Part shown: one piece after another, positions 1 through 64,000 of the stretch
How positions within the stretch are numbered: position 1 is the first letter of the stretch
How the letters are laid out: the number at the start of each line of letters is the position of its first letter
DNA from: an uncultured Candidatus Saccharibacteria bacterium
GTDB lineage: Bacteria; Patescibacteriota; Saccharimonadia; Saccharimonadales; Saccharimonadaceae
Direction: 5' to 3'
Assembly: GCA_964392265.1 (NCBI GenBank)
Contig: CAYMOS010000004.1
Span: 68,337 to 132,336 of the forward strand
DNA length: 64,000 bases
Program-made: the position numbers and the translations under genes
The notes under the pieces: generated by a model
The model's database searches: none
What the model was told of the DNA's origin: nothing
Seen by the model: the letters and a program-made list of their open reading frames with translations, nothing else

Positions 1-966
1 ACCATCGACCGCGAGGAACGTCGCAGCACGCAGGTGGTCAGAAATCACACGCATGCTTTCGGTGTGGCTGTCGTATTTTTTGCCGCTCAGATCCTGTAGT
101 CTTTCGATAATAGGCCACATCAGGCTAATCTTAAAGACATCAGGGTCGTTGAGTTTTGCTGCCGCAATACGTTCAAGACCACTGCCGTGATCAACATTCT
201 TTTGCTCTAGTTCTTCGAATTTCCCTTCGGCCACCTTTTTATAGGCCATAAAGACATTGTTGCCAATTTCCATAAAACGACCACAGTCGCAGTTAGGATG
301 GCAATACTCACCGTACTCGGGATTATGAGGCGTGCCAAAGTCATAGAACATTTCCGTATCTGGACCGCAAGGGTCACCAACTGGGGTGTGCTCTGGGTCA
401 CCGTTACGACTCCACCAGTTCTTGGACCCATCATAAAAGAAGATACGAGCGCCTTCATCCATACCCTTGGCATATCCATCTTCTTCACTGCCGACATCCT
501 GCCGGCCACTACTCAGCCCAACACCCTCAAACAACCTTGCCCACACGTCAGCCGCCTCGGTATCTTTGGGGATACCGTATTGTTCGTCACCAATATAACA
601 GGTGACATACAGTCGACTAAGGTCGAGCTGCACGATATCCTTGTGAAACTCGAACATCCATTCGATCTGCTCTTCTTTGAAGTAATCACCAAAACTCCAG
701 TTGCCCAACATCTCAAAGAATGTCGTATGCCGATTATCGCCCACGTCTTCAATATCTTGTGCGCGAAGACAGGTCTGACTGTCAACGAGGCGCTTGCCCT
801 CTGGGTGTGGCTGTCCGAGGAGATAAGGAATAATCGGTTGCATGCCAGAACCGGTAAAGAGGGTAGTGGGGTCGTCTTTCAAAACTAACGGCGCACGTTT
901 GATCGCGGCGTGTTGTTTGTCAGCAAAGAATTTGATGTAAGAATTGCGGATATCTTGAGCGTTCAT
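1..966 (-). CDS. alaS: Alanine--tRNA ligase, N-terminal part (gene runs off the left edge)
   Basis: Absent from the ORF track because there is no stop in the window. Reverse complement from the ATG at 966 reads MNAQDIRNSYIKFFADKQHAAIKRAPLVLKDDPTTLFTGSGM, and later HTTFFEMLGNWSFGDYFK, which are AlaRS signature motifs. The + ORF 298..888 is its antisense shadow. Confidence 0.85.
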   Translation of the reverse strand, partial: MNAQDIRNSYIKFFADKQHAAIKRAPLVLKDDPTTLFTGSGMQPIIPYLLGQPHPEGKRLVDSQTCLRAQDIEDVGDNRHTTFFEMLGNWSFGDYFKEEQIEWMFEFHKDIVQLDLSRLYVTCYIGDEQYGIPKDTEAADVWARLFEGVGLSSGRQDVGSEEDGYAKGMDEGARIFFYDGSKNWWSRNGDPEHTPVGDPCGPDTEMFYDFGTPHNPEYGEYCHPNCDCGRFMEIGNNVFMAYKKVAEGKFEELEQKNVDHGSGLERIAAAKLNDPDVFKISLMWPIIERLQDLSGKKYDSHTESMRVISDHLRAATFLAVDG

Positions 967-1000
967 ATCTGTTATTGTACCACATGCCTCCGGGCGCGTC

Positions 1001-2743
1001 CTACATATTGACGAGGCCACCCCATTCGACAACCGTAAAGCCGCGACGATCAGGTGCCGTCAGCGTCTGTGGTGCCAGAAAGATTGGTGCATCAAGACCA
1101 GCCATATCAAGGAAGACGCGAATTGTCGTGTCGGGACGCTCAGACAGATAGAGCGGCGCCAGGGTGTCAATCTGCTGCTGGGTCAGCCAGGTCAGCCGTA
1201 CATAGGGACGACCTGGAATCTTATCTGCCCAATACGCCATAAAATCATCGATTTCTTGCTGATGAAGCCCTTGCTGGCGCAATTGTTTTTCAATTACACT
1301 CACGGCTTCGCTTCGCGCAACAATCACCCCACTGGTAATCGCAGGGTACGGTCCGTATCCTGTCCCTTCCCAGAAGAGCGAATCATACTGCTTGCCTTGA
1401 TAGGTTAACTTTCCTGACGGTTCAGCCGTCACCTCACGCCAACCGCCTACAGGATAGGACGGATCCGACACTGTTACATCGGCACCAACGCGCACTGACA
1501 CATTGGCTGTCCGAGTCGGATAGAGGTAAATCACCGGTTTACCGCAACCATATTGTGGAGCGAACGAGTTGCGAACATACACCAGCCATCCGTTATTCGG
1601 ACTCTCAATCATCACGACTGCGTTAGCCTCAATAAAGGCCGCCTTTGTCAGCGCCTGGTTGTCTTCTGATTTCATATATTCGACATATTCGTTATAGGCT
1701 AACCGATAAAGACTGGCTTCATGGTCTTTCAGACGATAGACGATCGCACCCCTATCGGTCGTACCGACTGCCTCTAGTTGTTCTTTCTTCACCCCTGGGT
1801 ATATCGTCACACCCTGCAAATAGCCGCACCCGCGCGCAATCGGCTTGAGACTGTCTGGTGATTCAGCTCCATCCACCGTCACTGTTGCTTTAACCCCACT
1901 GTCCCAGCGATATGTCTCAAGGATTTCCGTCACCGGTGTGTAGTTCAGCGTCACTGCTCTTCCTGATGGAAATAACATGCGATAGCCAACATTTGCCAGC
2001 CCTGTATCGGCATTCGGTATCTCAAGACGCTGCAGGATACTCTTGCCGTATTTTGCTACGTCGGTCACCTTTGTTCCCTCTTGATTGGTGGCAATTGACC
2101 CCATTCGGCCCCAGGTGCGCGTCACTCGTTCGCCCTGACCCAGATCAAGCTCAGCTGGCATACTCAGAGAATCGTAATGCGTCTCCCAATCTATCTGTAT
2201 ATCCGAACGTAAATCATCCGCCGCATAGCCACGCTCGCCTTCACCTAAGAGTGCCGTTGATATTGGCTGGGCAACCAAGCGGTACGCGCCTTCTGGTGTC
2301 CGTTCGAATACTCGTACATATTCGCCAGGGACCGGCTCATCCCGCAAAATGATCGTATTACCCGCACGAGCTCCCACCTCCCAGTAATAGCTCGTACCGT
2401 CACTATTACCATCTCCCTCAGGAGAAAGACCGAGATTAGGCAATTGCTTTGGTGTCGCTAGCCACGTTTCACCCGTTTTTGGGGTAATGAACTTTCCTAA
2501 CGGCGTTGTATCCTCCGCCTCGACCACTTTTACCTCTTCTTTAGTTGGGATAGTTGCCTGGGTGACGGTGTCCTTTATATCCTTTGGCTTTAGCAGCCAC
2601 CACGCGGCAACCGCGCCTATCAATAAGATGACGATTCCTACGATTATCCATACTATTCGCCGTGATCGCTTGCTTTTTGGCATCTTTCCTGTCGATGAGG
2701 CTGGCGCTTTCTCTTGCTCGATTATTGACGGCGTGTCGTCCAT
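1001..2743 (-). CDS. Hypothetical N-terminally membrane-anchored, probably extracytoplasmic protein (580 aa)
   Basis: Long ORF. Lys/Arg-rich N-terminus followed by one hydrophobic helix (IVWIIVGIVILLIGAVAAWWLL). No family recognised. Confidence 0.65.
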   Translation of the reverse strand: MDDTPSIIEQEKAPASSTGKMPKSKRSRRIVWIIVGIVILLIGAVAAWWLLKPKDIKDTVTQATIPTKEEVKVVEAEDTTPLGKFITPKTGETWLATPKQLPNLGLSPEGDGNSDGTSYYWEVGARAGNTIILRDEPVPGEYVRVFERTPEGAYRLVAQPISTALLGEGERGYAADDLRSDIQIDWETHYDSLSMPAELDLGQGERVTRTWGRMGSIATNQEGTKVTDVAKYGKSILQRLEIPNADTGLANVGYRMLFPSGRAVTLNYTPVTEILETYRWDSGVKATVTVDGAESPDSLKPIARGCGYLQGVTIYPGVKKEQLEAVGTTDRGAIVYRLKDHEASLYRLAYNEYVEYMKSEDNQALTKAAFIEANAVVMIESPNNGWLVYVRNSFAPQYGCGKPVIYLYPTRTANVSVRVGADVTVSDPSYPVGGWREVTAEPSGKLTYQGKQYDSLFWEGTGYGPYPAITSGVIVARSEAVSVIEKQLRQQGLHQQEIDDFMAYWADKIPGRPYVRLTWLTQQQIDTLAPLYLSERPDTTIRVFLDMAGLDAPIFLAPQTLTAPDRRGFTVVEWGGLVNM

Positions 2744-2800
2744 GATAATTCTCCTTATGCCTGTATCATAGCACTTCGCCGATAGCTTTTGGTAATTATT

Positions 2801-3529
2801 TTAGAGTGCTACGGCTTTTTTGGAGGTATCGGCGATGAATGTATTACGAAATGCGTAACCTGAGGGTGTCATATGTACCGCATCACGCCAGTAGCTCTCC
2901 TGACTGTCGCGTGATATATAGGCCGACCAATCTATTAACAATGAATGTGAGCGCTCCTGCATAGCCGAGGCGATCGCCGTGTTCACGACAGTATCGAATG
3001 AGGAGGGGTCTTTAGCTGGATCACCCGCAGTATTCACCCAAGCAACCCGCGCATCCGGCCCAAGTGCCATCAAGACAGCCTTTATGCGTAGGTTGACTTG
3101 CGTAGCATCTATCCCCTGCAATGCATCATTCGTCCCCAGTGCGATCACCCAGACGTCAGGCTCACCGATTTGCGCCCGACAATCAGCGATATTCTGAACA
3201 GTTGTATGATCGGACGAATCAGGAGTATTAATGGTTTTTCCGGGCATAGCATAAAACCACACTGACCCGACAGACCAACCTGCTGTTTCAAAGGCAGCCG
3301 TCACCCCTTTCTGCCCATTCGCATCTTGAAAGGTCAAAGAATCACCAATGATTGCAACCTTTTTCCCTTTCATAAAGGGAGTGTCCTCAGCGCGCGTTGC
3401 TGCAACATTACGTGTCCGAGCACCCTCATTAAACTGATTTTCATGCAAGCCACTCGATACCACATAAAGCACAGTTATGACGACCGCACTTGTCACCAAA
3501 ACCACCAGTGATCGTTTCAACAATCTCAT
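2801..3529 (-). CDS. SGNH/GDSL-family hydrolase, secreted or membrane-anchored
   Basis: IIGDSLT block, GTND block and a DAVHMTPSGY-like C-terminal block. Start placed at the internal ATG (MRLLKRSLVVLV signal-like helix) so it does not overlap mnmA. Confidence 0.7.
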   Translation of the reverse strand: MRLLKRSLVVLVTSAVVITVLYVVSSGLHENQFNEGARTRNVAATRAEDTPFMKGKKVAIIGDSLTFQDANGQKGVTAAFETAGWSVGSVWFYAMPGKTINTPDSSDHTTVQNIADCRAQIGEPDVWVIALGTNDALQGIDATQVNLRIKAVLMALGPDARVAWVNTAGDPAKDPSSFDTVVNTAIASAMQERSHSLLIDWSAYISRDSQESYWRDAVHMTPSGYAFRNTFIADTSKKAVAL

Positions 3530-3539
3530 GCCATGCATC

Positions 3540-4565
3540 CTAATGAACAATCCCGCCTCCAAGACATATGTCGCCATCATATATCACCACTGACTGCCCG
3601 GCGGTGACTGCACGTTGTGATTCAACAAGCTCCACCCTGGACCCTTGCAGCTGAGCAGCAATCAACGGGGCACGATGACGAATCCGAATCTGGTATTCGC
3701 CATCAGCGGGTATATCGTTAATCCAATGGAGTGACTGCAACTGAATAGCTTTCTTCCAAAGCCCTTCATCATTGAGCTGTGTCGTAACATAAACCTCGTT
3801 TTTATCCATGTCCTTACCTGCGACGTAATAGGGCAATCCACCCCCGACATCTAGTCCGTGGCGTTGACCAATTGTATAAAAGATTGCTCCTTCATGATAT
3901 CCCAATACCTCGCCCGACCGTCGATCGATAATCTTCCCAGGAACCGTCTCAATATACTGGCTGAGGAAATCGCGAATCCCTACCTTGCCCACAAAACAAA
4001 TCCCCATACTCTCCTTTTTGGTTGCCGTATACAGTCCTCGTTCTTTCGCTAGCTCGCGCACCTCTTCTTTGGTGTAGCCTCCTAGTGGAAACAGGGTTTT
4101 CTCTAGCGCTGCTTTGGTGACTCGATACAAAAAATAGGTCTGGTCTTTGTTCTCATCTTTTGCCCTCAACAGTCGGCCGTCCTGGGTACGTGCATAGTGA
4201 CCGGTGGCAATCCTATCTGCCCCATCAGCCACGGCCGCCTCAAGAAACAACTTGAACTTCACCTCTTGGTTACACATAATATCCGGGTTGGGGGTGCGAC
4301 CAGCCTTATATTCATCAATCATGTAATCAACAACATTTTGTTTGTACTCTTTTTCGAAATCAAACACCTTAAAATCAATGTTGAGCTGGACGGCAACTCG
4401 TTTCGCATCAGCCAGATCGTCCGCCCATGGACACTTCATGCCGGGGAGATCTTGCGTCCAGTTTTTCATATAGACGCCCGTGACGTCATAGCCTTGTTCG
4501 ACCAGTAGCGCAGCCGTCACACTACTATCAACACCGCCGCTCATACCAACGTAGACACGTGTCAT
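3540..4565 (-). CDS. mnmA: tRNA 2-thiouridine(34) synthase MnmA
   Basis: MTRVYVGMSGGVDSS PP-loop start, with full-length resemblance to MnmA (CNQEVKF, THYAR-like GHYAR). Start at 4565 forms an ATGA overlap with the upstream gene stop. Confidence 0.9.
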   Translation of the reverse strand: MTRVYVGMSGGVDSSVTAALLVEQGYDVTGVYMKNWTQDLPGMKCPWADDLADAKRVAVQLNIDFKVFDFEKEYKQNVVDYMIDEYKAGRTPNPDIMCNQEVKFKLFLEAAVADGADRIATGHYARTQDGRLLRAKDENKDQTYFLYRVTKAALEKTLFPLGGYTKEEVRELAKERGLYTATKKESMGICFVGKVGIRDFLSQYIETVPGKIIDRRSGEVLGYHEGAIFYTIGQRHGLDVGGGLPYYVAGKDMDKNEVYVTTQLNDEGLWKKAIQLQSLHWINDIPADGEYQIRIRHRAPLIAAQLQGSRVELVESQRAVTAGQSVVIYDGDICLGGGIVH

Positions 4566-5176
4566 GACGCAACCCCACCAACATAAAAGGCAATGATGCG
4601 GCCAAACTCTCCAAATGCCAACCACCATCCACGTGGCGTCAGCCACCACCACCAATCCCAATCTTTGTCAGTTGTCGGTGATGTACGAATCAAAACGTTG
4701 TCCTCACTCGTCAACACACCAAATTCCAGTGCAGCGCGGCGCATATGATACCCTGACGTCACCAAAATAATATCGTTGATCTCTCGACTTTTTAGCAATA
4801 ATCGGGTTTTTTCAGCGTTCTGCCTCGTATTTTCTGACATTTCCTCGATCAAAATGTCGGTAGTTGGTACACCTTGGCTAATCGCATCAAGACGCATAGC
4901 TGCAGCATTACTAGGACCTTCCTTGTCTTCGGCGGCACCCGAGAAGATAATTACTGGCGCCCAGCCATTTTTATACATATCAACCGCATGCTTGGTGCGT
5001 GCCGTCGTGTCGCCACCGCTAATTGCCACAATCGCTCCTGCTGCTGTACAACCTTCGCGCGTTGTTGGCTTGCCTTGGCCACCAGGACATAACGAAAAGC
5101 TATTCGGTTGCAAATACACGCTCAGTCCAATAACTGTAATGACAATCAGCGCAAAGGCAATAATCAGCCACTTCAT
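4562..5176 (-). CDS. DUF218 (YdcF/SanA/ElyC-like) membrane-anchored protein
   Basis: N-terminal TM helix (MKWLIIAFALIVITVIG), then IIFSGAAE...TRQNAEKTRLLL...ILVTSGYHMRRA, which is typical of DUF218. Confidence 0.7.
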   Translation of the reverse strand: MKWLIIAFALIVITVIGLSVYLQPNSFSLCPGGQGKPTTREGCTAAGAIVAISGGDTTARTKHAVDMYKNGWAPVIIFSGAAEDKEGPSNAAAMRLDAISQGVPTTDILIEEMSENTRQNAEKTRLLLKSREINDIILVTSGYHMRRAALEFGVLTSEDNVLIRTSPTTDKDWDWWWWLTPRGWWLAFGEFGRIIAFYVGGVAS

Positions 5177-5178
5177 AC

Positions 5179-6336
5179 CTACCGTCCCATCCTTGCGTAT
5201 TCTGCCGTCACTACCTCGGTAATGATTTCGACCGCTTGCTGGCAATTCTCCTCGTCAGAGCCTTTACCAAGAGAGATGCGAATACTGCCGTCTGCCACTT
5301 CTGGTGCCAGGCCAATGGCTGTCAGTACGTGCGACCGCGTCCCTTTATTCGCAGCACAGGCACTCCCCGTCGCCACTAACACCCCGCGTGTTTCTAACGC
5401 AAATAAGACGCGTTCGGCATCAATACCAGGGAATGACACATGCAGAAAATTCGGTAACTGATATTTCGTATTGCCAGACACCACCATATCTTCAAACCGA
5501 TCAACCAGATACTGCCGCATACTATCACGCAACTTGCCGAGGCGCTCGGCCTCATGCCGACGATGCTTTTCTGCCCGCTGAAGTGCTGTCATAAATCCAA
5601 TCACACCAGCAACATTCTCAGTCCCACTACGAAGCCCTCGTTCTTGCCCCCCACCGACAACCACCGGGCGAAGGCTGACGTGGCTCGCCGTCCACAATAG
5701 CCCGACTTGTTTCGGGCCATATACTTTACCGGCATTCAGTGTCATCATATCAACACCCAATCGCGAAAGATGAATATCCACCAGCCCCAACCCCTGCGAG
5801 GCATCAGTATGAACATACAAGGGGCGCTTTTCGCCAGCCGCTCGCCTACGCAAGCGCTCTTTACGGGCAATTTCAACGATTTCACGAATTGGCTGCAACG
5901 TCCCAATCTCATTATTAGCAAGCGCCACACTAATAAGTTGCGTTTCGGGGCGCACGGCTACCGCCACCTGCCTGGCATCAACCCTCCCGTATGGCGAGAC
6001 TGCAACGCGCGTATTGTCGTATTGATCGGCCGCCGCCAGCACTGCATGATGCTCAACCGCCGAGACAATCACATGGCTATCTTGGGCACCAGAAAATGCA
6101 AGATTGATCGATTCTGTCGCCCCTGCCGTCATGACAATTTCGTTGCCTCTAGCGCCAACTACCTGCGCAATAGCGTCCTTCGCCTCGTCATAGGCCTGGC
6201 GTACTTTGACCGCAGGACTATAGGGACTAGAGGGGTTATAAAAATCATCAAGAAAGTAGGGACGCATCGCTTCGAGCGCACGTGGATCCAACGGCGTTGC
6301 CGCGGCATAATCAAGATAAATATATGTATCGTTCAC
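5179..6336 (-). CDS. Cysteine desulfurase (class V aminotransferase, NifS/IscS family)
   Basis: 385 aa with an HTDASQ PLP-lysine region context and an SGSACA active-site Cys loop (ATGSACAANKGTRSHVL). Sits immediately upstream of mnmA, consistent with a sulfur relay for s2U34. Confidence 0.85.
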   Translation of the reverse strand: MNDTYIYLDYAAATPLDPRALEAMRPYFLDDFYNPSSPYSPAVKVRQAYDEAKDAIAQVVGARGNEIVMTAGATESINLAFSGAQDSHVIVSAVEHHAVLAAADQYDNTRVAVSPYGRVDARQVAVAVRPETQLISVALANNEIGTLQPIREIVEIARKERLRRRAAGEKRPLYVHTDASQGLGLVDIHLSRLGVDMMTLNAGKVYGPKQVGLLWTASHVSLRPVVVGGGQERGLRSGTENVAGVIGFMTALQRAEKHRRHEAERLGKLRDSMRQYLVDRFEDMVVSGNTKYQLPNFLHVSFPGIDAERVLFALETRGVLVATGSACAANKGTRSHVLTAIGLAPEVADGSIRISLGKGSDEENCQQAVEIITEVVTAEYARMGR

Positions 6337-6359
6337 TGTATCTATTGTAACACCTGACG

Positions 6360-6791
6360 TTACAGCAGCGGCTGGCCAGTACGAGGATCCCGATGGTAGA
6401 CTTCGCGCATGACCCGTTCGAAATAAATACCGATCGCCGCCCGTAGATTAATAAATTCCTGGCCTTCAACTTTTTCGTATCGTGGGCCGGGGAGTGCCTT
6501 CCAGACAGCGTCATCACGGACCTCATACTTGACGGTCATTTGATGCAACTTTCCTGCAGCATCACGCCATTCTTCATGCCAAATCCATACTCGTGGACCA
6601 GTATTAAAGAATTCGCGGCGATGGCCTTTGGCAATTGGACCAAACAGTTCGCGACCAATCTCGCTCTCTAGTTGAATCAGTTCGCGTTCGGTCAGACCAC
6701 TGAGTGGTCGTGTTTTTTCGGTAGACGCAGTAATATCCGTCAGGCCGATAAGTTGTTTTAGTGCCCGACTAACTCTTAGACTGCGGTTCAT
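6360..6791 (-). CDS. Hypothetical protein (143 aa)
   Basis: Clean ORF in the gene-dense minus-strand run. No motif recognised. Confidence 0.55.
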   Translation of the reverse strand: MNRSLRVSRALKQLIGLTDITASTEKTRPLSGLTERELIQLESEIGRELFGPIAKGHRREFFNTGPRVWIWHEEWRDAAGKLHQMTVKYEVRDDAVWKALPGPRYEKVEGQEFINLRAAIGIYFERVMREVYHRDPRTGQPLL

Positions 6792-6793
6792 GG

Positions 6794-7027
6794 CTATGCC
6801 GCCTTAGGCTTTCCCGTTTCCGCATTACGAACAATACTTAAACGATCGCCAAATTCAATAATTTTGGCCAGTGGCTGCTCCTCTACAGTATCTGTTTCTG
6901 GTTCAGTAAAAGATGCATCAAGAAGAGCCTCATCAAGGATTGCCCTGACCTCGTCTTCGGTATGGCCACTACGGTGACCGGGGATGTTGAAATGGTGGTG
7001 TTGACGATTTTGCTCCGTCATACTCAC
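6794..7027 (-). CDS. Hypothetical small acidic protein (77 aa)
   Basis: ORF 2 nt upstream of the next gene. No motif recognised. Confidence 0.45.
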   Translation of the reverse strand: MSMTEQNRQHHHFNIPGHRSGHTEDEVRAILDEALLDASFTEPETDTVEEQPLAKIIEFGDRLSIVRNAETGKPKAA

Positions 7028-7074
7028 TCCCGCTTAATGATTGCTAGTGGGTCATTTTGTATCAACCGTGTTTA

Positions 7075-7827
7075 TTAGATTGCGAAAAGCTCGCGCGCAT
7101 TTGCCGTTGTTGCTGTCATTACCTCTTGCAAAGATATATTTCGATCATTTGCATGAAATGCTGCAACGTGTTTCACAAATGCTGGCTCATTCACTTTACC
7201 ACGATATGGCGCTGGTGTCAAGAAGGGAGCGTCAGTTTCTAATACCATTTTTTCCAGTGGAATATGGCGAAACATCGCCTGTTGCGCCTCATCCTTTGTA
7301 AATGTACTAATTCCGTTCACGCCGATGTAAAATCCATGCGTCAAGGCCCGTTCCAAGGTCGCGGCTGTATCAGTAAAGCTATGGAGTACCCCTTGGATGC
7401 CCGTAAAGTTATCAATCACTGGCCAAAAATCATCAAAAGCCTCCCGAACATGAAAACTCACAGGCAAGTCGTAGTCTACCGCCCACTGCAACTGCTCTTC
7501 AAGCGCCTTTATCTGAATAGCACGCGGTGAATGATTGTAATAATAATCAAGGCCAATCTCACCGATCCCGACAATCTTGGGTGGTTTTTCAGCCAATAGC
7601 CGCCCAATATCCTGCCATCCGTCCTTGGTATCATGCGGATGCACCCCCACGACCGCCCAGGCAAGGTCGCGGTCTTGGACGAATTGAACTGCCTCACGTG
7701 AATCAGCCTCGCCGGTACCAACACAGAGCATCGCGACGTCTTCCTGAACCGCACGATCGTAGGCAGCTTCGCGGCCCTCAGGATAGAACTGAAGGTCATG
7801 AATATGACAATGAGAATCGACAAACAT
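7075..7827 (-). CDS. TatD-family metal-dependent hydrolase/DNase
   Basis: MFVDSHCHIHD start motif, GEIGLDYYY and HSF...ETDAPFL blocks. Start moved to the ATG at 7827, just after the metG stop at 7829. Confidence 0.85.
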   Translation of the reverse strand: MFVDSHCHIHDLQFYPEGREAAYDRAVQEDVAMLCVGTGEADSREAVQFVQDRDLAWAVVGVHPHDTKDGWQDIGRLLAEKPPKIVGIGEIGLDYYYNHSPRAIQIKALEEQLQWAVDYDLPVSFHVREAFDDFWPVIDNFTGIQGVLHSFTDTAATLERALTHGFYIGVNGISTFTKDEAQQAMFRHIPLEKMVLETDAPFLTPAPYRGKVNEPAFVKHVAAFHANDRNISLQEVMTATTANARELFAI

Positions 7828-7828
7828 T

Positions 7829-9316
7829 CTAGGCAACCTTAGGAGCGCGTGGATCAGTGGTGTGTTGATACACCTTTGGAAACAGAACCGAACCCTGAGG
7901 AACGATGACGCCAGTTTCAAAGGTTGCGTGAATCTTAGCGGCAGTATCGGGCAGAAATGGCACCAACAAGTCGCCAATCTGCAGCAGGACACCCACGCAG
8001 TGGCCAAGGATCTCATTGAGATGCCCCTCGGCCTCTGGATCGGTATCGCGGCGCTTAGCAACTTCCCATGGTTTGACATTCTCGATGTATTGATTCAAAG
8101 CGCGAACACTCACCCATACCTCATCAAGAGCCTTATTAAATTCAAGATCGTTCATGGCATCATGATATTTCTTGGTGTCATGCTCGGTCTGACGAGCATC
8201 ACCAATGACGCCTGCCTGGTAGCGAGTGATCATACTCGCGACACGCTGTACCACATTGCCAAGGTCATTGCCTAACTCGTTATTATAGGCATTCTCAAAC
8301 TTCTCCCACGTAAAATCGCCATCATCAAGCGTCGGAATGTGACGCGAGAAGTAATAGCGGAAGGCGTCGAGGCCGTACTGATCAATCACCTCATTCGGAT
8401 CAACCACGTTACCAACGGTTTTGCTCATTTTTTGACCACCACTGTCGATAAAACCATGCACCAACAGTTTTTTAGGGAGAGGTAGACCAAGCCCCAGCAA
8501 CATTGCTGGCCAAATCCCCGCATGAAAACGTAAGATATCTTTACCTACTACCTGCACCTCAGCCGGCCAGAAATCTTTCCATTCGGGCTTATCTGGATAG
8601 CCAATAATTGTGAGGTAGTTCGCTAATGCATCAATCCAAACATACATCACCTGACCAGGATCACCTGGCACAGGTATTCCCCAACTTAGGTGCTTGGCTG
8701 GACGAGAAATACTGACATCCTGCAGGCCATCCTTAACCAATTCGAGAAACTCTTTCTTACGAAATTCTGGTACGATCTTCATTTTACCTGCATCAATTGC
8801 TTCACGAATCTGGTCAGTAAACGCACTGGTTTTCAGGTAATAATTTTCCTCACTAAGACGCTGATATGCCTGATTATGGTCAGGACAGACCCCGTTATTT
8901 TCGGCGGCTTCTTTATCAGTCACAAACGCCTCACAGCCAACACAGTACCAACCTTCATAGGTTCCTTTATAAATGTGCGGTAGCAGCTGTTGCCAGATAT
9001 ATTGTACGGCGCCGATATGATGTGGATCTGTTGTGCGGATAAAATCTGTATAGCTCGCCCCGACCTTCTTCATCAGATTCTCGAAGTTTGGATACATTGA
9101 GTCGGTGTAGGCTTGCGGCGTCAGACCGGCAGCTTCGGCTTTGGCGGCAATCTTATTACCATGCTCGTCAGTCCCTACCTGAAAACGAACCTCACGGCCA
9201 TTTTGCCGCTGGTACCTCGCCCAGGTATCAGCAATCAGGTAATCTAAGGAGTTACCGATGTGCGGCGTCCCATTGACGTACGGAATAGCAGTGGTGATGT
9301 ATAAGTTTTTTCCCAT
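7829..9316 (-). CDS. metG: Methionine--tRNA ligase
   Basis: YITTAIPYVNGTPHIGN (HIGH-type) and KMSKTVGN (KMSKS) motifs. 495 aa. Confidence 0.92.
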   Translation of the reverse strand: MGKNLYITTAIPYVNGTPHIGNSLDYLIADTWARYQRQNGREVRFQVGTDEHGNKIAAKAEAAGLTPQAYTDSMYPNFENLMKKVGASYTDFIRTTDPHHIGAVQYIWQQLLPHIYKGTYEGWYCVGCEAFVTDKEAAENNGVCPDHNQAYQRLSEENYYLKTSAFTDQIREAIDAGKMKIVPEFRKKEFLELVKDGLQDVSISRPAKHLSWGIPVPGDPGQVMYVWIDALANYLTIIGYPDKPEWKDFWPAEVQVVGKDILRFHAGIWPAMLLGLGLPLPKKLLVHGFIDSGGQKMSKTVGNVVDPNEVIDQYGLDAFRYYFSRHIPTLDDGDFTWEKFENAYNNELGNDLGNVVQRVASMITRYQAGVIGDARQTEHDTKKYHDAMNDLEFNKALDEVWVSVRALNQYIENVKPWEVAKRRDTDPEAEGHLNEILGHCVGVLLQIGDLLVPFLPDTAAKIHATFETGVIVPQGSVLFPKVYQHTTDPRAPKVA

Positions 9317-9334
9317 TAGGTATATTGTACCAGA

Positions 9335-10009
9335 TTAGGTAATCATTGCCGCAACCGCATAGCGCCCGTCTGTGGCCTGTTGCCCTTTGAGAAACTGACC
9401 GTGCGAGAAATAGTGAGGGTTGGTTGAGATATCAACCGACGATACTTCGATGCTATCGGGTCGCACCCCGGAGCATGCGAGCTGTTCGGTGAGAACGTTA
9501 ATAAAGCTACGGTTGTCGAATGCGTGCAAGGGGTAGTCAGTACCATTTGGCGAGGGGGCCAGCCAAACTAACAATTCCTCTGGCCGCGATCCATACGTTT
9601 TGGTCATATATTTAACCGATTTGGTGCCACCGTACTGTTCGGTGCTATGGCGACCCAGATGCGAGATCATGACAGCATGATGTATCGGGTCATAGAGCAC
9701 CGTCGCCACACAATCAGCAATAGGCAGAAGTATCGGCTGATTGATACGATCGGTCGAGACGCCGTCGCAACCAGGCATCAATCCGGGGTGCGCCGATGCA
9801 TAATGACAAAAATCTTCCGTCTCAAAATCGGCATAGAACACCGCAGTGTGGTCAGATGGCATACCTTGGCGCTGTAAAAACTGCTGGCGATTATGAATCG
9901 CCTCGGGCGTCAGCAATTCCCTGCCATCCTTCATCGAACCGTCAGCGATCGAGGAAACCGCTACACGAACATTGGCAGGAAAAACAGTTGGTTGGTCGGA
10001 TGCTATCAT
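9335..10009 (-). CDS. pgeF: YfiH/PgeF (DUF152) laccase-domain / peptidoglycan-editing-factor-like protein
   Basis: ADCVATVLYD...HLGRHS core resembles the DUF152 C..H.GW.G region. Start moved to the ATG at 10009 (MIASDQP). Confidence 0.55.
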   Translation of the reverse strand: MIASDQPTVFPANVRVAVSSIADGSMKDGRELLTPEAIHNRQQFLQRQGMPSDHTAVFYADFETEDFCHYASAHPGLMPGCDGVSTDRINQPILLPIADCVATVLYDPIHHAVMISHLGRHSTEQYGGTKSVKYMTKTYGSRPEELLVWLAPSPNGTDYPLHAFDNRSFINVLTEQLACSGVRPDSIEVSSVDISTNPHYFSHGQFLKGQQATDGRYAVAAMIT

Positions 10010-10220
10010 ACTCCTTAGTATAAACGTAATGTTAGAACAAAGAAAATGAGCGCCACGGAGGGCGCTCGTCCTAAAAAGGTCTGGCAGAATTCGTTGATAA
10101 ACAAACTCGGGTGGTGCAGACCGCTTGTGCGGCCACAAGCCGAAGCTTCAAGGTCGCTCGATTTCGAGCACAATGTGGCCGTTGAGACGACCGTCTTGCG
10201 TGGGTGCCTACTTGCCGGTG

Positions 10221-10538
10221 TTAGCGGCGGCTACGTCGTCGAGGCTCACGTCGTCCGTGAGTCTCTCGCCGTAGAAAGGCTCGATGAGGAGCCATCCACT
10301 CGTCGTACTCCGACACCAGGCAGGCGAAGACTTCGCGGTCTGCGAGGAGGAGGTCAACTCCCTGAGTAGTAACGCGTGGAAACAGGTAACCGATATGAAT
10401 CTCGGTTTCGTGCCTGCTGCCTATCTGATCGTCGGAGACGTCGCTTTCGACGTACATGACGGTCTTGAGCGCAAAGCCCTGTGCAATGGCCGACTCGACC
10501 ATGGCGAGGGACGTAAGCTTAGTTCCAACAGCGATCAT
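10221..10538 (-). CDS. Small hypothetical protein in a locally GC-rich patch; possibly frameshifted near its 3' end
   Basis: GAAGGAG RBS 7 nt upstream of the ATG at 10538. After ...SEYDEWM the listed frame turns into an Arg-rich tail. The neighbouring frame instead reads LLIEPFYGERLTDDVSLDDVAAANTGK and stops at 10208. Confidence 0.4.
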   Translation of the reverse strand: MIAVGTKLTSLAMVESAIAQGFALKTVMYVESDVSDDQIGSRHETEIHIGYLFPRVTTQGVDLLLADREVFACLVSEYDEWMAPHRAFLRRETHGRREPRRRSRR

Positions 10539-10607
10539 GGTGATCACTCCTTCAAGCTGCACCTACCGGCCAGTCCGATAGGATAGTTTCATTATAGCAC
10601 AAAAATG

Positions 10608-11372
10608 TTATTTTGTCAATAATTTCCACTGGTCGATACTGAGTTCTTGAGCGCGGGCCTCCGGGTCAATACCGGCGTTTTGCAACATGACATCAACATC
10701 AGATTTTGACATCTGCAGGCCGCCGGCCAGAGAACTACGCAACTTTTTGCGGCGCTCGCTAAAGCCAGCCCGAACGATACGGAAAAATGCCTTTTGATCT
10801 GCCTCTGCCACCAACGGTGCCGGGCGACGGCGTAATATGACTGTTTGGCTGTCGACCTCTGGCGGCGGTGTGAAATACTGGCGAGGCACCTCCACCCCTG
10901 TGGTCGCCTCGAAAAATACCTGGGCACTGACACTCAACATACTCATGCGTCCCGGAGGCGCGGCGATACGCTCAGCAACTTCTTTTTGTACCAAGATTAC
11001 CACCATCTCAGGTGGATTAGCCGATTCAGATAGCTTCTGAACGATCTTACTGGTGATATAGTAGGGGACGTTTGCAACAACTTTATACCCTGCAGGGAGC
11101 CTCGAGAGGTCAAAATCCAGAATATCAGCATCAATAACTTCGAGATTTTTGCCAGGAAACTGCCCTGGCAGCTTGCGCGCCAAATCACGGTCAAACTCTA
11201 CGGCGATGACGTTGCCCGATCGTCGCAATAACTCACTCGTCAGTGTCCCAAGCCCTGGACCAATTTCTAATACGGTATCGTCTAACGCGAGATCGGCGTC
11301 ATCAGCAATGGCCGCCAGTATCTCTCGATCGTGCAGCCAGTGTTGACCCAACGCTTTCTTGGGACCGGCCAT
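10608..11372 (-). CDS. rsmA: 16S rRNA (adenine1518/1519-N6)-dimethyltransferase
   Basis: LGQHWL start, EIGPGLGTLT SAM motif and NVPYYITS block. Confidence 0.9.
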   Translation of the reverse strand: MAGPKKALGQHWLHDREILAAIADDADLALDDTVLEIGPGLGTLTSELLRRSGNVIAVEFDRDLARKLPGQFPGKNLEVIDADILDFDLSRLPAGYKVVANVPYYITSKIVQKLSESANPPEMVVILVQKEVAERIAAPPGRMSMLSVSAQVFFEATTGVEVPRQYFTPPPEVDSQTVILRRRPAPLVAEADQKAFFRIVRAGFSERRKKLRSSLAGGLQMSKSDVDVMLQNAGIDPEARAQELSIDQWKLLTK

Positions 11373-11378
11373 AAAATG

Positions 11379-12590
11379 TTAGTACCAACCCTTTGATTTT
11401 GAATGAGCCACAGCATTTGCCCAGCTACCGTATCGCCCCTTGACATAGCCGTCCATCCAATTAAGAGAATTAACTGGGTTATGCGGATCACCAGGTACCT
11501 TACCACAAGGTAACGCCTGAGCTAGCCCACAGGCACCAGAACTGCCATTACGAGCATTCGGGTTCCAACCGCTTTCCTTCTGAACCAACCAGTCCGCGTA
11601 GCCCCAATCTTCCTGAGAGATCGACGACGCAGCCAACCATTCTGTTTTACTTCCTCCGCCGGTATATGACATATACTCTGGTTTCGTACCACGAATCTCA
11701 ACCTGTTGTTTAGCAGGGGTGACAATGACACTGTTAATCTCCTTGCGTTCAACTTCCTGGCCATTTTTAATCAATGTTTCATAGGTCACACTACGCTTAC
11801 CTTTTTCACCTGGCGTTTTGATTTCCTTGTAATTAACCGGTCGGTTGGCATCGCTGATAATTTCAGTGCCAAAATCAACCTCTTCTTCAACCGTCTTTGT
11901 CTGCTTGCCTTCACGCCAAACTTGCAGAACCATGCCCTCGGTAATCGCCGTTTCTCGTGACAGGGAAGCGCGATCATTCAATCCCATCGTAATACCTTTT
12001 TCAGCTAACAGCCCGCCAACGGTTGTCGCTTGAGTACGCACCGTCATTTCTTCGCCATAGAGTACCAGCTGAAGAGCTGTCGCGCGTGTAATCACAAATT
12101 GTTCTGAGGCACCATCAGCCAATAGATTACTCGACTGCTTGGTCACTGCCTTATCTTCCGGATACAGGGTGATTCCAGCATCTTTGGCAATCTGATCAGG
12201 TGACTGTGCGGCCGTCATCACTCTTTGGCGCGTTGCACCATCAATAACGACAAGAGGGCGTGCACGGTAGATGTTCACCGAATACTCGCTCGCTACTAGC
12301 TGCTCGTCCAGAGATGGCTCGACTCGATCACGTGCATCAACCTCAATCCCCGCCTCATCAAGAGCACCCTTCACCGTTGCGGCTGTCGTCATAAATGACT
12401 GTTCTGAACCCCTATCAAAAAGGGTAATAAGTCGACTGCCCTCTGGACGTTTTTGATCATCAGCATAGACGCGTGACGTGATGGCACCACCAACAAATAG
12501 TGCCGTAATAATCGCCACAGCCAACACTAGTCGCCCCCAGGACCGCACTACTAAATTCATGCCTCGCATCATGACATAGTTCTTTTTCAC
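11379..12590 (-). CDS. RpfB/YabE-like cell-wall protein (DUF348 repeats, G5 domain, C-terminal lysozyme/transglycosylase-like domain)
   Basis: N-terminal TM helix, repeated DUF348-like units, a G5-like block (VTYETLIKNGQEVERKEINSVIVTPAKQQVEIRGTK), and the C-terminus WLVQKESGWNPNARNGSSGACGLAQALP. Confidence 0.7.
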   Translation of the reverse strand: MKKNYVMMRGMNLVVRSWGRLVLAVAIITALFVGGAITSRVYADDQKRPEGSRLITLFDRGSEQSFMTTAATVKGALDEAGIEVDARDRVEPSLDEQLVASEYSVNIYRARPLVVIDGATRQRVMTAAQSPDQIAKDAGITLYPEDKAVTKQSSNLLADGASEQFVITRATALQLVLYGEEMTVRTQATTVGGLLAEKGITMGLNDRASLSRETAITEGMVLQVWREGKQTKTVEEEVDFGTEIISDANRPVNYKEIKTPGEKGKRSVTYETLIKNGQEVERKEINSVIVTPAKQQVEIRGTKPEYMSYTGGGSKTEWLAASSISQEDWGYADWLVQKESGWNPNARNGSSGACGLAQALPCGKVPGDPHNPVNSLNWMDGYVKGRYGSWANAVAHSKSKGWY

Positions 12591-12634
12591 TCCTTCTATT
12601 GTATCAAAAAATACGTGATTATGCTGTAGGTTTT

Positions 12635-14755
12635 TTATACTTTATCCAGTCGTGCGTATTCCACATTGAGACGTTTGGTCTGGCCATTATCAAATGCAAT
12701 CGTTAACGCCAATCCATCGACCTCACTGACCGTTCCAATACCAAAGGCGGTTGATTTTACTCTATCACCAATTGAAAAAGGTTCATCTGAGTAAAAATCG
12801 CTAAAATCATCAGTCACGTAGTGATTCTCGGCACCTCTATCACTGCCACTCATCTGCAAGACCTGGTCGCCCATGTCTGCGATGAACCGAGACAACGGTT
12901 GATATGATCGCTGCCCAAAGGTAAGGCGACTGTGCGCGTACGTTAGGTGCAATTCTTCACGGGCCCGCGTCATTCCGACGTAACACAGGCGTCTTTCTTC
13001 TTCTAGCTCGGCTGGTCCCGCCTCGTATATCCGAGCATGTGGCAATATACCCTCTTCCATGCCAACCATATACACCACAGGGAACTCGAGCCCCTTTGCC
13101 GCATGGAGCGTCATTAGGGTGACCTCGTTATCATCAGCTGATGAGTCGGCACTCGACAGAAGCGCCGCCTCCTCCAAAAATTCATCCAAAGAGGTGAACG
13201 CACTGGCATCAGAAATCAAAGCGCCCAGGTTCTCCTGGCGGTCTTCGGCTTGGGGGGTGCCGTCCAGTACATACGTATCATAGCCCGTTCGTTTGATCAA
13301 CTTGTCGATAATCTCAGCTGGCGAATCATTCACTACCGAAGCCTGTATACCCCGCAAGATATCGCCCAAAGAACGAAGGGCAGTCTTTGCTCGCGGCGTC
13401 AACGACGATGTCTGCTCGACATTGGAGAGGGCCGCAATGATATCGAACCCTGAAGCCTCCTGCCAAACAAGAAACTTCTCAAGACTGGTTGCCCCTACAC
13501 CCCGTGTTGGCACATTAACAATACGGCTGAAACTCATGCGATCACGCGGTTGAACAGCTAGTTTGAGGTAGGCAAGGATATCTTTTACTTCCTTGCGGTC
13601 ATAGAATCTGACACCGCCAACAATACGGTATTTCACCCCAAACCGCATAAACGCGCGTTCTAATGGCGCACTTTGTGCATTTGTACGGTACAGCACGGCG
13701 ACGTCGCTATAGCTGCGGGCGCCAATCGCCACCTGCGACGAGATCGCTTCAGCCACAAACGAGGCTTCGGCCGTCTCGTCATCCAGCGCGTGCACTCGCA
13801 CCGGTGCTCCCGCACCAGCCTCTGTCCAAAGCTTTTTGTCGCTACGCTGCGTATTCTTCATAATGACACTGTGTGCCGCGTCCAAAATACTCGCCGTACT
13901 GCGATAGTTTTGTTCTAGTTTGATTACCGTCGCACCCGGAAAGTCTCGCTCAAAATTTAAGATATTCGTAAAGTCAGCTCCACGCCAGCTATAAATCGAC
14001 TGCCAGTCATCACCAACGACAGCAATATTTTGCTGCTCATTCACTAACATTTTGATCAGTGCATACTGTGCCGCGTTTGTATCCTGGTACTCATCAATCA
14101 TAATATGTACAAATTTTTCTCGCCATTTGTGGCGCACCTCCGCGTGCTCACGGAACAAACGAACCGTCTCGATCAACAAATCATCAAAGTCCAATGCCCC
14201 TGCCGCCCGGCGCATTTCTTCATATACCTGGTATATCTTGGCTATGTTTTTCTGATAGGGAAACTGCGCCGTCTGTTCGAATTCGTCAGGACTCACTAAT
14301 TCGTTTTTAGCATTTGAGATTGCCGAACTGACCGCACGAGGCTTAATCTCCTTATCACTGATTGATAGTCGTTTCATGGCTTGCTTCACCAGGCCTTGTC
14401 GATCATCTTCGTCATAAATCACAAAGTTAGCTGGAACTCCAATCCTTGACCCCTCAATCCTCAACAACCGCACACAAATGCCGTGAAATGTTCCCATCCA
14501 TGGCATAAAACTCCGTGTGTTCTCCTGCCCCAATAGATGACTCAGTCGTTCGCGCATTTCACGGGCGGCCTTGTTGGTAAAGGTGACAGCCAGTATCTGT
14601 TCCGGCCAAACACCTGCATGAGCAATCAAATAAGCAATACGATGCGTTAAGGCTTTTGTCTTACCGCTTCCTGCGCCAGCCAGTAGTAATAAAGGGCCCT
14701 CGGTCGTCGTCACTGATTGTTTTTGAGCATCATTAAGCCCTGCAAGAATATCCAT
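12635..14755 (-). CDS. pcrA: ATP-dependent DNA helicase PcrA/UvrD (SF1)
   Basis: AGAGSGKT Walker A, DEYQDTN, VGDDWQSIYSWRGA and a TLHAAKGLEF...VGMTRA motif series. Confidence 0.9.
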   Translation of the reverse strand: MDILAGLNDAQKQSVTTTEGPLLLLAGAGSGKTKALTHRIAYLIAHAGVWPEQILAVTFTNKAAREMRERLSHLLGQENTRSFMPWMGTFHGICVRLLRIEGSRIGVPANFVIYDEDDRQGLVKQAMKRLSISDKEIKPRAVSSAISNAKNELVSPDEFEQTAQFPYQKNIAKIYQVYEEMRRAAGALDFDDLLIETVRLFREHAEVRHKWREKFVHIMIDEYQDTNAAQYALIKMLVNEQQNIAVVGDDWQSIYSWRGADFTNILNFERDFPGATVIKLEQNYRSTASILDAAHSVIMKNTQRSDKKLWTEAGAGAPVRVHALDDETAEASFVAEAISSQVAIGARSYSDVAVLYRTNAQSAPLERAFMRFGVKYRIVGGVRFYDRKEVKDILAYLKLAVQPRDRMSFSRIVNVPTRGVGATSLEKFLVWQEASGFDIIAALSNVEQTSSLTPRAKTALRSLGDILRGIQASVVNDSPAEIIDKLIKRTGYDTYVLDGTPQAEDRQENLGALISDASAFTSLDEFLEEAALLSSADSSADDNEVTLMTLHAAKGLEFPVVYMVGMEEGILPHARIYEAGPAELEEERRLCYVGMTRAREELHLTYAHSRLTFGQRSYQPLSRFIADMGDQVLQMSGSDRGAENHYVTDDFSDFYSDEPFSIGDRVKSTAFGIGTVSEVDGLALTIAFDNGQTKRLNVEYARLDKV

Positions 14756-14782
14756 TATATCTATAATACTACGAAATGAGTG

Positions 14783-15958
14783 CTAGAAGAGCCCGAATGG
14801 ATCAAAGAAATATACTGCTGCACCCGCCCCGACACCAAGAAGGATAATGAGTATGATCAAAACAGTGCCCAACCACCCTGATTTCTGCTTTGGTGTATGT
14901 TTCAAAGGTTGATGATACTGCGTCGTATCAAAGACAGGAGTTGTTTCTTCGCTCATAGGGCGTTCTTTTTCAGTGTACTGTTGCGAGATTGATCCCGTCC
15001 CAATACTTGTCACCGACACTGGCGCAGCTACCGGCTCAACTCCAGCCGCCTCAACCGCTACAACATCACTCTGCAATTCCTCCGGCACCACTTCGGCAAC
15101 AGCGGGGGCCTGAGCATCTTTACTTTCTAGGTTGGCAATCGCCTCTTTCTGCTCGGCAGTCAGTTCAGGTTCTGTCATCTCTTCTGCCGCTACCTCTTCA
15201 GCCTCAGGCTCAACTGGTGGTTCGACACTTAATAACGACGTGTCGGCCGCATCCACCGAAAAGGCACCAAGTGGTCGCTTTTCCAGGGAAAGTCCATTAA
15301 CGAACGGAGTATCGACCGATATATTAGTTTGCTGCTCTTCGATCAGCCCATTTAGCCCATTCAACTCGCTGGCCACATGTGCCAAAGCAAGATCATGATG
15401 ATCGTCATCATTCTCCGCCTCATCTGCCGGCAGTTCAGTCGTATTCGATGTCTCTTCGGCAGAAAAATTATGAAAATCGAGTGGGTCAGGGAAGAGTTGC
15501 TCCTCTTCTTCGAACACAGTTGATTCCTCAACAAGTGAAGTATCGTTCACTTTCTCAGTAGGGGCCACTGCCTCTTCTTGGACAATCGAAGGCTCTTCGA
15601 CTGCTTCTGGTGTTGCCTCCTCAGATGCTGGAGGAGTTGACGCAAGGGGCTGCAATGTTGTCGCTTGGCGGGATACTGCCGGACGGGCCACATTCTTCAT
15701 ATCAGAGGACGGATGCATAACATCCATAAACCGACCACTTGAGCGTTTTTCAACGAGGGCCTTCTTTTTTGGCGCTTCGACAGCCTTATCATTCGCTGGT
15801 GCCACCGTTGCTGTGACAATCGGTGCCACTGGATCGGTAGCTACAGAAACATCTTGCGTGACTGCCTTTACTTCTGGCGTCGATACAGTTTTTTCGCTTG
15901 TATCACCCAATAAGGAACTGACGGCGCGGTCTAGTTCATCAAAATCTAAGTCTTTCAT
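14783..15958 (-). CDS. Hypothetical acidic low-complexity protein with C-terminal TM anchor
   Basis: Glu/Ala/Pro/Val-rich sequence ending in WLGTVLIILIILLGVGAGAAVYFF. Its start overlaps the tpiA stop (ATGA-type junction at 15955-15958). Confidence 0.55.
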   Translation of the reverse strand: MKDLDFDELDRAVSSLLGDTSEKTVSTPEVKAVTQDVSVATDPVAPIVTATVAPANDKAVEAPKKKALVEKRSSGRFMDVMHPSSDMKNVARPAVSRQATTLQPLASTPPASEEATPEAVEEPSIVQEEAVAPTEKVNDTSLVEESTVFEEEEQLFPDPLDFHNFSAEETSNTTELPADEAENDDDHHDLALAHVASELNGLNGLIEEQQTNISVDTPFVNGLSLEKRPLGAFSVDAADTSLLSVEPPVEPEAEEVAAEEMTEPELTAEQKEAIANLESKDAQAPAVAEVVPEELQSDVVAVEAAGVEPVAAPVSVTSIGTGSISQQYTEKERPMSEETTPVFDTTQYHQPLKHTPKQKSGWLGTVLIILIILLGVGAGAAVYFFDPFGLF

Positions 15959-16755
15959 CGAGCTCCACCCTTCACTAGTCCTGTCGCGTCCTTCCCTCTA
16001 TGGGCCTTTTTGACGATATCCGCAAACGCAAACTCATCAAGGCTAGCACCTCCGACCAACAACCCGTCAATCTCAGACAGCGCCAAATAGTCTGCTGCGC
16101 TATCAGCCGTCACACTTCCGCCATACAATACCTGGACAGCCTCGGCAGCCTTCTTGCCGTACAGATGAGCCAGCTGCGACCGAATAATCTTGGCAGCACG
16201 TGTTACATCGACAGGATTTGCATTGACTCCAGTACCAATCGCCCATACAGGTTCGTAGGCAATCACTACCTGCTCTAACTCTTCACTCGTGATATTCGCT
16301 AGCCCACCGATCAGTTGATCGTGAAGCACCATCTCTGTTTCGCCATTGGTGCGTTCTTGAATCGTTTCGCCAATACAAAGAATCGGGCGAATATGATTAC
16401 GGATTGCCGCCTGGACCTTTGCCCGTGTGTCTTTGTCAGTTTCATGAAAAACATGCCGTCGTTCAGAGTGCCCTACGAGCCCGTACTGCACGATGCCGCG
16501 CAGTTGAGTCGCCGAGACCTCCCCAGTATATGGTCCGTGATCACGCCAATAAAAATTCTGTGCTGCCAGCTTGAATTGGCGGTAATTCACCTGGACACTG
16601 AGTGTCTGAACCCCCAGCATAGTCGGCGCCAACACAACTTCGACATCGCGACGATTACGAATTTTTTTGGAAAGACGGTGCAAATAAAGACTCGCCTCAT
16701 GAACCGTAAAATTCATCTTCCAGTTACCAATAATCAATCGCTTGTCTCTTGCCAT
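15955..16755 (-). CDS. tpiA: Triosephosphate isomerase
   Basis: IIGNWKMN start, GHSERR and AYEPVWAIGTG motifs. Confidence 0.92.
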   Translation of the reverse strand: MARDKRLIIGNWKMNFTVHEASLYLHRLSKKIRNRRDVEVVLAPTMLGVQTLSVQVNYRQFKLAAQNFYWRDHGPYTGEVSATQLRGIVQYGLVGHSERRHVFHETDKDTRAKVQAAIRNHIRPILCIGETIQERTNGETEMVLHDQLIGGLANITSEELEQVVIAYEPVWAIGTGVNANPVDVTRAAKIIRSQLAHLYGKKAAEAVQVLYGGSVTADSAADYLALSEIDGLLVGGASLDEFAFADIVKKAHRGKDATGLVKGGAR

Positions 16756-16790
16756 TATCTATAATCCTTACGCTTAGTGTATCCCATTTT

Positions 16791-18017
16791 TTAGCGAGCG
16801 TCCAGCAAGGCCTCTACCCCGGGTAATTTCTTGCCCGCCATCAGCTCCAATCCGGCCCCTCCACCAGTCGAAACGTGCGAAAAGCTCTTACCCCCTTGTC
16901 CATCCCATTTCAGAACGAAGTCGGCTGTATCACCACCCCCGACAATCGACGTGACTGATGGTTTGGTAGCCAGTGCCAACGCAACCCTGGCCGAACCATG
17001 GGCAAAATTATCCAGTTCACTGTATCCTACTGGGCCATTCCATATAACCGTTCCCGCCTCACTGATTACCTGACTATATCGTTCAATCGTTTTGTCGCCA
17101 ATATCTAGGGCAATGTCCTCGGCACCAATTGCATTCACATTAACCACACGTCGTGGCTCATTTGCATCTATCTGTCGTGCCACGGCAACATCTTCAGGTA
17201 CGAGGAGAAATTCATCCACCGCAGTCTCTCCCACTTTGGCACGCGCTGCCGCATAAATTTGGTCTAGTACCTCATGCTGTCTTGGTTCGAACTTACTGGC
17301 ACCAACTTGCTTGCCGAGATACTCCAAAAAAGTATTCGCCATAGCACCGCCAATTAGTATCTTGTCAGCCTTATCAACAAATCGTTCAATAATCGTAATC
17401 TTATCACTGACTTTGGCGCCACCAAGAATCGCCACCAATGGACGTGTTGGCGCCTCTAACGATTGCGTCAACATCGTGTACTCGTGCTCTAATAACAATC
17501 CAGCAACTGACGGCAAAAACCGTGTAATCGCATCAGTCGAGGCATGCGCCCGATGCACAACGCCAAACCCGTCTTGTACCAAGTACGTCGCCCCACTTGC
17601 CTTAGCAATTGCCCTTGCAAATGTCTCGTCATTTTCCTCTTCCTCGGCATGGAATCGAAGATTTTCAAATAATACTACCGTGCTCGGAGTCGCTGTTTTT
17701 GCCGTTTGATACGCGCGGTCACCAATACAATTGTCTGCTAGCCGTACCTCTCGTCTCAGCAATGTCGCCAAGCGGTCAGCCACTGGTTTCAGACTGTACG
17801 TCATGTCCCGTTTTCCTTCTGGACGCCCCAAATGGCTGATAATTATCACCTTGCAACCATGATCCAATAGGTACTGCAAGGTTGGCAAGCTAGCACGGAT
17901 CCTCAAATCGTCACGAATCGTCCCGTCTTTATCTAGCGGCACATTGTAATCAGCACGCACCAACACCGTCTGACCATCAATCGGTACATCGCGCAGTGTC
18001 TTCTTAAAAAATGTCAT
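16791..18017 (-). CDS. pgk: Phosphoglycerate kinase
   Basis: VLVRADYNVPL, SHLGRP and STGGGA motifs. Start moved to the ATG at 18017 (MTFFKKTL). Confidence 0.92.
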   Translation of the reverse strand: MTFFKKTLRDVPIDGQTVLVRADYNVPLDKDGTIRDDLRIRASLPTLQYLLDHGCKVIIISHLGRPEGKRDMTYSLKPVADRLATLLRREVRLADNCIGDRAYQTAKTATPSTVVLFENLRFHAEEEENDETFARAIAKASGATYLVQDGFGVVHRAHASTDAITRFLPSVAGLLLEHEYTMLTQSLEAPTRPLVAILGGAKVSDKITIIERFVDKADKILIGGAMANTFLEYLGKQVGASKFEPRQHEVLDQIYAAARAKVGETAVDEFLLVPEDVAVARQIDANEPRRVVNVNAIGAEDIALDIGDKTIERYSQVISEAGTVIWNGPVGYSELDNFAHGSARVALALATKPSVTSIVGGGDTADFVLKWDGQGGKSFSHVSTGGGAGLELMAGKKLPGVEALLDAR

Positions 18018-18071
18018 TTCCCACCCATTTTCTGTTATTTCGTTGTTTTTAGCATAACAGTAATCTAGCAA

Positions 18072-19496
18072 CTACTCAATAACACGAACACGAATCGTGT
18101 CAGTCGCCCCGACGAGACCCGGCTGACGACCACTGACGATAATCACCGTGACGGGCTGCCCACCAAAGTAACCTTCCTGCACCAACTCCTTTGCCAGTGA
18201 TAATCCTGCCTTCTCGCCGTCCGGACGAATATAACTGCGATTAGCATAATTAAGCGCTAATTGTTGGGCAGCACGTGGATCACTCGTCACACTGATAATT
18301 GGCAGGTTAGGACGGTATCCCGCGATGTTCGTCGCTGTCGCACCCGACTTCGTCTCAGCAATGATCGCCTCAACACCTAACTGATCTGCCAAGTGGACGG
18401 CAGCACCACTAATAGCATCGCGCTGAGCATTTTCTGGTACAGTATGATCTCTTACTTCCACAACTGGAGCATGGTCCTGAGTATAAAGAATCGTCTTCTT
18501 CATCGCGGCGACGGCTTCAACCGGGTAAGAGCCATTGGCTGTCTCATCTGACAACATGACAGCATCAGCGCCCTGAATCACCGCATTTGCCACGTCACCC
18601 ACCTCAGCACGAGTTGGCTCAGGCGCATCAACCATACTTGCCATCATTTGTGTCGCCACAATCACAAGCTTGTTATATTCGCGGCACAGAGATATAAGGC
18701 GACGTTGCACGATTGGCACGATCTCAGCACCTGCTTCAACGGCCAAGTCACCACGAGCAACCATGATGCCATCAGCAGCCTCAACAATAGCCTCCATAAC
18801 GTCATCCTTCACAGCAGCTTTGGTTTCGATCTTAGCAATAATCTGGGCAGTTGAACCACCAGCTACAAGGATCTGACGAAGGTTATGGATATCATCGGGA
18901 CTCTGCACAAAACTCAGCGCCACAAAATCAATGTCTTTGTCGAGACCGTATTTAATGTCTTTAAGATCTTTTGGCGTCAGGATGTCACCACCAAAATCGG
19001 TATCTGGCAAGTTGATACCCTTCTTGCTCATCAGCACACCATCATTTTCGACACGCAGTGTAATAGCTGTTTCAGACGAGATCGCAACGACTTCTGTCCG
19101 AACCTTACCGTCGAAGATATAAATCGGCTCGCCGACCTTTACCTTTGAGGCAAGATTATATTGCACTGGCAAACGATTACTGCCATCATGTTCGGTAACG
19201 GCAAAATCAAGAATGATTTCATCACCCTTCTTCACTTCATAACGGTTATCCGCGATGGCGCCAAGGCGAATTTTTGGCCCTTGCAAATCTTGCAAAATCG
19301 CCACAGGCTTGCCGACTTTTTTGCTGGCTTCGCGAATCCAAGGAATCTGCTCGTCACGCTCTTCATAGGTACCGTGACTAAAATTCAGGCGCAGTCCATT
19401 GACGCCCTGCAATAGCAGCTGCTCAATCATTTCTGGGGTATTGGTGGCTGGACCAAGGGTTGCTAATATTTTTGTACGTTTGAAAATAACACTCAT
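18072..19496 (-). CDS. pyk: Pyruvate kinase
   Basis: TKILATLGPAT, MVARGDLAVE and ATQMMASM motifs. Start moved to the ATG at 19496 (MSVIFKRTKI). Confidence 0.92.
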   Translation of the reverse strand: MSVIFKRTKILATLGPATNTPEMIEQLLLQGVNGLRLNFSHGTYEERDEQIPWIREASKKVGKPVAILQDLQGPKIRLGAIADNRYEVKKGDEIILDFAVTEHDGSNRLPVQYNLASKVKVGEPIYIFDGKVRTEVVAISSETAITLRVENDGVLMSKKGINLPDTDFGGDILTPKDLKDIKYGLDKDIDFVALSFVQSPDDIHNLRQILVAGGSTAQIIAKIETKAAVKDDVMEAIVEAADGIMVARGDLAVEAGAEIVPIVQRRLISLCREYNKLVIVATQMMASMVDAPEPTRAEVGDVANAVIQGADAVMLSDETANGSYPVEAVAAMKKTILYTQDHAPVVEVRDHTVPENAQRDAISGAAVHLADQLGVEAIIAETKSGATATNIAGYRPNLPIISVTSDPRAAQQLALNYANRSYIRPDGEKAGLSLAKELVQEGYFGGQPVTVIIVSGRQPGLVGATDTIRVRVIE

Positions 19497-19513
19497 AATG
19501 ACTATTGTACACC

Positions 19514-20530
19514 TTAGGACTCTAATACGTCGACCCTGTCCGCCTCCACAAGTGATCGATAATTCCAAATCCCTGGACTTTCAGTTTTGTAATTCCAATA
19601 AAACTGACCAGCTGCAACCTGATGAATCTGGGACTGCAAACGCAAGTAGGATGATTCGAAGAGTCGTTGTTGCTTCTGAGGTACATGACGCATCTTATGA
19701 CCCGATATCACACCACTCCACTCACCAACAATAATAGGCTGTTTTCGAGTTAACCAAGTCATCAGCCATTGACGTCGCCGGGTTTTTCGCAAATGACCCG
19801 CCAGGCTACGCCAGCCGTCGAACGGTACGCTAAAATGATAAAAATGCACATCCATCACAACCGGGTGATCATGCATAGCCCGTACAGCCCCGTTCATCCA
19901 TAGCGGCCAGAATCCGTCATTATAAATAACCGCCATCCCTAGTCGCATATAAGGGATCATTCGCCGATAGGCTGTCCGGTAAAATTGCCGTGTATTTTTT
20001 ACACGCCACCACTGGATGTGTGGTTCATTGAGGACTTCAATCCCCCAAACATGATCATAATGACCGTATCTTTTGGCGATTTGTTCGAGCACATCCAGTG
20101 TCTTTTGCTGTAGTGCTCGATCTCTAAACCACGCGTATGGGGCTGCCTCATTACCGGTGTCATGTCCATCTGGCGCTCCAGGCGCACGGTGAAGGTCAAT
20201 AATGACGTGTAAATTATACACGCTAGCCTTATTTACCAGCCAATCAAGGTAGTCAACGCTCTTTTCATACGGTGATTCTTCGCCAAACAACCAATAGCCC
20301 ACTGGCACACGAACCGCCGTGACACCATGTGTTGACAGCCAACGCAAATCATCCTCGGTAATGAATGTATCTCGATGATGCTTGAGGCGCTCTCTTGCAC
20401 CTTTTTGATGCATAAACGCCCTCTCATCCTCAGCATCATATCCCTCAAAAAGACGAGGAGTTATCCACTTTTCCAATACTAACCAGCCACCAAGATTGAC
20501 ACCGTAAAGGGAGGGAGGAATGTGACTCAT
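19514..20530 (-). CDS. Glycoside hydrolase family 5 (glucan 1,3-beta-glucosidase/cellulase-like)
   Basis: GVNLGGWLVLEKWITP start and the catalytic EVLNEP block. GEWSG near the C-terminus fits the second catalytic Glu. Confidence 0.75.
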   Translation of the reverse strand: MSHIPPSLYGVNLGGWLVLEKWITPRLFEGYDAEDERAFMHQKGARERLKHHRDTFITEDDLRWLSTHGVTAVRVPVGYWLFGEESPYEKSVDYLDWLVNKASVYNLHVIIDLHRAPGAPDGHDTGNEAAPYAWFRDRALQQKTLDVLEQIAKRYGHYDHVWGIEVLNEPHIQWWRVKNTRQFYRTAYRRMIPYMRLGMAVIYNDGFWPLWMNGAVRAMHDHPVVMDVHFYHFSVPFDGWRSLAGHLRKTRRRQWLMTWLTRKQPIIVGEWSGVISGHKMRHVPQKQQRLFESSYLRLQSQIHQVAAGQFYWNYKTESPGIWNYRSLVEADRVDVLES

Positions 20531-20554
20531 ACTATCCAGTATAAGCCACTGATC

Positions 20555-20950
20555 CTACCCGGCGATACGCTTTGTCCTCATCCACTCTCTCACTCGCAAA
20601 CCACTACTGATAATCAGCAGTCCTACACCTGCAATAAAATAAAACGTAACGTTGTCATTCGTTGTGCCATATATCTCAAAAACTCCCCGCAAAGCGCACC
20701 CTACGGTGAGTATGGTAACCGCGAAATGATGCAACAATCTCGTCCATGAGCTTTTGGTCCGCAGACGAGGAAGAAGCAATCCGAGGGCCTCCAGCAAAAC
20801 ACCAAGTATCAAAGGAACCGTAAAGAGGTACACTATAAAGACCGAGTACACTTCATGGGAGAAATGCTCGTAGATACTACTAAACAGCCCGCATAGTAGT
20901 GTCACCGTCACATACACTATAAGACGCCTATTTGACATATAAGATATCAC
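20555..20950 (-). CDS. Hypothetical 4-TM membrane protein (131 aa)
   Basis: Four hydrophobic segments. Overlaps the upstream gene end by 23 nt. Confidence 0.5.
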   Translation of the reverse strand: MISYMSNRRLIVYVTVTLLCGLFSSIYEHFSHEVYSVFIVYLFTVPLILGVLLEALGLLLPRLRTKSSWTRLLHHFAVTILTVGCALRGVFEIYGTTNDNVTFYFIAGVGLLIISSGLRVREWMRTKRIAG

Positions 20951-21776
20951 TCACCTTCCGCTCTGCAATCTGAGAACCATTCGTTGTCGGATTATTGACT
21001 ACCTTATGGTCATAATACATCGTCGAAGAACCACCTCCGTCCAGGTTGTAGGCCTGCTGAACTCCCAGCGACTGCATAAATTCGGCCAACTGCAGCAAAG
21101 ACAATCCCTGGCTTTCGCTCGTGCGGCCATCGGCAACCACGAAGACATAGCGATGATCGCCAAGATATCCAATAGCAGTGCGCGGATTACTCGCCATCGC
21201 TTTTCCCACCTCATCATTTGTCGTCACACTCATCGCTCCGTCAATAATAAGCCCCGGCCCAAACGACAGCACCTGCAGGGCGCCCTTCGCAAGCAGTTCC
21301 TCGGCCGTATACTCTCCCTCTGTAATGACCGACATTGTACCATCACTCCATATAACCATGTCCTCCTGGTTGTCACTCGCCTTACTAGAACGCAAAAGCT
21401 CGCCATTACGGATGACATACCCGCTAGAGCGTGCTCCGTAATAATCACCATTAATGGCAATCGTGGCCCCAGCCATCTCAGCAATAGTAGAAGTCGTATC
21501 GGTAATATTGCGCCCATAGATATTGTCGGCGAGTGCCGCCTGAATCGTCTGCCCTTCGGATAGCGTAAGGCTTGCAACATACACCGTCGTATTGTTGGTG
21601 ACATACGTTTTCACCTCGACTGTCGCACTTTCTGCCGCATTCGCGCCTGGCAGGCTCGCTGCGCCAGCACTCACGGCTTGATAGCGTCGCTCCCAGACAA
21701 ATGAATCAAGTAAGATATATGCCGTTGACCCTGTGAGGGCCACAATGAACCCTATGATAATCAATTTTCTTTTCAT
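20928..21776 (-). CDS. Phosphodiester glycosidase family protein (DUF2233)
   Basis: Signal anchor MKRKLIIIGFIVAL, AINGDYY, PRTAIGY, VADGR and NLDGGGSSTM blocks. Start at 21776 overlaps the upstream stop (ATGA). Confidence 0.7.
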   Translation of the reverse strand: MKRKLIIIGFIVALTGSTAYILLDSFVWERRYQAVSAGAASLPGANAAESATVEVKTYVTNNTTVYVASLTLSEGQTIQAALADNIYGRNITDTTSTIAEMAGATIAINGDYYGARSSGYVIRNGELLRSSKASDNQEDMVIWSDGTMSVITEGEYTAEELLAKGALQVLSFGPGLIIDGAMSVTTNDEVGKAMASNPRTAIGYLGDHRYVFVVADGRTSESQGLSLLQLAEFMQSLGVQQAYNLDGGGSSTMYYDHKVVNNPTTNGSQIAERKVSDILYVK

Positions 21777-22846
21777 CGCGGCAGCTTTCTGTGTCTGACA
21801 GCAAAGATAAAGTTTCTCTGCATGATATAGCTCACGCAAAAGAGAGCTATCTCTACAATAATCTTTGCAAGATACGGCACAATACCAATCACAGTCGTCA
21901 GAAAGGCAAGCAGTATCGTATTGGCAATGAGTACGCCACCCGCAAGAAGCATATACGAGATAGCACTCTTTGCCAGACCACCTTTATGCCGAAACACCAA
22001 TTGCCTATTCACCACAAAGTTACCACTTGCGCTGATAATTCTGGCGCCAATATTCGCCATTGTGACACTCGCAGCCACGCCCCATGATCCGGTCAGGGAT
22101 AAAAAGAGGAGAAACAGGAGATAATCGAGACCAAACGCCAACAAGGACGAGGCGGCAAATTTGAGAATCTGACCGTAAATAGCAAGAGAATCTTTGATCG
22201 GATCAAAATGAGAGCTCTCATTGCCATTCTCATAAATGGTCGTAATGGGGACTTCAATAATCTCGATCCCCTGACGACTACAGGCAAGTAATACATTCAT
22301 CTCATACTCGAACCGATCACCAGGCACCTCTAGCATAAAATCGACAAGATTCTCACCAAACGCTCTCAGTCCCGTCTGAGTATCATTGAGCTTTTGCTTT
22401 GTCAGAAGTGAAAATACTTTTCGAGTTAGCACATTACCAAATTTACTTCGCAGTGGCACATGACCACCTTGGAAAGTTCGCGAACCCAATAGCAACGTCC
22501 CAGGATGATGACCATAGTCTAGGGCAACCTTCTGTACATCACCAATATCATGCTGTCCATCCGCATCAGCCGTCGCAATCACATAATCACTAAAATTATC
22601 CTTGATATAGCGATACCCCGTCTTTAGCGCAGCCCCCTTACCCTTGTTACTGCCACGCATGATGAGATGAATGCGTGTGTCTAACTGACGAAAAATAGGC
22701 TGATATTCGGGACCGCTCCCGTCATTCACTACGACGACCGTGCGCCCAGCCGCCAACAAACGACGCGTCGTCGCCACAAGGGCCCGACCTGGCTGGTAGG
22801 CCGGGATAAGTACGATAATTCGATACTGTTGTGATACATCTGCCAT
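21773..22846 (-). CDS. Family 2 glycosyltransferase fused to a GtrA-like membrane domain
   Basis: N-terminus VLIPAYQP...VVVNDGS...ADADGQH is a GT2 pattern. The C-terminal roughly 130 aa form four hydrophobic helices typical of GtrA. Confidence 0.75.
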   Translation of the reverse strand: MADVSQQYRIIVLIPAYQPGRALVATTRRLLAAGRTVVVVNDGSGPEYQPIFRQLDTRIHLIMRGSNKGKGAALKTGYRYIKDNFSDYVIATADADGQHDIGDVQKVALDYGHHPGTLLLGSRTFQGGHVPLRSKFGNVLTRKVFSLLTKQKLNDTQTGLRAFGENLVDFMLEVPGDRFEYEMNVLLACSRQGIEIIEVPITTIYENGNESSHFDPIKDSLAIYGQILKFAASSLLAFGLDYLLFLLFLSLTGSWGVAASVTMANIGARIISASGNFVVNRQLVFRHKGGLAKSAISYMLLAGGVLIANTILLAFLTTVIGIVPYLAKIIVEIALFCVSYIMQRNFIFAVRHRKLPR

Positions 22847-22863
22847 ATAGCTGTTATATCCCC

Positions 22864-24045
22864 CTATCTCATTTGTGGTCCACCACCACCTTGACCGCCG
22901 CCACCCATCATCTGAGCTGGCATCTCAGTGATGCGCTGACCATTCACCGTTACCGTACCACCATTAATCGCCCCATTCCCGTCAAAGTCGAATGATGAAA
23001 CCTGCGCAGTGATAGTAATTGTTCCGCCGTTGACATATAGGTCACCATTTGAATCGATAGCGTCAGTATCGCCAGGACCGACTTCTATGTTGAGCGTCCC
23101 GCCATTGATAGTAATACTGAGACCACTCGTGATGATATCGGATGCCGAAGCGTTCATGCCATCATCACTGGCATAGAGGGTAATCGTACCTCCGTCGACG
23201 ACAATCACCGGCGCTTCGATGCCCTCCACACTCGTCTTGATGGTAATCGTGCCGTCAATAATGGAAATCTTTTGCTCGGCCTTCATTGCATCATCACCCG
23301 AGTTGATGGTTATATCGCCGCCACTCACCACGAACTGACCCTTCCCGAGGTCGGTACTGTTACTCGCCTTCATACCGTCACCCTTTGCATCAATGACGAT
23401 CGTACCGCCAGAGACGTTTAACGAGTCTTTGCCACGAATACCATCATCGGCACTTGTGACAGTAATCACACCCGAATTAATCCATAGATCGTCTTTGCCC
23501 ACAATACCGTCTGCAAAGTTGGCCGTCACCGTCAGGCTACCGCTCCCGTTAATCACCAAATCATCAGCCGAATAAATCGCCCCGTCAATCTCCTCATCAC
23601 TACGAGTAGAAGCATCTGCGATAGTATTCGTCGAGCCATCCGCCAGTTGAATGACTGTCTTTTTGGCACTTTCAATAGAGATGGCCGCGTCTTTTGCACT
23701 CTTGATTGTCGCACCATTTAGCACCAGTCGTACGTACCCATCAGTATTGACTGTCACCTGACCCGTCGAACTACCCGATATGACATAAGTGCCAGCCGCC
23801 GTAATTGCCAGTCCTTCATTTGTCAGCGTCACATTGGTCGTTGGCAGGCTATCCCAGTCAATATCATCGCTATCATCCGCCTCTATGGCAGTAGCATTTG
23901 AAGTTGACGTGTTCGTATCCATCACCTTAGAGGCTTGATGGTGTAAATAGTACCACGTCCCCGCTCCTGCCGCGCTAATCAGGACGATAATGGCAATCAG
24001 GACAACGATGAATGGTCCTTTGCGCTGTTTTGTTGTTACTGTCAT
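22864..24045 (-). CDS. Secreted parallel beta-helix repeat protein (Cthe_2159-like carbohydrate-binding family)
   Basis: N-terminal TM anchor, then about 12 degenerate repeats of 22-25 aa of the type GG.I.I...DDG(I/M). Gly-rich tail GGGGQGGGGPQMR. Confidence 0.5.
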   Translation of the reverse strand: MTVTTKQRKGPFIVVLIAIIVLISAAGAGTWYYLHHQASKVMDTNTSTSNATAIEADDSDDIDWDSLPTTNVTLTNEGLAITAAGTYVISGSSTGQVTVNTDGYVRLVLNGATIKSAKDAAISIESAKKTVIQLADGSTNTIADASTRSDEEIDGAIYSADDLVINGSGSLTVTANFADGIVGKDDLWINSGVITVTSADDGIRGKDSLNVSGGTIVIDAKGDGMKASNSTDLGKGQFVVSGGDITINSGDDAMKAEQKISIIDGTITIKTSVEGIEAPVIVVDGGTITLYASDDGMNASASDIITSGLSITINGGTLNIEVGPGDTDAIDSNGDLYVNGGTITITAQVSSFDFDGNGAINGGTVTVNGQRITEMPAQMMGGGGQGGGGPQMR

Positions 24046-24068
24046 TGATTTTCTCCTTATCCGTTAGG

Positions 24069-24749
24069 TTAAAACATACTCGTGGTTGCACGATTGGAAA
24101 TAATAATATTCATATTGCTATTGTGTCGTCGCAACTCATCAATTAATACTTTTCGCTGGCTGTCTTTTGGTAGCTCGATATCATATACCAGTTCGTACAC
24201 ACTGCCCAAATCACGGGTACCAATACGGTTTAGTTCAAACGATGACGTATGCCTTGTGAGCACCTCAGCAAAGACATCTTCGTTGTTGCTTGACTCTGGC
24301 GCGGTAATTTTGATCTGCAATTGACGGTATCTGCCCTGTCCGTAGTGTGTCATATGCAGTAGTAACTGCACCGCCGCCATAAGAAGTGTAAAAACGATGC
24401 CGTAAAGGTAAAGACCTAGCCCATAGGCAAGTCCGGCACCGACACAGAACAGAATCAGCAGTATATCTCGCGCGCTTCCTGGCGCACTGCGAAAACGGAT
24501 AATAGTAAAGATACCTGCCAAACTAAACGCCGCTGCGATATTTGATCCTACGAGGGCAATAATCGGACCAATAACCGCCGGCATAAACACAAGTGTCCAT
24601 GCCAAACTCTGCGAATAACTGTGACGATTGGTGTGCATATAGAGCCAGCTCATCAACAGCCCACTGAGGAGTCCGATCACTACTGCCATAACGCCCGAAC
24701 TAACAGCCACTGTTTCGTTTGCCGTAGCCGTCAATACTGAATCAAGCAT
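24069..24749 (-). CDS. DUF4956-like membrane protein
   Basis: Four TM helices, then a soluble C-terminal domain. It has the usual position next to a VTC-domain gene. Confidence 0.5.
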   Translation of the reverse strand: MLDSVLTATANETVAVSSGVMAVVIGLLSGLLMSWLYMHTNRHSYSQSLAWTLVFMPAVIGPIIALVGSNIAAAFSLAGIFTIIRFRSAPGSARDILLILFCVGAGLAYGLGLYLYGIVFTLLMAAVQLLLHMTHYGQGRYRQLQIKITAPESSNNEDVFAEVLTRHTSSFELNRIGTRDLGSVYELVYDIELPKDSQRKVLIDELRRHNSNMNIIISNRATTSMF

Positions 24750-25470
24750 ACTGCCGCTCCTCCCGTTTACCCTCTGTTAATAGCCGGACGAATTCCGTAC
24801 CGTATTTAGAAAAACTTTGCTTGCGAATGTTTTGCTCGTCCAGCATACCGACCAGCCATAATGGCATATTATGACATGACTTGACCTCCATGATCAGCTT
24901 GTTATGCGGCAGCAGTTGATGCTGCGTTTCGCCCTCGTACGCCCTCGACATCACATTGGCGTCAAATGTCATACGTAGATCACTCGTCGCATCAATCGCA
25001 TGAAACGCCATACGGTCATAGGTTATCGCTACCGTTGGACGATAGGCGTGTTGGCGTAACATCACAGCCAGTTCGTCAACCACCTGGCGATTCATATATG
25101 CCCGCCTTTCGGGCACGACCCCCGTTTCAACAAAACGTAACGCATCACCAAGCGCCATCTTTGTGCGACGTTTATTCGTTATTTTCTTGTATCGTTTCTT
25201 CACTTCAAGAAAAACCATTCTATCATCCCGTAGCGGCTCGTATGATCGGATGCGCATTTTTTCTTTGTAGATAGTCGGTTTGTTGAGACTGTGTCGGATC
25301 AGTGCATAATCACTCGTATCGATATAAAGGTTATATAACCGATAGGTGTGACCGTCCTGATTATGTTTGTCTGGTCGCATATATTGCAATAATGTCGGTA
25401 GCATTGCCTGATACTGCTGACGTGTCACGACAAACTTTAGTTCTTGGCGATTGAAAACTTCTGTTGCCAC
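24742..25470 (-). CDS. VTC (polyphosphate polymerase-like) domain protein
   Basis: FNRQELKFVV start motif typical of bacterial VTC proteins. There is no ATG near it. A GTG at 25470 lies 6 nt after AGGAGA, so the start is placed there rather than at 25626. Confidence 0.6.
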   Translation of the reverse strand: MATEVFNRQELKFVVTRQQYQAMLPTLLQYMRPDKHNQDGHTYRLYNLYIDTSDYALIRHSLNKPTIYKEKMRIRSYEPLRDDRMVFLEVKKRYKKITNKRRTKMALGDALRFVETGVVPERRAYMNRQVVDELAVMLRQHAYRPTVAITYDRMAFHAIDATSDLRMTFDANVMSRAYEGETQHQLLPHNKLIMEVKSCHNMPLWLVGMLDEQNIRKQSFSKYGTEFVRLLTEGKREERQYA

Positions 25471-25619
25471 GTTGTTCTCCTGTTCTGAAAATACTTTATT
25501 TGCTCTCGTTTGAAAGATTACTACCGACCTGCTGTAGATTTCCTGTAAAGGTATTACAGTATTTCTACAGAACAACCGGTCTATACTGCTGCTATCATCA
25601 AGCAACAAAAGGAGACTAT

Positions 25620-25886
25620 ATGACACACCCTATACACCTTACTACCAACGAAGCAATCGTTTTACAACAAGTACACGAAGATGGCGAAGATGACATACAC
25701 ACGCTTGCGCGTCAACTTGGTCTCAGCCGCTCGTCACTTTTTGCTACCGTTGAGCGCCTCAAACATAAGGGGCTGATCGCAATGACCAGCAGTACCGACG
25801 AACTGTGGGTACATCTGACCCGGAAGGGACAGCAATTCATCCACTATGTATGGCCAGAGGCGACCGGAAGATTTGCAGCTGCCTAA
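25620..25886 (+). CDS. Small winged-helix (MarR-like) transcription regulator, 88 aa
   Basis: AAAGGAGA RBS before the ATG at 25620. HTLARQLGLSRSSLFATVERLKHKGLI looks like an HTH plus wing. The listed ORF start at 25464 lies in the divergent promoter region. Confidence 0.5.
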   Translation: MTHPIHLTTNEAIVLQQVHEDGEDDIHTLARQLGLSRSSLFATVERLKHKGLIAMTSSTDELWVHLTRKGQQFIHYVWPEATGRFAAA

Positions 25887-25892
25887 GGTATA

Positions 25893-26576
25893 ATGAGTGA
25901 TATGAAACTGCTTGTCATAGAAGATGATCGCGCAATCTCCGATGCCCTCAAAGAAGGTCTCGAAGACGAGTCATACGCTGTAGACACTTGCTATGACGGC
26001 GACGAGGGGTATCGCACTGCCATTGCCGACCAGTACGATGTCATTATTTTGGACGTCATGATGCCCGAGATGGACGGCTACGAAGTATGTCGAAAATTAC
26101 GAGACGACGGCGTCACGACTCCTATTCTTATGCTTACTGCCAAAGATCAAGGGCGCGACATTGTCCAAGGTCTCGACACAGGTGCTGATGACTACCTGGC
26201 AAAACCGTTTCAGTTTGATGTTTTATTGGCGCGGATACGTGCGCTCTTACGTCGCCCTGGTGAAAAACAGACTGAGATCCTTCACATTGGCGGTCTGACG
26301 CTTGACCCCAGTACCAAACAGGTAGTCCGCGACGGACAGACCATCAAACTCACCAGTAAAGAGTACGCCGTGCTTGAGTACATGATGCGACATCCCGGAA
26401 AAGTCCTCTCAAAAGAATCATTCATAACACATGTTTGGGATTTCGATGCCGACATTCTGCCAAATACCGTCGAGCAATTTGTCATGTTTGTACGCCGCAA
26501 GATTGACAAGCCTTTTGCAACCAAGCTCATTCATACCATTCCAGGCTTTGGCTACAAAATAGAGGCGCAATCATGA
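25893..26576 (+). CDS. OmpR/PhoB-family response regulator
   Basis: Receiver domain (LLVIEDD...DVIILDVMMP...KPF) and a winged-helix output (LTSKEYAVLEYMM...GFGYK). Confidence 0.88.
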   Translation: MSDMKLLVIEDDRAISDALKEGLEDESYAVDTCYDGDEGYRTAIADQYDVIILDVMMPEMDGYEVCRKLRDDGVTTPILMLTAKDQGRDIVQGLDTGADDYLAKPFQFDVLLARIRALLRRPGEKQTEILHIGGLTLDPSTKQVVRDGQTIKLTSKEYAVLEYMMRHPGKVLSKESFITHVWDFDADILPNTVEQFVMFVRRKIDKPFATKLIHTIPGFGYKIEAQS

Positions 26577-27562
26577 GATCACCTACCATGACATCAACGC
26601 ATCGCCTTGCCTTCAGCTACCTCGCCGTTATTATGGCCATGTCGCTCTGTTTTAGCGCTGCCATTTATGTCATCATGTCCTCACAGCTTGCCAAGCCACT
26701 GCCACCTCCACACACGAACGATACATCTTACCAACAACCATTTGAGGATTTTGAAAAGCGTATAGCACAGCGCGACGCCGAAACGCGCCTATCAGTGCTA
26801 GGGTCTCTGGCGATCCTTAATGTCGTTGTCGCAGCAGGCGGTACGGCGCTGAGTTACTACCTTGCCCGACGCACGCTCCGACCCATCGAAGCCGCTATGG
26901 ACGCCCAAACCCGGTTCATCAGTGATGCCAGTCATGAGATACGAACCCCTTTGACGGCACTACAAACCAGCAACGAAGTAGCGGCCCGCAAACAGACCAT
27001 CACCGAAGATAAGGCCCGAGACGTTTTTAGACGTAATATCATTGAAATCGAAAAGCTCCGCAGTCTTACTGATGGGCTCCTCAGCCTTGCGACCACCGCA
27101 CCAGTCGACACAACCGCAGAGACGTTTCAGCTGGACACGTTACTCCACGACATTACTGGGCGCCTTCAACCGATTGCCGATCGTAAAAAATGTACGATTA
27201 TCACTACAGCGCCTCCCCAATCTATCACCGCCAATCGTGCGGCAGTCGAACAAATTATGACAATCCTCCTCGACAATGCCATCAAATACTCACCCGATGC
27301 ATCAGATATTGCCCTGACAGCAACCCTCCACAGCACCTCAGCCATACTGACCGTACACGACCATGGTATTGGCATCAGCAAGAAAGATCTTACCCACATC
27401 TTCGATAGATTTTATCGTGCCGATACCGCTCGTACCCGCACCGACACTTCTGGCCATGGCCTAGGCCTGGCAATCGCCAAGCAAACTGCCGATCGATATG
27501 GGTACACTATTTCTTGCGATAGCACGGTGGGTAAGGGATCAACGTTTAGGGTGGAGTTGTGA
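26573..27562 (+). CDS. Sensor histidine kinase (HisKA + HATPase_c)
   Basis: Two TM segments, H-box FISDASHEIRTPLTAL, then N, G1 (DHGIGI) and G2 (GHGLGLAI) boxes. ATGA overlap with the regulator gene. Its stop lies inside the 16-nt repeat. Confidence 0.88.
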   Translation: MRSPTMTSTHRLAFSYLAVIMAMSLCFSAAIYVIMSSQLAKPLPPPHTNDTSYQQPFEDFEKRIAQRDAETRLSVLGSLAILNVVVAAGGTALSYYLARRTLRPIEAAMDAQTRFISDASHEIRTPLTALQTSNEVAARKQTITEDKARDVFRRNIIEIEKLRSLTDGLLSLATTAPVDTTAETFQLDTLLHDITGRLQPIADRKKCTIITTAPPQSITANRAAVEQIMTILLDNAIKYSPDASDIALTATLHSTSAILTVHDHGIGISKKDLTHIFDRFYRADTARTRTDTSGHGLGLAIAKQTADRYGYTISCDSTVGKGSTFRVEL

Positions 27563-27574
27563 TCCCGCGGAGAA
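27559..27574. repeat. Direct repeat GTGATCCCGCGGAGAA (displaced copy of the tRNA-Glu 3' end; left junction of the Glu island)
   Basis: Identical 16-mer at 35369-35384, inside tRNA-Glu. Confidence 0.85.
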
Positions 27575-27688
27575 AGCGGTCACTAAAGCTCCCTATTTCC
27601 GCTCGTTTGTAAAAATATGTCAACACATTTTTACCGCACATCGCTACACGAACTCCTTCGGATTTCGGACTTGCGTCGCAAGTCAACC

Positions 27689-27726
27689 AGAGAAAAAACG
27701 CCACCTGAAGGTGACGTTCTTTCTCT
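27689..27726 (-). terminator. Hairpin terminator downstream of the Shedu-like gene
   Basis: AGAGAAAAAACGCCACC tgaa GGTGACGTTCTTTCTCT, a 17-bp stem with 2 G-U/mismatch positions. U-rich on the minus-strand reading. Confidence 0.55.
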
Positions 27727-27813
27727 GGTGAACCTATCAGAGGCGGACTCTCAAAAATACCAACTAATAAATAATTACAGAGGTAATACGAAGGCTTAGC
27801 CCAAAACGAAAGG

Positions 27814-28989
27814 CTAAAACGGTAAATCATCCAGGTAAGGTACCTGAGAAGATGTAGTTAAGGTATCCTCAGGATCCGAGTGTGATTCCTCTCCATCCTC
27901 TGCATTGGTCTTCTCGCTAAAAATTATCTGGAGCCGCATAAGCAGTTCGTCATAGGTAATAATGGCGAGATCATGCTGACCATGACGAAAATGATTAAAT
28001 GAATCGGCTTCTTTATCAGACAATCTGTTTAGGTTACCTGCTATCAGCACCCCTGTCGGATGGACGCGTCGTAGTTTATGGTCATACTCGGGACCAAGTA
28101 TGCTTTGAAAATGTTCGACGGCTGTACTTATCTGTGTCCGTACCTGAACTACACCGCCTGAGAGGTCTGTATGTATACTATATATCTCATTTGTTCCACC
28201 AGATCCTTTTTCACCCCTGTAGAGTGTGCCTGTAAGCTTACTATCGGGTGTTTTAACATCGACAACAGCAAAGTTTTTTGTACTTTCATCACGGAACAGA
28301 TAGTCAGTTGCCACACCACCGTTACCGCCCCTTCCTTTGGAAGATTTACCACCGAGGTATGTTTCACCTGCTAGCATGTGTACTGGTGCAGAAAAGGCAT
28401 ACTGGAGAATCCAAGGATTGTCTTCAAAAAACTTCTGCCAGTACGCCTCATCACTTGAATAGGATGTCATCGATACTTCGAATTCTCTTACAATATCTTG
28501 TCGATCGATTTGAATTTGAGCTACAGCTAGACGAGTTGCCAAATCAGGGTTCTTCTGGGAAAGATCCTTCCAAAACTCTTCCGAATAACCTTGGTCAATT
28601 ATCTCCTGGATGGCTTTTCGCTTGCTCTTATCATCAATTATTAAAATCTCGTCCTTTTTGGCAACAACGTATTTTTGGTCACCGTATTCGATGCCTTTTC
28701 CTTGAACTTCATAGAGACTAGAGAGCTTACCGTATAGTAGTTTTGTGCCAGCAGTATCTAGGTCAATTGCTACGCCAGCGTCTGCAGGGAGCCGCCTGAA
28801 GTCTACCTCATTGACGTCTGCCCATTCCCCATCTTTTCCAATCTTCTGACGAATGATCTTGCCACGGACTCCACCCACGTGAATGGCGGGACGAAATACA
28901 GTGCGAGTCCTAGCCTCTTGTACTAACACTACATGATCTGCAACAGCAAAACCGCCTTTTAGATAGTGAGTACTAATTTCTTCAGCCAT
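27814..28989 (-). CDS. Shedu-like (SduA, DUF4263) PD-(D/E)xK nuclease defence protein
   Basis: AYWQKFFEDNPWILQYAF block, then ATDYLF ... FAVVDVKTP ... VVQVRTQ, which matches the DUF4263 D...(D/E)xK...Q arrangement. About 190 aa of N-terminal region is unassigned. Confidence 0.65.
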   Translation of the reverse strand: MAEEISTHYLKGGFAVADHVVLVQEARTRTVFRPAIHVGGVRGKIIRQKIGKDGEWADVNEVDFRRLPADAGVAIDLDTAGTKLLYGKLSSLYEVQGKGIEYGDQKYVVAKKDEILIIDDKSKRKAIQEIIDQGYSEEFWKDLSQKNPDLATRLAVAQIQIDRQDIVREFEVSMTSYSSDEAYWQKFFEDNPWILQYAFSAPVHMLAGETYLGGKSSKGRGGNGGVATDYLFRDESTKNFAVVDVKTPDSKLTGTLYRGEKGSGGTNEIYSIHTDLSGGVVQVRTQISTAVEHFQSILGPEYDHKLRRVHPTGVLIAGNLNRLSDKEADSFNHFRHGQHDLAIITYDELLMRLQIIFSEKTNAEDGEESHSDPEDTLTTSSQVPYLDDLPF

Positions 28990-29043
28990 ACTTCTTCTAT
29001 CATAGCTGAGAAGTTAACTTTTTTACTACTGCTTATACTTAAA

Positions 29044-30732
29044 TTAGACGGACAATTCTTCATGAATCTTCGATAACCACACGGCACCGTCAGAAGAACG
29101 ATCCTTGAGTCGTATCAAACTTCGTAGCTTAATCAAAAGCTCTGAACCATCGTTACAGGCATTTGTTTGCCCGGGTAGTAGGGACTGTAGTTGCGTGAAT
29201 GTTAGTGGCACGATATTGAGCTTCATAACTCCACCGAGTTTTTGACTATAGAATTCGGCACCAAAAAATTCGTGTGCCGTAGCGACGTGTACTTGGGGAG
29301 CAGTAAACACGCCAATCACTTCGCTGTCTCGGTTTGCTTCCACGATAGATTTGACGTGGAATTTAACAGCCTCGCCTTCCATATTGAACTGACGTTCATT
29401 ATTGCTAAGTGTAATCTCTGCCGGAATAATAGAATCTTCTTTGTACTTAAACAGCAGGTCGGCAGCACCGCCCTTTGCGTGATGTACAGGGAACAGCTCA
29501 GAATTAATCTTGAAACCACGAGTCTCATTTACGGGGTTCGCTATCGTATTAATTGCGAGAAAGACACGCCAAACGCCCCATTCCGCCCAAGCTGGTAGGT
29601 AGTCGCTACCACCGATGGTTTCTCGATTAGCTATACTCTCAAAAAGGTTCTTGATGTCTTCTATTTGTTCTTCATCTCGCTGCGTTCGATAGAACTGAAT
29701 TTCTTTAAGGCTCGTTAATTCGGTTTCGAGGTCTTCACGACGACGTTTAAGCTGCAATACGCTTGCACCGCTCGTATCTTCAGTAGCAACTTCTGTGCCA
29801 GTGCCAGTTTCTCTGGTCAGTTCATTTAATCGCCCTGTGAGTGTTTCAATATCTTTCGACAGGAAAGAAACGTTATCAGTTGGGAGAGCCGGAAGTGTAG
29901 GGTTGTGGAAATATGACCAAAACTCCTCATCGCTCAAGATTGGCGGTATTCCTGCGTCAACGATCGCATTAGCCAGATTAACTTGGTCTTCTTTTATATT
30001 GAGCGTCTGTCTGCCTATCGTAAACACGCCTGTAATAGCAGAGTAACGAACCGTCGTATCACTGTAGTCCTGTAGGGTGCTAAGCTTTTGCTTAGTCGCT
30101 TCACCGTATAGATAGGCCGCTTTAATAGTAAGGCAATCAAGGAAGAATTTACGCTTTCCAATACGGCCTTGAATTTTGTCTCTTTTGTCTCTGTAGTCTT
30201 CTATAGAATCTACTATTGAAACCGCTTCATCATCATGGGTAGCGGACTGCAAAAACAGGGCAATTTCCTCTTTACCAAGTGGCTTCATATTTCGTTTAAT
30301 CAACTCAACCGCAACGCTCAGTACTAGATAAAATGGATGGATTGAGGCACCCTCTAAGTTGTCTTCTGTAGGAGATGGCAACTGAATCTTAAGCATTTGT
30401 CTTAGCAGTACATCACTCTCTAAGGTGTCGTCGCTTAACAATGCTTCGCCTGCTGGCGTAATGGTAACGACAGGGTTTTCTTTTGTACCTCGCGGCAAAG
30501 CCAATCCTAGCTTATTAAACGCACTAGCCCATTTACGAGCAGACCAGTCTCGGCTACCTGGCTGGTTGGGGTCGCCTTTGATAACACCCGCATTTATCAG
30601 TGCAACGAAGAACTCATTTTGAGTGGGTACATCAAAAGTCTTTCCCTTGAATTCATCACAAAAAACACGCAATGCGTCCTTGATTCGTTCGGGGTTTCTG
30701 ACGGTGGTGTTTCCTAAATTCCAGGTCTTCAT
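29044..30732 (-). CDS. AlwI/BstNBI/PleI/MlyI-family type IIS restriction (or nicking) endonuclease
   Basis: N-terminus TWNLGNTTVRNPERI, mid block DTTVRYSAITGVF and C-terminal block EWGVWRVFLAIN...HHAKGGAADL...PAEITLS...QFNMEGEAV. These resemble that family as I remember it. It lies next to two adenine methylases. Confidence 0.6.
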   Translation of the reverse strand: MKTWNLGNTTVRNPERIKDALRVFCDEFKGKTFDVPTQNEFFVALINAGVIKGDPNQPGSRDWSARKWASAFNKLGLALPRGTKENPVVTITPAGEALLSDDTLESDVLLRQMLKIQLPSPTEDNLEGASIHPFYLVLSVAVELIKRNMKPLGKEEIALFLQSATHDDEAVSIVDSIEDYRDKRDKIQGRIGKRKFFLDCLTIKAAYLYGEATKQKLSTLQDYSDTTVRYSAITGVFTIGRQTLNIKEDQVNLANAIVDAGIPPILSDEEFWSYFHNPTLPALPTDNVSFLSKDIETLTGRLNELTRETGTGTEVATEDTSGASVLQLKRRREDLETELTSLKEIQFYRTQRDEEQIEDIKNLFESIANRETIGGSDYLPAWAEWGVWRVFLAINTIANPVNETRGFKINSELFPVHHAKGGAADLLFKYKEDSIIPAEITLSNNERQFNMEGEAVKFHVKSIVEANRDSEVIGVFTAPQVHVATAHEFFGAEFYSQKLGGVMKLNIVPLTFTQLQSLLPGQTNACNDGSELLIKLRSLIRLKDRSSDGAVWLSKIHEELSV

Positions 30733-30735
30733 AAT

Positions 30736-31779
30736 TTACTTCGCAATAAACAGGTACTCAAGTACCGTGTTCTTATTATCACCTATTTTGTGAGAATGTG
30801 TACCGAAAGAGTACTTATAATCAACCTCGATGACCTCAACGCTCTTTTTATGTTTCTTTAGTAGCTGAATCATCTCGTCTTTATTTGGAATGGAATTTGA
30901 TGAGTACGATACTAGTAAAGTACTGTCCGGGAACTTACCAAATAATTCATCAAATGCTCCGTGTATGGTCGTTTTCGAGCTAAAGCGTGACGGGTGGCTT
31001 TTTATCTTTTTAGTCTTTGTGTGTTCTTGAATTTCAACGTTTTGCCAGTAGGTCATATAACCCTCTACAAAGTGATACCGCCTCGTGTAATCGTTATCAG
31101 AGTGAGGGCTAACGTACGGAGGGTCGATATAAACTAAGTCATAGCCTTTATCTTCCAGTGAAAAGACGTCTTTGTTTTCAGCAAAGCACTGCACGCCGTT
31201 ATCAAAAACTGTATCGTTCCATTCACTTACAGCACGAATAAAATGCTCCTCCAGAGTCATACTCAGGTCTTTACGTCCGTCATCATAACGAAAACCAGTG
31301 TAGGCAAACATACCCCGTGGACGTCGCTTTATACACGCACGACTTACCGCAGCAAGTGCGATTGACTTCCTATATTCGTTACCTAAGAGTTGGATATTCC
31401 ACCATAGCCTATCGAGGAACTTATAGTCATTTTCATCAAAATAAAGCTCTTGAAATTTTTCCTGAATAAATGTGTGCTTACCAGGGTTATTTTTTACTAG
31501 GAATTTTACATCTTCATCAGATAGCGTAATATGACTATTTTCTATCGACGCATTGCCAATCTGATACGCAAATTTCAGGAAATCATTTGACGTAACGCTA
31601 ATGCCCATCTCTTTGAATAGATAGGCAACGCAACCACTACCAGCAAAGGCATCTAACGCCGTTTTTGGGTTAATTTGTTGAATAACTTGAGCAATAACAG
31701 GAATCAGTTTCCTTTTGCTTCCCATATATCGTGTGTTTGGGTATTTTGTTAGAACTTGTTTAGCGTCTTTAGTAGTCAT
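30736..31779 (-). CDS. N6-adenine DNA methyltransferase (D12/Dam-like), 347 aa
   Basis: YMGSKRKLIP, FAGSG (motif I) and YIDPPYV (motif IV). Confidence 0.8.
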   Translation of the reverse strand: MTTKDAKQVLTKYPNTRYMGSKRKLIPVIAQVIQQINPKTALDAFAGSGCVAYLFKEMGISVTSNDFLKFAYQIGNASIENSHITLSDEDVKFLVKNNPGKHTFIQEKFQELYFDENDYKFLDRLWWNIQLLGNEYRKSIALAAVSRACIKRRPRGMFAYTGFRYDDGRKDLSMTLEEHFIRAVSEWNDTVFDNGVQCFAENKDVFSLEDKGYDLVYIDPPYVSPHSDNDYTRRYHFVEGYMTYWQNVEIQEHTKTKKIKSHPSRFSSKTTIHGAFDELFGKFPDSTLLVSYSSNSIPNKDEMIQLLKKHKKSVEVIEVDYKYSFGTHSHKIGDNKNTVLEYLFIAK

Positions 31780-32614
31780 AGTTGGTGACGATAATCTCCG
31801 TTACCGCACCCCTTTTTGACGAATCGCTATTTATCATACGTTTTGCATAGACTGTATCTACGCGCCATTTTTTGTAGAGCTCGCGAGTAAAAGGAGTGTC
31901 TGAATTCGATAGCATGACATAACAGCCTCTATCACTTAACTCATTATACAGTTCAGCCAGCCTCTCGTGGTCGTTTTTGTAAAATTGCTCTTTATTGTAC
32001 CGCTTAAAATCTGAATATACATCTTTTGGGTAATATGGAGGGTCTAGATATATAAAATCTCCAGCCTTGGCGTTAACGAGTACTTTTTCAAAGCTCGCAT
32101 TAAAGACTTTTGTATCACTAAGTGTGTTGCTTGCGGCAAGCAGTCTTTCGGCTTGTACGATATTCGGATTCTTATAGCCTGCGAACGGAACATTGAACTG
32201 TCCACTTTTATTGACACGGTAAAGACCGTTAAAACACGTTCTGTTTAGATAAATAAGCCTTGCAGCTCTCTCGAGAGGAGCTAGTGAATAGGGGTCTTGT
32301 GCTCGGACTTCGTAAAAGAAATCTTTATCATTCACATAGCTTTTTAGTGCCTCTATAAGCTCTTCCGGTTGGTCACGAACAACGTTGTAAGCATTCACCA
32401 GGTCGTCATTGATATCGGCAATCACGGCAGTTTTAGGCGATACTGCAAAATATAAAGCTCCACCACCGATAAATGGCTCAAAGTAGACATTATAGTCTTT
32501 GGGCATTCGCCTCAGAAGTTCGTCTAACAATTGGGTTTTGCCACCAGCCCACTTTAGAAATGGTTGGCTTACCCTCTGTTTGACCGCGTTCTTTCGTGCT
32601 ACTGCTATACCCAT
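31769..32614 (-). CDS. N6-adenine DNA methyltransferase (Dam family), about 281 aa
   Basis: PFLKWAGGKTQLL, EPFIGGGALYF and YLDPPYY. Start moved to the ATG at 32614 (MGIAVARK). 11-nt overlap with the downstream methylase. Confidence 0.8.
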   Translation of the reverse strand: MGIAVARKNAVKQRVSQPFLKWAGGKTQLLDELLRRMPKDYNVYFEPFIGGGALYFAVSPKTAVIADINDDLVNAYNVVRDQPEELIEALKSYVNDKDFFYEVRAQDPYSLAPLERAARLIYLNRTCFNGLYRVNKSGQFNVPFAGYKNPNIVQAERLLAASNTLSDTKVFNASFEKVLVNAKAGDFIYLDPPYYPKDVYSDFKRYNKEQFYKNDHERLAELYNELSDRGCYVMLSNSDTPFTRELYKKWRVDTVYAKRMINSDSSKRGAVTEIIVTNYDY

Positions 32615-32930
32615 CTGCGTTGTATTATATACGGTTATGCTGATAAAGAGTAGTCTTACTTCAGTACACGAGTGGCACACAGATTACTTCGTTTTAATAC
32701 TTTGATCACATAAACATCTGTATTCTTACAGCACTCCACGTAAGGTATTCAAAAGTATACATAAACCTTTAATCTGGGGTAGCTCCCAGATAAGAGGCTG
32801 TCTTTTCGGATACACATATCCCTCACATTCTCCGTGACCCTCTCTTGACCCCTCTGTTATCCTAGCCTCACTTGCTTCGCGCCCTGTTTTGTGGGGATGC
32901 ATAACACAGCAAGAAGAAAGGAGACGTTGT

Positions 32931-33134
32931 ATGACGCAGCAGAAACAAAACAAACAAAGTGGCTTTCCTGCATCTAGCGGTGACATGGTGAGCTACAGCA
33001 AACGTGGCAGACCTTCACGTTCTGGCAATGTCCGTATTGAGCCTATCCATGTGCAGGAGCGTAATCTCACAAAGCTCGCACAGATATTAGAGCAGTATGC
33101 TCGGTACATGGATGCAAGTGCATCGAAAGCGTAG
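32931..33134 (+). CDS. Small basic hypothetical protein (67 aa) inside the island; a regulator or directionality factor is possible
   Basis: AAAGGAGA RBS 7 nt before the ATG at 32931. The listed ORF start at 32889 lacks an RBS. Confidence 0.35.
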   Translation: MTQQKQNKQSGFPASSGDMVSYSKRGRPSRSGNVRIEPIHVQERNLTKLAQILEQYARYMDASASKA

Positions 33135-33718
33135 CTTGGTTGTGTATGGTATCGCTCAGTAACGCGGCACAGTACGCAGATACGTGGCACTCTATACCTA
33201 TCGTTCCGCCTATCATGTCACTTGTGGGCTTTGCGAGCGAAACACCCCCGTTGTACCGATACAGGAACCATGTGACTGTTACCCTACTAAAGGGTAACGA
33301 CCGACCTCACGTGCGGGGGCGGAGTGATCAGGAGCAGCGGCAGTTAGTATTCGCAAGGTTGCTAGCCTAGGAGCGGATGGAGTCTGTGACAATCTAAAAA
33401 CAAACACAATCATCAATGTGGTAACAAATTGGCGTCGCTAGCAACAATCTAGCAATTAGCCACAACCTAAGCAATACCAACTAATGCCAACGAGAAGCCA
33501 GTGGCGTATGAGGATACACTAGCGTGGAATTTTAAGAGGCACACAGCTAAGGCTGCGCCATTAAAATCCTGCTTGAATAATCCTCATAAACCCACTGGAC
33601 TTCTCTCGGCAAGAGAGCGTTAATAGGATGACAGAAAGAATAATAACAGAGGTACATGGATACTTCGAACAAAATAATAACATAACCCGTGGCACCCGCC
33701 ACAGAAAGGAGGAAGCCT

Positions 33719-35407
33719 ATGAACACCCTACTACTCCAGAGTATGGAGCAAGTCACAGGCACTACGGAACGACCACGCATAGCCGTATCGTATGTCCGTG
33801 TGTCTACCAAGCGTCAGGCTGAAAAAGGCGGCACCAGTGAAGGCTTTTCTATCCCAGCACAAAAAGCAGCTAACCAACAAAAGGCAGAGAGTATGGGAGC
33901 CTTTGTCGTCAAAGAGTTCGTTGACCGTGGTGAATCGGCAAAGACCGCTGACCGTCCAGCACTTCAAGAGATGCTGTCATACATCAAGGAGCATAGAGTG
34001 GACTATGTTATCGTGCATAAACTAGACCGTTTAGCTCGTAACCGTGCAGATGATGTCGAGATAAGCAAGCTACTGAGTAGTGTCGATGTGCAGCTTGTGT
34101 CAACGACTGAGTCGTTTGACGACAGCACGCCATCAGGCAGCCTGATGCACGGCATTATGAGTTCAGTGGCAGAGTTCTACAGCAACAACTTAGCCCATGA
34201 AGTCAAGAAAGGTATGCTCCAGAAGGTGCAGAGTGGTGGAACACCGTCGAAGGCACCGCTGGGGTATAAGAATGTCATTAACCGTGACGAACTCGGGCGT
34301 GAGGCTCGGACGGTTATTCTCGACCCAGAGCGTGCCCCACTGGTCGCTAAAGCCTTTCAACTCTACGCCAAAGGTAATAAGACGGTACAACAAGTAGCCG
34401 ACCAACTAGCGGCAGAAGGCTTAACGACCGCCCCTACTCCAAAGATTCCCTCAAAAGCCGTTACCCAGCCTACGCTGAATAAAGTACTGACCAATCCGTA
34501 CTACAAAGGCATGATGCGTTACAACGGAGCACTGTATGAAGGAAGCCACGAAAAGCTTGTCGATGCCCAAACATGGCAACGGGTGCAAGATATTCTGAAG
34601 AGTAACCTACAGGGTGAGCGTACTCGTCAGCACCCCCACTTCTTGAAGAGCACCGTCTGGTGCGGTTCATGTGGTGGGAGATTACTCGTACAAGTCTCGA
34701 AGAACAAGATGGGTAATCACTACCATTACTTTATGTGCAGCAACAGGCACGGTAGACGCAATAACTGCCAACAGCGATCGGTGCAGTCCGATGAGGTTGA
34801 GCGACGAATTGAAGAATGCTACAAGGATATCTACCTGAGCGAATCCCAAAAAGAAAGCCTCAAAACGCTACTTTATGGGGAATTAGATGAACGTCGCAAA
34901 GAAGAACTATCTTCACAAGGCAACATACGACTCGAAAAGGATAAGATAGCGAGAAAGCAGAAAAAGCTGCTTGAAGCACACTATGCTGACGCTATTCCGC
35001 TCGACCTACTCAAGCAAGAGCAAGCAGCCCTTGAGCGAGCTATGGCCGACATTGAGACGAGGTTCTCGGCATTAGAGCAGAATTATACAGACGTAAAGAA
35101 GAATCTCGACATGGTGCTAGAGCTGGCAGTAAATGCCAAAAAGCTCTACAAGATAGCGCCCGAACACATCAAGCGAATGCTTAACCAAGTATTCTTCGAG
35201 AAGGTGTTGGTACACGCCCATGATGATGTCAAACCAAAGAAAACACCAGTCTTTGAAGCGCTACTATCCGCACAAACAAAACAGCTCGCTACTTCTAGCG
35301 AGCTGTTTGGCCAATCACTGCCGCAAAAGATGGTTTCTTATGCTCGGTGTTTGAGTAAGCAACTTTTGGTGATCCCGCGGAGAATCGAACTCCGATTGCC
35401 AGGATGA
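33719..35407 (+). CDS. Large serine recombinase/integrase (resolvase + recombinase + zinc-ribbon domains)
   Basis: IAVSYVRVSTKRQ catalytic-Ser block, VHKLDRLARN, PLGYKN, NPYYKGMMRYNGALYEGSHEKLV and CGSCGG...FMCSNR...C ribbon. AAGGAGGA RBS before the ATG at 33719. The last 13 codons are antisense tRNA-Glu sequence. Confidence 0.88.
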   Translation: MNTLLLQSMEQVTGTTERPRIAVSYVRVSTKRQAEKGGTSEGFSIPAQKAANQQKAESMGAFVVKEFVDRGESAKTADRPALQEMLSYIKEHRVDYVIVHKLDRLARNRADDVEISKLLSSVDVQLVSTTESFDDSTPSGSLMHGIMSSVAEFYSNNLAHEVKKGMLQKVQSGGTPSKAPLGYKNVINRDELGREARTVILDPERAPLVAKAFQLYAKGNKTVQQVADQLAAEGLTTAPTPKIPSKAVTQPTLNKVLTNPYYKGMMRYNGALYEGSHEKLVDAQTWQRVQDILKSNLQGERTRQHPHFLKSTVWCGSCGGRLLVQVSKNKMGNHYHYFMCSNRHGRRNNCQQRSVQSDEVERRIEECYKDIYLSESQKESLKTLLYGELDERRKEELSSQGNIRLEKDKIARKQKKLLEAHYADAIPLDLLKQEQAALERAMADIETRFSALEQNYTDVKKNLDMVLELAVNAKKLYKIAPEHIKRMLNQVFFEKVLVHAHDDVKPKKTPVFEALLSAQTKQLATSSELFGQSLPQKMVSYARCLSKQLLVIPRRIELRLPG

Positions 35408-35441
35408 AAACCTGGTGTCCTAACCGTTAGACGACGGGACC
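35367..35441 (-). tRNA. tRNA-Glu (anticodon UUC), CCA encoded
   Basis: Reverse complement GGTCCCG TC GTCTAACGGTTAGGAC A CCAGG TTTTCAT CCTGG CAAT CGGAG TTCGATT CTCCG CGGGATC A CCA folds as a cloverleaf by hand. Confidence 0.9.
35369..35384. repeat. Direct repeat GTGATCCCGCGGAGAA (right junction, inside tRNA-Glu)
   Basis: Identical to 27559-27574. Confidence 0.85.
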
Positions 35442-35465
35442 ATATAATGATACTGATACAGTTTA

Positions 35466-35494
35466 GCAAAAAAACAACCTCTTGAAAAGAGGTG
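35466..35494 (-). terminator. Rho-independent terminator (minus strand) between the high-GC segment and the tRNA-Glu promoter
   Basis: Minus-strand reading CCACCTCTTttcAAGAGGTTG followed by TTTTTTT. Confidence 0.6.
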
Positions 35495-35601
35495 GATGAT
35501 GGGTCGTTCGTCCCATCGAGGGGAACCAGTGGTACTGTGGGGTGCGTTTGCACACCCGTGTACACTTCTGGCTCCCCCCGACGGGGTTCGATCAGTGCGG
35601 C

Positions 35602-36015
35602 TCAGGCCGCGGCGGTGGCCCACAGGCGCGGACTACGCCGACCGTGTCCACGATCCACCTTCGTGGGCCGTGCCTGGCCATCGGTTGTCACAGCAGCCGA
35701 CCGCAGTCGGCTCTGCTCCACCAGTGGCATCACAGCCTGGCGACCTCCGTTGATGATGGCACCCTCGTCGACGAGGGCTTTGACCACCAGGGTGACGAGA
35801 GCTCGGTGAGCCCTCTTCTGTCGCAGACCGCCCAGGGGCTGGACTTCGGTGGTGATCCGGTCAACCAGATCGGCCTGCCAGGCCGGACCCTGCTTGACGC
35901 GGACGGCACCCTCGTGGAGCCGGAAATACACCGCGATGCGACCTCGCATCGCGTTGACCTGCGACTTGGTGAACTGGTGGCTGCCGTTGGACTTCTTGTT
36001 CTTGCAACGAAGCAT
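35602..36015 (-). CDS. Hypothetical basic protein (137 aa), divergent from the high-GC operon; a regulator is possible
   Basis: Frame chosen by third-position GC (about 80 % by hand count). The ATG at 36015 lies about 11 nt after GGAAAGG. The other listed ORFs at 35492-36142 are shadow frames. Confidence 0.55.
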   Translation of the reverse strand: MLRCKNKKSNGSHQFTKSQVNAMRGRIAVYFRLHEGAVRVKQGPAWQADLVDRITTEVQPLGGLRQKRAHRALVTLVVKALVDEGAIINGGRQAVMPLVEQSRLRSAAVTTDGQARPTKVDRGHGRRSPRLWATAAA

Positions 36016-36234
36016 TTGTATGCTCGCCTTTCCTGATCGTGTGAAATGTGCGATTGACGAACCCTTTCCAGGGGAAGCAGTATCTGACTGCAATTACCGC
36101 CAAATGTGGGCAAAGCGGGGGCTTTGACCCACATTCATCCATCGGATCTGCCGACGAATGAGAAACCTTTCATGGTCTCTGCGTTAGCGTCCTAGGACCT
36201 TCCTGGACAACGCGTAATCGAAACTATACACCTA

Positions 36235-36251
36235 TTGACAATCTTTGTCAA
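36235..36251. promoter_or_regulatory. Perfect palindrome TTGACAA-tct-TTGTCAA (candidate operator overlapping a -35-like TTGACA)
   Basis: Read directly. It lies in the AT-rich gap between the divergent high-GC genes, with a TAAAAT hexamer 19 nt downstream. Confidence 0.45.
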
Positions 36252-36350
36252 ATATATTGTAAAATAGTGTTTTGATCGCCCACCTCAACACTATATCTGG
36301 AGGTTCATCAAAAAATGCTTGTGCTTTTGTATATATAATTGTATAAGATA

Positions 36351-36379
36351 TTGACATTTTAAGCATTTTGTGATAAATT
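36351..36379 (+). promoter_or_regulatory. Promoter-like element (TTGACA, 15-17 nt spacer, TGtGATAAATT)
   Basis: Consensus -35 hexamer and an extended -10-like TGnGATAAA. Points toward the 36770.. operon. Confidence 0.4.
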
Positions 36380-36479
36380 GAAGGTAATCACCCGTGGGTG
36401 GTGTGAGGACTAACGCACAGGTGAGGATCGTTGATAAGTCAGATTATTACAGCACATGTACATCTGACTGCAAGGCGGC

Positions 36480-36593
36480 ATGAATAATGCGAATACGTAC
36501 GACCTGGTCGTACCTTTTGTCGTGTTATGCATGCTGCTTTGCAGCGCCACTTTTAGATGGGCGTTGAGCGTTTGCTCGCGCCGCAAAAAGTGA
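36480..36593 (+). CDS. Candidate 37-aa hydrophobic peptide (MNNANTYDLVVPFVVLCMLLCSATFRWALSVCSRRKK)
   Basis: Too short for the ORF track. AAGG lies 6 nt upstream. One TM-like segment plus an RRKK tail. A 7-bp hairpin (36438-36468) precedes it, and a terminator-like hairpin with T run (36497-36518) lies inside it, so it may instead be a leader or RNA element. Confidence 0.3.
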   Translation: MNNANTYDLVVPFVVLCMLLCSATFRWALSVCSRRKK

Positions 36594-36769
36594 AGAAGTG
36601 CATGTTTATTTAGTTTACCCATTAGGTATCATCACGATACTCCCGAAGGAGGTGACGTTCTGCGACCTTGGCGATCATTCGCCAGCAGAACGTTGCCTCT
36701 TTCACGAGGGCGACACTTGCTGCGGCAACCGTGCCAAAAGCAAGCTAACTCTCGGGAAGGAGCATCGTG

Positions 36770-37579
36770 ATGAGCAAGCCGAAGAACCAGAAGACCGTCA
36801 GCGCCAAGGCCCTGCTGGCCCAAATGGACGCCCTGGCAGAGCTCGCTCGCCAGGACTACGTTCGAGCCATCCAGGCTGTCGAGGCCAAGGTCACCGAGGC
36901 ACACGCCCTGCGGGGCACGGCTCTCGCCGAGGCCACCCAGGAGGCTCTGCCTCAGCGCGACGAACTGAGCAGGTTTATCGCCATATACGGCGATCAGGTC
37001 ATCCCCGCCCACGCGGCCGTCAAGGCCGCCGCCGCGAGGGATGACCTGCCCGCCGCGAAGGCTCAGGCCGACAAGATGCTCGACGGCCTCGAGGCCCTCG
37101 CTGCCATCTCGCCCGACCTGGCCAAGAAGTTTGAGGCCTACGAGCGCCGCCTGGCGACGCTCGAGGCCAACGACACGGCCCAGGAGGCCAAGATCAAGGC
37201 GCTTGAAGAGGCAGTCCGCCTGCTGAACGGCAGGATTGACTACATCAATAGCTACCTTGGGCAGGCCACCTCGGGCAAGGGCTTCGAGCCCTTCGACCCC
37301 TCCGGGTCGCCCGTGGCGCCGGTCGTCCCGTCGCCGGTCCCCCAGGACCCGGATCCCACCACGGATCCAGACAGCCTGGCGGCTGCCCCCGCGGCCGCCC
37401 AGACCGATGACGAGCCCGAGCCGCCGAAGTTCCCCAAGAAGGGGATTTTCCGGACGCTTCAAGAGCGCATCGGCCTTGGTCGTTCCAACGGGGACGGGGA
37501 CTCCGTCCCCTTCCGACCGAGCCAGTTCGCTGGCCCGGTCACGTCCAACAACCCCGCCACCGCCGGTGGCGCCCACTGA
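36770..37579 (+). CDS. Hypothetical Ala-rich coiled-coil protein with Pro-rich C-terminal half (269 aa)
   Basis: GGGAAGGAGC RBS, ATG at 36770 and high GC3. There is no signal peptide and no family is recognised. Confidence 0.65.
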   Translation: MSKPKNQKTVSAKALLAQMDALAELARQDYVRAIQAVEAKVTEAHALRGTALAEATQEALPQRDELSRFIAIYGDQVIPAHAAVKAAAARDDLPAAKAQADKMLDGLEALAAISPDLAKKFEAYERRLATLEANDTAQEAKIKALEEAVRLLNGRIDYINSYLGQATSGKGFEPFDPSGSPVAPVVPSPVPQDPDPTTDPDSLAAAPAAAQTDDEPEPPKFPKKGIFRTLQERIGLGRSNGDGDSVPFRPSQFAGPVTSNNPATAGGAH

Positions 37580-37587
37580 AAGGAGTG

Positions 37588-39252
37588 ATGATGAGCGTCA
37601 TTGCCATCATTCTGGGCGTCGCTGCGGCGGCGTCCTTCGTCCTTTGGACGAGAACAGGCAGGACCCGGCCAAACGGGGAGGTGTATCACCTCATCCCCGG
37701 AACGTACGGCTGGTTCCTGTTGGTCAGTGCCCTCGTGGCATACTTCTGGCCGTCCATCCAGGACGGACCGGTCGGACCCCACGCAGGACTGTTCGTCGCG
37801 GGCTGGGTACTCGCCGCCCTCGTGGTGGCAGTCGTCCCGTTCCTCGGAGCCGTCGCGGTTACGGCGGTGGTGGCAATCGTCGCCATGCTGGTCGGCCCCG
37901 TGGCCCCCGTCATCGCGGCGGAGGTCAACGGAATCCCCTCCAGCACCGCGTCCGCTTCACCAACCACCTCACCGTCCCCGACGGTGGAACCCACCCTCGC
38001 TCCGGCGACTCAGGTGGCGACCACCCCGGCGGATGTGCCAGCGACCTACCCTGATCGGTACCTCGAGCTTCTCCGGAAGCACGGGTACACGACGGAGACC
38101 GTCGACGGCCAGACCATCCCCGTCTTCGTGGCCAAGTCCACCAAGTACGAGGAGAAGCTCTGGACGGATGCCGTCTGCCTGCCGGTCAAGGACCGGGAGG
38201 CGGTACTGGCCATGGTACTGGGTTCACCCGACTGCGCGGCGCAAGTCGCGTCGGGTCTGCACCGTCTGCCCGTTCTCGGGCTCGACGGCAAGACCAAGCA
38301 GTTGGGCGACATCAGCCCCTGGCTGGCGGAGTGGTCCGACCCCTCGACCCTCAACGACTGGGCTCAGTCGGCGATGGAGTCAAAGGGTGCGGATCGCATC
38401 GAGTACGCGCGCAAGCTCGTGCTCATCGCGGTCCAGCTGGAGAGGTTCACGGACGGTGGAGTTGAAAAGGGTCGCGAGACCTCGTACAACTTCCACACGG
38501 TCGTGGACGGCAAGGGAGGTGCCCTGTCGGTCGACGCATCGAACCCCGAGGGAGCGATCCCCGAGTTCGAGCTGTCGCCCAAGCAGTACAAAGGTGACTT
38601 CGTCATCTTCCGTGTGACCTACAAGGGTTACAAGGGCTGCTGGGCCGAGTTCGGCGTCAACATCGGCGACGGCCGCTTCGCAGGGTTCACCTGCGAGAAG
38701 CCCAAGCCGACAGAGAAACCGAGCCCGAACCCGACGACGGACAAGCCGAACCCCGAGCCCACCAAGCCCGGGCCGGGGCCATCGACGCCGCCAACCACGG
38801 CGCCACCCAAGACGCCGGAACCAACGCCGACTCCGACGCCGACACCATCGGAGCCGACCAAGACGCCAACTCCGACGCCGACTCCGACTCCCTCGCTGGA
38901 CAAGCCGGACGAGAAGAATCCGAGTGAGCCGCCGGCCGTCAAGCCGACGACCCAGCCGGACCCGATCGAATCCAAGGCTCCGAAGCCAAAGGATCCGATC
39001 GTGCCGAGCGAGAAGCCGGGTGACCCGATCTCGCCGAAACCGGACAAGTCCGACAAACCGGCTGTTCCGGTCCCCGACAACGAGGACCATCCACGACCAG
39101 CTGACCCACCGAAGGAGGACAAGCCCAACACACCGCCCAAGGAGGACCCGGGTAAGGAGATCCCTGAGCCCGACGCCCCTCCGGCCGGAGCCCTGTTGGT
39201 ACTGGCCCCCTTCATCTGGGAGGGCATCCGAAGGTTGCGCCGGGCGGCGTGA
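37588..39252 (+). CDS. Hypothetical membrane protein: about 4 N-terminal TM helices, a globular domain, a long Pro/Thr-rich linker and a C-terminal hydrophobic segment plus RRLRRAA
   Basis: AAAGGAG RBS. Start at ATG 37588 or 37591. High GC3. PTPTPTPTPS-type linker. The tail resembles a sorting signal but I see no LPXTG. Confidence 0.65.
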   Translation: MMSVIAIILGVAAAASFVLWTRTGRTRPNGEVYHLIPGTYGWFLLVSALVAYFWPSIQDGPVGPHAGLFVAGWVLAALVVAVVPFLGAVAVTAVVAIVAMLVGPVAPVIAAEVNGIPSSTASASPTTSPSPTVEPTLAPATQVATTPADVPATYPDRYLELLRKHGYTTETVDGQTIPVFVAKSTKYEEKLWTDAVCLPVKDREAVLAMVLGSPDCAAQVASGLHRLPVLGLDGKTKQLGDISPWLAEWSDPSTLNDWAQSAMESKGADRIEYARKLVLIAVQLERFTDGGVEKGRETSYNFHTVVDGKGGALSVDASNPEGAIPEFELSPKQYKGDFVIFRVTYKGYKGCWAEFGVNIGDGRFAGFTCEKPKPTEKPSPNPTTDKPNPEPTKPGPGPSTPPTTAPPKTPEPTPTPTPTPSEPTKTPTPTPTPTPSLDKPDEKNPSEPPAVKPTTQPDPIESKAPKPKDPIVPSEKPGDPISPKPDKSDKPAVPVPDNEDHPRPADPPKEDKPNTPPKEDPGKEIPEPDAPPAGALLVLAPFIWEGIRRLRRAA

Positions 39253-39265
39253 CCCTATGACGTGT

Positions 39266-39313
39266 CCCCGGGCGGCGAGATCACGGCAACCTGCCGTGGC
39301 TCGCTGCCCGGGG
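39266..39313 (+). terminator. GC-rich nested hairpin at the right end of the high-GC segment
   Basis: CCCCGGGCGGCGAG ... CTCGCTGCCCGGGG (14 bp, one G-U) encloses CACGGCA acc TGCCGTG. There is no clear U tract. Confidence 0.5.
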
Positions 39314-39606
39314 CTCGTCCCGGTGCTTCATCGCCTAAAAAGGCAACAAACTAAATAAACTGCGCTTATTCCAGGGAGCTAACACCCCTGCTTGTAGCAT
39401 TTTTATGCTCGCAGTTCGCGGTATTAGCTCCCTGCTAATCCATGTTTTGTAATAATCTGATTTAGCCTCGGTCCAGTTTTCCTTAACAATTAGGATGATC
39501 ATTCGCTCGCTTTTCCTACCGGAAGAGACAGCGACCACTTGTGTTATCAAAAAAGTGTCCAACATTACCCTATAATTCTGCTCGTGGAGTGCAGAGAGGA
39601 GTTACT

Positions 39607-42594
39607 ATGAAAAAACTATTTGCCGCGATCGCTCGCGCGCCAAAGCGATCGGCAGCCGTCTTGATGCTGGCTGCCGTCGCTATCGTCCCCGCCGTCTTGT
39701 TGGCGTGGGGACCAGGGCGACCACTATACACGGTCGAGAACGCCGCGCCACACGTGACGTTTAACTCGATCACCAACAACCAACGAGTTGGCGACGAAAC
39801 AAACTTCGTCCGGATTCGTGAACTTGCACCCAACACCACCTTTGGTGATGACGTGCAACTTCAACCAGGTAAAACCTACGAAGTCATGTTGTTTTACCAC
39901 AACAACGCCAAAAGTGAACTAAATACCAAAATCGGTCCTGATGGCAAACCAGTTGGTATTGCCCGCAACACGATGGCCCGCGTTCAAATGCCCGGCCGTC
40001 TTGACGCCGGTGCAACCGCTACCATCACTGGTTTCGTTAGCGCCGACAACGCCACCCCTAAAGAGGTGTGGGATAACGCTCGCGGTGTCAGCGCCAACGC
40101 TGTTGCCCTGCGTATTGTTCCAGGAAGTGCCAAAATCGCTAGCAGCAACGGTGCCGTTAACGGCAAACCACTGCCAAACGAACTATTTACCACTGGTACA
40201 CACATCGGCTATGACAAACTAGACGGTGTTTTGCCTGGCTGTAACGAGTTCTCTGGATACATTACCTATCAGTTTGTTGTTGACCAGCCAAACTTTACTA
40301 TCGACAAGCAAATCAGCGTTGACGGTGGTAAGACATGGGCTGAATCAGCCAAGACTACCCCTGGTAGCACTGTTCAGTATCGTTTGATCTACAAGAACAC
40401 TGGTACCGTTCAGCAAGACAACGTCATCTTGAAGGATGAACTGCCTGCTGGCGTCAGCTACGTTCCTGGCAGCAGCCAGATTGCTAACTCAGCAACCGGT
40501 GGTGCATACAAAGCAACGGTTGACGGGATTACCGGATCAGGTGGCTACAAGATTGGATCGTTTGCCCCTAATGGCAACAACTATTTCAAGTTTAGTGCCA
40601 AGATTGCCGATAACGACAAGCTGGCTAAGTGTGGCGACAACACGTTGACCAACAAGGTCATCACCTTTACTGATAACGGTAGCAAGAGTGACACTGCAGA
40701 TGTGACTGTTCCTAAGGAATGCAAGCCAACGCCAAAGTACACCTGTGATAGCCTGACGGTAAAGAAGCTTGATCGAACCAAGTTCGAATTTAGCACCAAG
40801 TACACTGTCGAGAACGCAACGTTTAAGAGCGTCACCTACGTCGTACGTAACGCCAGCGGTACCGAAGTATACCGCGGTCCAAACGCGACGTTCACAACCG
40901 AAACAGTTGGTAAATATACCGTTCAAGCCATTGTCACCGTCACGGTTGATGGCAAGGATAAGGAAGTTACCAGCGACAAATGTAAGGGTGAATTTGAAGT
41001 CACCAAAGCACCAGTTGTACCAAAGTACACCTGTGATAGCCTGACGGTAAAGAAAATCGAACGCACCAAGTTTGAATTCAACACAACGTATACCGTCCAG
41101 AATGCAACCTTCAAGCACGTTACCTACGTCGTACGTAACGCCAGCGGCGCGGAGATCTACCGTGGCACCAACAACACCTACACTCAGACCACTCCTGGTA
41201 CCTACACGGTTCAAGCAATCGTCACGGTTACCGTTGACGGTCAGGATAAAGAAGTCACGAGTGACAAATGTAAGGCAACCTTCAAGGTTGATCAGCCACC
41301 AGTTGTACCAAAGTACACGTGTGACAACCTCACCGTGAAGAAGCTTGATCGAACCAAGTTCGAATTTAGCACTGCCTACACTGTCGAAAACGCGACCTTC
41401 AAAAACGTTACCTATGTCGTCAAGAACGCATCAGGCAACGAAGTATCTCGCAGCCAAAATAACACCTTCACCACCGAAACTGTTGGCAAATACACCGTTG
41501 AGGCATTTGTTACCGTCACGGTTGATGGTGTCGACAAGACCGTGACTGGCGCAAAGTGTAAGGGTGAATTTGAAGTCACTACTGCACCAAAGCCAAGCGT
41601 TTCTATCGAGAAGAAGGTTGATGGCGTCAAGCACAAGACCGTTGCCGTTAACCAAGAGTTCACCTACCAGCTGGTTATCAAGAACACTGGTAATGTTGAC
41701 CTTAAAAACGTCAAAGTAACGGACAATGCACCAACAAACGTCCAGTTCATCAGCGCCGACAAGGGCACAATTGCCGACAACAAATGGAGCTACACGATTC
41801 CAGAGTTGAAGATTGGCGCAAGTGTTAGTGTTGCAATCAAGGCAAAAGCCACCAAGGAAAACCTGGTTGGTATCAAGAACACTGCATGTGTTGATGCCGA
41901 GGAAGTTCCTGGCACGCCAGACGACTGTGACGATGCCACAATCATTGTGCCACCTACTCCTGTACCTGGCGTCTCAATTGACAAAAAGGTAGATGGTGTC
42001 GAGCACAAGGAAGTTGCCGTCGACCAAGCGTTTACGTATCAGATTGTTGTCACCAACACTGGTACAAAGGACCTAAAGGATGTGAAGGTAACGGACAATG
42101 CACCAGCAAATGTCCAATTTACCGCCGCCGATAAGGGTACGATCACTGATAACAAGTGGAGCTATGTCATCCCAGAACTAAAGGTTAACCAAAGCATCAG
42201 CTTTGCCATTACCGCGCATGTCACCAAGGAAGTAAAGGGTGCGATTATCAACACTGCCTGTGTTGATGCATCTGAAGTTACTGGTACCCCAGATGATTGT
42301 GACGATGCTACGGTTGAAGTCCCAGAAACCCCTGTTGTCCCTGACATCACAGTCTGTGACACGACAACCAAAACCGTCGTAACGATCAAGAAGTCTGAGT
42401 ATGATCCTGCCAAGCACACTGATGACCTCACCAAGTGTGCCGAAGCACCAACACCAGAACCTACTCCTGAAACTCCTAGCGAATTACCAACTACTGGTTT
42501 TTCTGAAGGAGTCATGGCGTTCGTAGGACTTGGCTCACTGGCCCTTAGCGTCACCTATTACGCTATCAGCCGCCGAAGCCTCGGTAACCTATAA
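39607..42594 (+). CDS. Large LPXTG-anchored surface protein with tandem repeats and DUF11-type domains
   Basis: GAGAGGAG RBS before the ATG at 39607. Signal peptide MKKLFAAIARAPKRSAAVLMLAAVAIVPAVLLAWG. Three 96-aa repeats, two units of about 120 aa like VSIEKKVDG...NTGN..LKNVKVTDNAP (DUF11-like), and a C-terminal ELPTTG + hydrophobic + RRS sortase signal. Confidence 0.85.
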   Translation: MKKLFAAIARAPKRSAAVLMLAAVAIVPAVLLAWGPGRPLYTVENAAPHVTFNSITNNQRVGDETNFVRIRELAPNTTFGDDVQLQPGKTYEVMLFYHNNAKSELNTKIGPDGKPVGIARNTMARVQMPGRLDAGATATITGFVSADNATPKEVWDNARGVSANAVALRIVPGSAKIASSNGAVNGKPLPNELFTTGTHIGYDKLDGVLPGCNEFSGYITYQFVVDQPNFTIDKQISVDGGKTWAESAKTTPGSTVQYRLIYKNTGTVQQDNVILKDELPAGVSYVPGSSQIANSATGGAYKATVDGITGSGGYKIGSFAPNGNNYFKFSAKIADNDKLAKCGDNTLTNKVITFTDNGSKSDTADVTVPKECKPTPKYTCDSLTVKKLDRTKFEFSTKYTVENATFKSVTYVVRNASGTEVYRGPNATFTTETVGKYTVQAIVTVTVDGKDKEVTSDKCKGEFEVTKAPVVPKYTCDSLTVKKIERTKFEFNTTYTVQNATFKHVTYVVRNASGAEIYRGTNNTYTQTTPGTYTVQAIVTVTVDGQDKEVTSDKCKATFKVDQPPVVPKYTCDNLTVKKLDRTKFEFSTAYTVENATFKNVTYVVKNASGNEVSRSQNNTFTTETVGKYTVEAFVTVTVDGVDKTVTGAKCKGEFEVTTAPKPSVSIEKKVDGVKHKTVAVNQEFTYQLVIKNTGNVDLKNVKVTDNAPTNVQFISADKGTIADNKWSYTIPELKIGASVSVAIKAKATKENLVGIKNTACVDAEEVPGTPDDCDDATIIVPPTPVPGVSIDKKVDGVEHKEVAVDQAFTYQIVVTNTGTKDLKDVKVTDNAPANVQFTAADKGTITDNKWSYVIPELKVNQSISFAITAHVTKEVKGAIINTACVDASEVTGTPDDCDDATVEVPETPVVPDITVCDTTTKTVVTIKKSEYDPAKHTDDLTKCAEAPTPEPTPETPSELPTTGFSEGVMAFVGLGSLALSVTYYAISRRSLGNL
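40732..41595 (+). repeat. Three tandem 288-bp coding repeats inside the LPXTG gene
   Basis: Units start with CCAAAGTACAC(C/G)TGTGA at 40732, 41020 and 41308. The protein units read PKYTCD(S/N)LTVKK(L/I)(D/E)RTKFEF... Confidence 0.85.
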
Positions 42595-42621
42595 CAATCA
42601 AAGCCTGACCGCTCTTTCATT

Positions 42622-42654
42622 AACCACCCCTGTGTAAAACTGGGGTGGTTTTTG
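42622..42654 (+). terminator. Rho-independent terminator after the LPXTG gene
   Basis: AACCACCCC tgtgtaaaact GGGGTGGTT followed by TTTT. Confidence 0.7.
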
Positions 42655-42670
42655 TTATACTAGTAACACT

Positions 42671-42892
42671 ATGGCAAAGCAGAAGAAAAAGCGCACCAAG
42701 AAATACAGTGGATCTGACGCGGCCATGACCCGCCCTACTATTACACGTGTCGAGGCGGTACAGCGTAGCAAGGTAGGCCAATGGTGGCATGACCGACGAC
42801 GGACGCTCAAGCCTATTCTGATCGCTGGTGTCGTTGTTCTAATTATTGTCTGGCTGATCGTCGAGTTGGTTCGCATCATCACTGGCGCGTAG
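42671..42892 (+). CDS. Small basic single-TM protein (73 aa)
   Basis: Lys-rich N-terminus and one TM helix (ILIAGVVVLIIVWLIVELV). Its 3' end overlaps the convergent kinase gene by 54 nt. Confidence 0.45.
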   Translation: MAKQKKKRTKKYSGSDAAMTRPTITRVEAVQRSKVGQWWHDRRRTLKPILIAGVVVLIIVWLIVELVRIITGA

Positions 42893-45031
42893 ACGCTCAA
42901 TCGGCAAGCGGAACCCAAAGGTGCTGCCCTTGCCCTCTGTTGAGGCAAATATCACTGATCCGCCATGCTCCATCACCACTCGTTTGGCAAGATAGAGCCC
43001 AACGCCAGTCCCGTCCGGACGCTGTTTACGAGCGTTCGTCGCGCGATAGAACTTTGTAAAGAGGCGTGCTTGCTCTTCTTCTGGCACGCCAATACCAGTA
43101 TCTTTTACTTTCAAGACGACATCGCCCTCTTCTACGGTCAAGGTGACAGTGATGGTCGTCCCGGCCCGCGAATAGTACAAGGCATTGTCGGCAAAGTTCA
43201 TGATTACCTGACGAATTTTGCCTTCATCAAGCATGAGTCGCGGCAATTGCTTTGGCTTTTTATACTTAAATGACAATTCCCGCCCATTTGCACTGATTTT
43301 CAGGCTGTCGATTTCTTGTCCAACTATTTTTGCCAAATCAACCGGGCGTTTCTCAATCATAAACTTACCCGTCTGCAGACGTGATACGTTGAGGAAGTCA
43401 TTGATCAAATGCACCATCCGCTCGCTACTTACGAAGGCTTCGATTAAAAATTTACGCTGCATCGGCGTAATCTCACCCGCATCACCCTCAAGAATCATAT
43501 CCAAATATCCTTTGATACTTGTCAGTGGTGTCCGTAATTGATGACTCGCCATGCTGATAAATTCGTCTTTTACCTCATCGAGTTTGCGCAGCTGCGAGTT
43601 ACTAGCGCGCAGTTCTTTTGTCGCCTCATCAATACGCTGCTGCAACGTTTCGTTGAGGAGACGTACTTCGCGTAGTGACAGTGCGTTCTCAATCGCAATC
43701 GCCAGTTCGTCCGTCACTGTTTCCAGGACATTAAGATCACGAGTCACATAAGAGCCGCTTTTTCTATCCCCAATAAACAGAAAACCTATGATCGCCTCAC
43801 GCTGCCGCAAGGGTAATGCTAATTGAATACCGTGCGATCGAAAAAGTCGGGCAAGGGCACTCCCGCTCTCCAACCTATCGCGTACCACCAATGACTCACC
43901 ATTTTCTCGCCACTCGGCGACGAGAAAATCATAGTCTGTATTGATAAATTTTCGGTGCCCCTTAGCACTTACACTGATACGTGCGCCGTTTTTTTCTGCC
44001 AATGCAAATTGGACATCTTCGGCGCTAAGAGTCGAAGCAATCAACCTGGCACTCTGTCTCAACAGAGCGATCAATTCGGTTGTTTCAGTCAGAACATTAT
44101 TAAGATTGGCGTAAAACTCATCTCGCGAGTAACGCCCTTTGAAAAACAATGAATGCGTCACGGTATCAAAAAACTGTTTAATCGGCTGGAAGGTGAAAGC
44201 TAATACCAATGCTAGCGCGATATTAAGCGGACTGATACTAAAAACGTTAGTCGCCTGACCCTGAAACACCGCCTCAGATATAAGATAGGCGCCAATATAA
44301 TAAATACCTGCTAGTACGATTAATGACGCAATGTACGCCACACCACGCACCGCCACTAGTTTGATATCAAATAGACTATGTTTCACCATCGCATAGGCGC
44401 ACACCCCCACAAGAATCAACGAACCCAAAGGCCCATATGTCACCAGTGCATAGTTGTTAAACAACGGTAAAATCAAATTACAGACGACTCCTATCACCGC
44501 CGACAGAGACAATCCTATTAAGATAGCTCGAATCCGATCTCGGTCAGATCGACTGCGCGCCTTTCTCATCGTACGGATCAATAGCCATAATCCCGCCCCA
44601 AACAGCATCAATAAAACAGCCGCGTACCCCAAGAGGCCACCGAGATGCGTTTTAACAGCAAGCTCATCGACACCATAGGCCACAACACCAGGAATGACCG
44701 AAGCAATTCCGACAATTGCTCCGATAATCTTCACGCCTAAGATCATCTTTGCAGAATATTTTTTCACTGCCAGGTCATGACAAAACAGAAAGAAGTTGAG
44801 TGCCAATACGGCCGCAAAACCATAGCTGACGAGTGCCAGTGTAAATCGTATTTGTTCGGTGATATCCTCGACGAAAAGCGCATTAGCGATTGTCCACCCC
44901 GCTACGCTAAGCGCAAACACAAAAAAATGTCGATTAGTGCTTGTCCGTGATTGTTGCGACACTACAAGCAGCGCCAATGCCACCATGGCTACCGCTGCCA
45001 TCGCCAATATAAAGGTACTAAGCATAAACAT
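42839..45031 (-). CDS. Multi-TM sensor histidine kinase with GAF-like domain
   Basis: About 7 N-terminal TM helices, a central GAF-like region, H-box SMASHQLRTPLTSIKGY, and N/G1/G2 boxes (DTGIGV, GTGVGLYLA). Start placed at ATG 45031 (MFMLSTF), overlapping the upstream gene end. Confidence 0.85.
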   Translation of the reverse strand: MFMLSTFILAMAAVAMVALALLVVSQQSRTSTNRHFFVFALSVAGWTIANALFVEDITEQIRFTLALVSYGFAAVLALNFFLFCHDLAVKKYSAKMILGVKIIGAIVGIASVIPGVVAYGVDELAVKTHLGGLLGYAAVLLMLFGAGLWLLIRTMRKARSRSDRDRIRAILIGLSLSAVIGVVCNLILPLFNNYALVTYGPLGSLILVGVCAYAMVKHSLFDIKLVAVRGVAYIASLIVLAGIYYIGAYLISEAVFQGQATNVFSISPLNIALALVLAFTFQPIKQFFDTVTHSLFFKGRYSRDEFYANLNNVLTETTELIALLRQSARLIASTLSAEDVQFALAEKNGARISVSAKGHRKFINTDYDFLVAEWRENGESLVVRDRLESGSALARLFRSHGIQLALPLRQREAIIGFLFIGDRKSGSYVTRDLNVLETVTDELAIAIENALSLREVRLLNETLQQRIDEATKELRASNSQLRKLDEVKDEFISMASHQLRTPLTSIKGYLDMILEGDAGEITPMQRKFLIEAFVSSERMVHLINDFLNVSRLQTGKFMIEKRPVDLAKIVGQEIDSLKISANGRELSFKYKKPKQLPRLMLDEGKIRQVIMNFADNALYYSRAGTTITVTLTVEEGDVVLKVKDTGIGVPEEEQARLFTKFYRATNARKQRPDGTGVGLYLAKRVVMEHGGSVIFASTEGKGSTFGFRLPIERLRASDDANQLDDQPDNN

Positions 45032-45743
45032 ATGCTGCCTGCGCCTCTCTCGCACCCCGCTGCAAGGCCTCATACGTTGTCTGATGATTTTGATCATCGG
45101 CAAGTTTCTTCACCGCACTCCGCACGTCCACCTTGCAGAATAACGTTGTCTCAGGAGTCCCATCAGTATTTGCTAATCGCCCTCGCCCCAATTGCTCGCA
45201 CTCTATGCCGTGGTCGTCAAAAAACCGCATCATCCAAGGGGTCGTCGTGAACATCCAGTATATCTTTTCGTCTTCTTCGGCTTGCAGTTTGCTGATATAC
45301 TCCCCCATCCCGAACAACTCCACCATACCATTCTCAATCGCTGCCGAGCTTTGACTGTTATCGGTCGGAAAACAAAGTCGTGTGAGATCCCACAGCTGAC
45401 CGTCTGACACAATAGTTTGCTTGGCGGCTACAGCCGTCTGAAATGCTTCGCTATCCGCTAACATTCCATAGCTCAGTGATTCCTGAATGCTTGGGACTTG
45501 TGTCAGGCGCATCGTCGCCAAGACTCCTTCTCTCGTACGTTTTGTAAAGTGATAGGTCTCTGGAATGCCATCATACCGATCACTATCGTCTTCTTCCACG
45601 AGCCATTTCATTGCCCGCACGAACTCAAGGCGCGTCTTCAATGCATCGTCTGACGGCCATCCCTGTCGTATTTCAAATGTATCAACAGCCGGAGGTCGAT
45701 ACGTTTCGCCAGGAGAAGAAGAGGGTATAGCCATAAGCATCAT
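45018..45743 (-). CDS. LuxI/FeeM-like N-acyl (homoserine lactone or amino acid) synthase family protein
   Basis: R-x2-F-x5-W, then EEDDSDRYD, then Y-x10-G-x5-RL, then W(D)LTRLCF. This mirrors the conserved LuxI/TraI blocks (R..F.....W, E.D..D, G....RL, E.SRF) as I remember them. Confidence 0.5.
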   Translation of the reverse strand: MMLMAIPSSSPGETYRPPAVDTFEIRQGWPSDDALKTRLEFVRAMKWLVEEDDSDRYDGIPETYHFTKRTREGVLATMRLTQVPSIQESLSYGMLADSEAFQTAVAAKQTIVSDGQLWDLTRLCFPTDNSQSSAAIENGMVELFGMGEYISKLQAEEDEKIYWMFTTTPWMMRFFDDHGIECEQLGRGRLANTDGTPETTLFCKVDVRSAVKKLADDQNHQTTYEALQRGAREAQAAYVYA

Positions 45744-45806
45744 TATAGCATTAGCCGTCAGCTAAAAACGAGCCACTCTCCGCCAGATTCGTGATACACT
45801 AAACGT

Positions 45807-46184
45807 ATGACAAAGATCGCCATTATTGAAGATGATCCGGTCATCAATCAGATGTACCGTATGAAGTTTGAAGCGGCAGGCTTTCGGGTTGAAGTCGCAG
45901 ATAATGGCACGCGTGGTGTCGCCATGGTTGCCGCATTTCACCCTGACATCATCCTTCTTGATATTGGCATGCCAGAAATGCAGGGCGACGAAGCCCTTGC
46001 AATCATCCGCAAAGACCCCGCTAGCAAAGACACGCCAGTCATCATCCTGACCAACCTTGGCGAAGAAGAGGCCCCTAAAACCCTACGTAGCCTTGGCATT
46101 CACAGCTATATCGTCAAAGCAGACCTCACCCCACGACAGGTTGTGGCACGCGTCAAAGACGCCCTCGGGATGACAGAGGAATAG
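45807..46184 (+). CDS. Single-domain (CheY-like) response regulator
   Basis: IAIIEDD, ILLDIGMPEM and VKADLTP (the K of the receiver fold). There is no output domain. Confidence 0.85.
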   Translation: MTKIAIIEDDPVINQMYRMKFEAAGFRVEVADNGTRGVAMVAAFHPDIILLDIGMPEMQGDEALAIIRKDPASKDTPVIILTNLGEEEAPKTLRSLGIHSYIVKADLTPRQVVARVKDALGMTEE

Positions 46185-46248
46185 GTGATCGATAGGCTTT
46201 TGAAGAACGTGTGAGATTCGAGGAATCGAGAATCTCAGCCCAACGCTT

Positions 46249-46277
46249 AAATAGACATGCCTGTGGCATGTCTATTT
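46249..46277. terminator. Bidirectional hairpin between the regulator gene and folD
   Basis: AAATAGACATGCC tgt GGCATGTCTATTT, a 13-bp perfect stem with A/T runs on both sides. Confidence 0.7.
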
Positions 46278-46310
46278 AAAAAGAGTGTTCTGAAAAAGTC
46301 TGTCGATCAC

Positions 46311-47129
46311 TTATTCCCGTGTCCTGTCTGCTACCCGACGTGCCGCTGTAATCACATTGTCGAGTAGTGCTGCAATCGTCAAAGGCCCAACCCCACCTTT
46401 GTTTGGTGTAATCGCAATATCATCACGATCGCGCACCCGAGGATCGATATCACCAATCACCACACCCTCTTCCGAGGCCGTGCCGGCATCAACAATCACC
46501 GCGCCGACCTTGACCATATCAGGGGTGATCAGCCGTGGCACGCCCGTCGCCGTGACAATCACATCATGATGACGCAACTGCCCAGCCATATCAACACTAG
46601 AACTGTTATAGACCGTCACATCATACCCACTAGCCCGCCACATGCGCGCCAACGGTGCCCCCACCAATCGGCCCTCGCCAACAATTGCGATACGTTTGTC
46701 CGACAGATCAATACCATAGGCCACCAATAACCAACTAATTGCCGTTGGAGTTGCCGGATCGAACGCGGGCGCTGGACCCAATCCATCGACGTCTTTTTCT
46801 GGGGCAACGCGTGCTAATACTTCAGCTGTTTCTTGCTGATCAGCAAGAGGTAACTGCACAATAATGCCGTGGACATCGTGACGCGCATTTAGTACATCAA
46901 TCGTGTCAATCACCTGATCAGATGCTACTTTATGTAACTCAAACTCAACCAAAATATCTTCGGCGTATCTGCCCTTTAACCGCACATAGGTGTCAATAAC
47001 CGGATTATCGATTGTCTGCACAACCGCCAAACGAGGTATAACCTTCCATTCCTGCCGGAGGTTTCGCACTTGTTTGGCCTGGCGCTCTTTTACAAACGCA
47101 GCAATCTCTGATCCATTCAATAATTTCAT
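46311..47129 (-). CDS. folD: Bifunctional methylenetetrahydrofolate dehydrogenase/cyclohydrolase
   Basis: LLNGSEIA start region, HGIIVQLPL, VVGEGRLVGAPLA-type Rossmann block and PNKGGVGPLT near the C-terminus. Start placed at ATG 47129 (MKLLNG). Confidence 0.88.
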   Translation of the reverse strand: MKLLNGSEIAAFVKERQAKQVRNLRQEWKVIPRLAVVQTIDNPVIDTYVRLKGRYAEDILVEFELHKVASDQVIDTIDVLNARHDVHGIIVQLPLADQQETAEVLARVAPEKDVDGLGPAPAFDPATPTAISWLLVAYGIDLSDKRIAIVGEGRLVGAPLARMWRASGYDVTVYNSSSVDMAGQLRHHDVIVTATGVPRLITPDMVKVGAVIVDAGTASEEGVVIGDIDPRVRDRDDIAITPNKGGVGPLTIAALLDNVITAARRVADRTRE

Positions 47130-47158
47130 CTTCACTAGTGTAGCAAATCCTCTCTCTC

Positions 47159-47188
47159 TTGACAAATAGGACCTGAAAGTGGTATAAT
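47159..47188 (+). promoter_or_regulatory. Near-consensus promoter for tRNA-Lys (TTGACA, 18 nt, TGgTATAAT)
   Basis: TTGACA at 47159-47164 and extended -10 GTGGTATAAT ending at 47188, 55 nt upstream of the tRNA. Confidence 0.65.
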
Positions 47189-47243
47189 GAAAGAATAGGG
47201 GTTTACATCAGACCTGTTAGTTTGATATACTCCCTTAATGTCC

Positions 47244-47320
47244 GGGCCATTAGCTCAGCTGGTTAGAGCACCTGCCTCTTAAGCAGGGTGTCCTGAGTTC
47301 AAGTCTCAGATGGCCCTCCA
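47244..47320 (+). tRNA. tRNA-Lys (anticodon CUU), CCA encoded
   Basis: GGGCCAT TA GCTC AGCTGGTTA GAGC A CCTGC CTCTTAA GCAGG GTGTC CTGAG TTCAAGT CTCAG ATGGCCC T CCA. Confidence 0.9.
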
Positions 47321-48857
47321 AATACGGATTTTTTACGGAAAGGTCGCCCGAAAGGGCGGCTTTTTCGGTGGCGGCGCGCAGCGCCAGCCACGGGTTTTTC
47401 AGGGGGGAGATTTGAGATTGGTCGCCACTCGTGGCGACTTTTTTGTTTGTTAAAAACAGGTTCAACCCAAAGATTTCTCGCAAAAGTGTCTTTTTCGCGC
47501 CAAAGTCGTCAGAATGAGCGGCAGAACAGATAGCGACAGCCTTTTCTAGCCATATTCTCATGGGTTCAACCCACCGACTTTGTCCAACCGCAACGTCGCT
47601 CATTTGTTCTTCTAAAGACTTCTTTTCGCTCATTATCTCGGCTTTCTTGGCAAGATATACATCGCGCTCTATCACTTCGTCTAGGTAACTATCAAGAAGT
47701 CTTTGCAATTTCCCCGACAGGTGCGCCAGTTGTCCGTTTAGCTCCGCCAACGCCGCGCCGCTTTCGGCTTGCTCTTTCTGTTCCGCCTCGTCTATACGCT
47801 CGCGCAACCAGTCGCCCCAGCCGTCAGGCAGGGCAAATTGCGCCAGCAATACAGACAATTCATTGTCTAGCGGTTCGCTCCGCACAGGTTTTTCAACACA
47901 CGCCACCGTTTTGCTCTTGCGAGTGCAACGATAATACACATAATTATGCACGTTGCCGTTTTTCTGCCGCTTGGTCTTGTTCTCGGCGGTAATCATCATG
48001 CCGCACGAGCATTTCAACAGTCCGCAATACGGCGCAGGCTCTCGGCTATGGTCTTGCTCCCGAAAACACCGTTGCGCCACCACCGCTTGCACGCGGTCAA
48101 ATAGTTTTTTAGAAATAAGCGGTGTATGCTTACCCTCGTACAGCTCGCCCTTATACACGAAGTGTCCGTAGTAAAACGGATTGGTCAAAATCTGTTTTAC
48201 TTTATCGGGTTTATACATCTTGCCACCTTTTGTCTTTACGCCATTGGCGTACAAATACTTGGCAATATCTATAAATCTACTTTCATTTTTTGCATACAAC
48301 TCAAACGCACCTATCGCAAGCGGCGCACGCCGCTTGTCTACTTTTATTGTCTTTGTGCGCATGTCGTTATAGTAGCCAAGCTTTGCCAGTCCTGGGTATT
48401 CGCCGCGCCGCAGTTTCTCGCGCAGTCCGCGCTTAGTGTTCACCGACAAATTATCTACATACTGTTTAGATGAATTAAACTCGTTAGCAAGCATATATTT
48501 GCCTTGCGGTGTATTTTCAAACCAGAAATGAGGAAATTTCAGGTCAAGTAGTACCTGCTCGTCCAGCATATAAATGATTTTGCCGCTATCTATGCTATTG
48601 CGAGATAGTCGGTCAGGCATCCACGCCAAAATGCCGTTTGCCTCGCCGTTTTCTATGCGCTCCAGCATTATGTTGAACTTTTTTCGCCCTGGTTTCTTGG
48701 CGGTTTCTTTTTCTATAATCACGTCAACAATGTAAATGCCCATGCGCGCGGCGAACTCTTTGAGCTCGGCGATTTGTGCCGCAATAGATAATACTTGTTT
48801 GTCCTCTACGTCCGTGCTTTTACGAACGTACAAGAAATAGATGAGCCGAGGCAACAT
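47250..48857 (-). CDS. Large serine recombinase
   Basis: YVRKSTDVEDKQ catalytic-Ser block, MPDRLSRN, KLGYYND, NPFYYGHFVYKGELYEGKHTPLI and CSCG...YYRCTRK...C ribbon. AAGGTGG RBS before the ATG at 48857. The C-terminal about 55 codons lie in repeat A and antisense tRNA-Lys. Confidence 0.85.
   Translation of the reverse strand: MLPRLIYFLYVRKSTDVEDKQVLSIAAQIAELKEFAARMGIYIVDVIIEKETAKKPGRKKFNIMLERIENGEANGILAWMPDRLSRNSIDSGKIIYMLDEQVLLDLKFPHFWFENTPQGKYMLANEFNSSKQYVDNLSVNTKRGLREKLRRGEYPGLAKLGYYNDMRTKTIKVDKRRAPLAIGAFELYAKNESRFIDIAKYLYANGVKTKGGKMYKPDKVKQILTNPFYYGHFVYKGELYEGKHTPLISKKLFDRVQAVVAQRCFREQDHSREPAPYCGLLKCSCGMMITAENKTKRQKNGNVHNYVYYRCTRKSKTVACVEKPVRSEPLDNELSVLLAQFALPDGWGDWLRERIDEAEQKEQAESGAALAELNGQLAHLSGKLQRLLDSYLDEVIERDVYLAKKAEIMSEKKSLEEQMSDVAVGQSRWVEPMRIWLEKAVAICSAAHSDDFGAKKTLLREIFGLNLFLTNKKVATSGDQSQISPLKNPWLALRAATEKAALSGDLSVKNPYLEGHLRLELRTPCLRGRCSNQLS
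47316..47420. repeat. Inverted repeat A, left arm (105 nt)
   Basis: Exact reverse complement of 49071-49175, checked base by base. Contains the hairpin GTCGCCC gaaa GGGCGGC + TTTTT, which would terminate tRNA-Lys. Confidence 0.9.
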
Positions 48858-49070
48858 ACACACCACCTTTACTTGCACTCAAAAAGCCGCTTCGCTGGAA
48901 TACAAATCAGGCAAAACCCGAATTGTGCGAAACGGCTATTTGAGTGGTCAAATAGTAGAAGTTTTGCCGATTGATTTGTATTCCACTTACCATTATATCA
49001 CGGAGCGGACGACGCGGAGCGTGTCGGCTATGCCGACGTAACAAACAAAAAAACCATGCCGTAGGCATGG

Positions 49071-49175
49071 CAATCTCAAATCTCCCCCCTGAAAAACCCG
49101 TGGCTGGCGCTGCGCGCCGCCACCGAAAAAGCCGCCCTTTCGGGCGACCTTTCCGTAAAAAATCCGTATTTGGAG
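49071..49175. repeat. Inverted repeat A, right arm (105 nt)
   Basis: Exact reverse complement of 47316-47420. Its last 7 nt (TTTGGAG) are shared with repeat B. Confidence 0.9.
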
Positions 49176-49440
49176 CGAATTTTTATCTTCGCTAGAACCT
49201 ATTTTACCGCACCAGAGCCAAAAACACCACCCCTGTGGCAACCAACCGACAATCTGTGGAATACGCCGCGTGCCGAGCGTAAGCGAGGTAAGCAGGCGAA
49301 AAAGCAATAGCGATCTCCAGCCGCGCCGCCTAGCACGGCAAGCCGTGCTGCGCCCCACCAGAAAAACCCTTTGATTTTTTGAGATTTTCCCCCCCGCCGA
49401 ATTTCTTTTTTAGTTGTAAAGGGTGTTTCTGGTGGTTCGC
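49169..49440. repeat. Inverted repeat B, left arm (272 nt)
   Basis: Exact reverse complement of 52846-53117, checked in blocks. The ORF track confirms it with identical 63-aa translations MGRSTACRARRRGW... on opposite strands (48993..49358 and 52928..53191). Confidence 0.9.
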
Positions 49441-49675
49441 TGTCGCTTTAGCGACTTGGCGGCTCATATTTTATCGCACTCGTGGTAAAAATTACTGATT
49501 TACGGTATAATGAAAGCGTCTAGGTAAAACAACAAGAGAGCAGTCTTTTTGACTGTTGCCAAGCTTAAAAAGCGGCAACCATTCGAAAAGACACGGAGCT
49601 TGGCTCTTGTTGTTTGGCCTAGACAACCTAGAATGGTTGTCGTTTTTAATTTTAGAGAAAGAGAGGAACAGCGAC

Positions 49676-50212
49676 ATGAAATCAGCAAGCAAAACGGAAC
49701 AGACAGGCAGTCAGGGGCTTGCGATTGCGTCGCTCGTTCTCGGTATTTTAGCAATCGTTACATCTCTTGTATGGTATATCGGCATTACGCTTGGTATTCT
49801 TGCTATTGTCTTTGGTGTAATTTCAATCAAAAACGGACGAGGAAAAGCAATCGCTGGCATTGTTATGGGTAGTATTGGTATCGTGTTAAGCCTGCTTATT
49901 GTTTGGCTCGTACAGGCAGCACTCCCTAGTATGCAGCAAAGCCAACGCGATATGGCACGTAGAAACGACGTTAGCGTTATCACTACGGACGTTACGTCAT
50001 TTATGACAGAAAATCGCGGACAATTGCCAAGTGCAAGCGACCTTACGACTTCTAGTCTTACGCAAATTACCACCGTAACCGAAAGCGGTACGCCGACCAC
50101 CGACACCGCCGTATACAAGGCAGGTGTAAATTGCGACGGCGCAGCCTCAACGCGCGCATATGCAATCACGGTACTTCTTGAAAACGGTTCAGAATACTGC
50201 CTGGGGTCGTAA
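49676..50212 (+). CDS. DUF4190-like membrane protein with pilin-like C-terminal domain (178 aa)
   Basis: GAGAGAGG RBS region before the ATG at 49676. GLAIASLVLGILAIV...GILAIVFGVISI...AIAGIVMGSIGIV is a DUF4190 pattern. QSQRDMARRNDVSVITTDVTSFMTENRGQLP resembles the conserved helix of type IV pilins. Confidence 0.6.
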   Translation: MKSASKTEQTGSQGLAIASLVLGILAIVTSLVWYIGITLGILAIVFGVISIKNGRGKAIAGIVMGSIGIVLSLLIVWLVQAALPSMQQSQRDMARRNDVSVITTDVTSFMTENRGQLPSASDLTTSSLTQITTVTESGTPTTDTAVYKAGVNCDGAASTRAYAITVLLENGSEYCLGS

Positions 50213-50228
50213 AAAGTAGGCATTAGAC

Positions 50229-50762
50229 ATGGACACTCTAAAATCTATCGGCGGCACTCTGCTAGGAATAGCGATTTTTGTCGGTATAATCATTGCGACT
50301 ATACTTTTCTTTACGCTCGGCGCAAAAGTAGCATTTGAGATTGCACCATTTATCAACTGGCTTGCTGGCATACTTTTTGTTATCAACCTTGCTTTATTGC
50401 TTGTTGCGATCATACCGAAAGCGCGCGGCGTTGTTGGTTTAATCATCTACATCTCGTCCTACGTCTACGGCTTGTCTGCATGGATTTATGGTCTAGCGGT
50501 TACGTTGGCATTGTGGGGATGGCTGGCCGTGATTATCGGTCTATTCTTGGGCGGTATCGGCGTTGTGCCAATCGGTATGCTCGCGTCAATGTTTAATGGC
50601 GAGTGGGGTATTTTCTGGACACTCCTATTTACTGCCGTACTGACGTATGGTTCACGAATAGTCGGCTATGCACTTGCAAATAGTAGCGCAGGCGCAGCTA
50701 ATGACGAAGTGATAGACATTGAGCCGACAGATAATAAACGAACTTGGGGAGAGATAGAGTAA
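50229..50762 (+). CDS. Hypothetical polytopic membrane protein (177 aa) ending in TWGEIE
   Basis: Five to six hydrophobic helices. Its stop overlaps the next start (TAATG). Confidence 0.6.
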   Translation: MDTLKSIGGTLLGIAIFVGIIIATILFFTLGAKVAFEIAPFINWLAGILFVINLALLLVAIIPKARGVVGLIIYISSYVYGLSAWIYGLAVTLALWGWLAVIIGLFLGGIGVVPIGMLASMFNGEWGIFWTLLFTAVLTYGSRIVGYALANSSAGAANDEVIDIEPTDNKRTWGEIE

Positions 50763-51130
50763 TGACAAAGCAGAAACAGAGCCTAAAACTACCGATATTT
50801 TTGATTGTTGCGCCCATAGCTGGATTGATACTCTCGGTAATTTTGTACGCGATTGTTAATTTTATCGTTGCAAGTTCAATGCCAGAAACAACGCCTAGCA
50901 TTTCTGAGGGCGCAGGCATAGCGCAAGGAGTAGACGCGCAGAGCGATTTGTATGGTGAAACGCCCGTATTCCAGACGATTGCAAATGTCGTACTATTCCT
51001 ACTTGGTAGCATTAGTTTATTGGCATTTGTACCATGTCTTGTAGTCGGTATTATTATGATAAATAGACGACGCAGCGCGCAAACATCATCAGAAGATAAT
51101 ACATCAAGAGATTGGGGAGATTTAGAATAA
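50762..51130 (+). CDS. Hypothetical 2-TM membrane protein (122 aa) ending in DWGDLE
   Basis: Start at ATG 50762 (MTKQKQSLKLPIFLIV). Its stop overlaps the next start (TAATG). Confidence 0.55.
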   Translation: MTKQKQSLKLPIFLIVAPIAGLILSVILYAIVNFIVASSMPETTPSISEGAGIAQGVDAQSDLYGETPVFQTIANVVLFLLGSISLLAFVPCLVVGIIMINRRRSAQTSSEDNTSRDWGDLE

Positions 51131-51936
51131 TGCAACTACCCCACTCGGAAACACGCGAAAGCTACACGCGACATGTCAAAGTCATTGAGGCAAATCTAAA
51201 AGACGCAACATCAGGCGATCTTGACACCGCGCTACTCGCACAAGTCCAAAAGCGGCTTGATGCACTCGCCGATAAATATCAATACAGCGAGGAAATCGGG
51301 AAAGCAAGATACAAACTTTACGAGCTACAGGCGCTTGTTCACTATTTCAGCGGTTACGATGATGATGCGCTAGACTTTATCAACCAAGCGATTGAAATGC
51401 GCGGCGATAGCTACGCGCGAGCCGAAAAACTAAAAACACAATTACTAACAAAGGCGCACGCTACCAATCCGAAAATAATGACCAAGCAACAGCGCCGCAA
51501 AAAACTTATAGGACTTGAGGGCTGGCTGGCGTTTTTTGTTGTTAGTGTTTCAATTTCAACACTGGCTTATGCTATCGCGGCTATTTTTAGTATCATCAAT
51601 CTAAACAACCTACCGAATACCGCCGACGCGTACGCGTCGGGTCTATTAAGTCCATACTACAGTTTCCTTGCGTTCGCGGCTGTCGTAATGGTCGGCGCTG
51701 GAATATGGCTTATCGTCCTACTGGCAAAATGGAAGAGGCTTGCTCGTTGGGTTGGTATCGCGTTTCTGTCATCTGCCGTCGTGATAGCTTTCATTGATTA
51801 TATGTGGTACGCAGACTTACTGACTAAACTAACAGGGCTTGGGCCGAATAGCGCAAGTGGTGGTACATTTGTTGCAATTCTCTGGATTATTTACCTTTGT
51901 GTTTCTCGGAGAGTAAAAAGGACGCTAACAAAATGA
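51130..51936 (+). CDS. Helical (TPR-like) N-terminal domain fused to a DUF2569-like 4-TM domain (268 aa)
   Basis: YKLYELQALVHYFSGYDDDALDFINQAIEMRGDSY looks like a TPR-type helix pair. GLEGWLAFFVV plus three more helices resemble DUF2569. Confidence 0.55.
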   Translation: MQLPHSETRESYTRHVKVIEANLKDATSGDLDTALLAQVQKRLDALADKYQYSEEIGKARYKLYELQALVHYFSGYDDDALDFINQAIEMRGDSYARAEKLKTQLLTKAHATNPKIMTKQQRRKKLIGLEGWLAFFVVSVSISTLAYAIAAIFSIINLNNLPNTADAYASGLLSPYYSFLAFAAVVMVGAGIWLIVLLAKWKRLARWVGIAFLSSAVVIAFIDYMWYADLLTKLTGLGPNSASGGTFVAILWIIYLCVSRRVKRTLTK

Positions 51937-52306
51937 CACAGCACAAAGAAAACTATTCATGGGTGTATATCGGACTTGCCGTACTTATTGGCGGCGCGAT
52001 TTTGTACTTTCTCTTTTTTCGTCTGGCTCTGGCTATGTAAAAGTAAAATACCGTGATGACAAAGTGGACGTATCGGCAAGCAACTTTACACCGCTAGACA
52101 AAACCGACGCAACCGTTAAGGGCGCATGGTACGACAGCGGCAACGAGTATATGATTATAAAACTCGGTAGCACCTATTATCATTACTGCGGTATGCCAAG
52201 CAGCGCTTGGCGCGACTTTTCGTCGGCAAGTTCACCATATCGGGCATATCAAGACGACATCAAAGGCAATTTTGACTGTCGCGTAAATCCTGTGCCGAGA
52301 TACTAG
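51933..52306 (+). pseudogene. KTSC-domain protein with N-terminal TM anchor, interrupted by a frameshift at a T6 run
   Basis: Frame 1 (ATG at 51933, ATGA overlap with the upstream stop) reads MTQHKENYSWVYIGLAVLIGGAILYFLFF and stops at 52040. The -1 frame continues SSGSGYVKVKY...GAWYDSGNEYMIIKLGSTYYHYCGMPSSAWRDF (KTSC-like). One extra T in the run at 52014-52019 would join the two. Confidence 0.55.
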
Positions 52307-52308
52307 CC

Positions 52309-52623
52309 ATGAAAAATAATATTTCAATCAACAAATACTTACTTGTCGGGCTTATCGCCGCCGCGTTAGCAGGCGGCGTTTACGCTGGCTTTTACTACAC
52401 TAATCAACATTATCAAAACAAAGAGGCTCGCGCACTACGCGAGGAAGCCGAAATATACGAGAAAAACCTGATTTGCGAGGCGCGCGTTCAGCGCGGCAAA
52501 ACAGGAGAGATTAAAAGCGACTATTTCATTTTTGAGCGAAGCGCAAAAAAGGAAGATTGCGAAAAGTTTATAGATTATAAAAACCTACCAGACGACACAG
52601 AGGGCGCTTGGTTAGGCTTTTAG
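52309..52623 (+). CDS. Hypothetical N-terminally anchored small protein (104 aa)
   Basis: TM helix YLLVGLIAAALAGGVYAGFYY followed by a charged soluble part. Confidence 0.5.
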   Translation: MKNNISINKYLLVGLIAAALAGGVYAGFYYTNQHYQNKEARALREEAEIYEKNLICEARVQRGKTGEIKSDYFIFERSAKKEDCEKFIDYKNLPDDTEGAWLGF

Positions 52624-52845
52624 TGGGCAATGTGCGACTGCCAACGGCATAAAGGCGGCGTTAGCCGTCTTTATATTTCTAGCGAAGCTACGCTATATCT
52701 GGTGTGAGTACACCAGATATAGCGTGTATTTCATACTTTCGGTTTATTTGCTGCTTGCTCGTTAGTCGTTACACTTGCAGGACTAGGGCGCGTAGCGCGT
52801 CGGCTTTGCCGACTAAAGCCACGCCGCCTCCACCGCTTGCGGTGG

Positions 52846-53117
52846 GCGAACCACCAGAAACACCCTTTACAACTAAAAAAGAAATTCGGCGGGGGGGAAA
52901 ATCTCAAAAAATCAAAGGGTTTTTCTGGTGGGGCGCAGCACGGCTTGCCGTGCTAGGCGGCGCGGCTGGAGATCGCTATTGCTTTTTCGCCTGCTTACCT
53001 CGCTTACGCTCGGCACGCGGCGTATTCCACAGATTGTCGGTTGGTTGCCACAGGGGTGGTGTTTTTGGCTCTGGTGCGGTAAAATAGGTTCTAGCGAAGA
53101 TAAAAATTCGCTCCAAA
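52846..53117. repeat. Inverted repeat B, right arm (272 nt), ending in CTCCAAA
   Basis: Exact reverse complement of 49169-49440. Confidence 0.9.
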
Positions 53118-53152
53118 GTAATAATCCCTCCTCTGTGAGGGATTATTACTTT
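53118..53152 (+). terminator. Displaced native terminator of tRNA-Lys
   Basis: GTAATAATCCCTC ctctgt GAGGGATTATTAC TTT, a perfect 13-bp stem, directly after the CTCCAAA repeat. Confidence 0.7.
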
Positions 53153-54801
53153 ATATGTGGTATACTAATATCTAGATTTGAGCACCCGTAGCTCAGTGGA
53201 TTAGAGCATTTGTCTTCGGAACAAAGGGTCGTACGTTCGAATCGTACCGGGTGTACCAAATGTAAATCAGAGGACTCTTCGGGGTCCTTTTTGATTGCTG
53301 CCAATCTGTAAAGGATACTCAAAGTGCCCGTTCCAAAATCATTCTGCTTGCAGTCCCATTCCAGTCCCTCAGGGTAGATGATCTTCTGAAATAGCATCCG
53401 CGACTCGTAGTCTGCGTCCCTCCAGAGCTTTGCTGGGGTCATTATGAAGTTACAGACGTACTCTATCGTGCTTTCACTGATGCGCTGCACCTTTTCTAGT
53501 CTCTCTATATCTTCATCGTAGCTTATACGCTCCTTATTCTTGCCTGTTTCGTATATGTCGTAGGCTTCCTGCGATATCTTTTCGTCTACGAGCTTCTGGA
53601 GGGCTTTCTGGATGTCCTTATCTATTGCAGCTAGCTTTGCCCTCGTAGCCTTTAGATCGCTATTGACGTCTGCCAATTTCTTCTGCGCCGTATTGCGGAT
53701 AACTGCCTTGAAAAGCTTGATACCTGCCTCTGTCGGCGTGATCGTCTGTAAAAGATCATGAAACTTCTCGTGCATAGTCTCTATGTTGACGGAGGACATA
53801 GCCTTACATTCGCTACAGTGGTATCGGGGAGAGCTTTTGCCAGAGCCATTCGTCGGTGCAGAGCCTCGGATCTTGTTTTTGCAGCCAGAGCATACCAAGA
53901 ACGCCTTAAGTGGGTATAGGTAGTCGTTCTCTTCCTTGCGCTCGTAGACTGGCTTATTGCCAGCAAGTATTCTCTGATTCTTCTCGTAGGTCTCCATTGT
54001 GATGAGCCCATCCCATTGCGCCTTTATCATCTTGTCATCTGTCAGTCGCTTGCCGCAGACATAGCCAGCGTATAAAGGGTTGCGTAGTATGCGGTTCATC
54101 TGATTGAATGAAAATCTTTCACTATCACTGTCTGGTTGTAACTTGATATCCCCTGCGTAATCCACGAGACCCGTAACAGTTAGATCGCCAACACTAAACC
54201 TATTAAGAACATTCGTAAGCTTCTCGGCTCTATCGTTTGCTGTGTCGGGAGTGAGCGATAGGCGTGCTTTTGTGCCTTTCTCTCCTGAGGGTACTTTAAG
54301 GGGCAGAAATCCATAGGGAGCCTTAGATTGCCACCAACCCTGCCGTGCTACTGTTTTCATGTTATCTTTGACGGTCTCTGCCTTGACGTTGTTGTCGAGC
54401 TGATGGAACGCGATGGATATATTTTGGATAAACCTACCGTACGGCGTCTCGTCTATATTCTCCTGCGTTGACCTGAGGAGTACACCGTTACCTAGGAGTG
54501 CGGGAGCAATCGTCGTAGAGAACGACTGAAGGTCTCTTGATATACGACTTGTGTTGTAGACGATCACGTAGTCTATCTCGCCTCGATGTGTGCGAATATC
54601 AGTAAGCATCTCCTGTAGCTTCTCTCGATTGGCTGTAGAGGCAGATACGCCCTCATCTGAGTACCAGCCAACAACTTCAACGTTATTGGCTGTTGCATAG
54701 CGAAGAATAGCCTGCTGTTGATTAGTCAGCGATGCGCCATCTACCTGCTCCTCGGTAGATACTCTGATGTAGCCGTAGGCATACTTTTTGAGGTCTTTCA
54801 T
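53146..54801 (-). CDS. Large serine recombinase
   Basis: YGYIRVSTEEQ catalytic-Ser block, YNTSRISRD, PYGFLPL, NPLYAGYV and CSGC...YHCSEC ribbon. Start placed at ATG 54801 (MKDLKKY, with GGAG 8 nt upstream). The ORF tail runs antisense through the whole tRNA-Arg. Confidence 0.85.
   Translation of the reverse strand: MKDLKKYAYGYIRVSTEEQVDGASLTNQQQAILRYATANNVEVVGWYSDEGVSASTANREKLQEMLTDIRTHRGEIDYVIVYNTSRISRDLQSFSTTIAPALLGNGVLLRSTQENIDETPYGRFIQNISIAFHQLDNNVKAETVKDNMKTVARQGWWQSKAPYGFLPLKVPSGEKGTKARLSLTPDTANDRAEKLTNVLNRFSVGDLTVTGLVDYAGDIKLQPDSDSERFSFNQMNRILRNPLYAGYVCGKRLTDDKMIKAQWDGLITMETYEKNQRILAGNKPVYERKEENDYLYPLKAFLVCSGCKNKIRGSAPTNGSGKSSPRYHCSECKAMSSVNIETMHEKFHDLLQTITPTEAGIKLFKAVIRNTAQKKLADVNSDLKATRAKLAAIDKDIQKALQKLVDEKISQEAYDIYETGKNKERISYDEDIERLEKVQRISESTIEYVCNFIMTPAKLWRDADYESRMLFQKIIYPEGLEWDCKQNDFGTGTLSILYRLAAIKKDPEESSDLHLVHPVRFERTTLCSEDKCSNPLSYGCSNLDISIPHIK
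53182..53258 (+). tRNA. tRNA-Arg (anticodon UCG), CCA encoded
   Basis: GCACCCG TA GCTC AGTGGATTA GAGC A TTTGT CTTCGGA ACAAA GGGTC GTACG TTCGAAT CGTAC CGGGTGT A CCA (G1-U72 wobble). Preceded by a TGTGGTATACT extended -10-like element. Confidence 0.88.
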
Positions 54802-54823
54802 AGTTGACTCCATTATAGTATAC

Positions 54824-54964
54824 CTACTGGTTTTCTGGAACTTTTACATTAAGCAATAACAGTACGCTTATCTGTTCCATAAAGTTAAGCAGTTTTATTA
54901 GGTCATCATCGCTGATGTCCTCTTGTGTTGCGCCCAGAATCTTCCGAGCCTCTTTGATGGTCAT
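54824..54964 (-). CDS. Candidate 46-aa protein upstream of the recombinase (MTIKEARKILGATQEDISDDDLIKLLNFMEQISVLLLLNVKVPENQ)
   Basis: Too short for the ORF track. AAAGGAGG RBS 5 nt before the ATG at 54964. Confidence 0.4.
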   Translation of the reverse strand: MTIKEARKILGATQEDISDDDLIKLLNFMEQISVLLLLNVKVPENQ

Positions 54965-55068
54965 ATAGACCTCCTTTCTTTTAGTGTTATAGAAAGGAGT
55001 ATAAAAGGTGGAAATCGCCTGACAGTCGCCACTTTGGCGATAATGTAGAGATGCCCGACTAGCAGGGG

Positions 55069-55803
55069 CTAATCGGAGTGTAGCATATAGCTCTCGTCTG
55101 AGTTTAGGGCGAGCCGTATGCGTCTTTCTCTATTGATCTTAGGCAATAGTCCATTCAACTTACTCACCACTTTATGCACGTCTTGGTCTAACTTATGTGT
55201 CCCATCTATCTCGCCCCATAGATTGCGCTTGATACTCCCTAGGGTTAGTGATCGAGTGCGGCTCTCTAGAAACTGTACGAGAAGTTTTTTCGTCTGCGTA
55301 GACAAGCCAACTAGCTCCGTGCCGTTTAATAGCACTTCGCCAGTCGGCTTTACTTCGTATTCTCCGTAGGTAGCGCTTTGCGTAGATCTTTCGTGCCTAT
55401 CTATCGCTGCACCTATGCGTGTCTTCTCGTCTCTTAGGATGTCTCTTACTTCTTTTGCTGCCTGTCTTCTTGCGTGGAATCCTGCAATAATATCTGTACC
55501 GTCAATGGGTGCTAGCGCCTCTGAGAGAGCGATGTGAATGTCTCGCATAGCACAGGCGGCTATAGTCTCATCTACGACTGCGCTCCATAATCGGAGGCGT
55601 TCTAGTATGGTTTCATTTGAAGGGCTTGTATCTATGGCATGTTTAAGCCCTGAAGACTCCTCTAGTAGCTGTCCTAGTGTTTGTGCCGTACGATCAAGTG
55701 CTTCGAGGTCTTCTACGTAGGTAGGGATGTTGGGCATAGTATGTTCACTATAGCACGGCACAGGATAATCTTGAGAGGTGCTGTTATAGGTTGAATAGCG
55801 CAA
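55069..55803 (-). CDS. Hypothetical protein with C-terminal OmpR-type winged-helix-like domain
   Basis: C-terminal LLNGTELVGLSTQTKKLLVQFLES...LWGEIDG...VHKVVSKLNGLL resembles a Trans_reg_C domain. The N-terminal about 140 aa are unassigned. The start is uncertain (55803 or ATG 55737), and neither has a clear RBS. Confidence 0.5.
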   Translation of the reverse strand: MRYSTYNSTSQDYPVPCYSEHTMPNIPTYVEDLEALDRTAQTLGQLLEESSGLKHAIDTSPSNETILERLRLWSAVVDETIAACAMRDIHIALSEALAPIDGTDIIAGFHARRQAAKEVRDILRDEKTRIGAAIDRHERSTQSATYGEYEVKPTGEVLLNGTELVGLSTQTKKLLVQFLESRTRSLTLGSIKRNLWGEIDGTHKLDQDVHKVVSKLNGLLPKINRERRIRLALNSDESYMLHSD

Positions 55804-55978
55804 AGACGATGAGGAGTTCGGGCAGAACGATCCATATAGGTATTACGGATATAATGCTCCATCCCGAGCCTATGAGGTTGATGATTGCCCAGATACCAGC
55901 CAAATAAGCTATTACATGTACTATAGCCAATACAGCTCCGACTGTCGCACCTGCTGCTTCTTTGATATTGTTGTTCAT
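55784..55978 (-). CDS. Small hydrophobic 2-TM protein (64 aa)
   Basis: Almost entirely hydrophobic after MNNNIKEAAG. Confidence 0.45.
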   Translation of the reverse strand: MNNNIKEAAGATVGAVLAIVHVIAYLAGIWAIINLIGSGWSIISVIPIWIVLPELLIVFALFNL

Positions 55979-56036
55979 TATCTTATTACTCCCTGTACGC
56001 TACGATTATTCACCGTAAGCCCTTGATACTCGTACT

Positions 56037-57647
56037 TCACTTATTTATTGCCTCAGCTTCAAGTGCCTCTGCATCTCTCATATAATCTTTTAATGCCTCC
56101 CTGAGGTGGGGCGCATATTGCCTGGATGTCTCCTCTATCTTACGGAGTGCCTCCTTCCGCTGCTCAATCTCTGTGTCGTAGGAAAAGCTTAGCGACTCCA
56201 GAAAGATGACTTTACCTCTTTCGTTCAGATGACTTTCGTCTGTCGATAGCAAATCTACTACGGATATATCTTGATCGCTCGTGTAGTTCAGGAATACCTT
56301 GATTACAACGGAGTCGTTTTCCGGATTGTCCGCCTTGAGACACGGCTCTTTTTTGTCCGAATCTTTTGACAGAGCCTCTATTTTGATGCGATTCTCTTCG
56401 TTAGTCTCATTGAAGTTTACTCCAGCGCTGCTCATCCCCCTGCCGTAGAGGGCATCTTTTCTGTTATCTATCGATGCCTTGCAAGTTACTGCTACTGCAC
56501 TTCTCAGGGCTTGCCTTTCTTTTTCGTCTGCGTTTTTGTTGATGGATGTAACAACCCAAAGTGTGGCTATCGATATAATGATGACCAATATGATCACTCC
56601 TACTGTGGACTTACTGCCATATACAGGCTTTTCTGGCCTACGCAAAGAGTTAGCTCCATGAGATAGCACCGCCGTGTCTTGATTGGATATCGTTAGATTG
56701 TGCATACCTTCTTGCCATATGCTCACGATTTGTTTCGCCACAGCTGTCTTACCGCGAGCCATAACTTCATCTGCTATCTGAAATACTGCCTCTTCGGCAT
56801 TATCATATTGTTGCTGAAAGTCATCGAGAGTCATCTCCTCCTCTTTATATAGCCCGACATTTAGCGTGAGCATATGATTCTTGGCGACTATATCTAGATC
56901 TAGAGCGTTATCTACTAAAAGCTTTCTATATCTACTTAGATAATACGTCTGCTTAGTTGTGAGGTGCCCGTCTTGGCTAAGGCTCTCCGTAAAGTTAAGA
57001 ATTGCACGAGATAGCAATCCTGTCGTGAACGCAGCTATTACTCGTGAGTTTTGGTTAGGAGTCAGGTGAAACATAAGGTGTGATGTGTATTTGAGTGATT
57101 TCTTGACGATACGTATTTGCTTGCCGACTAACTCCGCTGGCTCGTCATCGTACAAGACAGCGGACTGCCGTCTGAGCTGGCTGCCTGTCTGCTTTATAGA
57201 TTTTGAGGGCATCGCACACAAGACGAGTGTGATAATACTAAGAGGGGGAACAATAAGCAGAAGTACCCACAAAGCAGAATGCTTAGCATCTTCTAGTCTG
57301 CGCATTGTCATAGCTAAGATTGGCAATAGAGATACCACTAGATATATAGTCACAAGAAAAGTTGTCAAATCAATAAAGTACAAGAATGAAGCAATTACAA
57401 TATGAATAATGTACGCACCCCAGAATCCAGAGCGTGAAGTAGTGCCCTTTGCACTAAAGCCTCTTGCCCACATATCAAGGTATGCTCCTCGCTCCAGCTC
57501 CGTGTCGTGCTGATTGTCTTGACGCTCTGAGTGTTTATTGACATCTTCTATATCTTCAAGCAGCAGGTCTATATCGTCCATAGAATTATTTGCTGGCGAT
57601 GAGTCCCTGAAAGTGTTAAGCATTAAATTGTCATCGTGTTTTCCCAT
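56037..57647 (-). CDS. DUF805-domain membrane protein with long C-terminal extension (about 536 aa)
   Basis: FSAKGTTSRSGFWGAYIIH ... MTMRRLEDAKHSALWVLLLIVPPLS matches the DUF805 pattern (GR.sR..FW ... RRLHD.G.S.WW). A further TM helix (VGVIILVIIISIATLWVV) separates two unassigned domains. Start placed at ATG 57647 after GGGAGAAGAGAG. Confidence 0.6.
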   Translation of the reverse strand: MGKHDDNLMLNTFRDSSPANNSMDDIDLLLEDIEDVNKHSERQDNQHDTELERGAYLDMWARGFSAKGTTSRSGFWGAYIIHIVIASFLYFIDLTTFLVTIYLVVSLLPILAMTMRRLEDAKHSALWVLLLIVPPLSIITLVLCAMPSKSIKQTGSQLRRQSAVLYDDEPAELVGKQIRIVKKSLKYTSHLMFHLTPNQNSRVIAAFTTGLLSRAILNFTESLSQDGHLTTKQTYYLSRYRKLLVDNALDLDIVAKNHMLTLNVGLYKEEEMTLDDFQQQYDNAEEAVFQIADEVMARGKTAVAKQIVSIWQEGMHNLTISNQDTAVLSHGANSLRRPEKPVYGSKSTVGVIILVIIISIATLWVVTSINKNADEKERQALRSAVAVTCKASIDNRKDALYGRGMSSAGVNFNETNEENRIKIEALSKDSDKKEPCLKADNPENDSVVIKVFLNYTSDQDISVVDLLSTDESHLNERGKVIFLESLSFSYDTEIEQRKEALRKIEETSRQYAPHLREALKDYMRDAEALEAEAINK

Positions 57648-58264
57648 CTCTCTTCTCCCTCTCGTCATGGCGATAATGGTAATTGAATACGATACGATGT
57701 CAACAAAAAAGGACACCGCGAGGTGTCTTATGCCATATCACAGCTAGATTTTACTCAGGACTGCTTACGCGGTGTCCTTTAATGAAGTAAAATCCGCCAC
57801 TAGGTGGTGATTCGCTTTGATATGGTATAAGACTTTTTCATCATACCTCCTACTAAGTAGGCGTGGCAACTGGTGCTGTAGATTCACCGCTTGAGACAGG
57901 CACTATCATTATGTTCTATGTGGTACATATCTTACTCTTACCTCCTGTTATGAAGTGGCAAGGTGGTCAGGATGCTGCTGCGTTAGTGTAGTAGGTATGC
58001 AGCTACATGGTGAGAGGTACTATCTATCTATTCATGGAAATCAACGCACTATCATGCGTGTACTGCGTAGGTATCATGGGGGGACTCCCCACCTATCTAG
58101 CTAATCAATCTACCAGTGTTATTGCGCCCGTTTTATGCCCCTGAGAGGCTCTGAGAGGGAGTTGTATGGCGTCCAAATGCGTGAGATGGGTTCATACTCA
58201 TCTTTTGCGCTAGTCTTACATCCTAACAGGGGTGAAGAATCGCTAGGAGAGCTGCTGCTGTAGC

Positions 58265-58293
58265 TTGGGTATAGGAGTGTATCGTGGTATAAT
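58265..58293 (+). promoter_or_regulatory. Outward-facing promoter near the right end of the Arg island (TTGGGT, 17 nt, TGgTATAAT)
   Basis: The same GTGGTATAAT extended -10 decamer as the tRNA-Lys promoter. No ORF with an RBS follows before the island end. Confidence 0.5.
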
Positions 58294-58485
58294 ATACGTA
58301 GTGCAAGTGAGGGTATGTAGTGATAAGCACTCGACCTGTCATGGTAGCCCTGATGAGTTAGTAGAGAGTGTAGTTCTATCCCCTACGGGGATGTATATCT
58401 ACAACTACTTACAGAGGTAGTCTAGTGATGAGGTCTTTAACCCTATACATATCTGCTATGAGGTCGTGCCAATGCAGTTCTACGA

Positions 58486-58495
58486 GGTGTACCAA
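58486..58495. repeat. Direct repeat GGTGTACCAA (displaced tRNA-Arg 3' end; right junction)
   Basis: Identical to 53250-53259. The preceding about 25 nt (GGTCGTGCCAATGCAGTTCTACGA) loosely resemble the tRNA T-arm region. Confidence 0.65.
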
Positions 58496-58501
58496 GAAAA
58501 T

Positions 58502-58527
58502 AGAGTCAGCTTGTCTGGCTCTTTTTT
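58502..58527 (+). terminator. Displaced native terminator of tRNA-Arg
   Basis: AGAGTCAG cttgt CTGGCTCT (one G-U) followed by TTTTTT. Confidence 0.6.
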
Positions 58528-58560
58528 CTTGCGTATGGGTGCCGGTGCTATACTAGAGAC

Positions 58561-59589
58561 ATGACGGAGATTCACACCAACATCCCTCTCAAAAACTTCA
58601 CGACGATGAAATTAGGTGGCAACGCACGTTTTATTGCGGACATACGCACCCCTGAGGATGTGCCCGTCCTGTATAAGAACGCTATCTCCCAATCACTACC
58701 TGTTGCGATCCTAGGCGGCGGCAGCAACACGATCGTCAGGGACGAAGGATACAACGGCATTGTCCTACGCATGCGCATTCCTGGCATCACCGTCGTCGCC
58801 GATGATCTTTACTCAACAACGCTACAAATTGGCGCAGGTGAGACCTGGGACGATGTCGTCAAATATGCCGTTGATAACCGCCTGGGCGGTATCGAGGCTA
58901 TGTCGGCTATTCCGGGTACTGCCGGGGCTGCGCCAGTACAAAATGTCGGCGCCTATGGCCAAGAAATCGCCGACACGTTGATCAGCTTGGAGGCCTATGA
59001 CACTACCGAAGATACTTTTGTGACACTGGACAACGACGCTTGTCATTTCTCTTACCGCAACAGTATTTTCCGCGACGAAGAGAGAGGCCGCTACATCATC
59101 ACCTCTATCACGCTAAAACTATCAAAAAACTTGCCAACTCCACCATTTTACGAAGGACTCCAGCGATACCTGGACGAGCACCACTTCACCACTTATACGC
59201 ACCAGATTATCCGTGATGCCGTCACTGCAATTCGCAAAGATAAACTCCCCGACCCTGTCGAGCGACCAAACACTGGATCGTTCTTTAAAAACGCCATCAT
59301 CGAATCCTGGCAATTACCAGACATCCAGACAATCGAACCTGATGTGCCCTTCTATGACATGGGAGACGGCCGCTACAAGATACCTACCGGCTGGCTGATC
59401 GAGAAATCCGGCCTCAAAGGATCGTTGCTTCATGGAATGCGCGTACATGACAAAAACGCCCTGGTATTAATTAACGAATCCGCCACCAGCTATGGCGACC
59501 TTGCGGAGGCGCGCGACGAGATCACGACGGCCGTTCGTGACAAATTCAGGATCGAGATCGTCCAAGAACCACTCGAGCTCTACTCATAG
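58561..59589 (+). CDS. murB: UDP-N-acetylenolpyruvoylglucosamine reductase
   Basis: FTTMKLGGNARF, ILGGGSN, GIPGTAGAAPVQNVGAYG and SGSFFKN motifs. Confidence 0.9.
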   Translation: MTEIHTNIPLKNFTTMKLGGNARFIADIRTPEDVPVLYKNAISQSLPVAILGGGSNTIVRDEGYNGIVLRMRIPGITVVADDLYSTTLQIGAGETWDDVVKYAVDNRLGGIEAMSAIPGTAGAAPVQNVGAYGQEIADTLISLEAYDTTEDTFVTLDNDACHFSYRNSIFRDEERGRYIITSITLKLSKNLPTPPFYEGLQRYLDEHHFTTYTHQIIRDAVTAIRKDKLPDPVERPNTGSFFKNAIIESWQLPDIQTIEPDVPFYDMGDGRYKIPTGWLIEKSGLKGSLLHGMRVHDKNALVLINESATSYGDLAEARDEITTAVRDKFRIEIVQEPLELYS

Positions 59590-59631
59590 CTACCTTGCAT
59601 ATTACCACCAAAAACCTTATGCTATAAACAC

Positions 59632-60204
59632 ATGAAATCACATGGTTTTACGGTTGTAGAATTACTCGTCGTCATGATTATCATGGCAATTCTATTAACA
59701 CTGGCGATTATCACCGTCCGCTCCACACAAAGCAATGCACGCGACACCGAACGTCGGACCGATACTGACAACATTTCTGTCGTCTTAGAGTCATTTTATA
59801 ACACATCGCATACCAACATGTATCCTTCAGAACACCCCAATACTACAGTTACTAAAGCTTATCCCGGCACATACGACGTCTGGCCTAGCTCACCACAGCC
59901 TGAATACACCAAGAACTACATCACCACACGGATCAGTAACGGATCACTCCACGCACCGGGAGTCGATGTTGATAGCCCATGGAGTTTCGTCGCTGCCACT
60001 AACAATAGTGAAACGACGAGCGGCGTCGAACCTCAACCCACTACTTCACAATATGTCTATCAACCGATCACTCAATCTGGCGCTCTCTGTCGAGGTGTTT
60101 TTTATGTTGAACGCTGTGTCAGATTTTCGATTTATTACGCTCTCGAGAACGCTTCTGCTGAATGCCCTGGCGGTATTTGTGTCATCCGGAGCAAGCATCA
60201 ATGA
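59632..60204 (+). CDS. Type IV pilin-like protein (prepilin N-terminal methylation motif)
   Basis: MKSHGFTVVELLVVMIIMAILL. Confidence 0.75.
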   Translation: MKSHGFTVVELLVVMIIMAILLTLAIITVRSTQSNARDTERRTDTDNISVVLESFYNTSHTNMYPSEHPNTTVTKAYPGTYDVWPSSPQPEYTKNYITTRISNGSLHAPGVDVDSPWSFVAATNNSETTSGVEPQPTTSQYVYQPITQSGALCRGVFYVERCVRFSIYYALENASAECPGGICVIRSKHQ

Positions 60205-60584
60205 GTCGTTATGCCACCCAAGCGGGATTCTCAGCAGTCGAACTCCTCATTACATTATTCGTTGCAGCTGTTTTTCTCGCCGCCAGTCACCAGATGTATA
60301 ACGCCATCATTCAAGATAGTGGCGAAGTACGACAACGCACCCGTGCAAGTAATATTGCCTACGAATATCTCCACAAAAAGATTGCCGATGCACCTGCCCT
60401 TTGTACCGCCTCAACACCTGTCAACAATGTCCCGGTCACTGCAGATGGCCTAACAAACGTAGTTGTGACAGTGACCTATTCTTGCCCACAAGCGGGACTT
60501 TCTAATCTAGTAAAAGTCCAGTCCACCGTACGTTATGGAGTGGATTCGCAGGAGGTCGTCCATGCGATGTATGCTTCCCGATAA
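60201..60584 (+). CDS. Type IV (minor) pilin-like protein
   Basis: Start at ATG 60201 (ATGA overlap). QAGFSAVELLITLFVAAVFL. Confidence 0.7.
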   Translation: MSRYATQAGFSAVELLITLFVAAVFLAASHQMYNAIIQDSGEVRQRTRASNIAYEYLHKKIADAPALCTASTPVNNVPVTADGLTNVVVTVTYSCPQAGLSNLVKVQSTVRYGVDSQEVVHAMYASR

Positions 60585-61422
60585 GCGAACAACCCGCCAT
60601 ACATCAGGCTTTACGCTGATCGAAATGTTAATCGTCGCCCCAATCGTTTTGTTAACTATCGCCGTGTTTATTGGCGCACTCATTTATCTTACCGGTGAAA
60701 CCTTAATTGCTCGAACTACCAACTCGCTGGCCTACGATACGCAGGAGGCGCTCAATACGATCGAGTACGACGTCACCACCAGTGGCGCCTTTTTGGCAAC
60801 AAATAACGTCGCCATTTCTTCCCCACAAGGTTATGACAACGCAACAGCAGCATTTACAAATGCATCGTCTACGAATGGCACTATGCTTATTATTAACAGC
60901 TTTGCCACCTCGGACGAGCCTTACTGGAATCAACGACATCTTATCACTCTCAAGGACGAGCCTTACGCTTGTAATCATCCGTCTGTCAATAAAAATCAGC
61001 TTATGACGTATAATATTATCTACTTTGTGAAAGATAATGCTCTCTGGCGACGCATGTTGCTCCCTAGTAATTACCAAACGGATGGCTGCGATAGTACAAC
61101 TCCTTGGCAGAAACCGACTTGCGCACCAGGAGTAACGGGCGGTTTGTGTCAGGCACGCGATACCAAATTACTCGATAATGTTGACGCCGCTGGCTTTAAT
61201 GTAGAATACTTTGTTTCTTCCGATGACCCTACCCCTATTACTGCCGCCAGTCTTGCCACCGATACAAATGCGCAACGCCAAGCAGCTCTAAGTACGACCA
61301 ATACTGTCCTCGTCACCCTCACTGCCACGCGGACTGTCGCCGGAAAAACAGCAGACTATACAGGCGCCTTGCGCATCAGTCGTATTGGTGCCCTGACCGA
61401 ATACAGTACACCAGTGCCATAA
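60562..61422 (+). CDS. Type IV (minor) pilin-like protein
   Basis: AGGAGG lies 8 nt before the ATG at 60562. SGFTLIEMLIVAPIVLL. Confidence 0.7.
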   Translation: MRCMLPDKRTTRHTSGFTLIEMLIVAPIVLLTIAVFIGALIYLTGETLIARTTNSLAYDTQEALNTIEYDVTTSGAFLATNNVAISSPQGYDNATAAFTNASSTNGTMLIINSFATSDEPYWNQRHLITLKDEPYACNHPSVNKNQLMTYNIIYFVKDNALWRRMLLPSNYQTDGCDSTTPWQKPTCAPGVTGGLCQARDTKLLDNVDAAGFNVEYFVSSDDPTPITAASLATDTNAQRQAALSTTNTVLVTLTATRTVAGKTADYTGALRISRIGALTEYSTPVP

Positions 61423-61503
61423 AATCCTTGCCAAACATAACCTTGTTACGATATACTGCATATATACTAAAGTAATTTCATAAATTAGGGGGCATTCATA
61501 ATT

Positions 61504-61974
61504 ATGAATCTTCGAACAAAAAGTCAAAAAGGTTTCACGATTGTCGAGCTATTGATCGTTATCGTTGTTATCGCTATTCTTGCGGCTATCAGTATCGTCG
61601 CTTATACCGGCATTCAAAACAATGCTCGCTCATCGGCTGCGCAGTCAGCCGCCGCATCAGTACGTGATGCAGCAGAGGGTTATAACGCTTCAAACAGTGG
61701 CTACCCAACAACTAAGGCACTATTTGTTAGTGGCGGAACTCAAGCACTAGCAAAGCTCCCAAGCGATATCACATTCTTGACAACAACTTCTGCTGATGCC
61801 GCAACCAATGTTCAGGCCCAGACAGATCCAAAGACCGTCGCAGTTGTACCTCATGGCTCACCAATTGCCGGCTTTACGATTTACTACAAGGATTTTAGTG
61901 GGTCAGCTGCAAAAAGTGTTACTGTAGGCAATACCGGTGGTGCTGCCGCAACAAATGCAATACCAAACTCATAA
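61504..61974 (+). CDS. Type IV pilin (likely major subunit)
   Basis: KGFTIVELLIVIVVIAILAAISIVAYTGIQNNARSSAAQS, the classical class III signal and N-terminal helix. Confidence 0.8.
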   Translation: MNLRTKSQKGFTIVELLIVIVVIAILAAISIVAYTGIQNNARSSAAQSAAASVRDAAEGYNASNSGYPTTKALFVSGGTQALAKLPSDITFLTTTSADAATNVQAQTDPKTVAVVPHGSPIAGFTIYYKDFSGSAAKSVTVGNTGGAAATNAIPNS

Positions 61975-61995
61975 GATTGCTCTATAAAACTATTT

Positions 61996-62022
61996 AAAAG
62001 CTCGGAATTGTTCCGAGCTTTT
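61996..62022. terminator. Bidirectional terminator between the pilin gene and glyA
   Basis: AAAAGCTCGGAA ttg TTCCGAGCTTTT. Confidence 0.75.
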
Positions 62023-62039
62023 AAATATACGTGTGGCTT

Positions 62040-63236
62040 TTATCCGCGTATGGCCGCTAAAATACGCTGGGCAATCGCTGCCATATCAGCCTCTTTAGCG
62101 CCACGTGTCGTGATTGCTGGGGTACCCATACGAAGACCGCTAGGACGATAGGGTGGCAGCGTATCATTAGGAATACTATTGGCATTTGCCGTCATACCTG
62201 CTGCTTCTAATCGCTCCTGCGCCTCCTTGCCATCAATACCAAAGCTCCCGTAGACATCGGCTAAAATAAGGTGATTGCTCGTACCTCCAGAAATGAGTTT
62301 CAAACCACCCTTCTGTAATTCGTCTGCCAGTGCAGCCGCGTTCTTCACAATCTGGGCGGCATACTCCTTAAACTCTGGCTGCAGGGCCTCGTAAAACGAC
62401 ACGGCCTTGGCGGCAATCACGTGCATATGCGGACCACCCTGTGTCCCCGGAAAGACCGCCCGGTCAATCAAAGTTGGAATGTTCTCAAGCGTCTTCTCTG
62501 GTGCCTTCAGTGGATTGCCCACTTTACCTTTACTGAGAATGAGTCCGCCGCGAGGACCACGCAACGTCTTGTGGGTCGTACTGGTGATAACGTGAAATCC
62601 ATAATCAAATGGATTTTTCGCCACACCACCTGCGATCAGTCCGGCGATATGTGCCATGTCAGCCATCAAGAGAGCACCAACTTCATTACCAATCTCGGCA
62701 AACTTGGCATAATCCAGCTCGCGCGGATAAGCGCTAAAACCAGCGATGATGATCTTTGGCTTATGCTCAAGGGCCAATCGGCGTAATTCATCATAGTCAA
62801 GCTCACCCGTTTCGACATCCTTGATACCGTAGCGAATAAAGTTATAAATATTGGCACTACGTGTCACGGGGGCACCATGCGTCAAATGACCACCATGTGC
62901 CAGGTCCATCGCCAGTACTGTATCGCCCGGCTGTAGCCACGCGTAATACACCGCTTCATTTGCCTGTGCACCACTATGCGGCTGAACGTTGGCATGATCG
63001 GCCCCAAACAATTGTTTTGCGCGGTCGATCGCCAATTGCTCTACCTGATCGGTGTTGACCTGCCCGCCATAATAACGACGTTTTGGGTAGCCTTCAGAAT
63101 ATTTGTTCGTGAAAACACTTCCGAGTGCTGTCAACACATCATCACTGACATAATTTTCACTAGGAATCAGTTCGATAACATCCTTTTGGCGCTGTTTTTC
63201 AGCCTCTATAAGGTCGGCAATTTGCGTATCTTTCAT
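62040..63236 (-). CDS. glyA: Serine hydroxymethyltransferase
   Basis: [17 protein letters not shown] and the [15 protein letters not shown]-lysine block. Confidence 0.92.
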
Positions 63237-63303
63237 ATTTTTCTCCCCTTTTCCCTTATTATATCACTTTTTATCATATACCATATGTGATATAATACTG
63301 AGT

Positions 63304-64000
63304 ATGAGTATTGAATCTTACAAGCAAAAGATTGGTGCCCTCATTCAAGATACCCGTCAGGCAAAAGGAATGACCCAAGCCCAGCTAGCCGAACTCCTCG
63401 GCACTTCACAAAGTGCCATTAACCGTATCGAAAAGGGTGGTCAAAATATCAGTCTTGAGATGGTAGCGCGCATCAGCGACGTATTGTCTACTAACATTCT
63501 GACCCTCGGGAATTCAAACAAAATCAATTTCAAAGTCACTGGCGGCAAAAAAATGTCTGGCAGCATCAGCGTCAAAACCAGCAAGAATGCTGCAGTTGGC
63601 TTATTATGCGCCTCACTGCTCAATCGTGGCAAGACGACGTTACGCCATGTCGCCCGCATTGAAGAAGTCAATCGTATCCTCGAAGTGTTTGAGAGTATCG
63701 GGGTGAAGACCCGCTGGTTAAACAAGCATAATGACCTCGAGATTATCCCACCAAAACGCCTAGATCTAGAAAACATGGATGTCACTGCCGCCAAACGTAC
63801 GCGCACGGTCATTATGTTACTCGGACCATTGCTGCATCAATATGATGATTTCAAACTGCCGTTTGCCGGTGGCTGTAATCTTGGTACCCGCACCGTTGAG
63901 CCTCACCTGGCAGGCCTGAGCGCCTTTGGCATGAGTGTTGAGGCACGCGAAGGCACCGACTACTATCATGCAACCGTCAATGAAATATCTCCCGACCAGG
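63304..64000 (+). CDS. murA: UDP-N-acetylglucosamine 1-carboxyvinyltransferase with N-terminal XRE-type HTH domain (partial; runs off the right edge)
   Basis: Absent from the ORF track (no stop in the window). From the ATG at 63304: MSIESYKQKIGALIQDTRQAKGMTQAQLAELLGTSQSAINRIEKGGQNISLEMVARISDVL (HTH_3-like). Then FKVTGGKKMSGSISVKTSKNAAVGLLCASLL...AGGCNLGTRTVEPH (MurA N-terminal motifs including the active-site Cys loop). Confidence 0.8.
   Translation, partial: MSIESYKQKIGALIQDTRQAKGMTQAQLAELLGTSQSAINRIEKGGQNISLEMVARISDVLSTNILTLGNSNKINFKVTGGKKMSGSISVKTSKNAAVGLLCASLLNRGKTTLRHVARIEEVNRILEVFESIGVKTRWLNKHNDLEIIPPKRLDLENMDVTAAKRTRTVIMLLGPLLHQYDDFKLPFAGGCNLGTRTVEPHLAGLSAFGMSVEAREGTDYYHATVNEISPDQ

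Follow-up and report, generated by a model that had tools for sequence, protein, structure and literature searches.

Insertion at tRNA genes is generally ascribed to tyrosine integrases alone (PMC4383910; mycobacterial prophage surveys), and serine integrases are, according to the Islander paper (PMC4383910), not known to target them. Characterised large serine integrases use protein-coding or intergenic attB sites. In a survey of large serine recombinases (LSRs) for genome engineering (PMC10083194) the targets were classified by protein genes only and tRNA is never mentioned. The closest precedent for the elements described here is provided by the ssrA genomic islands of Dehalococcoides with their serine integrase DsiB (McMurdie et al. 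2011, PMC3146451). Tycheposons of Prochlorococcus are tRNA-associated cargo elements, 27 of 937 of which have an LSR replacing the tyrosine recombinase (Hackl et al., bioRxiv 10.1101/2020.12.28.424599). Archaeal integrases of the SSV1 type are tyrosine recombinases with attP inside the int gene, and integration partitions that gene.

In this report we describe three islands of 7.8 kb (Glu), 5.8 kb (Lys) and 5.2 kb (Arg), found in a 64,000-nt stretch of DNA (the window). Very probably they are independent integrative islands of a Candidatus Saccharibacteria chromosome, each inserted by its own LSR at the 3' end of a tRNA gene (Table 1). The window contains only three tRNA genes, Glu(ttc), Lys(ctt) and Arg(tcg) (ARAGORN; Rfam 61-68 bits), and each of them is overlapped antisense by its own LSR gene, over 41 nt in the case of Glu, 71 nt in the case of Lys, and over the entire tRNA plus 36 nt in the case of Arg.

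Table 1. Coordinates of the features of the three islands (positions in the window)
Feature	Position	Strand	Basis and remarks
Glu island attR	27559..27574	-	Repeats tRNA-Glu positions 58-73 at a displaced site (P arm + core); exact 16-nt match, in direct orientation, to 35369-35384
Glu island cargo, defence island	27814..32680	-	Pfam SduA_C/N, RE_AlwI, MethyltransfD12; lower GC, 40-44%
Shedu SduA (Glu cargo)	27814-28989	-	Pfam SduA_C/N
AlwI-type restriction endonuclease (Glu cargo)	29044-30732	-	Pfam RE_AlwI
Two D12/Dam-class DNA methyltransferases (Glu cargo)	30736-31779, 31769-32680	-	Pfam MethyltransfD12
Glu-type LSR	33719..35407 (ORF start 33689/33719)	+	Pfam Resolvase 5e-35, Recombinase, Zn_ribbon_recom; database gene call P0001, 562 aa
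Hairpin replacing the tRNA-Glu terminator	35279..35308	-	Element-borne, inside integrase ORF; 13-pair terminator-like site
tRNA-Glu(ttc), hybrid attL	35367..35441	-	ARAGORN, Rfam; core common with attR, 35369-35384
tRNA-Lys(ctt), site S1 (attL = B|P')	47244..47320	+	ARAGORN, Rfam; core CTCCAAA, 47316-47322
Arm X (core + P' arm)	47316..47420	+	105-nt perfect inverted repeat with 49071-49175; antisense to last ~35 integrase codons
Hairpin terminator after arm X	47420-47439		Terminator scan
Lys-type LSR	47250..48857 (or 48878)	-	Pfam Recombinase 3e-18, Resolvase 1e-14, Zn ribbon 1e-4; 535 aa
Site S2, intact inverted attP (Y-core-X on minus strand)	49071..49440	-	Core 49169-49175; between integrase promoter region and cargo
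Lys island cargo 'c'	49441..52845	+	Six small, mostly membrane proteins: DUF4190, DUF2569, KTSC, unknowns
Arm Y + core, site S3 (attR = P|B')	52846..53117	+	272-nt perfect inverted repeat with 49169-49440; half-site profiles
Z, native hairpin downstream of tRNA-Lys (B' arm)	53115..53152	+	16-nt perfect inverted repeat I9
tRNA-Arg(tcg), attL of Arg island	53182..53258	+	ARAGORN, Rfam, empty site; core GGTGTACCAA, 53250-53259
Arg-type LSR	53146..54801 (or 54813)	-	Pfam Resolvase 2e-29, Recombinase 9e-7; P0121, 551 aa; antisense through entire tRNA-Arg
Arg island proper	53260..58485	.	5,226 bp, missing from empty-site contig L003
Arg cargo, 244-aa unknown	55069-55803		
Arg cargo, DUF805 membrane protein	56037-57716		
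Arg island attR, P arm + core	58411..58495	+	Core 58486-58495
Native tRNA-Arg terminator (B' arm)	58502..58522	+	Terminator scan; then murB at 58561 (MurB Pfam domains)

The three proteins are in all likelihood true large serine recombinases whose position beside tRNA genes is not a coincidence. Resolvase (PF00239) and Recombinase (PF07508, DBD1) domains are present in all of them, and their catalytic-serine blocks read YVRVST, YVRKST and YIRVST. The zinc ribbon (Zn_ribbon_recom, PF13408, DBD2) scored above the cut-off in the Glu LSR and below it in the Lys LSR (22.6 vs 25.3 bits); it was undetected in the Arg LSR, yet a CxxC...CxxC block stands there at the aligned position. An earlier note, made without database searches, had reported three LSR ORFs converging on and overlapping intact tRNAs, tRNA-end repeats of 16, 7 and 10 nt, and catalytic, Recombinase and Cys4 features common to otherwise diverged proteins. 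All of this held: coordinates and repeat positions were confirmed, the HMM search which it proposed returned Resolvase and Recombinase in three proteins and Zn_ribbon_recom in two, and the Arg ribbon is supported only by its cysteine block. The single lineage of tRNA-targeting LSRs which it inferred was not shown; we see three families with pairwise identity of 21-28%, though the reading frame across the tRNA is common to all of them.

The habit is family-wide. Of 73 evaluable genome loci of the Glu type, 66 have an ORF overlapping a tRNA or tmRNA in antisense, in one more such a gene lies within 200 nt, and five of these relatives use tmRNA sites. For the Lys type the overlap is found in 57 of 63 evaluable loci, with 30 anticodons, and the two types together cover more than 40. 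In the Arg type the C-terminal tails translate tRNA antisense in most of ~75 homologues, with the DNA-level check made at one locus. Altogether ~90% of the evaluable relatives end in antisense tRNA/tmRNA, while tRNA density alone predicts less than 1% of ORFs doing so. The hosts belong to Saccharibacteria, Actinomycetota and Firmicutes. LSRs that are 90-96% identical differ downstream of 'LLV', where the tRNA encodes their tails; the junction is thereby located at the CCA end. Among defence systems carried by such islands we also noted AAA_21+RloB, beside Shedu and AlwI restriction-modification.

The Arg island is a real insertion polymorphism. An independent contig from a near-identical strain (L003) equals window positions 53088-53259 plus 58486-64000 at 100% identity, joined through the 10-nt core, and in two other contigs (L001, L002) the same site, with flanks 100% identical, is occupied. 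The Arg direct repeat (10 nt exact, 13/15 over 53245-53259 vs 58481-58495) is not significant alone, and it is the joining of the flanks through the core in L003 that validates it. According to the reconstructed ORF, the excised Arg integrase would gain an alternative tail, LVHLVELHWHDLIADMYRVKDLITRLPL, from the P arm read antisense, and matching tails were found in P0149, P0163 and P0168.

The exact 16-nt repeat of the Glu island is significant by itself. The final 13 codons and the stop of the Glu-type LSR are antisense to the 3' half of tRNA-Glu, with the stop lying within the anticodon loop. The displaced copy ends in ...ATCACAAC, not ...ATCACCA; therefore either the native gene had no encoded CCA or the exchange point was at A73-C74. 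The stop codon of a convergent host histidine-kinase gene (27560-27562) was observed inside the Glu attR.

In the Lys island, the 7-nt CTCCAAA at 47316-47322 and 53111-53117 is likewise not significant alone and is validated as the core because two perfect inverted repeats end exactly on it. The integrase reads antisense through arm X and then into tRNA-Lys, while hairpin Z now lies 5.8 kb away from its own tRNA. Arm Y holds a T-loop mimic, GGTTCTAG, which precedes the CCA-equivalent base by 22-28 nt. Site S2 was recognised from overlapping perfect inverted repeats I1 and I2, from the junction alignment, and from the same architecture in L101-L105 and L110. Of these, L101 is an independent element with another tRNA and other cargo, in which perfect inverted repeats likewise overlap on the core, and L110 is a free form without tRNA, its arms just 89% identical. 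A second, inverted attP between integrase gene and cargo is present in 35 of 40 Lys-type relatives; we consider it a new feature, the role of which remains unexplained. The integrated form would thus read attL - integrase - inverted attP - cargo - attR, and the free form would be a circle carrying two inverted attP sites. Cargo 'c' has the opposite orientation in L012, and the integrase segment is reversed next to the tRNA in L115, L141, L151 and L183, so that either orientation occurs in the family. One Lys-type locus (L140) is a tandem array.

Since attP is part of the integrase ORF's 3' end, this ORF runs on in antisense through tRNA sequence once the element is integrated. Strands are exchanged at the discriminator/CCA end: nearly all of the tRNA sequence remains its own, the element supplying only its last 0-5 nt together with a new trailer and terminator, and the native trailer is moved to the far end of the island. 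From the sequence we infer the position of the central dinucleotide no more closely than CCA or discriminator. The earlier note had proposed that each element carries a replacement tRNA 3' end and, in part, a replacement terminator hairpin. The latter held; the former held only partly, as very little of the tRNA is replaced, the exchange affecting chiefly the 3' trailer and terminator. Overlooked in it were the inverted third copy of the Lys junction (49169-49175) and the 105- and 272-nt perfect inverted repeats around it. Empty tRNA sites in relatives, which it had suggested as a check, were found for the Arg island but not for the Glu or Lys island, so the current mobility of these two is not shown. 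No excised-circle junctions of the window's own elements were observed. Among the cargo ORFs of the islands there was no recognisable recombination directionality factor, although such factors are too diverse for one to be excluded, and the large island ORFs scanned gave no Phage_integrase match that would indicate a tyrosine recombinase (50744..51130, 128 aa, and ORFs below ~100 aa were left out).

When the half-sites of 29 Lys-type elements are aligned at the CCA end and profiled, only (N)CCA remains as a strictly common core. In the B arm GGTTC begins at -24 (25 of 29 elements), and in the P arm a T-loop mimic, GTTCGAGC, is found at -28, that is 4 bp further out. For the integrase of SPbeta a DBD2 shift of 4-5 bp and contacts at -19/-23 have been reported, and the Lys-type offset matches this known attP/attB geometry of serine integrases. 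The P-arm DNA motif also explains the conservation of the alternative tail (ART.F). In the P arms of the window's single Glu and Arg elements the mimic is not evident by eye. The mechanism which we infer is as follows. The B half-site of attB would be formed by the acceptor 3' strand and the T-arm, the zinc-ribbon domain (DBD2) would read the universal T-loop GGTTC ~19-23 bp from the centre, and the P-arm mimic would supply the attP/attB asymmetry required by serine integrases. As this half-site is common to all tRNAs and tmRNA, it may be the reason why the LSR families have spread over dozens of tRNA species.

Several other explanations were considered. The one that survives best regards the Glu and Lys islands as immobile relics, integrated once and unable to excise. 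Neither an empty site nor an excised junction was found for either, and no directionality factor was recognised; against this, neither integrase ORF is disrupted, the Lys repeats match perfectly, and close integrase relatives (80-96% identity) stand on other tRNAs or in other genomes, which makes the relic view unlikely.

Weaker still is the view that the Lys-type LSR is mainly a site-specific invertase, acting as a phase-variation switch of the integrase gene and/or the cargo, with tRNA integration being old and fixed. In its favour, the integrase gene and the cargo each lie between inverted repeats that end on the core, both orientations of each are found in different samples, and B|P' x P|P' recombination regenerates the same two site types, so that flipping would be freely reversible. 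However, occurrence of the family on 30 different tRNAs with different cargo requires repeated integration, as do the tRNA-free form L110 and the tandem array L140. Moreover, both orientations were never shown within one strain, and short-read assembly cannot resolve cargo orientation across the 272-nt repeat. We hold this view to be improbable.

The remaining three can be practically ruled out. The inverted attP of the Lys island could be an assembly artefact mixing integrated and excised forms, as its arms are 100% identical and short-read contigs break there; but L012 and L101-L105, which are independent assemblies from different assemblers and samples, again show the unique junctions a|X' (49070/49071) and Y'|c (49440/49441), and the arms are diverged in many relatives (80-98% identity; L110 89%), which means two physical copies. 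The tRNA genes could be cargo of the elements, as in many phages, rather than chromosomal targets, and in two of three islands the integrase ORF does span the tRNA wholly (Arg) or over 71 nt (Lys); yet the empty site retains an intact tRNA-Arg without the island, the free form has no tRNA, near-identical integrases stand on differing tRNAs, and the inverted-repeat arm stops 3-6 nt inside the tRNA in 25 of 31 Lys-type loci. Finally, that resolvases or invertases stand beside tRNAs by chance, with chance repeats and no integration, can appeal to the 7-nt and 10-nt repeats not being significant alone, but the integrase domains of all three proteins speak against it (Recombinase and zinc ribbon, the latter in Arg only as the cysteine block), and it is refuted by the precise Arg empty site and by the frequency of antisense tRNA/tmRNA ends across three families.

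Beyond the reading preferred here, that of three independent islands integrated at tRNA 3' ends, a bolder one can be put forward as a single joint claim, towards which we remain more sceptical than convinced. It states that Lys-type elements are self-inverting integrative elements, that their integrase needs only the B half-site and the CCA core and tolerates any right half-site, and that the universal T-arm/CCA end serves all three LSR families as a portable landing pad. If so, tandem arrays would arise when attP recombines in trans with a site that is occupied (B|P'), and in cis, on the element's own inverted attP, the integrase gene would flip beside the tRNA without a directionality factor and with its substrates regenerated. 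Serine integrases would then reach every tRNA and tmRNA gene, a niche ascribed to tyrosine integrases.

Three LSR families landing systematically on the CCA end of tRNA/tmRNA genes offer a readable rule, inferred for the Lys-type family, in which the T-loop is the outer attB motif and its mimic stands 4 bp further out in attP, as well as a testable model of a serine integrase that changes its target while one half-site stays. Because the repeats are so short, island-finding software will miss or mis-assign such islands. Such islands are here identified as the vehicles by which Saccharibacteria, with their tiny genomes, carry defence systems (Shedu, AlwI restriction-modification, AAA_21+RloB). 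Some Saccharibacteria are epibionts on Actinomycetota hosts, and the families common to both prompt one to ask whether the two groups exchange such elements. The architecture with its retained inverted attP has no explanation so far, and a novel mode of regulating or moving these elements could come to light through it.

With phiC31, Bxb1, A118/LI, TP901-1 and SPbeta SprA the present proteins share the domain architecture and a short common core, and with SPbeta the Lys-type family also shares an outer (DBD2) motif whose distance from the centre is 4 bp less in attB than in attP. They differ from characterised LSRs in that a tRNA 3' end serves as attB, attP is located within the int ORF, and elements evidently also integrate where a site is already occupied (B|P'; L140). 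Like Islander-type islands of tyrosine integrases, the elements have an intact tRNA at one end and a displaced 3' fragment at the other, an integrase beside the tRNA, defence or accessory cargo and tandem accretion; the enzyme family is, however, unrelated (serine, not tyrosine), and the repeats are far shorter (6-16 nt) and end at CCA. In tycheposons the LSR is a minority feature, the hosts differ, and the text consulted gives no att-site analysis. As in the SSV1 type, attP inside int means that integration splits or alters the integrase ORF, but here only the last ~15-45 codons change, without true gene partition. Hin/Gin invertases are small recombinases with a C-terminal HTH that flip a stretch of DNA between short inverted sites, whereas the Lys-type protein is a 535-aa LSR, which may possibly work like an inversion switch without belonging to that family. 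The strongest likeness is to the ssrA/DsiB system, in which, as in all three window islands, an LSR of ~540 aa adjoins attL on the reverse strand with the RNA 3'-end repeat embedded in the integrase gene; small cargo-bearing islands, tandem arrays and a tRNA-like 3' end as the target are common as well. In that system a small serine recombinase, DsiA, is co-transcribed and a ParB/Mom module is present, neither of which occurs in the window islands, and no second attP in inverted orientation is described for ssrA islands. Its junction lies in the T-loop, whereas the present one is at the CCA end, and the families described here target ordinary tRNA genes with more than 40 anticodons.

The window contains exactly three tRNA genes (Glu, Lys and Arg), and a convergent ORF of 535-562 aa runs toward the 3' end of each. 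The earlier note had claimed that the ORFs of large serine recombinases (LSRs) overlap these tRNAs in antisense, that direct repeats of 16, 7 and 10 nt end the islands, and that the three proteins are clearly diverged. All of this held: the coordinates and repeats were found (table), the profile check it had suggested returned Resolvase and Recombinase domains in all three ORFs (with a zinc-ribbon in part), i.e. the LSR architecture, and pairwise protein identity is only 21-28%. The antisense overlap covers 41 nt of tRNA-Glu, 71 nt of tRNA-Lys, and the entire tRNA-Arg plus 36 nt beyond it.

Features of the three tRNA-associated islands in window coordinates
Feature	Position	Strand	Remark
tRNA-Glu(ttc)	35367-35441	-	Rfam range for the three tRNAs 61-68 bits
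tRNA-Lys(ctt)	47244-47320	+	Rfam, same range
tRNA-Arg(tcg)	53182-53258	+	Rfam, same range
Glu direct repeat	27559-27574 = 35369-35384		16 nt exact
Lys direct repeat	47316-47322 / 53111-53117		CTCCAAA
Arg direct repeat	53245-53259 / 58481-58495		10 nt exact (13/15 overall)
Lys inverted repeat, first pair	47316-47420 / 49071-49175		105 nt, perfect
Lys inverted repeat, second pair	49169-49440 / 52846-53117		272 nt, perfect
Lys internal attP (Y-core-X)	49071-49440	-	intact
Glu replacement terminator hairpin	35308-35279	-	
Lys replacement terminator			hairpins within and after X (core plus P' arm)
Arg replacement terminator	53271 onward		GGACTCTTCGGGGTCC-T5, read directly from sequence
Arg island	53260-58485		5,226 bp
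Native terminator downstream of Arg island	58502-58522		followed by murB

The Arg island is a real insertion. On contig L003, from an unrelated sequencing run, window segments 53088-53259 and 58486-64000 are fused without the DNA between them, at 100% identity and with 10 nt (GGTGTACCAA) common to both matches, and this empty-site junction therefore sets the limits of the island, which is present on contigs L001 and L002. The possibility that the tRNA is cargo of the element was rejected, since tRNA-Arg is intact in the island-free L003. Empty sites, which the earlier note had proposed to look for, were thus found for the Arg island and not for the other two. Every contig sharing the histidine-kinase gene that flanks the Glu island enters the island and then breaks at a hairpin, and when the empty tRNA-Glu junction was reconstructed and sought in metagenome contigs, it gave no match. 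No contig was informative about the flanks of the Lys island, and exact-protein look-ups of host genes beside both islands returned solely occupied or truncated contigs, or nothing. Because of this, current mobility of the Glu and Lys islands is only inferred. The histidine-kinase gene (26573-27562) has its stop codon within the displaced piece of tRNA-Glu (overlap 27559-27562), so before insertion the kinase gene and tRNA-Glu would have overlapped each other convergently by a few nt.

We named three LSR families (Glu-, Lys- and Arg-type) after their window members. The nearest relative of the Glu-type integrase, at 95% identity, comes from a Candidatus Saccharibacteria genome, which makes a bacterium of this group (TM7) the likeliest source of the window. 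For this family, relatives at 44-95% identity, one genome per species, gave 80 loci. At 66 of them the ORF runs into an antisense tRNA or tmRNA; a single further locus has one no more than 200 nt away, seven had too little sequence and six were without tRNA. The targets comprise 21 anticodons and tmRNA, and the loci come from Saccharibacteria, many Actinomycetota, Lachnospiraceae and Oscillospiraceae. Among Lys-type relatives from metagenome contigs (48-83% identity), an antisense tRNA was present at 57/63 evaluable loci, representing 30 anticodons. Chance association of ORF and tRNA, estimated from tRNA density, is below 1%. The Arg-type family is smaller and chiefly from Saccharimonadota, with C-terminal peptides such as MVISPGIEPGLPG; the single member checked at the DNA level (L191) lies on tRNA-Glu(ctc), has a repeat of 12 nt lying 6.6 kb upstream, and carries AAA_21 and RloB. 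The tRNA is read in an identical frame in the three window proteins (tTG|Gnn over CCA, then (F/I/L)-E over the T-loop TTCGAA), and the overlap is therefore visible in protein databases; the Glu-type consensus C-terminus is LS(K/N)xLLV-xx-RGFEP, the Glu being invariant.

A 99%-identical copy of the window's Lys-type integrase on contig L012 lies on a tRNA-Lys (5417-5493) with anticodon ttt instead of the ctt of the window, and both lysine isoacceptors are therefore used by the same element. The Glu-type family (L021-L100) is common to Saccharibacteria and Actinomycetota at ~50% identity, the latter including Actinomyces oris, Actinomyces sp. oral taxon 170, Propionibacterium and Leifsonia. Some cultivated oral Saccharibacteria are epibionts on Actinomyces-group bacteria, and exchange of Glu-type elements between epibiont and host is conceivable.

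The inverted repeats and internal attP of the Lys island had been missed by the earlier note. The two pairs of perfect repeats overlap on a 7-nt core, and their inner arms, read on the minus strand, make up Y-core-X, an intact attP (Y being the P arm), placed between attL (tRNA-core-X) and attR (Y-core-Z, where Z is the native tRNA-Lys hairpin, now displaced). An assembly artefact was rejected, as the same layout recurs elsewhere. The independent element L101, with an 82% identical integrase, tRNA-Thr-ggt as target and an ABC transporter as cargo, has perfect repeats of 106 and 269 nt overlapping by 6 nt, and the integrase gene is bracketed by repeats in 35 of 40 evaluable Lys-type relatives (median 137 nt, 80-100% identity). 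In 25/31 the arm nearer the tRNA stops 3-6 nt inside it, and a second pair was found in 10 of the 18 relatives with enough upstream DNA. No such repeats were seen at Glu-type loci (0/67).

Other Lys-type loci present further arrangements of these parts. On L110 the integrase lies between Y-core-X and its inverse (89% identical) without a tRNA, as would be expected of a free circle bearing two attP sites in inverted orientation. At four loci (L115, L141, L151, L183) the tRNA is on the integrase's strand, 200-410 nt upstream of its start, so that the integrase segment occurs in both orientations beside the tRNA; L115, with tRNA-Lys-ctt like the window, is collinear with the window's internal attP side. 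L012 carries the window's Lys cargo in opposite orientation, and short reads cannot resolve orientation across the 272-nt repeat. Two orientations may arise by integration via either attP copy or by recombination in cis between attL and the inverted attP, which would regenerate the same two site types; both routes remain possible and are indistinguishable on present evidence. The tandem array tRNA|X2...Y2|X1...Y1|Z on L140 shows that elements also integrate into a site already occupied (B|P', tRNA-side and element-side half-sites). Its two elements (7630-14946) share one tRNA-Leu(cag), each with its own inverted internal attP, and the distal integrase reads into the P arm of its neighbour. L011 (3790-7736) has the window's Lys cargo, the Y arm, the core and then an X-like stretch (85-93% identity, ~66 nt), past which lie unrelated housekeeping genes (NUDIX, YajQ, L33); it may represent the same cargo at a different site or another host's native tRNA trailer resembling the element's P' arm.

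In order to place the junction, 29 Lys-type elements were aligned with the last tRNA nucleotide as anchor. Left of X, attL (tRNA|X) and internal attP (Y|X) have only (N)CCA in common, and the discriminators of element and target usually vary together, except in L155 and L172; Lys-type exchange is therefore within CCA. Glu-type integrases that are 90-96% identical differ in the tRNA-encoded residues directly after 'LLV' (TTGGTG, antisense of CACCAA). The displaced tRNA copy of the Glu island ends ...GGGATCACAAC, which could reflect either a native gene without encoded CCA or a crossover at A73-C74. The element swaps at most the last few tRNA nucleotides, while the new trailer and terminator come from the element. 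Of the earlier claims, a replacement tRNA 3' end thus held only partly; a replacement terminator hairpin held for the Lys and Arg islands, and the Glu island carries one too.

As to recognition of the site, the T-loop GGTTC begins at -24 in 25/29 Lys-type attL sites, and the P arm has a conserved mimic, (G)GTTCGAGC, beginning at -28 and preceded by an A-tract (the window copy, in arm Y, is GGTTCTAG). No comparable mimic was seen in the window's Glu and Arg elements. Cryo-EM of SPbeta integrase is reported to place DBD2, the zinc-ribbon domain, 4 bp nearer the centre in attB half-sites than in those of attP, a shift that generally amounts to 4-5 bp; contacts lie near -19/-23 (bioRxiv 10.1101/2025.01.03.631226). 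Taken with this shift, the offset between -24 and -28 makes the T-arm suited to the role of the attB DBD2 motif, which, by analogy with SPbeta integrase, it may be. We infer that the universality of the T-arm would have let these integrases spread over many tRNAs and tmRNA. Conserved non-tRNA protein tails of some homologues ('..WN..', 'ART.F') were first taken for a functional extension of the C-terminus that excision restores. This was dropped for the Lys-type, since 'ART.F', found in homologues whose ORF reads into the P arm, is GCTCGAAC translated, i.e. the antisense of the P-arm motif and A-tract, and conservation of the tail therefore needs no protein-level explanation. The Arg-type relative P0128 bears such a tail, with no tRNA near its cluster of three LSR genes, an Mrr-like nuclease and an HTH protein (L106 10001-15678, JGI 3300056623), which we regard as a different kind of element with the same enzyme family.

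The cargo of the Glu island marks it as a defence island (Shedu SduA, an AlwI-type endonuclease, two Dam-class methyltransferases). Small membrane proteins (DUF4190, DUF2569, KTSC) are encoded on the Lys island, and a DUF805 membrane protein and one unknown on the Arg island. No tyrosine recombinase, phage structural or conjugation genes were found among the large island ORFs scanned, nor was a directionality factor recognised in the islands. Consistent with the missing phage genes, viral-contig scans with single Lys- and Arg-type proteins as queries gave no relatives. The AAA_21 ATPase and RloB-domain protein of L191 (5173-8237), an Arg-type island of another Saccharimonadota genome, are a pair typical of anti-phage systems; with the Shedu/AlwI cargo they suggest that such islands carry defence genes. 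A patch of 65-68% GC (36600-39300; genome ~48%) separates tRNA-Glu from a large DUF11/CLIPPER-repeat surface protein (39541-42594). The patch has long ORFs on each strand, 37585-39252 (555 aa) among them, and gave no Pfam match. It is possibly foreign DNA, conceivably from a high-GC Actinomycetota host.

Serine integrases were not known to target tRNA genes according to the Islander paper (PMC4383910), mycobacterial prophage surveys report tRNA sites for tyrosine integrases only, and tRNA goes unmentioned in the LSR survey of Durrant et al. (PMC10083194). Precedents for the window islands are the Dehalococcoides ssrA islands, where the CcrB-like integrase DsiB adjoins attL with the repeat embedded in its gene (PMC3146451), and the Tycheposons, with an LSR in 27/937 elements (bioRxiv 10.1101/2020.12.28.424599). 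Some such islands may already be catalogued, e.g. in the TIGER paper (Mageeney 2020), which may list serine integrases by tRNA target. Beside these systems, the islands described here are LSR integrative elements whose family-wide target is the t(m)RNA CCA end, and which in one family retain an inverted attP.

Follow-up and report, generated by a model that had tools for sequence, protein, structure and literature searches.

Next to a tRNA-Lys gene, the window (i.e., the whole 64-kb stretch of DNA analysed here) carries two abutting pairs of perfect inverted repeats, which raises the question of what kind of element they delimit and why one of its segments is present twice. A repeat search of the window returned both pairs exactly as a preceding sequence-only reading had described them, i.e., arms a/a' (105 nt) and b/b' (272 nt), each 100% complementary and with the two central arms overlapping in TTTGGAG (Table 1). 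The next-longest inverted repeats elsewhere in the window reach only about 34 nt at 79%; a chance origin of perfect repeats of 105 and 272 nt within 64 kb is impossible. The core CTCCAAA recurs just 5' of a 16-bp perfect hairpin. Given the placement of tRNA-Lys(ctt) at 47244-47320, this core represents the last acceptor base, the discriminator, CCA and AA.

The resulting order is tRNA, a, recombinase, a', b, cargo, b', displaced terminator. That is, 47316-53117 is a 5.8-kb integrative element that separates the CCA end of tRNA-Lys(ctt) from the terminator of this tRNA, with the crossover inside the acceptor-end base, discriminator and CCA. The junctions tRNA::a and b'::terminator, as well as the central a'-core-b unit as an intact inverted site that excision would reconstitute, had been proposed from the sequence before and hold. 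Since the segment of about 370 nt formed by arm a, core and arm b (the 3' segment of the recombinase gene) is doubled in inverted orientation, M1 and M2 each lie between perfect inverted repeats, and the integrated element retains an intact attP (S2). The tRNA gene itself is intact after the insertion, encoded CCA included. Relatives show unrelated hairpins at the position of R.

Table 1. Features of the element and its flanks (positions within the window).
Feature	Position	Strand	Details and evidence
tRNA-Lys(ctt), integration target	47244..47320	+	ARAGORN; Rfam tRNA 68.3 bits
LSR1, large serine recombinase gene	47250..48857	-	535 aa from ATG; Pfam domains
Core copy S1, CTCCAAA	47316..47322	+	attL junction tRNA::a; repeat search
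Arm a, 105 nt	47316..47420	+	repeat search; alignment of 33 relatives
Arm a in tRNA direction			core, hairpin 1 (47342-47360) with T-run, hairpin 2 (47369-47390), conserved GGGGGGAGAT block
Module M1, recombinase cassette, 1650 nt	47421..49070	.	repeat search
M1 edge hairpin, inward-pointing	47420-47439	+	terminator-like
M1 edge hairpin, inward-pointing	49071-49053	-	terminator-like
Arm a'	49071..49175	+	perfect inverted copy of arm a; repeat search
Core copy S2, TTTGGAG	49169..49175	+	within a'-core-b unit (49071-49440); attP-like, intact, inverted
Arm b, 272 nt	49169..49440	+	core, tail-coding part, conserved distal part with hairpins
Silent tail cassette	49176..49310	+	encodes RIFIFARTYFTAPEPKTPPLWQPTDNLWNTPRAERKRGKQAKKQ and stop in recombinase frame
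Arm b distal hairpin (example)	49350-49372 / 49418-49440
Module M2, cargo, 3405 nt	49441..52845	+	six small ORFs, a set also present in L170 and L179
-10-like box GGTATAATGAAAG	49504-49516		within M2
ORF	49676-50212	+	DUF4190, pilin-like C-terminus
ORF	50229-50762	+
ORF	50744-51130	+
ORF	51112-51936	+	DUF2569
ORF	51959-52306	+	KTSC
ORF	52309-52623	+
Terminator hairpin of M2	52689-52726		17 bp
Arm b'	52846..53117	+	perfect inverted copy of arm b; ends in core S3
Core copy S3, CTCCAAA	53111..53117	+	attR junction b'::R
R, displaced native terminator-like hairpin of tRNA-Lys	53115..53152	+	non-specific attB half; stem 53115-53130 / 53137-53152, 16 bp perfect
tRNA-Arg(tcg)	53182-53258		downstream of R hairpin

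LSR1 matches the Pfam domains Resolvase (1.4e-14), Recombinase (2.7e-18) and Zn_ribbon (Zn_ribbon_recom; 1.4e-4), and the C-terminal domain of the A118 integrase (4KIS) aligns to its residues 207-423. With regard to the named NCBIfam LSR families, including CcrB and XisF, LSR1 stays far below every cut-off. Its ATG is preceded by the ribosome-binding site AAGGTGG. The canonical body ends at about residue 479 and is followed by a linker encoded by arm a, whose minus strand provides the last 35 codons ahead of the core. The sequence-only reading had the a arms flank this gene. They are indeed found on both sides, but the ORF is not confined between them: it continues past arm a and core and enters the antisense strand of the tRNA, such that the chromosomal gene ends in 21 junk codons from antisense tRNA-Lys (..NPYLE followed by GHLRLELRTPCLRGRCSNQLS and a stop).

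The recombinase ORF has no stop ahead of the core in 75/75 testable loci and is open through at least 50 codons in all of them. Continuing the frame through the core into arm b adds a conserved C-terminal tail (..ARTYF..). In 56/75 relatives, the tail has the R[TS]xF motif and its stop is at a conserved distance, and its codons vary synonymously (CGA/AGA/CGC; TTT/TTC). The attachment site forms part of the recombinase's own coding frame. The cassette stored in S2 has no start codon of its own; the tail it encodes, RIFIFARTYFTAPEPKTPPLWQPTDNLWNTPRAERKRGKQAKKQ, would be the canonical recombinase C-terminus in the excised form or after an M1 flip. The canonical tail also ends the genes of two loci with flipped M1 (L061, L149) and proteins such as P0002. 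Located beyond the canonical LSR fold, the tail may be dispensable, i.e., fusion to the tRNA might leave the enzyme fully active. Furthermore, the b-proximal conservation could reflect a DNA site (T-loop-like GGTTCGA) and not codons.

With its two hairpins, arm a acts as a terminator, taking the place of the tRNA's native one and insulating the recombinase gene at either end. Within the alignment of 33 relatives, 88.6% of cells are paired compared to about 40% when slid, and 9 pairs show compensatory changes, with 0/500 shuffles equally high. Hairpin 1 with its T-run serves as the tRNA's replacement terminator. The peptide that arm a encodes tracks the covariation of the hairpins and is itself not conserved.

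The element is a member of a large, LSR-driven family in Saccharibacteria/Patescibacteria. An a pair surrounds the LSR in 114/161 loci and an abutting b pair is present in at least 41/161. The arms of a pair are mostly 98-100% identical to each other, although the LSRs of the family are only 45-91% identical to LSR1; such arm identity is seen even with recombinases that are just 45-75% identical. M1 measures 1.45-1.7 kb in nearly all relatives. The layout recurs in more than 100 independently assembled relatives from different studies, assemblers and habitats, with lineage-specific arm sequences. A literature search found no description of this family; the family is apparently both widespread and undescribed. 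Neither this family with its many target tRNAs, nor the ORF across the core with its arm-b tail, nor the two hairpins of arm a (one a terminator) had been noticed in the sequence-only reading.

Targets were identified from the 85 loci where a tRNA adjoins arm a (Lys, Thr, Met, Arg, Glu, Gly, Leu, Ala, Gln, Val, Tyr, His), i.e., at least 12 kinds of tRNA receive insertions at the discriminator and CCA end. CCA is encoded by 63/68 target tRNAs, and S2 carries the 5-mer of the occupied tRNA in 61/63 elements. The identity between attP and attB is reduced to this 5-mer (CACCA/CTCCA) in relatives. For instance, L015 (at tRNA-Leu) and L102 (at tRNA-Glu) are 99.6% identical over 5.5 kb and have only CACCA in common with the target. 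Near-identical copies of the window's element occupy three different tRNAs: its LSR, with at most 2 aa differences, is also fused to tRNA-Lys(ttt) in L163 and L179 and to a third tRNA in P0245 and P0248. Among LSR bodies clustered at 98.5% identity or more, as many as 4 different C-termini occur per cluster. The LSR cassette of L056, which has M1 but no M2, is flanked on one side by the 3' end of tRNA-Tyr and on the other by that of tRNA-Leu. This is the outcome expected if the internal site S2 recombines with a second tRNA, and the arrangement suggests that S2 is active.

The distance from GGTTCGA to the core is 20 nt in real tRNAs and 24 nt in b'. The direction of this shift matches that of the zinc-ribbon-domain (ZD) binding motif, which moves by 5 bp between attB and attP in LSRs (PMC3783163). 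Some LSRs also perform intramolecular attP x attP recombination (PMC3783163). No candidate for a recombination directionality factor was identified, a search for an empty tRNA-Lys site found none, and a circular form was not recovered, with no relatives in a collection of viral/plasmid-like contigs. Two contigs (L161, L170) have b on both sides of M1; given arm identities of just 89-92%, these look like tandem or hybrid junctions and not like circles. All long contigs show chromosomal integration beside tRNAs.

We also compared the orientation of the modules. The recombinase reads into the tRNA in 81 loci and away from it in 4, i.e., about 95% are tRNA-fused, and among the 120 closest protein clusters 102 have tRNA-derived tails and 11-12 the canonical one. 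Both modules were previously proposed to be invertible, and relatives agree: M1 is flipped in L061 and L149, and M2 is inverted in L003 vs. L086 (short arms, unambiguous), in L164 vs. L165, and in L179 vs. the window, the two elements being 99.3-99.8% identical. Where perfect arms (b, some a) exceed the assembler k or the read length, short-read assemblies cannot fix module orientation, and assembler choice could account for L061, L164/L165, L179 and short contigs with canonical tail. It cannot account for L149, whose arms are just 87% identical. Arm sequences change in a concerted manner: each of three substitutions that distinguish L015 from L102 has its mirror image in the second b arm, which fits the earlier suggestion that zero mismatches point to ongoing recombination.

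Taken as a tRNA-end integrative element driven by its LSR, the locus probably combines an attP within the recombinase ORF and an inverted spare site into an integration-coupled switch of the recombinase. The excised form would be a circle bearing two inverted attP copies. Integration via the attP copy at the gene's 3' end would swap the conserved tail for antisense-tRNA junk and thereby may weaken or lock the recombinase. Such a tail loss would account for the tRNA-fused state of about 95% of chromosomal copies; alternatively, this bias could stem from selection against tRNA-promoter read-through into the recombinase. The inverted attP inside the element would act both as a spare tail cassette and as an active site: an M1 inversion would rejoin the gene to the tail stored in S2 and re-arm the enzyme, either by S1 x S2 recombination (formally attP x a site retaining the specific tRNA half of attB) or by homologous recombination between the arms. 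A flip of M2 would be a by-product, and the spare attP may also react with other tRNA genes.

The element could also be real and contain no switch, if the inverted duplication provides a bidirectional transcription insulator needed around recombinase and cargo, a reading we consider possible but rather unlikely. Flips and arm homogenisation would then be occasional RecA-mediated events between the repeats, with mirrored substitutions as products of gene conversion, and the tail, outside the canonical LSR domains, would have no regulatory role. The two conserved hairpins of arm a (one a terminator), the inward terminators added at the M1 edges and the arm-a peptide that follows hairpin covariation rather than its own conservation are in accordance with this. 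However, insulation does not need perfect identity over 272-377 nt including the core. It leaves unexplained the open ORF (at least 50 codons, 75/75), the conserved stop after R-T-x-F and the synonymous codons, as well as the 81:4 orientation bias, given that both attP copies are identical. A role of M2 inversion as a switch in the phase variation of small membrane or surface proteins, with the element domesticated as an inverton, appears improbable. The window's cargo does encode membrane or pilin-like proteins, and near-identical copies show M2 both ways round. Yet M2 contains its own -10 box and terminator, such that a flip should leave expression unchanged; furthermore, the cargo is wholly different among relatives (e.g., HinfI/DUF4411/M78 peptidase in L164) and the element is mobile between tRNAs.

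Two long perfect repeats, each with a recombinase target, that split a small circle into two unique segments would also suit an amplification like that of the 2-micron plasmid, where recombination between inverted repeats during replication of a free circle raises copy number. We regard this as very unlikely: a replication initiator or origin-like feature is absent from every module, no circular contig and no match in the viral/plasmid-like collection was found, and every long contig is integrated beside tRNAs. Hardly more credible is a composite of two abutting elements, i.e., an LSR cassette ending in 105-nt inverted repeats and a passenger ending in 272-nt ones. Each module does have its own inverted end pair, and L056 carries M1 without M2, but the latter is better explained by S2 x second tRNA. 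Moreover, the arms always adjoin with an overlap in the core, the recombinase ORF runs from arm a through the core into arm b, and the a-only insertions (L106, L110, L150) all retain b-proximal tail sequence. Perfect abutting inverted repeats are finally the classic signature of a chimeric fold-back, and some relatives resemble such contigs (e.g., L053 with a 4352-nt perfect inverted repeat). For the architecture, this assembly or MDA artefact, which the sequence-only reading had listed as an alternative, is refuted by relatives from dozens of independent assemblies with the same arrangement by tRNA and lineage-specific arms, and by coherent junctions (intact tRNA, replacement terminator, displaced native terminator); only the orientation of single modules is still assembler-dependent.

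The putative recombinase switch can be related to several known systems. Phage- and ICE-type LSRs (phiC31, Bxb1, A118/LI integrase) share the enzyme class, the domain order Resolvase, Recombinase, Zn ribbon with coiled-coil insertion, and conservative insertion with an element/target identity of only few bases; as in the attP/attB model (PMC3783163), the distance between motif and core is greater in the site of the element than in that of the target. In contrast, the target here is not a single locus but a feature common to many tRNA genes, only one attB half can be specific, and the attP lies within the integrase ORF with a second inverted attP retained. Serine invertases (Hin, Gin, Cin, Pin) also act on inverted sites around an invertible segment. 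They are about 190 aa long, require an enhancer and Fis, use 26-bp sites and are encoded outside the segment, whereas here a 535-aa LSR is encoded in one of two invertible segments of a mobile element with arms of 105-272 nt.

The closest analogues are 2-micron FLP inverted repeats and archaeal "suicidal" tyrosine integrases. The FLP/FRT repeats of the 2-micron plasmid (cf. the chloroplast IR flip-flop) are long, inverted and perfectly identical, each with the recombinase target; they separate two unique segments of a small circle and yield orientation isomers. FLP, however, is a tyrosine recombinase of a replicon that amplifies by means of the flip, while the element here has no replication function, is integrated at tRNAs and has one repeat split by integration. 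Tycheposons of Prochlorococcus are small cargo elements that enter several tRNA genes by site-specific integrases, mostly tyrosine recombinases (910/937) with a minority of LSRs; neither an inverted attP duplication nor an ORF-spanning site is described there (bioRxiv 10.1101/2020.12.28.424599). An attP within a gene whose C-terminus is altered by integration, with effects on activity or stability, is known from the integration-dependent immunity of the mycobacteriophages BPs and Brujita (PMC4557955). There, integration alters the repressor and is carried out by a tyrosine integrase; in our case it is the serine recombinase itself that is altered, and the effect of the tail swap is putative. 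For SSV-type integrases (SSV1, pTN3, pT26-2), Int-pTN3 inverts DNA between tRNA genes and also between inverted attP sites (PMC5495485), comparable to L056. These are tyrosine recombinases of archaeal viruses and plasmids with a gene split in two, whereas the bacterial serine recombinase exchanges just a C-terminal tail of 15-45 aa and an inverted spare of the lost 3' end is stored, from which the gene could be restored by inversion.

The island at tRNA-Lys is an integrative element of a large serine recombinase (LSR) with three unusual features, i.e., targeting of the generic CCA end of tRNA genes, an attP that is spanned by the recombinase ORF, and a duplicated, inverted attP. The duplication results in two invertible modules, one with the recombinase gene (M1) and one with the cargo (M2). 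Our repeat search of the window reproduces both pairs of perfect reverse complements claimed by the sequence-only reading, namely the 105-nt arms a/a' around the recombinase gene and the 272-nt arms b/b' around the cargo. The claimed overlap of the two central arms in TTTGGAG is borne out, too. Given the span of tRNA-Lys(ctt), the core common to the element and its target, CTCCAAA, consists of the last acceptor base, the discriminator and CCA, plus AA. Insertion leaves tRNA-Lys complete, CCA included, as for tRNA-targeting genomic islands. Three core copies are found: S1 joins the tRNA end to arm a, S2 is the internal junction of a' and b (read on the other strand, b' joined to a), and S3 joins b' to the displaced terminator (R). 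A second intact, inverted attP-like unit inside the integrated element is present in the window and in at least 41 relatives.

Positions of the features of the element and its surroundings in the window
Feature	Position	Remark
GC-rich region	37000-42300	66-68% GC vs 45-50% GC of the genome
12-nt periodic repeats	38771-38896	CCGACGCCGAC-type
Three 288-nt tandem units	40732-41589	
Two ~372-nt units	41597-42268	
tRNA-Lys promoter	47159-47188	perfect match to TTGACA-18-TATAAT
Extended -10-like box	47183-47195	before tRNA-Lys
tRNA-Lys(ctt)	47244-47320	target tRNA
Arm a	47316-47420	reverse complement of a'
M1	47421-49070	recombinase module
LSR1 gene	between a arms	Resolvase, Recombinase and Zn-ribbon domains (Pfam)
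Arm a'	49071-49175	reverse complement of a
Arm b	49169-49440	reverse complement of b'
M2	49441-52845	cargo module
Extended -10-like box	49504-49516	before cargo operon
Six small ORFs	between b arms	DUF4190, DUF2569, KTSC, three without matches (Pfam)
Cargo ORF1	49676-50212	DUF4190 N-terminus, pilin-like C-terminal region
Related box	50282-50301	
Arm b'	52846-53117	reverse complement of b
Second CTCCAAA copy	53111-53117	followed by a 16-bp perfect hairpin
Second LSR gene	53146-54813 (minus)	directly right of tRNA-Arg(tcg)
tRNA-Arg(tcg)	53182-53258	downstream of the hairpin
ORFs of the probable second island	55069-55803, 56037-57716	

For the window, Rfam at a permissive threshold returns the two tRNAs only, and the end of M2 matches no described RNA family. 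FolD, which adjoins tRNA-Lys, has homologues in Saccharibacteria, and the window is assigned to its host on the basis of the relatives. An empty tRNA-Lys::terminator site is absent from every fetched locus, and the FolD-bearing contigs of a 90%-related genome all stop within the tRNA or precisely at its end. One contig with FolD and tRNA-Lys(ctt) (L173; Logan SRR9674365, genome ~90% related) has its left end precisely at ...GGCCCTCCAAA, i.e., at the last core base. Such an end is expected from a branch of the assembly graph at this point, which could separate occupied from empty sites or one insert from another. The same extended -10-like box (GGTATAATGAAAG) is seen before tRNA-Lys and before the cargo operon, with a related box within the cargo.

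The window's recombinase (LSR1) shows PF00239, PF07508 and PF13408 in correct LSR order (Pfam), i.e., a catalytic resolvase domain, a recombinase domain and a zinc ribbon with coiled-coil insertion, as well as a YVRKSTD motif near its N-terminus. The C-terminal domain of A118 integrase (4KIS) aligns to residues 207-423. For the named LSR families of NCBIfam, the best scores are 96.7 bits for CcrB (cut-off 900) and 79.8 bits for XisF (cut-off 375). Judged from these profiles, LSR1 is an ordinary LSR by domain content but outside every named family. Few bases are shared around the crossover, as in the conservative insertion of LSR elements. Standard LSR elements carry one attP each, and their attL and attR do not react unless a directionality factor is present; a single attP is not what we find here. 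LSR1 is present in the protein collection under other cluster members (P0247), and more than 4000 related recombinases are found at E<=1e-30 in the protein search. A scan of IMG/VR with LSR1 gives no relatives, such that neither a phage nor a free circular contig is supported.

We searched for LSR1 relatives in one genome per species plus the JGI/ENA metagenomes and compared each of the resulting 160 loci with itself. Almost all are labelled Candidatus Saccharibacteria or other Patescibacteria. An inverted-repeat pair surrounds the LSR gene in 114 loci; its arms measure about 105 nt in Saccharibacteria, and other clades have arms of 137-185 nt. At least 41 loci have, directly adjoining this pair, a further one (69-435 nt) with a variable cargo of 0.8-7 kb between its arms. 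The arms within one element are mostly 98-100% identical, and the LSRs are 45-91% identical to LSR1. Since the architecture is conserved across loci, a fold-back artefact of a single assembly is ruled out. Many contigs terminate precisely at an arm, as de Bruijn assemblers are expected to stop at inverted repeats; the perfect inverted repeats explain the frequent contig breaks beside tRNAs in Patescibacteria MAGs.

Some loci deviate from this picture or extend it. For L033 and L127, two family members are found in one contig, about 6 kb or less apart and at different tRNAs, such that several family copies per genome can occur and seem to be common. Inverted repeats were not detected for four loci with LSRs of 48-60% identity, two of which (L132, L078) have a tRNA adjoining the LSR and two of which (L025, L111) have no tRNA in ~21 kb flanks. 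Either they have decayed, or they represent a simpler form of the family with a single attP. In L053 (5458-15729), the LSR cassette has a complete cargo module with arms on either side due to a perfect inverted repeat of 4352 nt. Either this is a genuine palindrome, or SPAdes folded back via the inverted repeats.

A tRNA gene abuts the outer a arm in 85 loci, with an overlap of about 5 nt. Occupied are tRNAs for Lys, Thr, Met, Arg, Glu, Gly, Leu, Ala, Gln, Val, Tyr and His. CCA is encoded by 63/68 target tRNA genes, and the 5-mer of S2 (acceptor-end base, discriminator, CCA) equals that of the occupied tRNA in 61/63 cases. Elements with a CTCCA core, including that of the window, sit at tRNAs with discriminator U (Lys, Thr, some Gly), those with a CACCA core at the other tRNAs. 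The same element (99.6% identity over 5.5 kb) is found at tRNA-Leu(taa) in L015 and at tRNA-Glu(ctc) in L102. Its site has a longer stretch in common with the former target (CGCACCAAAT) and CACCA alone with the latter, which places the crossover inside the 5-mer. The R half of the target differs at every locus, such that the tRNA half of attB alone can be specific. Since this sole specific half is the universal tRNA 3' end, the enzyme could target any CCA-encoding tRNA gene.

The T-loop motif GGTTCGA is located 20 nt from the core in real tRNAs, and b' has GGTTCGA or GGTTCTA further out, at 24 nt. The shift agrees in direction and nearly in size with the 5 bp by which the zinc-ribbon-domain motif is shifted between attB and attP in the model of the A118/LI integrase (PMC3783163). 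With regard to b' as a mimic of a tRNA 3' half, the GGTTCGA similarity is real, and ARAGORN finds no tRNA there. The C-to-A changes of the motif in b' are synonymous in the LSR frame, which argues for a constraint that is at least partly at the protein level.

Proteins within two residues of LSR1 are fused to tRNA-Lys(ttt) in L163 and L179 (L163: 99.4% nt identity to the window over M1 plus arms) and to a third tRNA in P0245 and P0248, which end in ..LEPRSGVEPETSS.. there. These comparisons indicate that the window element itself is mobile between tRNAs. Clusters of LSR bodies with at least 98.5% identity show up to four different C-termini.

The LSR ORF is free of stops up to the core in 75/75 testable loci. 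In the window, the LSR1 frame runs from arm a into the antisense tRNA, i.e., ..NPYLE is followed by GHLRLELRTPCLRGRCSNQLS and a stop. When the frame is read from arm a via the core into arm b, which corresponds to the excised circle or a flipped M1, a conserved tail is obtained, typically ..LV followed by ALYSKARTYFSTKC and a stop, and ..LE followed by RIFIFARTYFTAPEPKTPPLWQPTDNLWNTPRAERKRGKQAKKQ and a stop for the window. Its stop is at a conserved distance, and an R[TS]xF motif is present in 56/75 loci. The tail and 35 arm-a codons fall outside the part alignable to solved LSR structures (residues 207-423 vs 4KIS). Among the 120 closest protein clusters of a collection of 5.8 billion proteins, 11-12 have the canonical tail and 102 have tRNA-derived tails; the bodies of P0002 (canonical tail) and P0005 (tRNA-fused) are near-identical. 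S2 was also considered as an independent small gene, i.e., a candidate directionality factor, and rejected because there is no conserved start codon before a'. In the window, a stop is found 2 codons upstream of a'. S2 duplicates the 3' part of the LSR gene in silent form and is not a gene in its own right.

With regard to module orientation, the LSR gene points toward the tRNA in 81 loci and away from it in 4. In the flipped loci L061 and L149, the canonical tail forms the C-terminus (..SLFYQARTFFQNR and ..SLLYQARTYFQSKH, each followed by a stop). An inversion between perfect arms adds no k-mers, and with arms longer than k or the read length the orientation is not assignable by short-read assembly. 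That is, module orientation from such assemblies is not to be trusted, and L061, L164/L165 and L179 are suggestive, not proof. L149 and L003/L086 are unaffected by this limit. The arms of L149 are just 87% identical, so its orientation is not a choice of the assembler. For L003/L086, LSR through S2 is collinear (88.8%), and a 670-nt cargo segment is inverted and located at the opposite M2 end; due to the short b arms, this inversion is unambiguous. In L164/L165 (human oral metagenomes), LSR-a-core-b is 100% identical, and the cargo (HinfI, DUF4411, M78 peptidase) is 99.4% identical in opposite orientations, with the breakpoint at the inner edge of arm b. L179, at tRNA-Lys(ttt) and 99.3-99.8% identical to the window element, differs from the window in that M2 is inverted relative to M1. 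A large terminal hairpin, found in few loci, is a weak marker of M2 polarity.

In the complete Candidatus Nomurabacteria chromosome CP060229.1 (L056, 8400-11600), the LSR cassette lies between arm a joined to tRNA-Tyr and arm a' joined to tRNA-Leu(taa). The two tRNAs are convergent with the cassette joined to their 3' ends, and arm b is missing. The arrangement looks like the outcome of an inversion of the chromosome between two tRNA genes, in which S2 recombined with the second, inversely oriented one. Upstream of this LSR, an IS3-like transposase has inserted. Behind the arm a that belongs to the LSR, L170 and L161 show a third copy of arm b (89-92% identity). Circular forms were rejected as an explanation for arm b on both sides of M1, given differences of 8-11% between the arms and, for L170, a chromosomal S3 junction. 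Both loci are best read as tandem or hybrid junctions, formed by a second element at an already occupied tRNA, which suggests that the junction of tRNA end and arm a can still serve as target. No circular contig of the element was found.

For the mechanism, we propose that the tail swap at integration acts on the enzyme and can be reversed by an M1 flip. The excised form would be a circle of about 5.8 kb, in which two inverted attP copies separate M1 and M2. Integration via the attP at the 3' end of the LSR gene would give the arrangement of the window with the tail swapped for junk, and integration via the other copy, or an M1 flip, would leave the gene complete. The complete enzyme would be the active one and would keep reacting (flip, excision, S2 with other tRNAs) until M1 is tRNA-fused. 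Given that the circle's two attP copies are identical and either is usable, the 81:4 bias must arise after integration, and a kinetic trap in the tRNA-fused orientation would explain it. The antisense-tRNA fusion may switch the enzyme off or alter its directionality. A rare inversion between the a arms, either homologous or by S1 x S2, would re-arm the element; S1 x S2 would pair an attP with a site that keeps attB's sole specific half, and both sites would be restored by the reaction. For the A118/LI and Ccr recombinases, intramolecular recombination of attP with attP is described (PMC3783163), and it could flip modules in the circle. It is possible, though on balance doubtful, that the system is a bacterial equivalent, built on a serine recombinase, of the archaeal 'suicidal' integrases and also includes a device for resurrection, i.e., tail loss, an inverted spare and a flip. 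Directionality would then be set by DNA topology and not by a separate directionality factor.

The main rival explanation takes the inverted repeats as insulators only, which are homogenised and occasionally flipped by host recombination, and considers the tail irrelevant. The content of the arms bears on this. In tRNA direction, the core of arm a is followed by two hairpins, the first GC-rich and with a T-run behind it, and by a G-rich block that is conserved. In the alignment of 33 distinct a arms, 88.6% of the cells are paired vs 36-44% when partners are slid, and the hairpins show compensatory changes at nine pairs, with 0/500 shuffles reaching the observed values. The hairpin/T-run pattern predicts a terminator for the tRNA whose own terminator was displaced. 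As a' mirrors a, transcription into M1 would be blocked on the other side, too; each M1 edge has a further inward-facing terminator-like hairpin. The arm-a peptide tracks the hairpin covariation (e.g., LALRAAT vs VWLRQSL), and the stretch encoded by arm a appears to be an open linker and not a conserved domain. Concerning homogenisation, L015 and L102 differ by three arm-b substitutions, every one mirrored in the partner arm, and arms are homogenised faster than elements diverge. The distal arm b is conserved between elements at the DNA level and matches no Rfam family. Concerning the tail, the codons of R[TS]xF vary (Arg CGA/AGA/CGC, Phe TTT/TTC), which argues that at least part of the tail constraint acts on the protein, and we infer a functional role for it.

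An att site inside the integrase gene is known from archaeal SSV-type 'suicidal' tyrosine integrases, and a review considers it restricted to archaeal tyrosine recombinases (PMC8371274). Our element is alike in that the recombination site is in the integrase ORF and integration alters the gene. It differs in that the catalytic domain of LSR1 is serine-type and related loci stem from Saccharibacteria/Patescibacteria MAGs. The SSV-type Int-pTN3 inverts DNA between tRNA genes (PMC5495485). Mycobacteriophage integration-dependent immunity uses the same trick, but on a repressor gene (PMC4557955). Like the 2-micron plasmid, the window element has long perfect inverted repeats that each hold a recombinase target. 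Flip-flops of the 2-micron type are autonomous replicons with an origin and replication or partition genes; the window element, in contrast, has no replication function. Neither replication nor partition genes are revealed by Pfam, NCBIfam and PADLOC, and every long contig is chromosomal. Hin and Gin have about 190 aa with a C-terminal HTH, are encoded outside the invertible segment and use inverted sites of ~26 bp, whereas LSR1 has 535 aa and is encoded inside M1, with arms of 105 and 272 nt. No description of the family was found in the full-text literature covered, from which subscription journals are mostly absent.

The family would define a common mobile element of Saccharibacteria/Patescibacteria, which have tiny genomes and poorly known routes of gene exchange. 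It would also show that an att site in the integrase gene is not confined to archaeal tyrosine recombinases, contrary to the review (PMC8371274). Of interest for LSR-based genome engineering are a natural LSR that targets the generic tRNA CCA end and a possible directionality control without a separate factor. The retained internal attP would provide a mechanism for inversions between tRNA genes in such genomes, as in L056.

Within the cargo, neither Pfam nor PADLOC identifies phage genes, and no known defence system is found. The single PADLOC match in the element is a weak 2TM effector (E = 0.0016), and neither PADLOC nor NCBIfam assigns a cargo function. None of the window's cargo proteins has a homologue among the cargo of the first 160 loci. 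The set (DUF4190, DUF2569, KTSC, small membrane proteins; 49676-52623) is also found in L170, whose LSR is just 61% identical to LSR1, which indicates that cargo modules are exchanged between recombinase lineages.

Next to the element, a second LSR ORF, 21% identical to LSR1, runs antisense through the entire tRNA-Arg. It lacks inverted repeats and probably belongs to a separate island that extends to ~57.7 kb, such that adjacent tRNAs are each occupied by a different LSR element. On the other side, the GC-rich region with its periodic and tandem repeats looks like a large repetitive Pro/Thr-rich surface protein gene.
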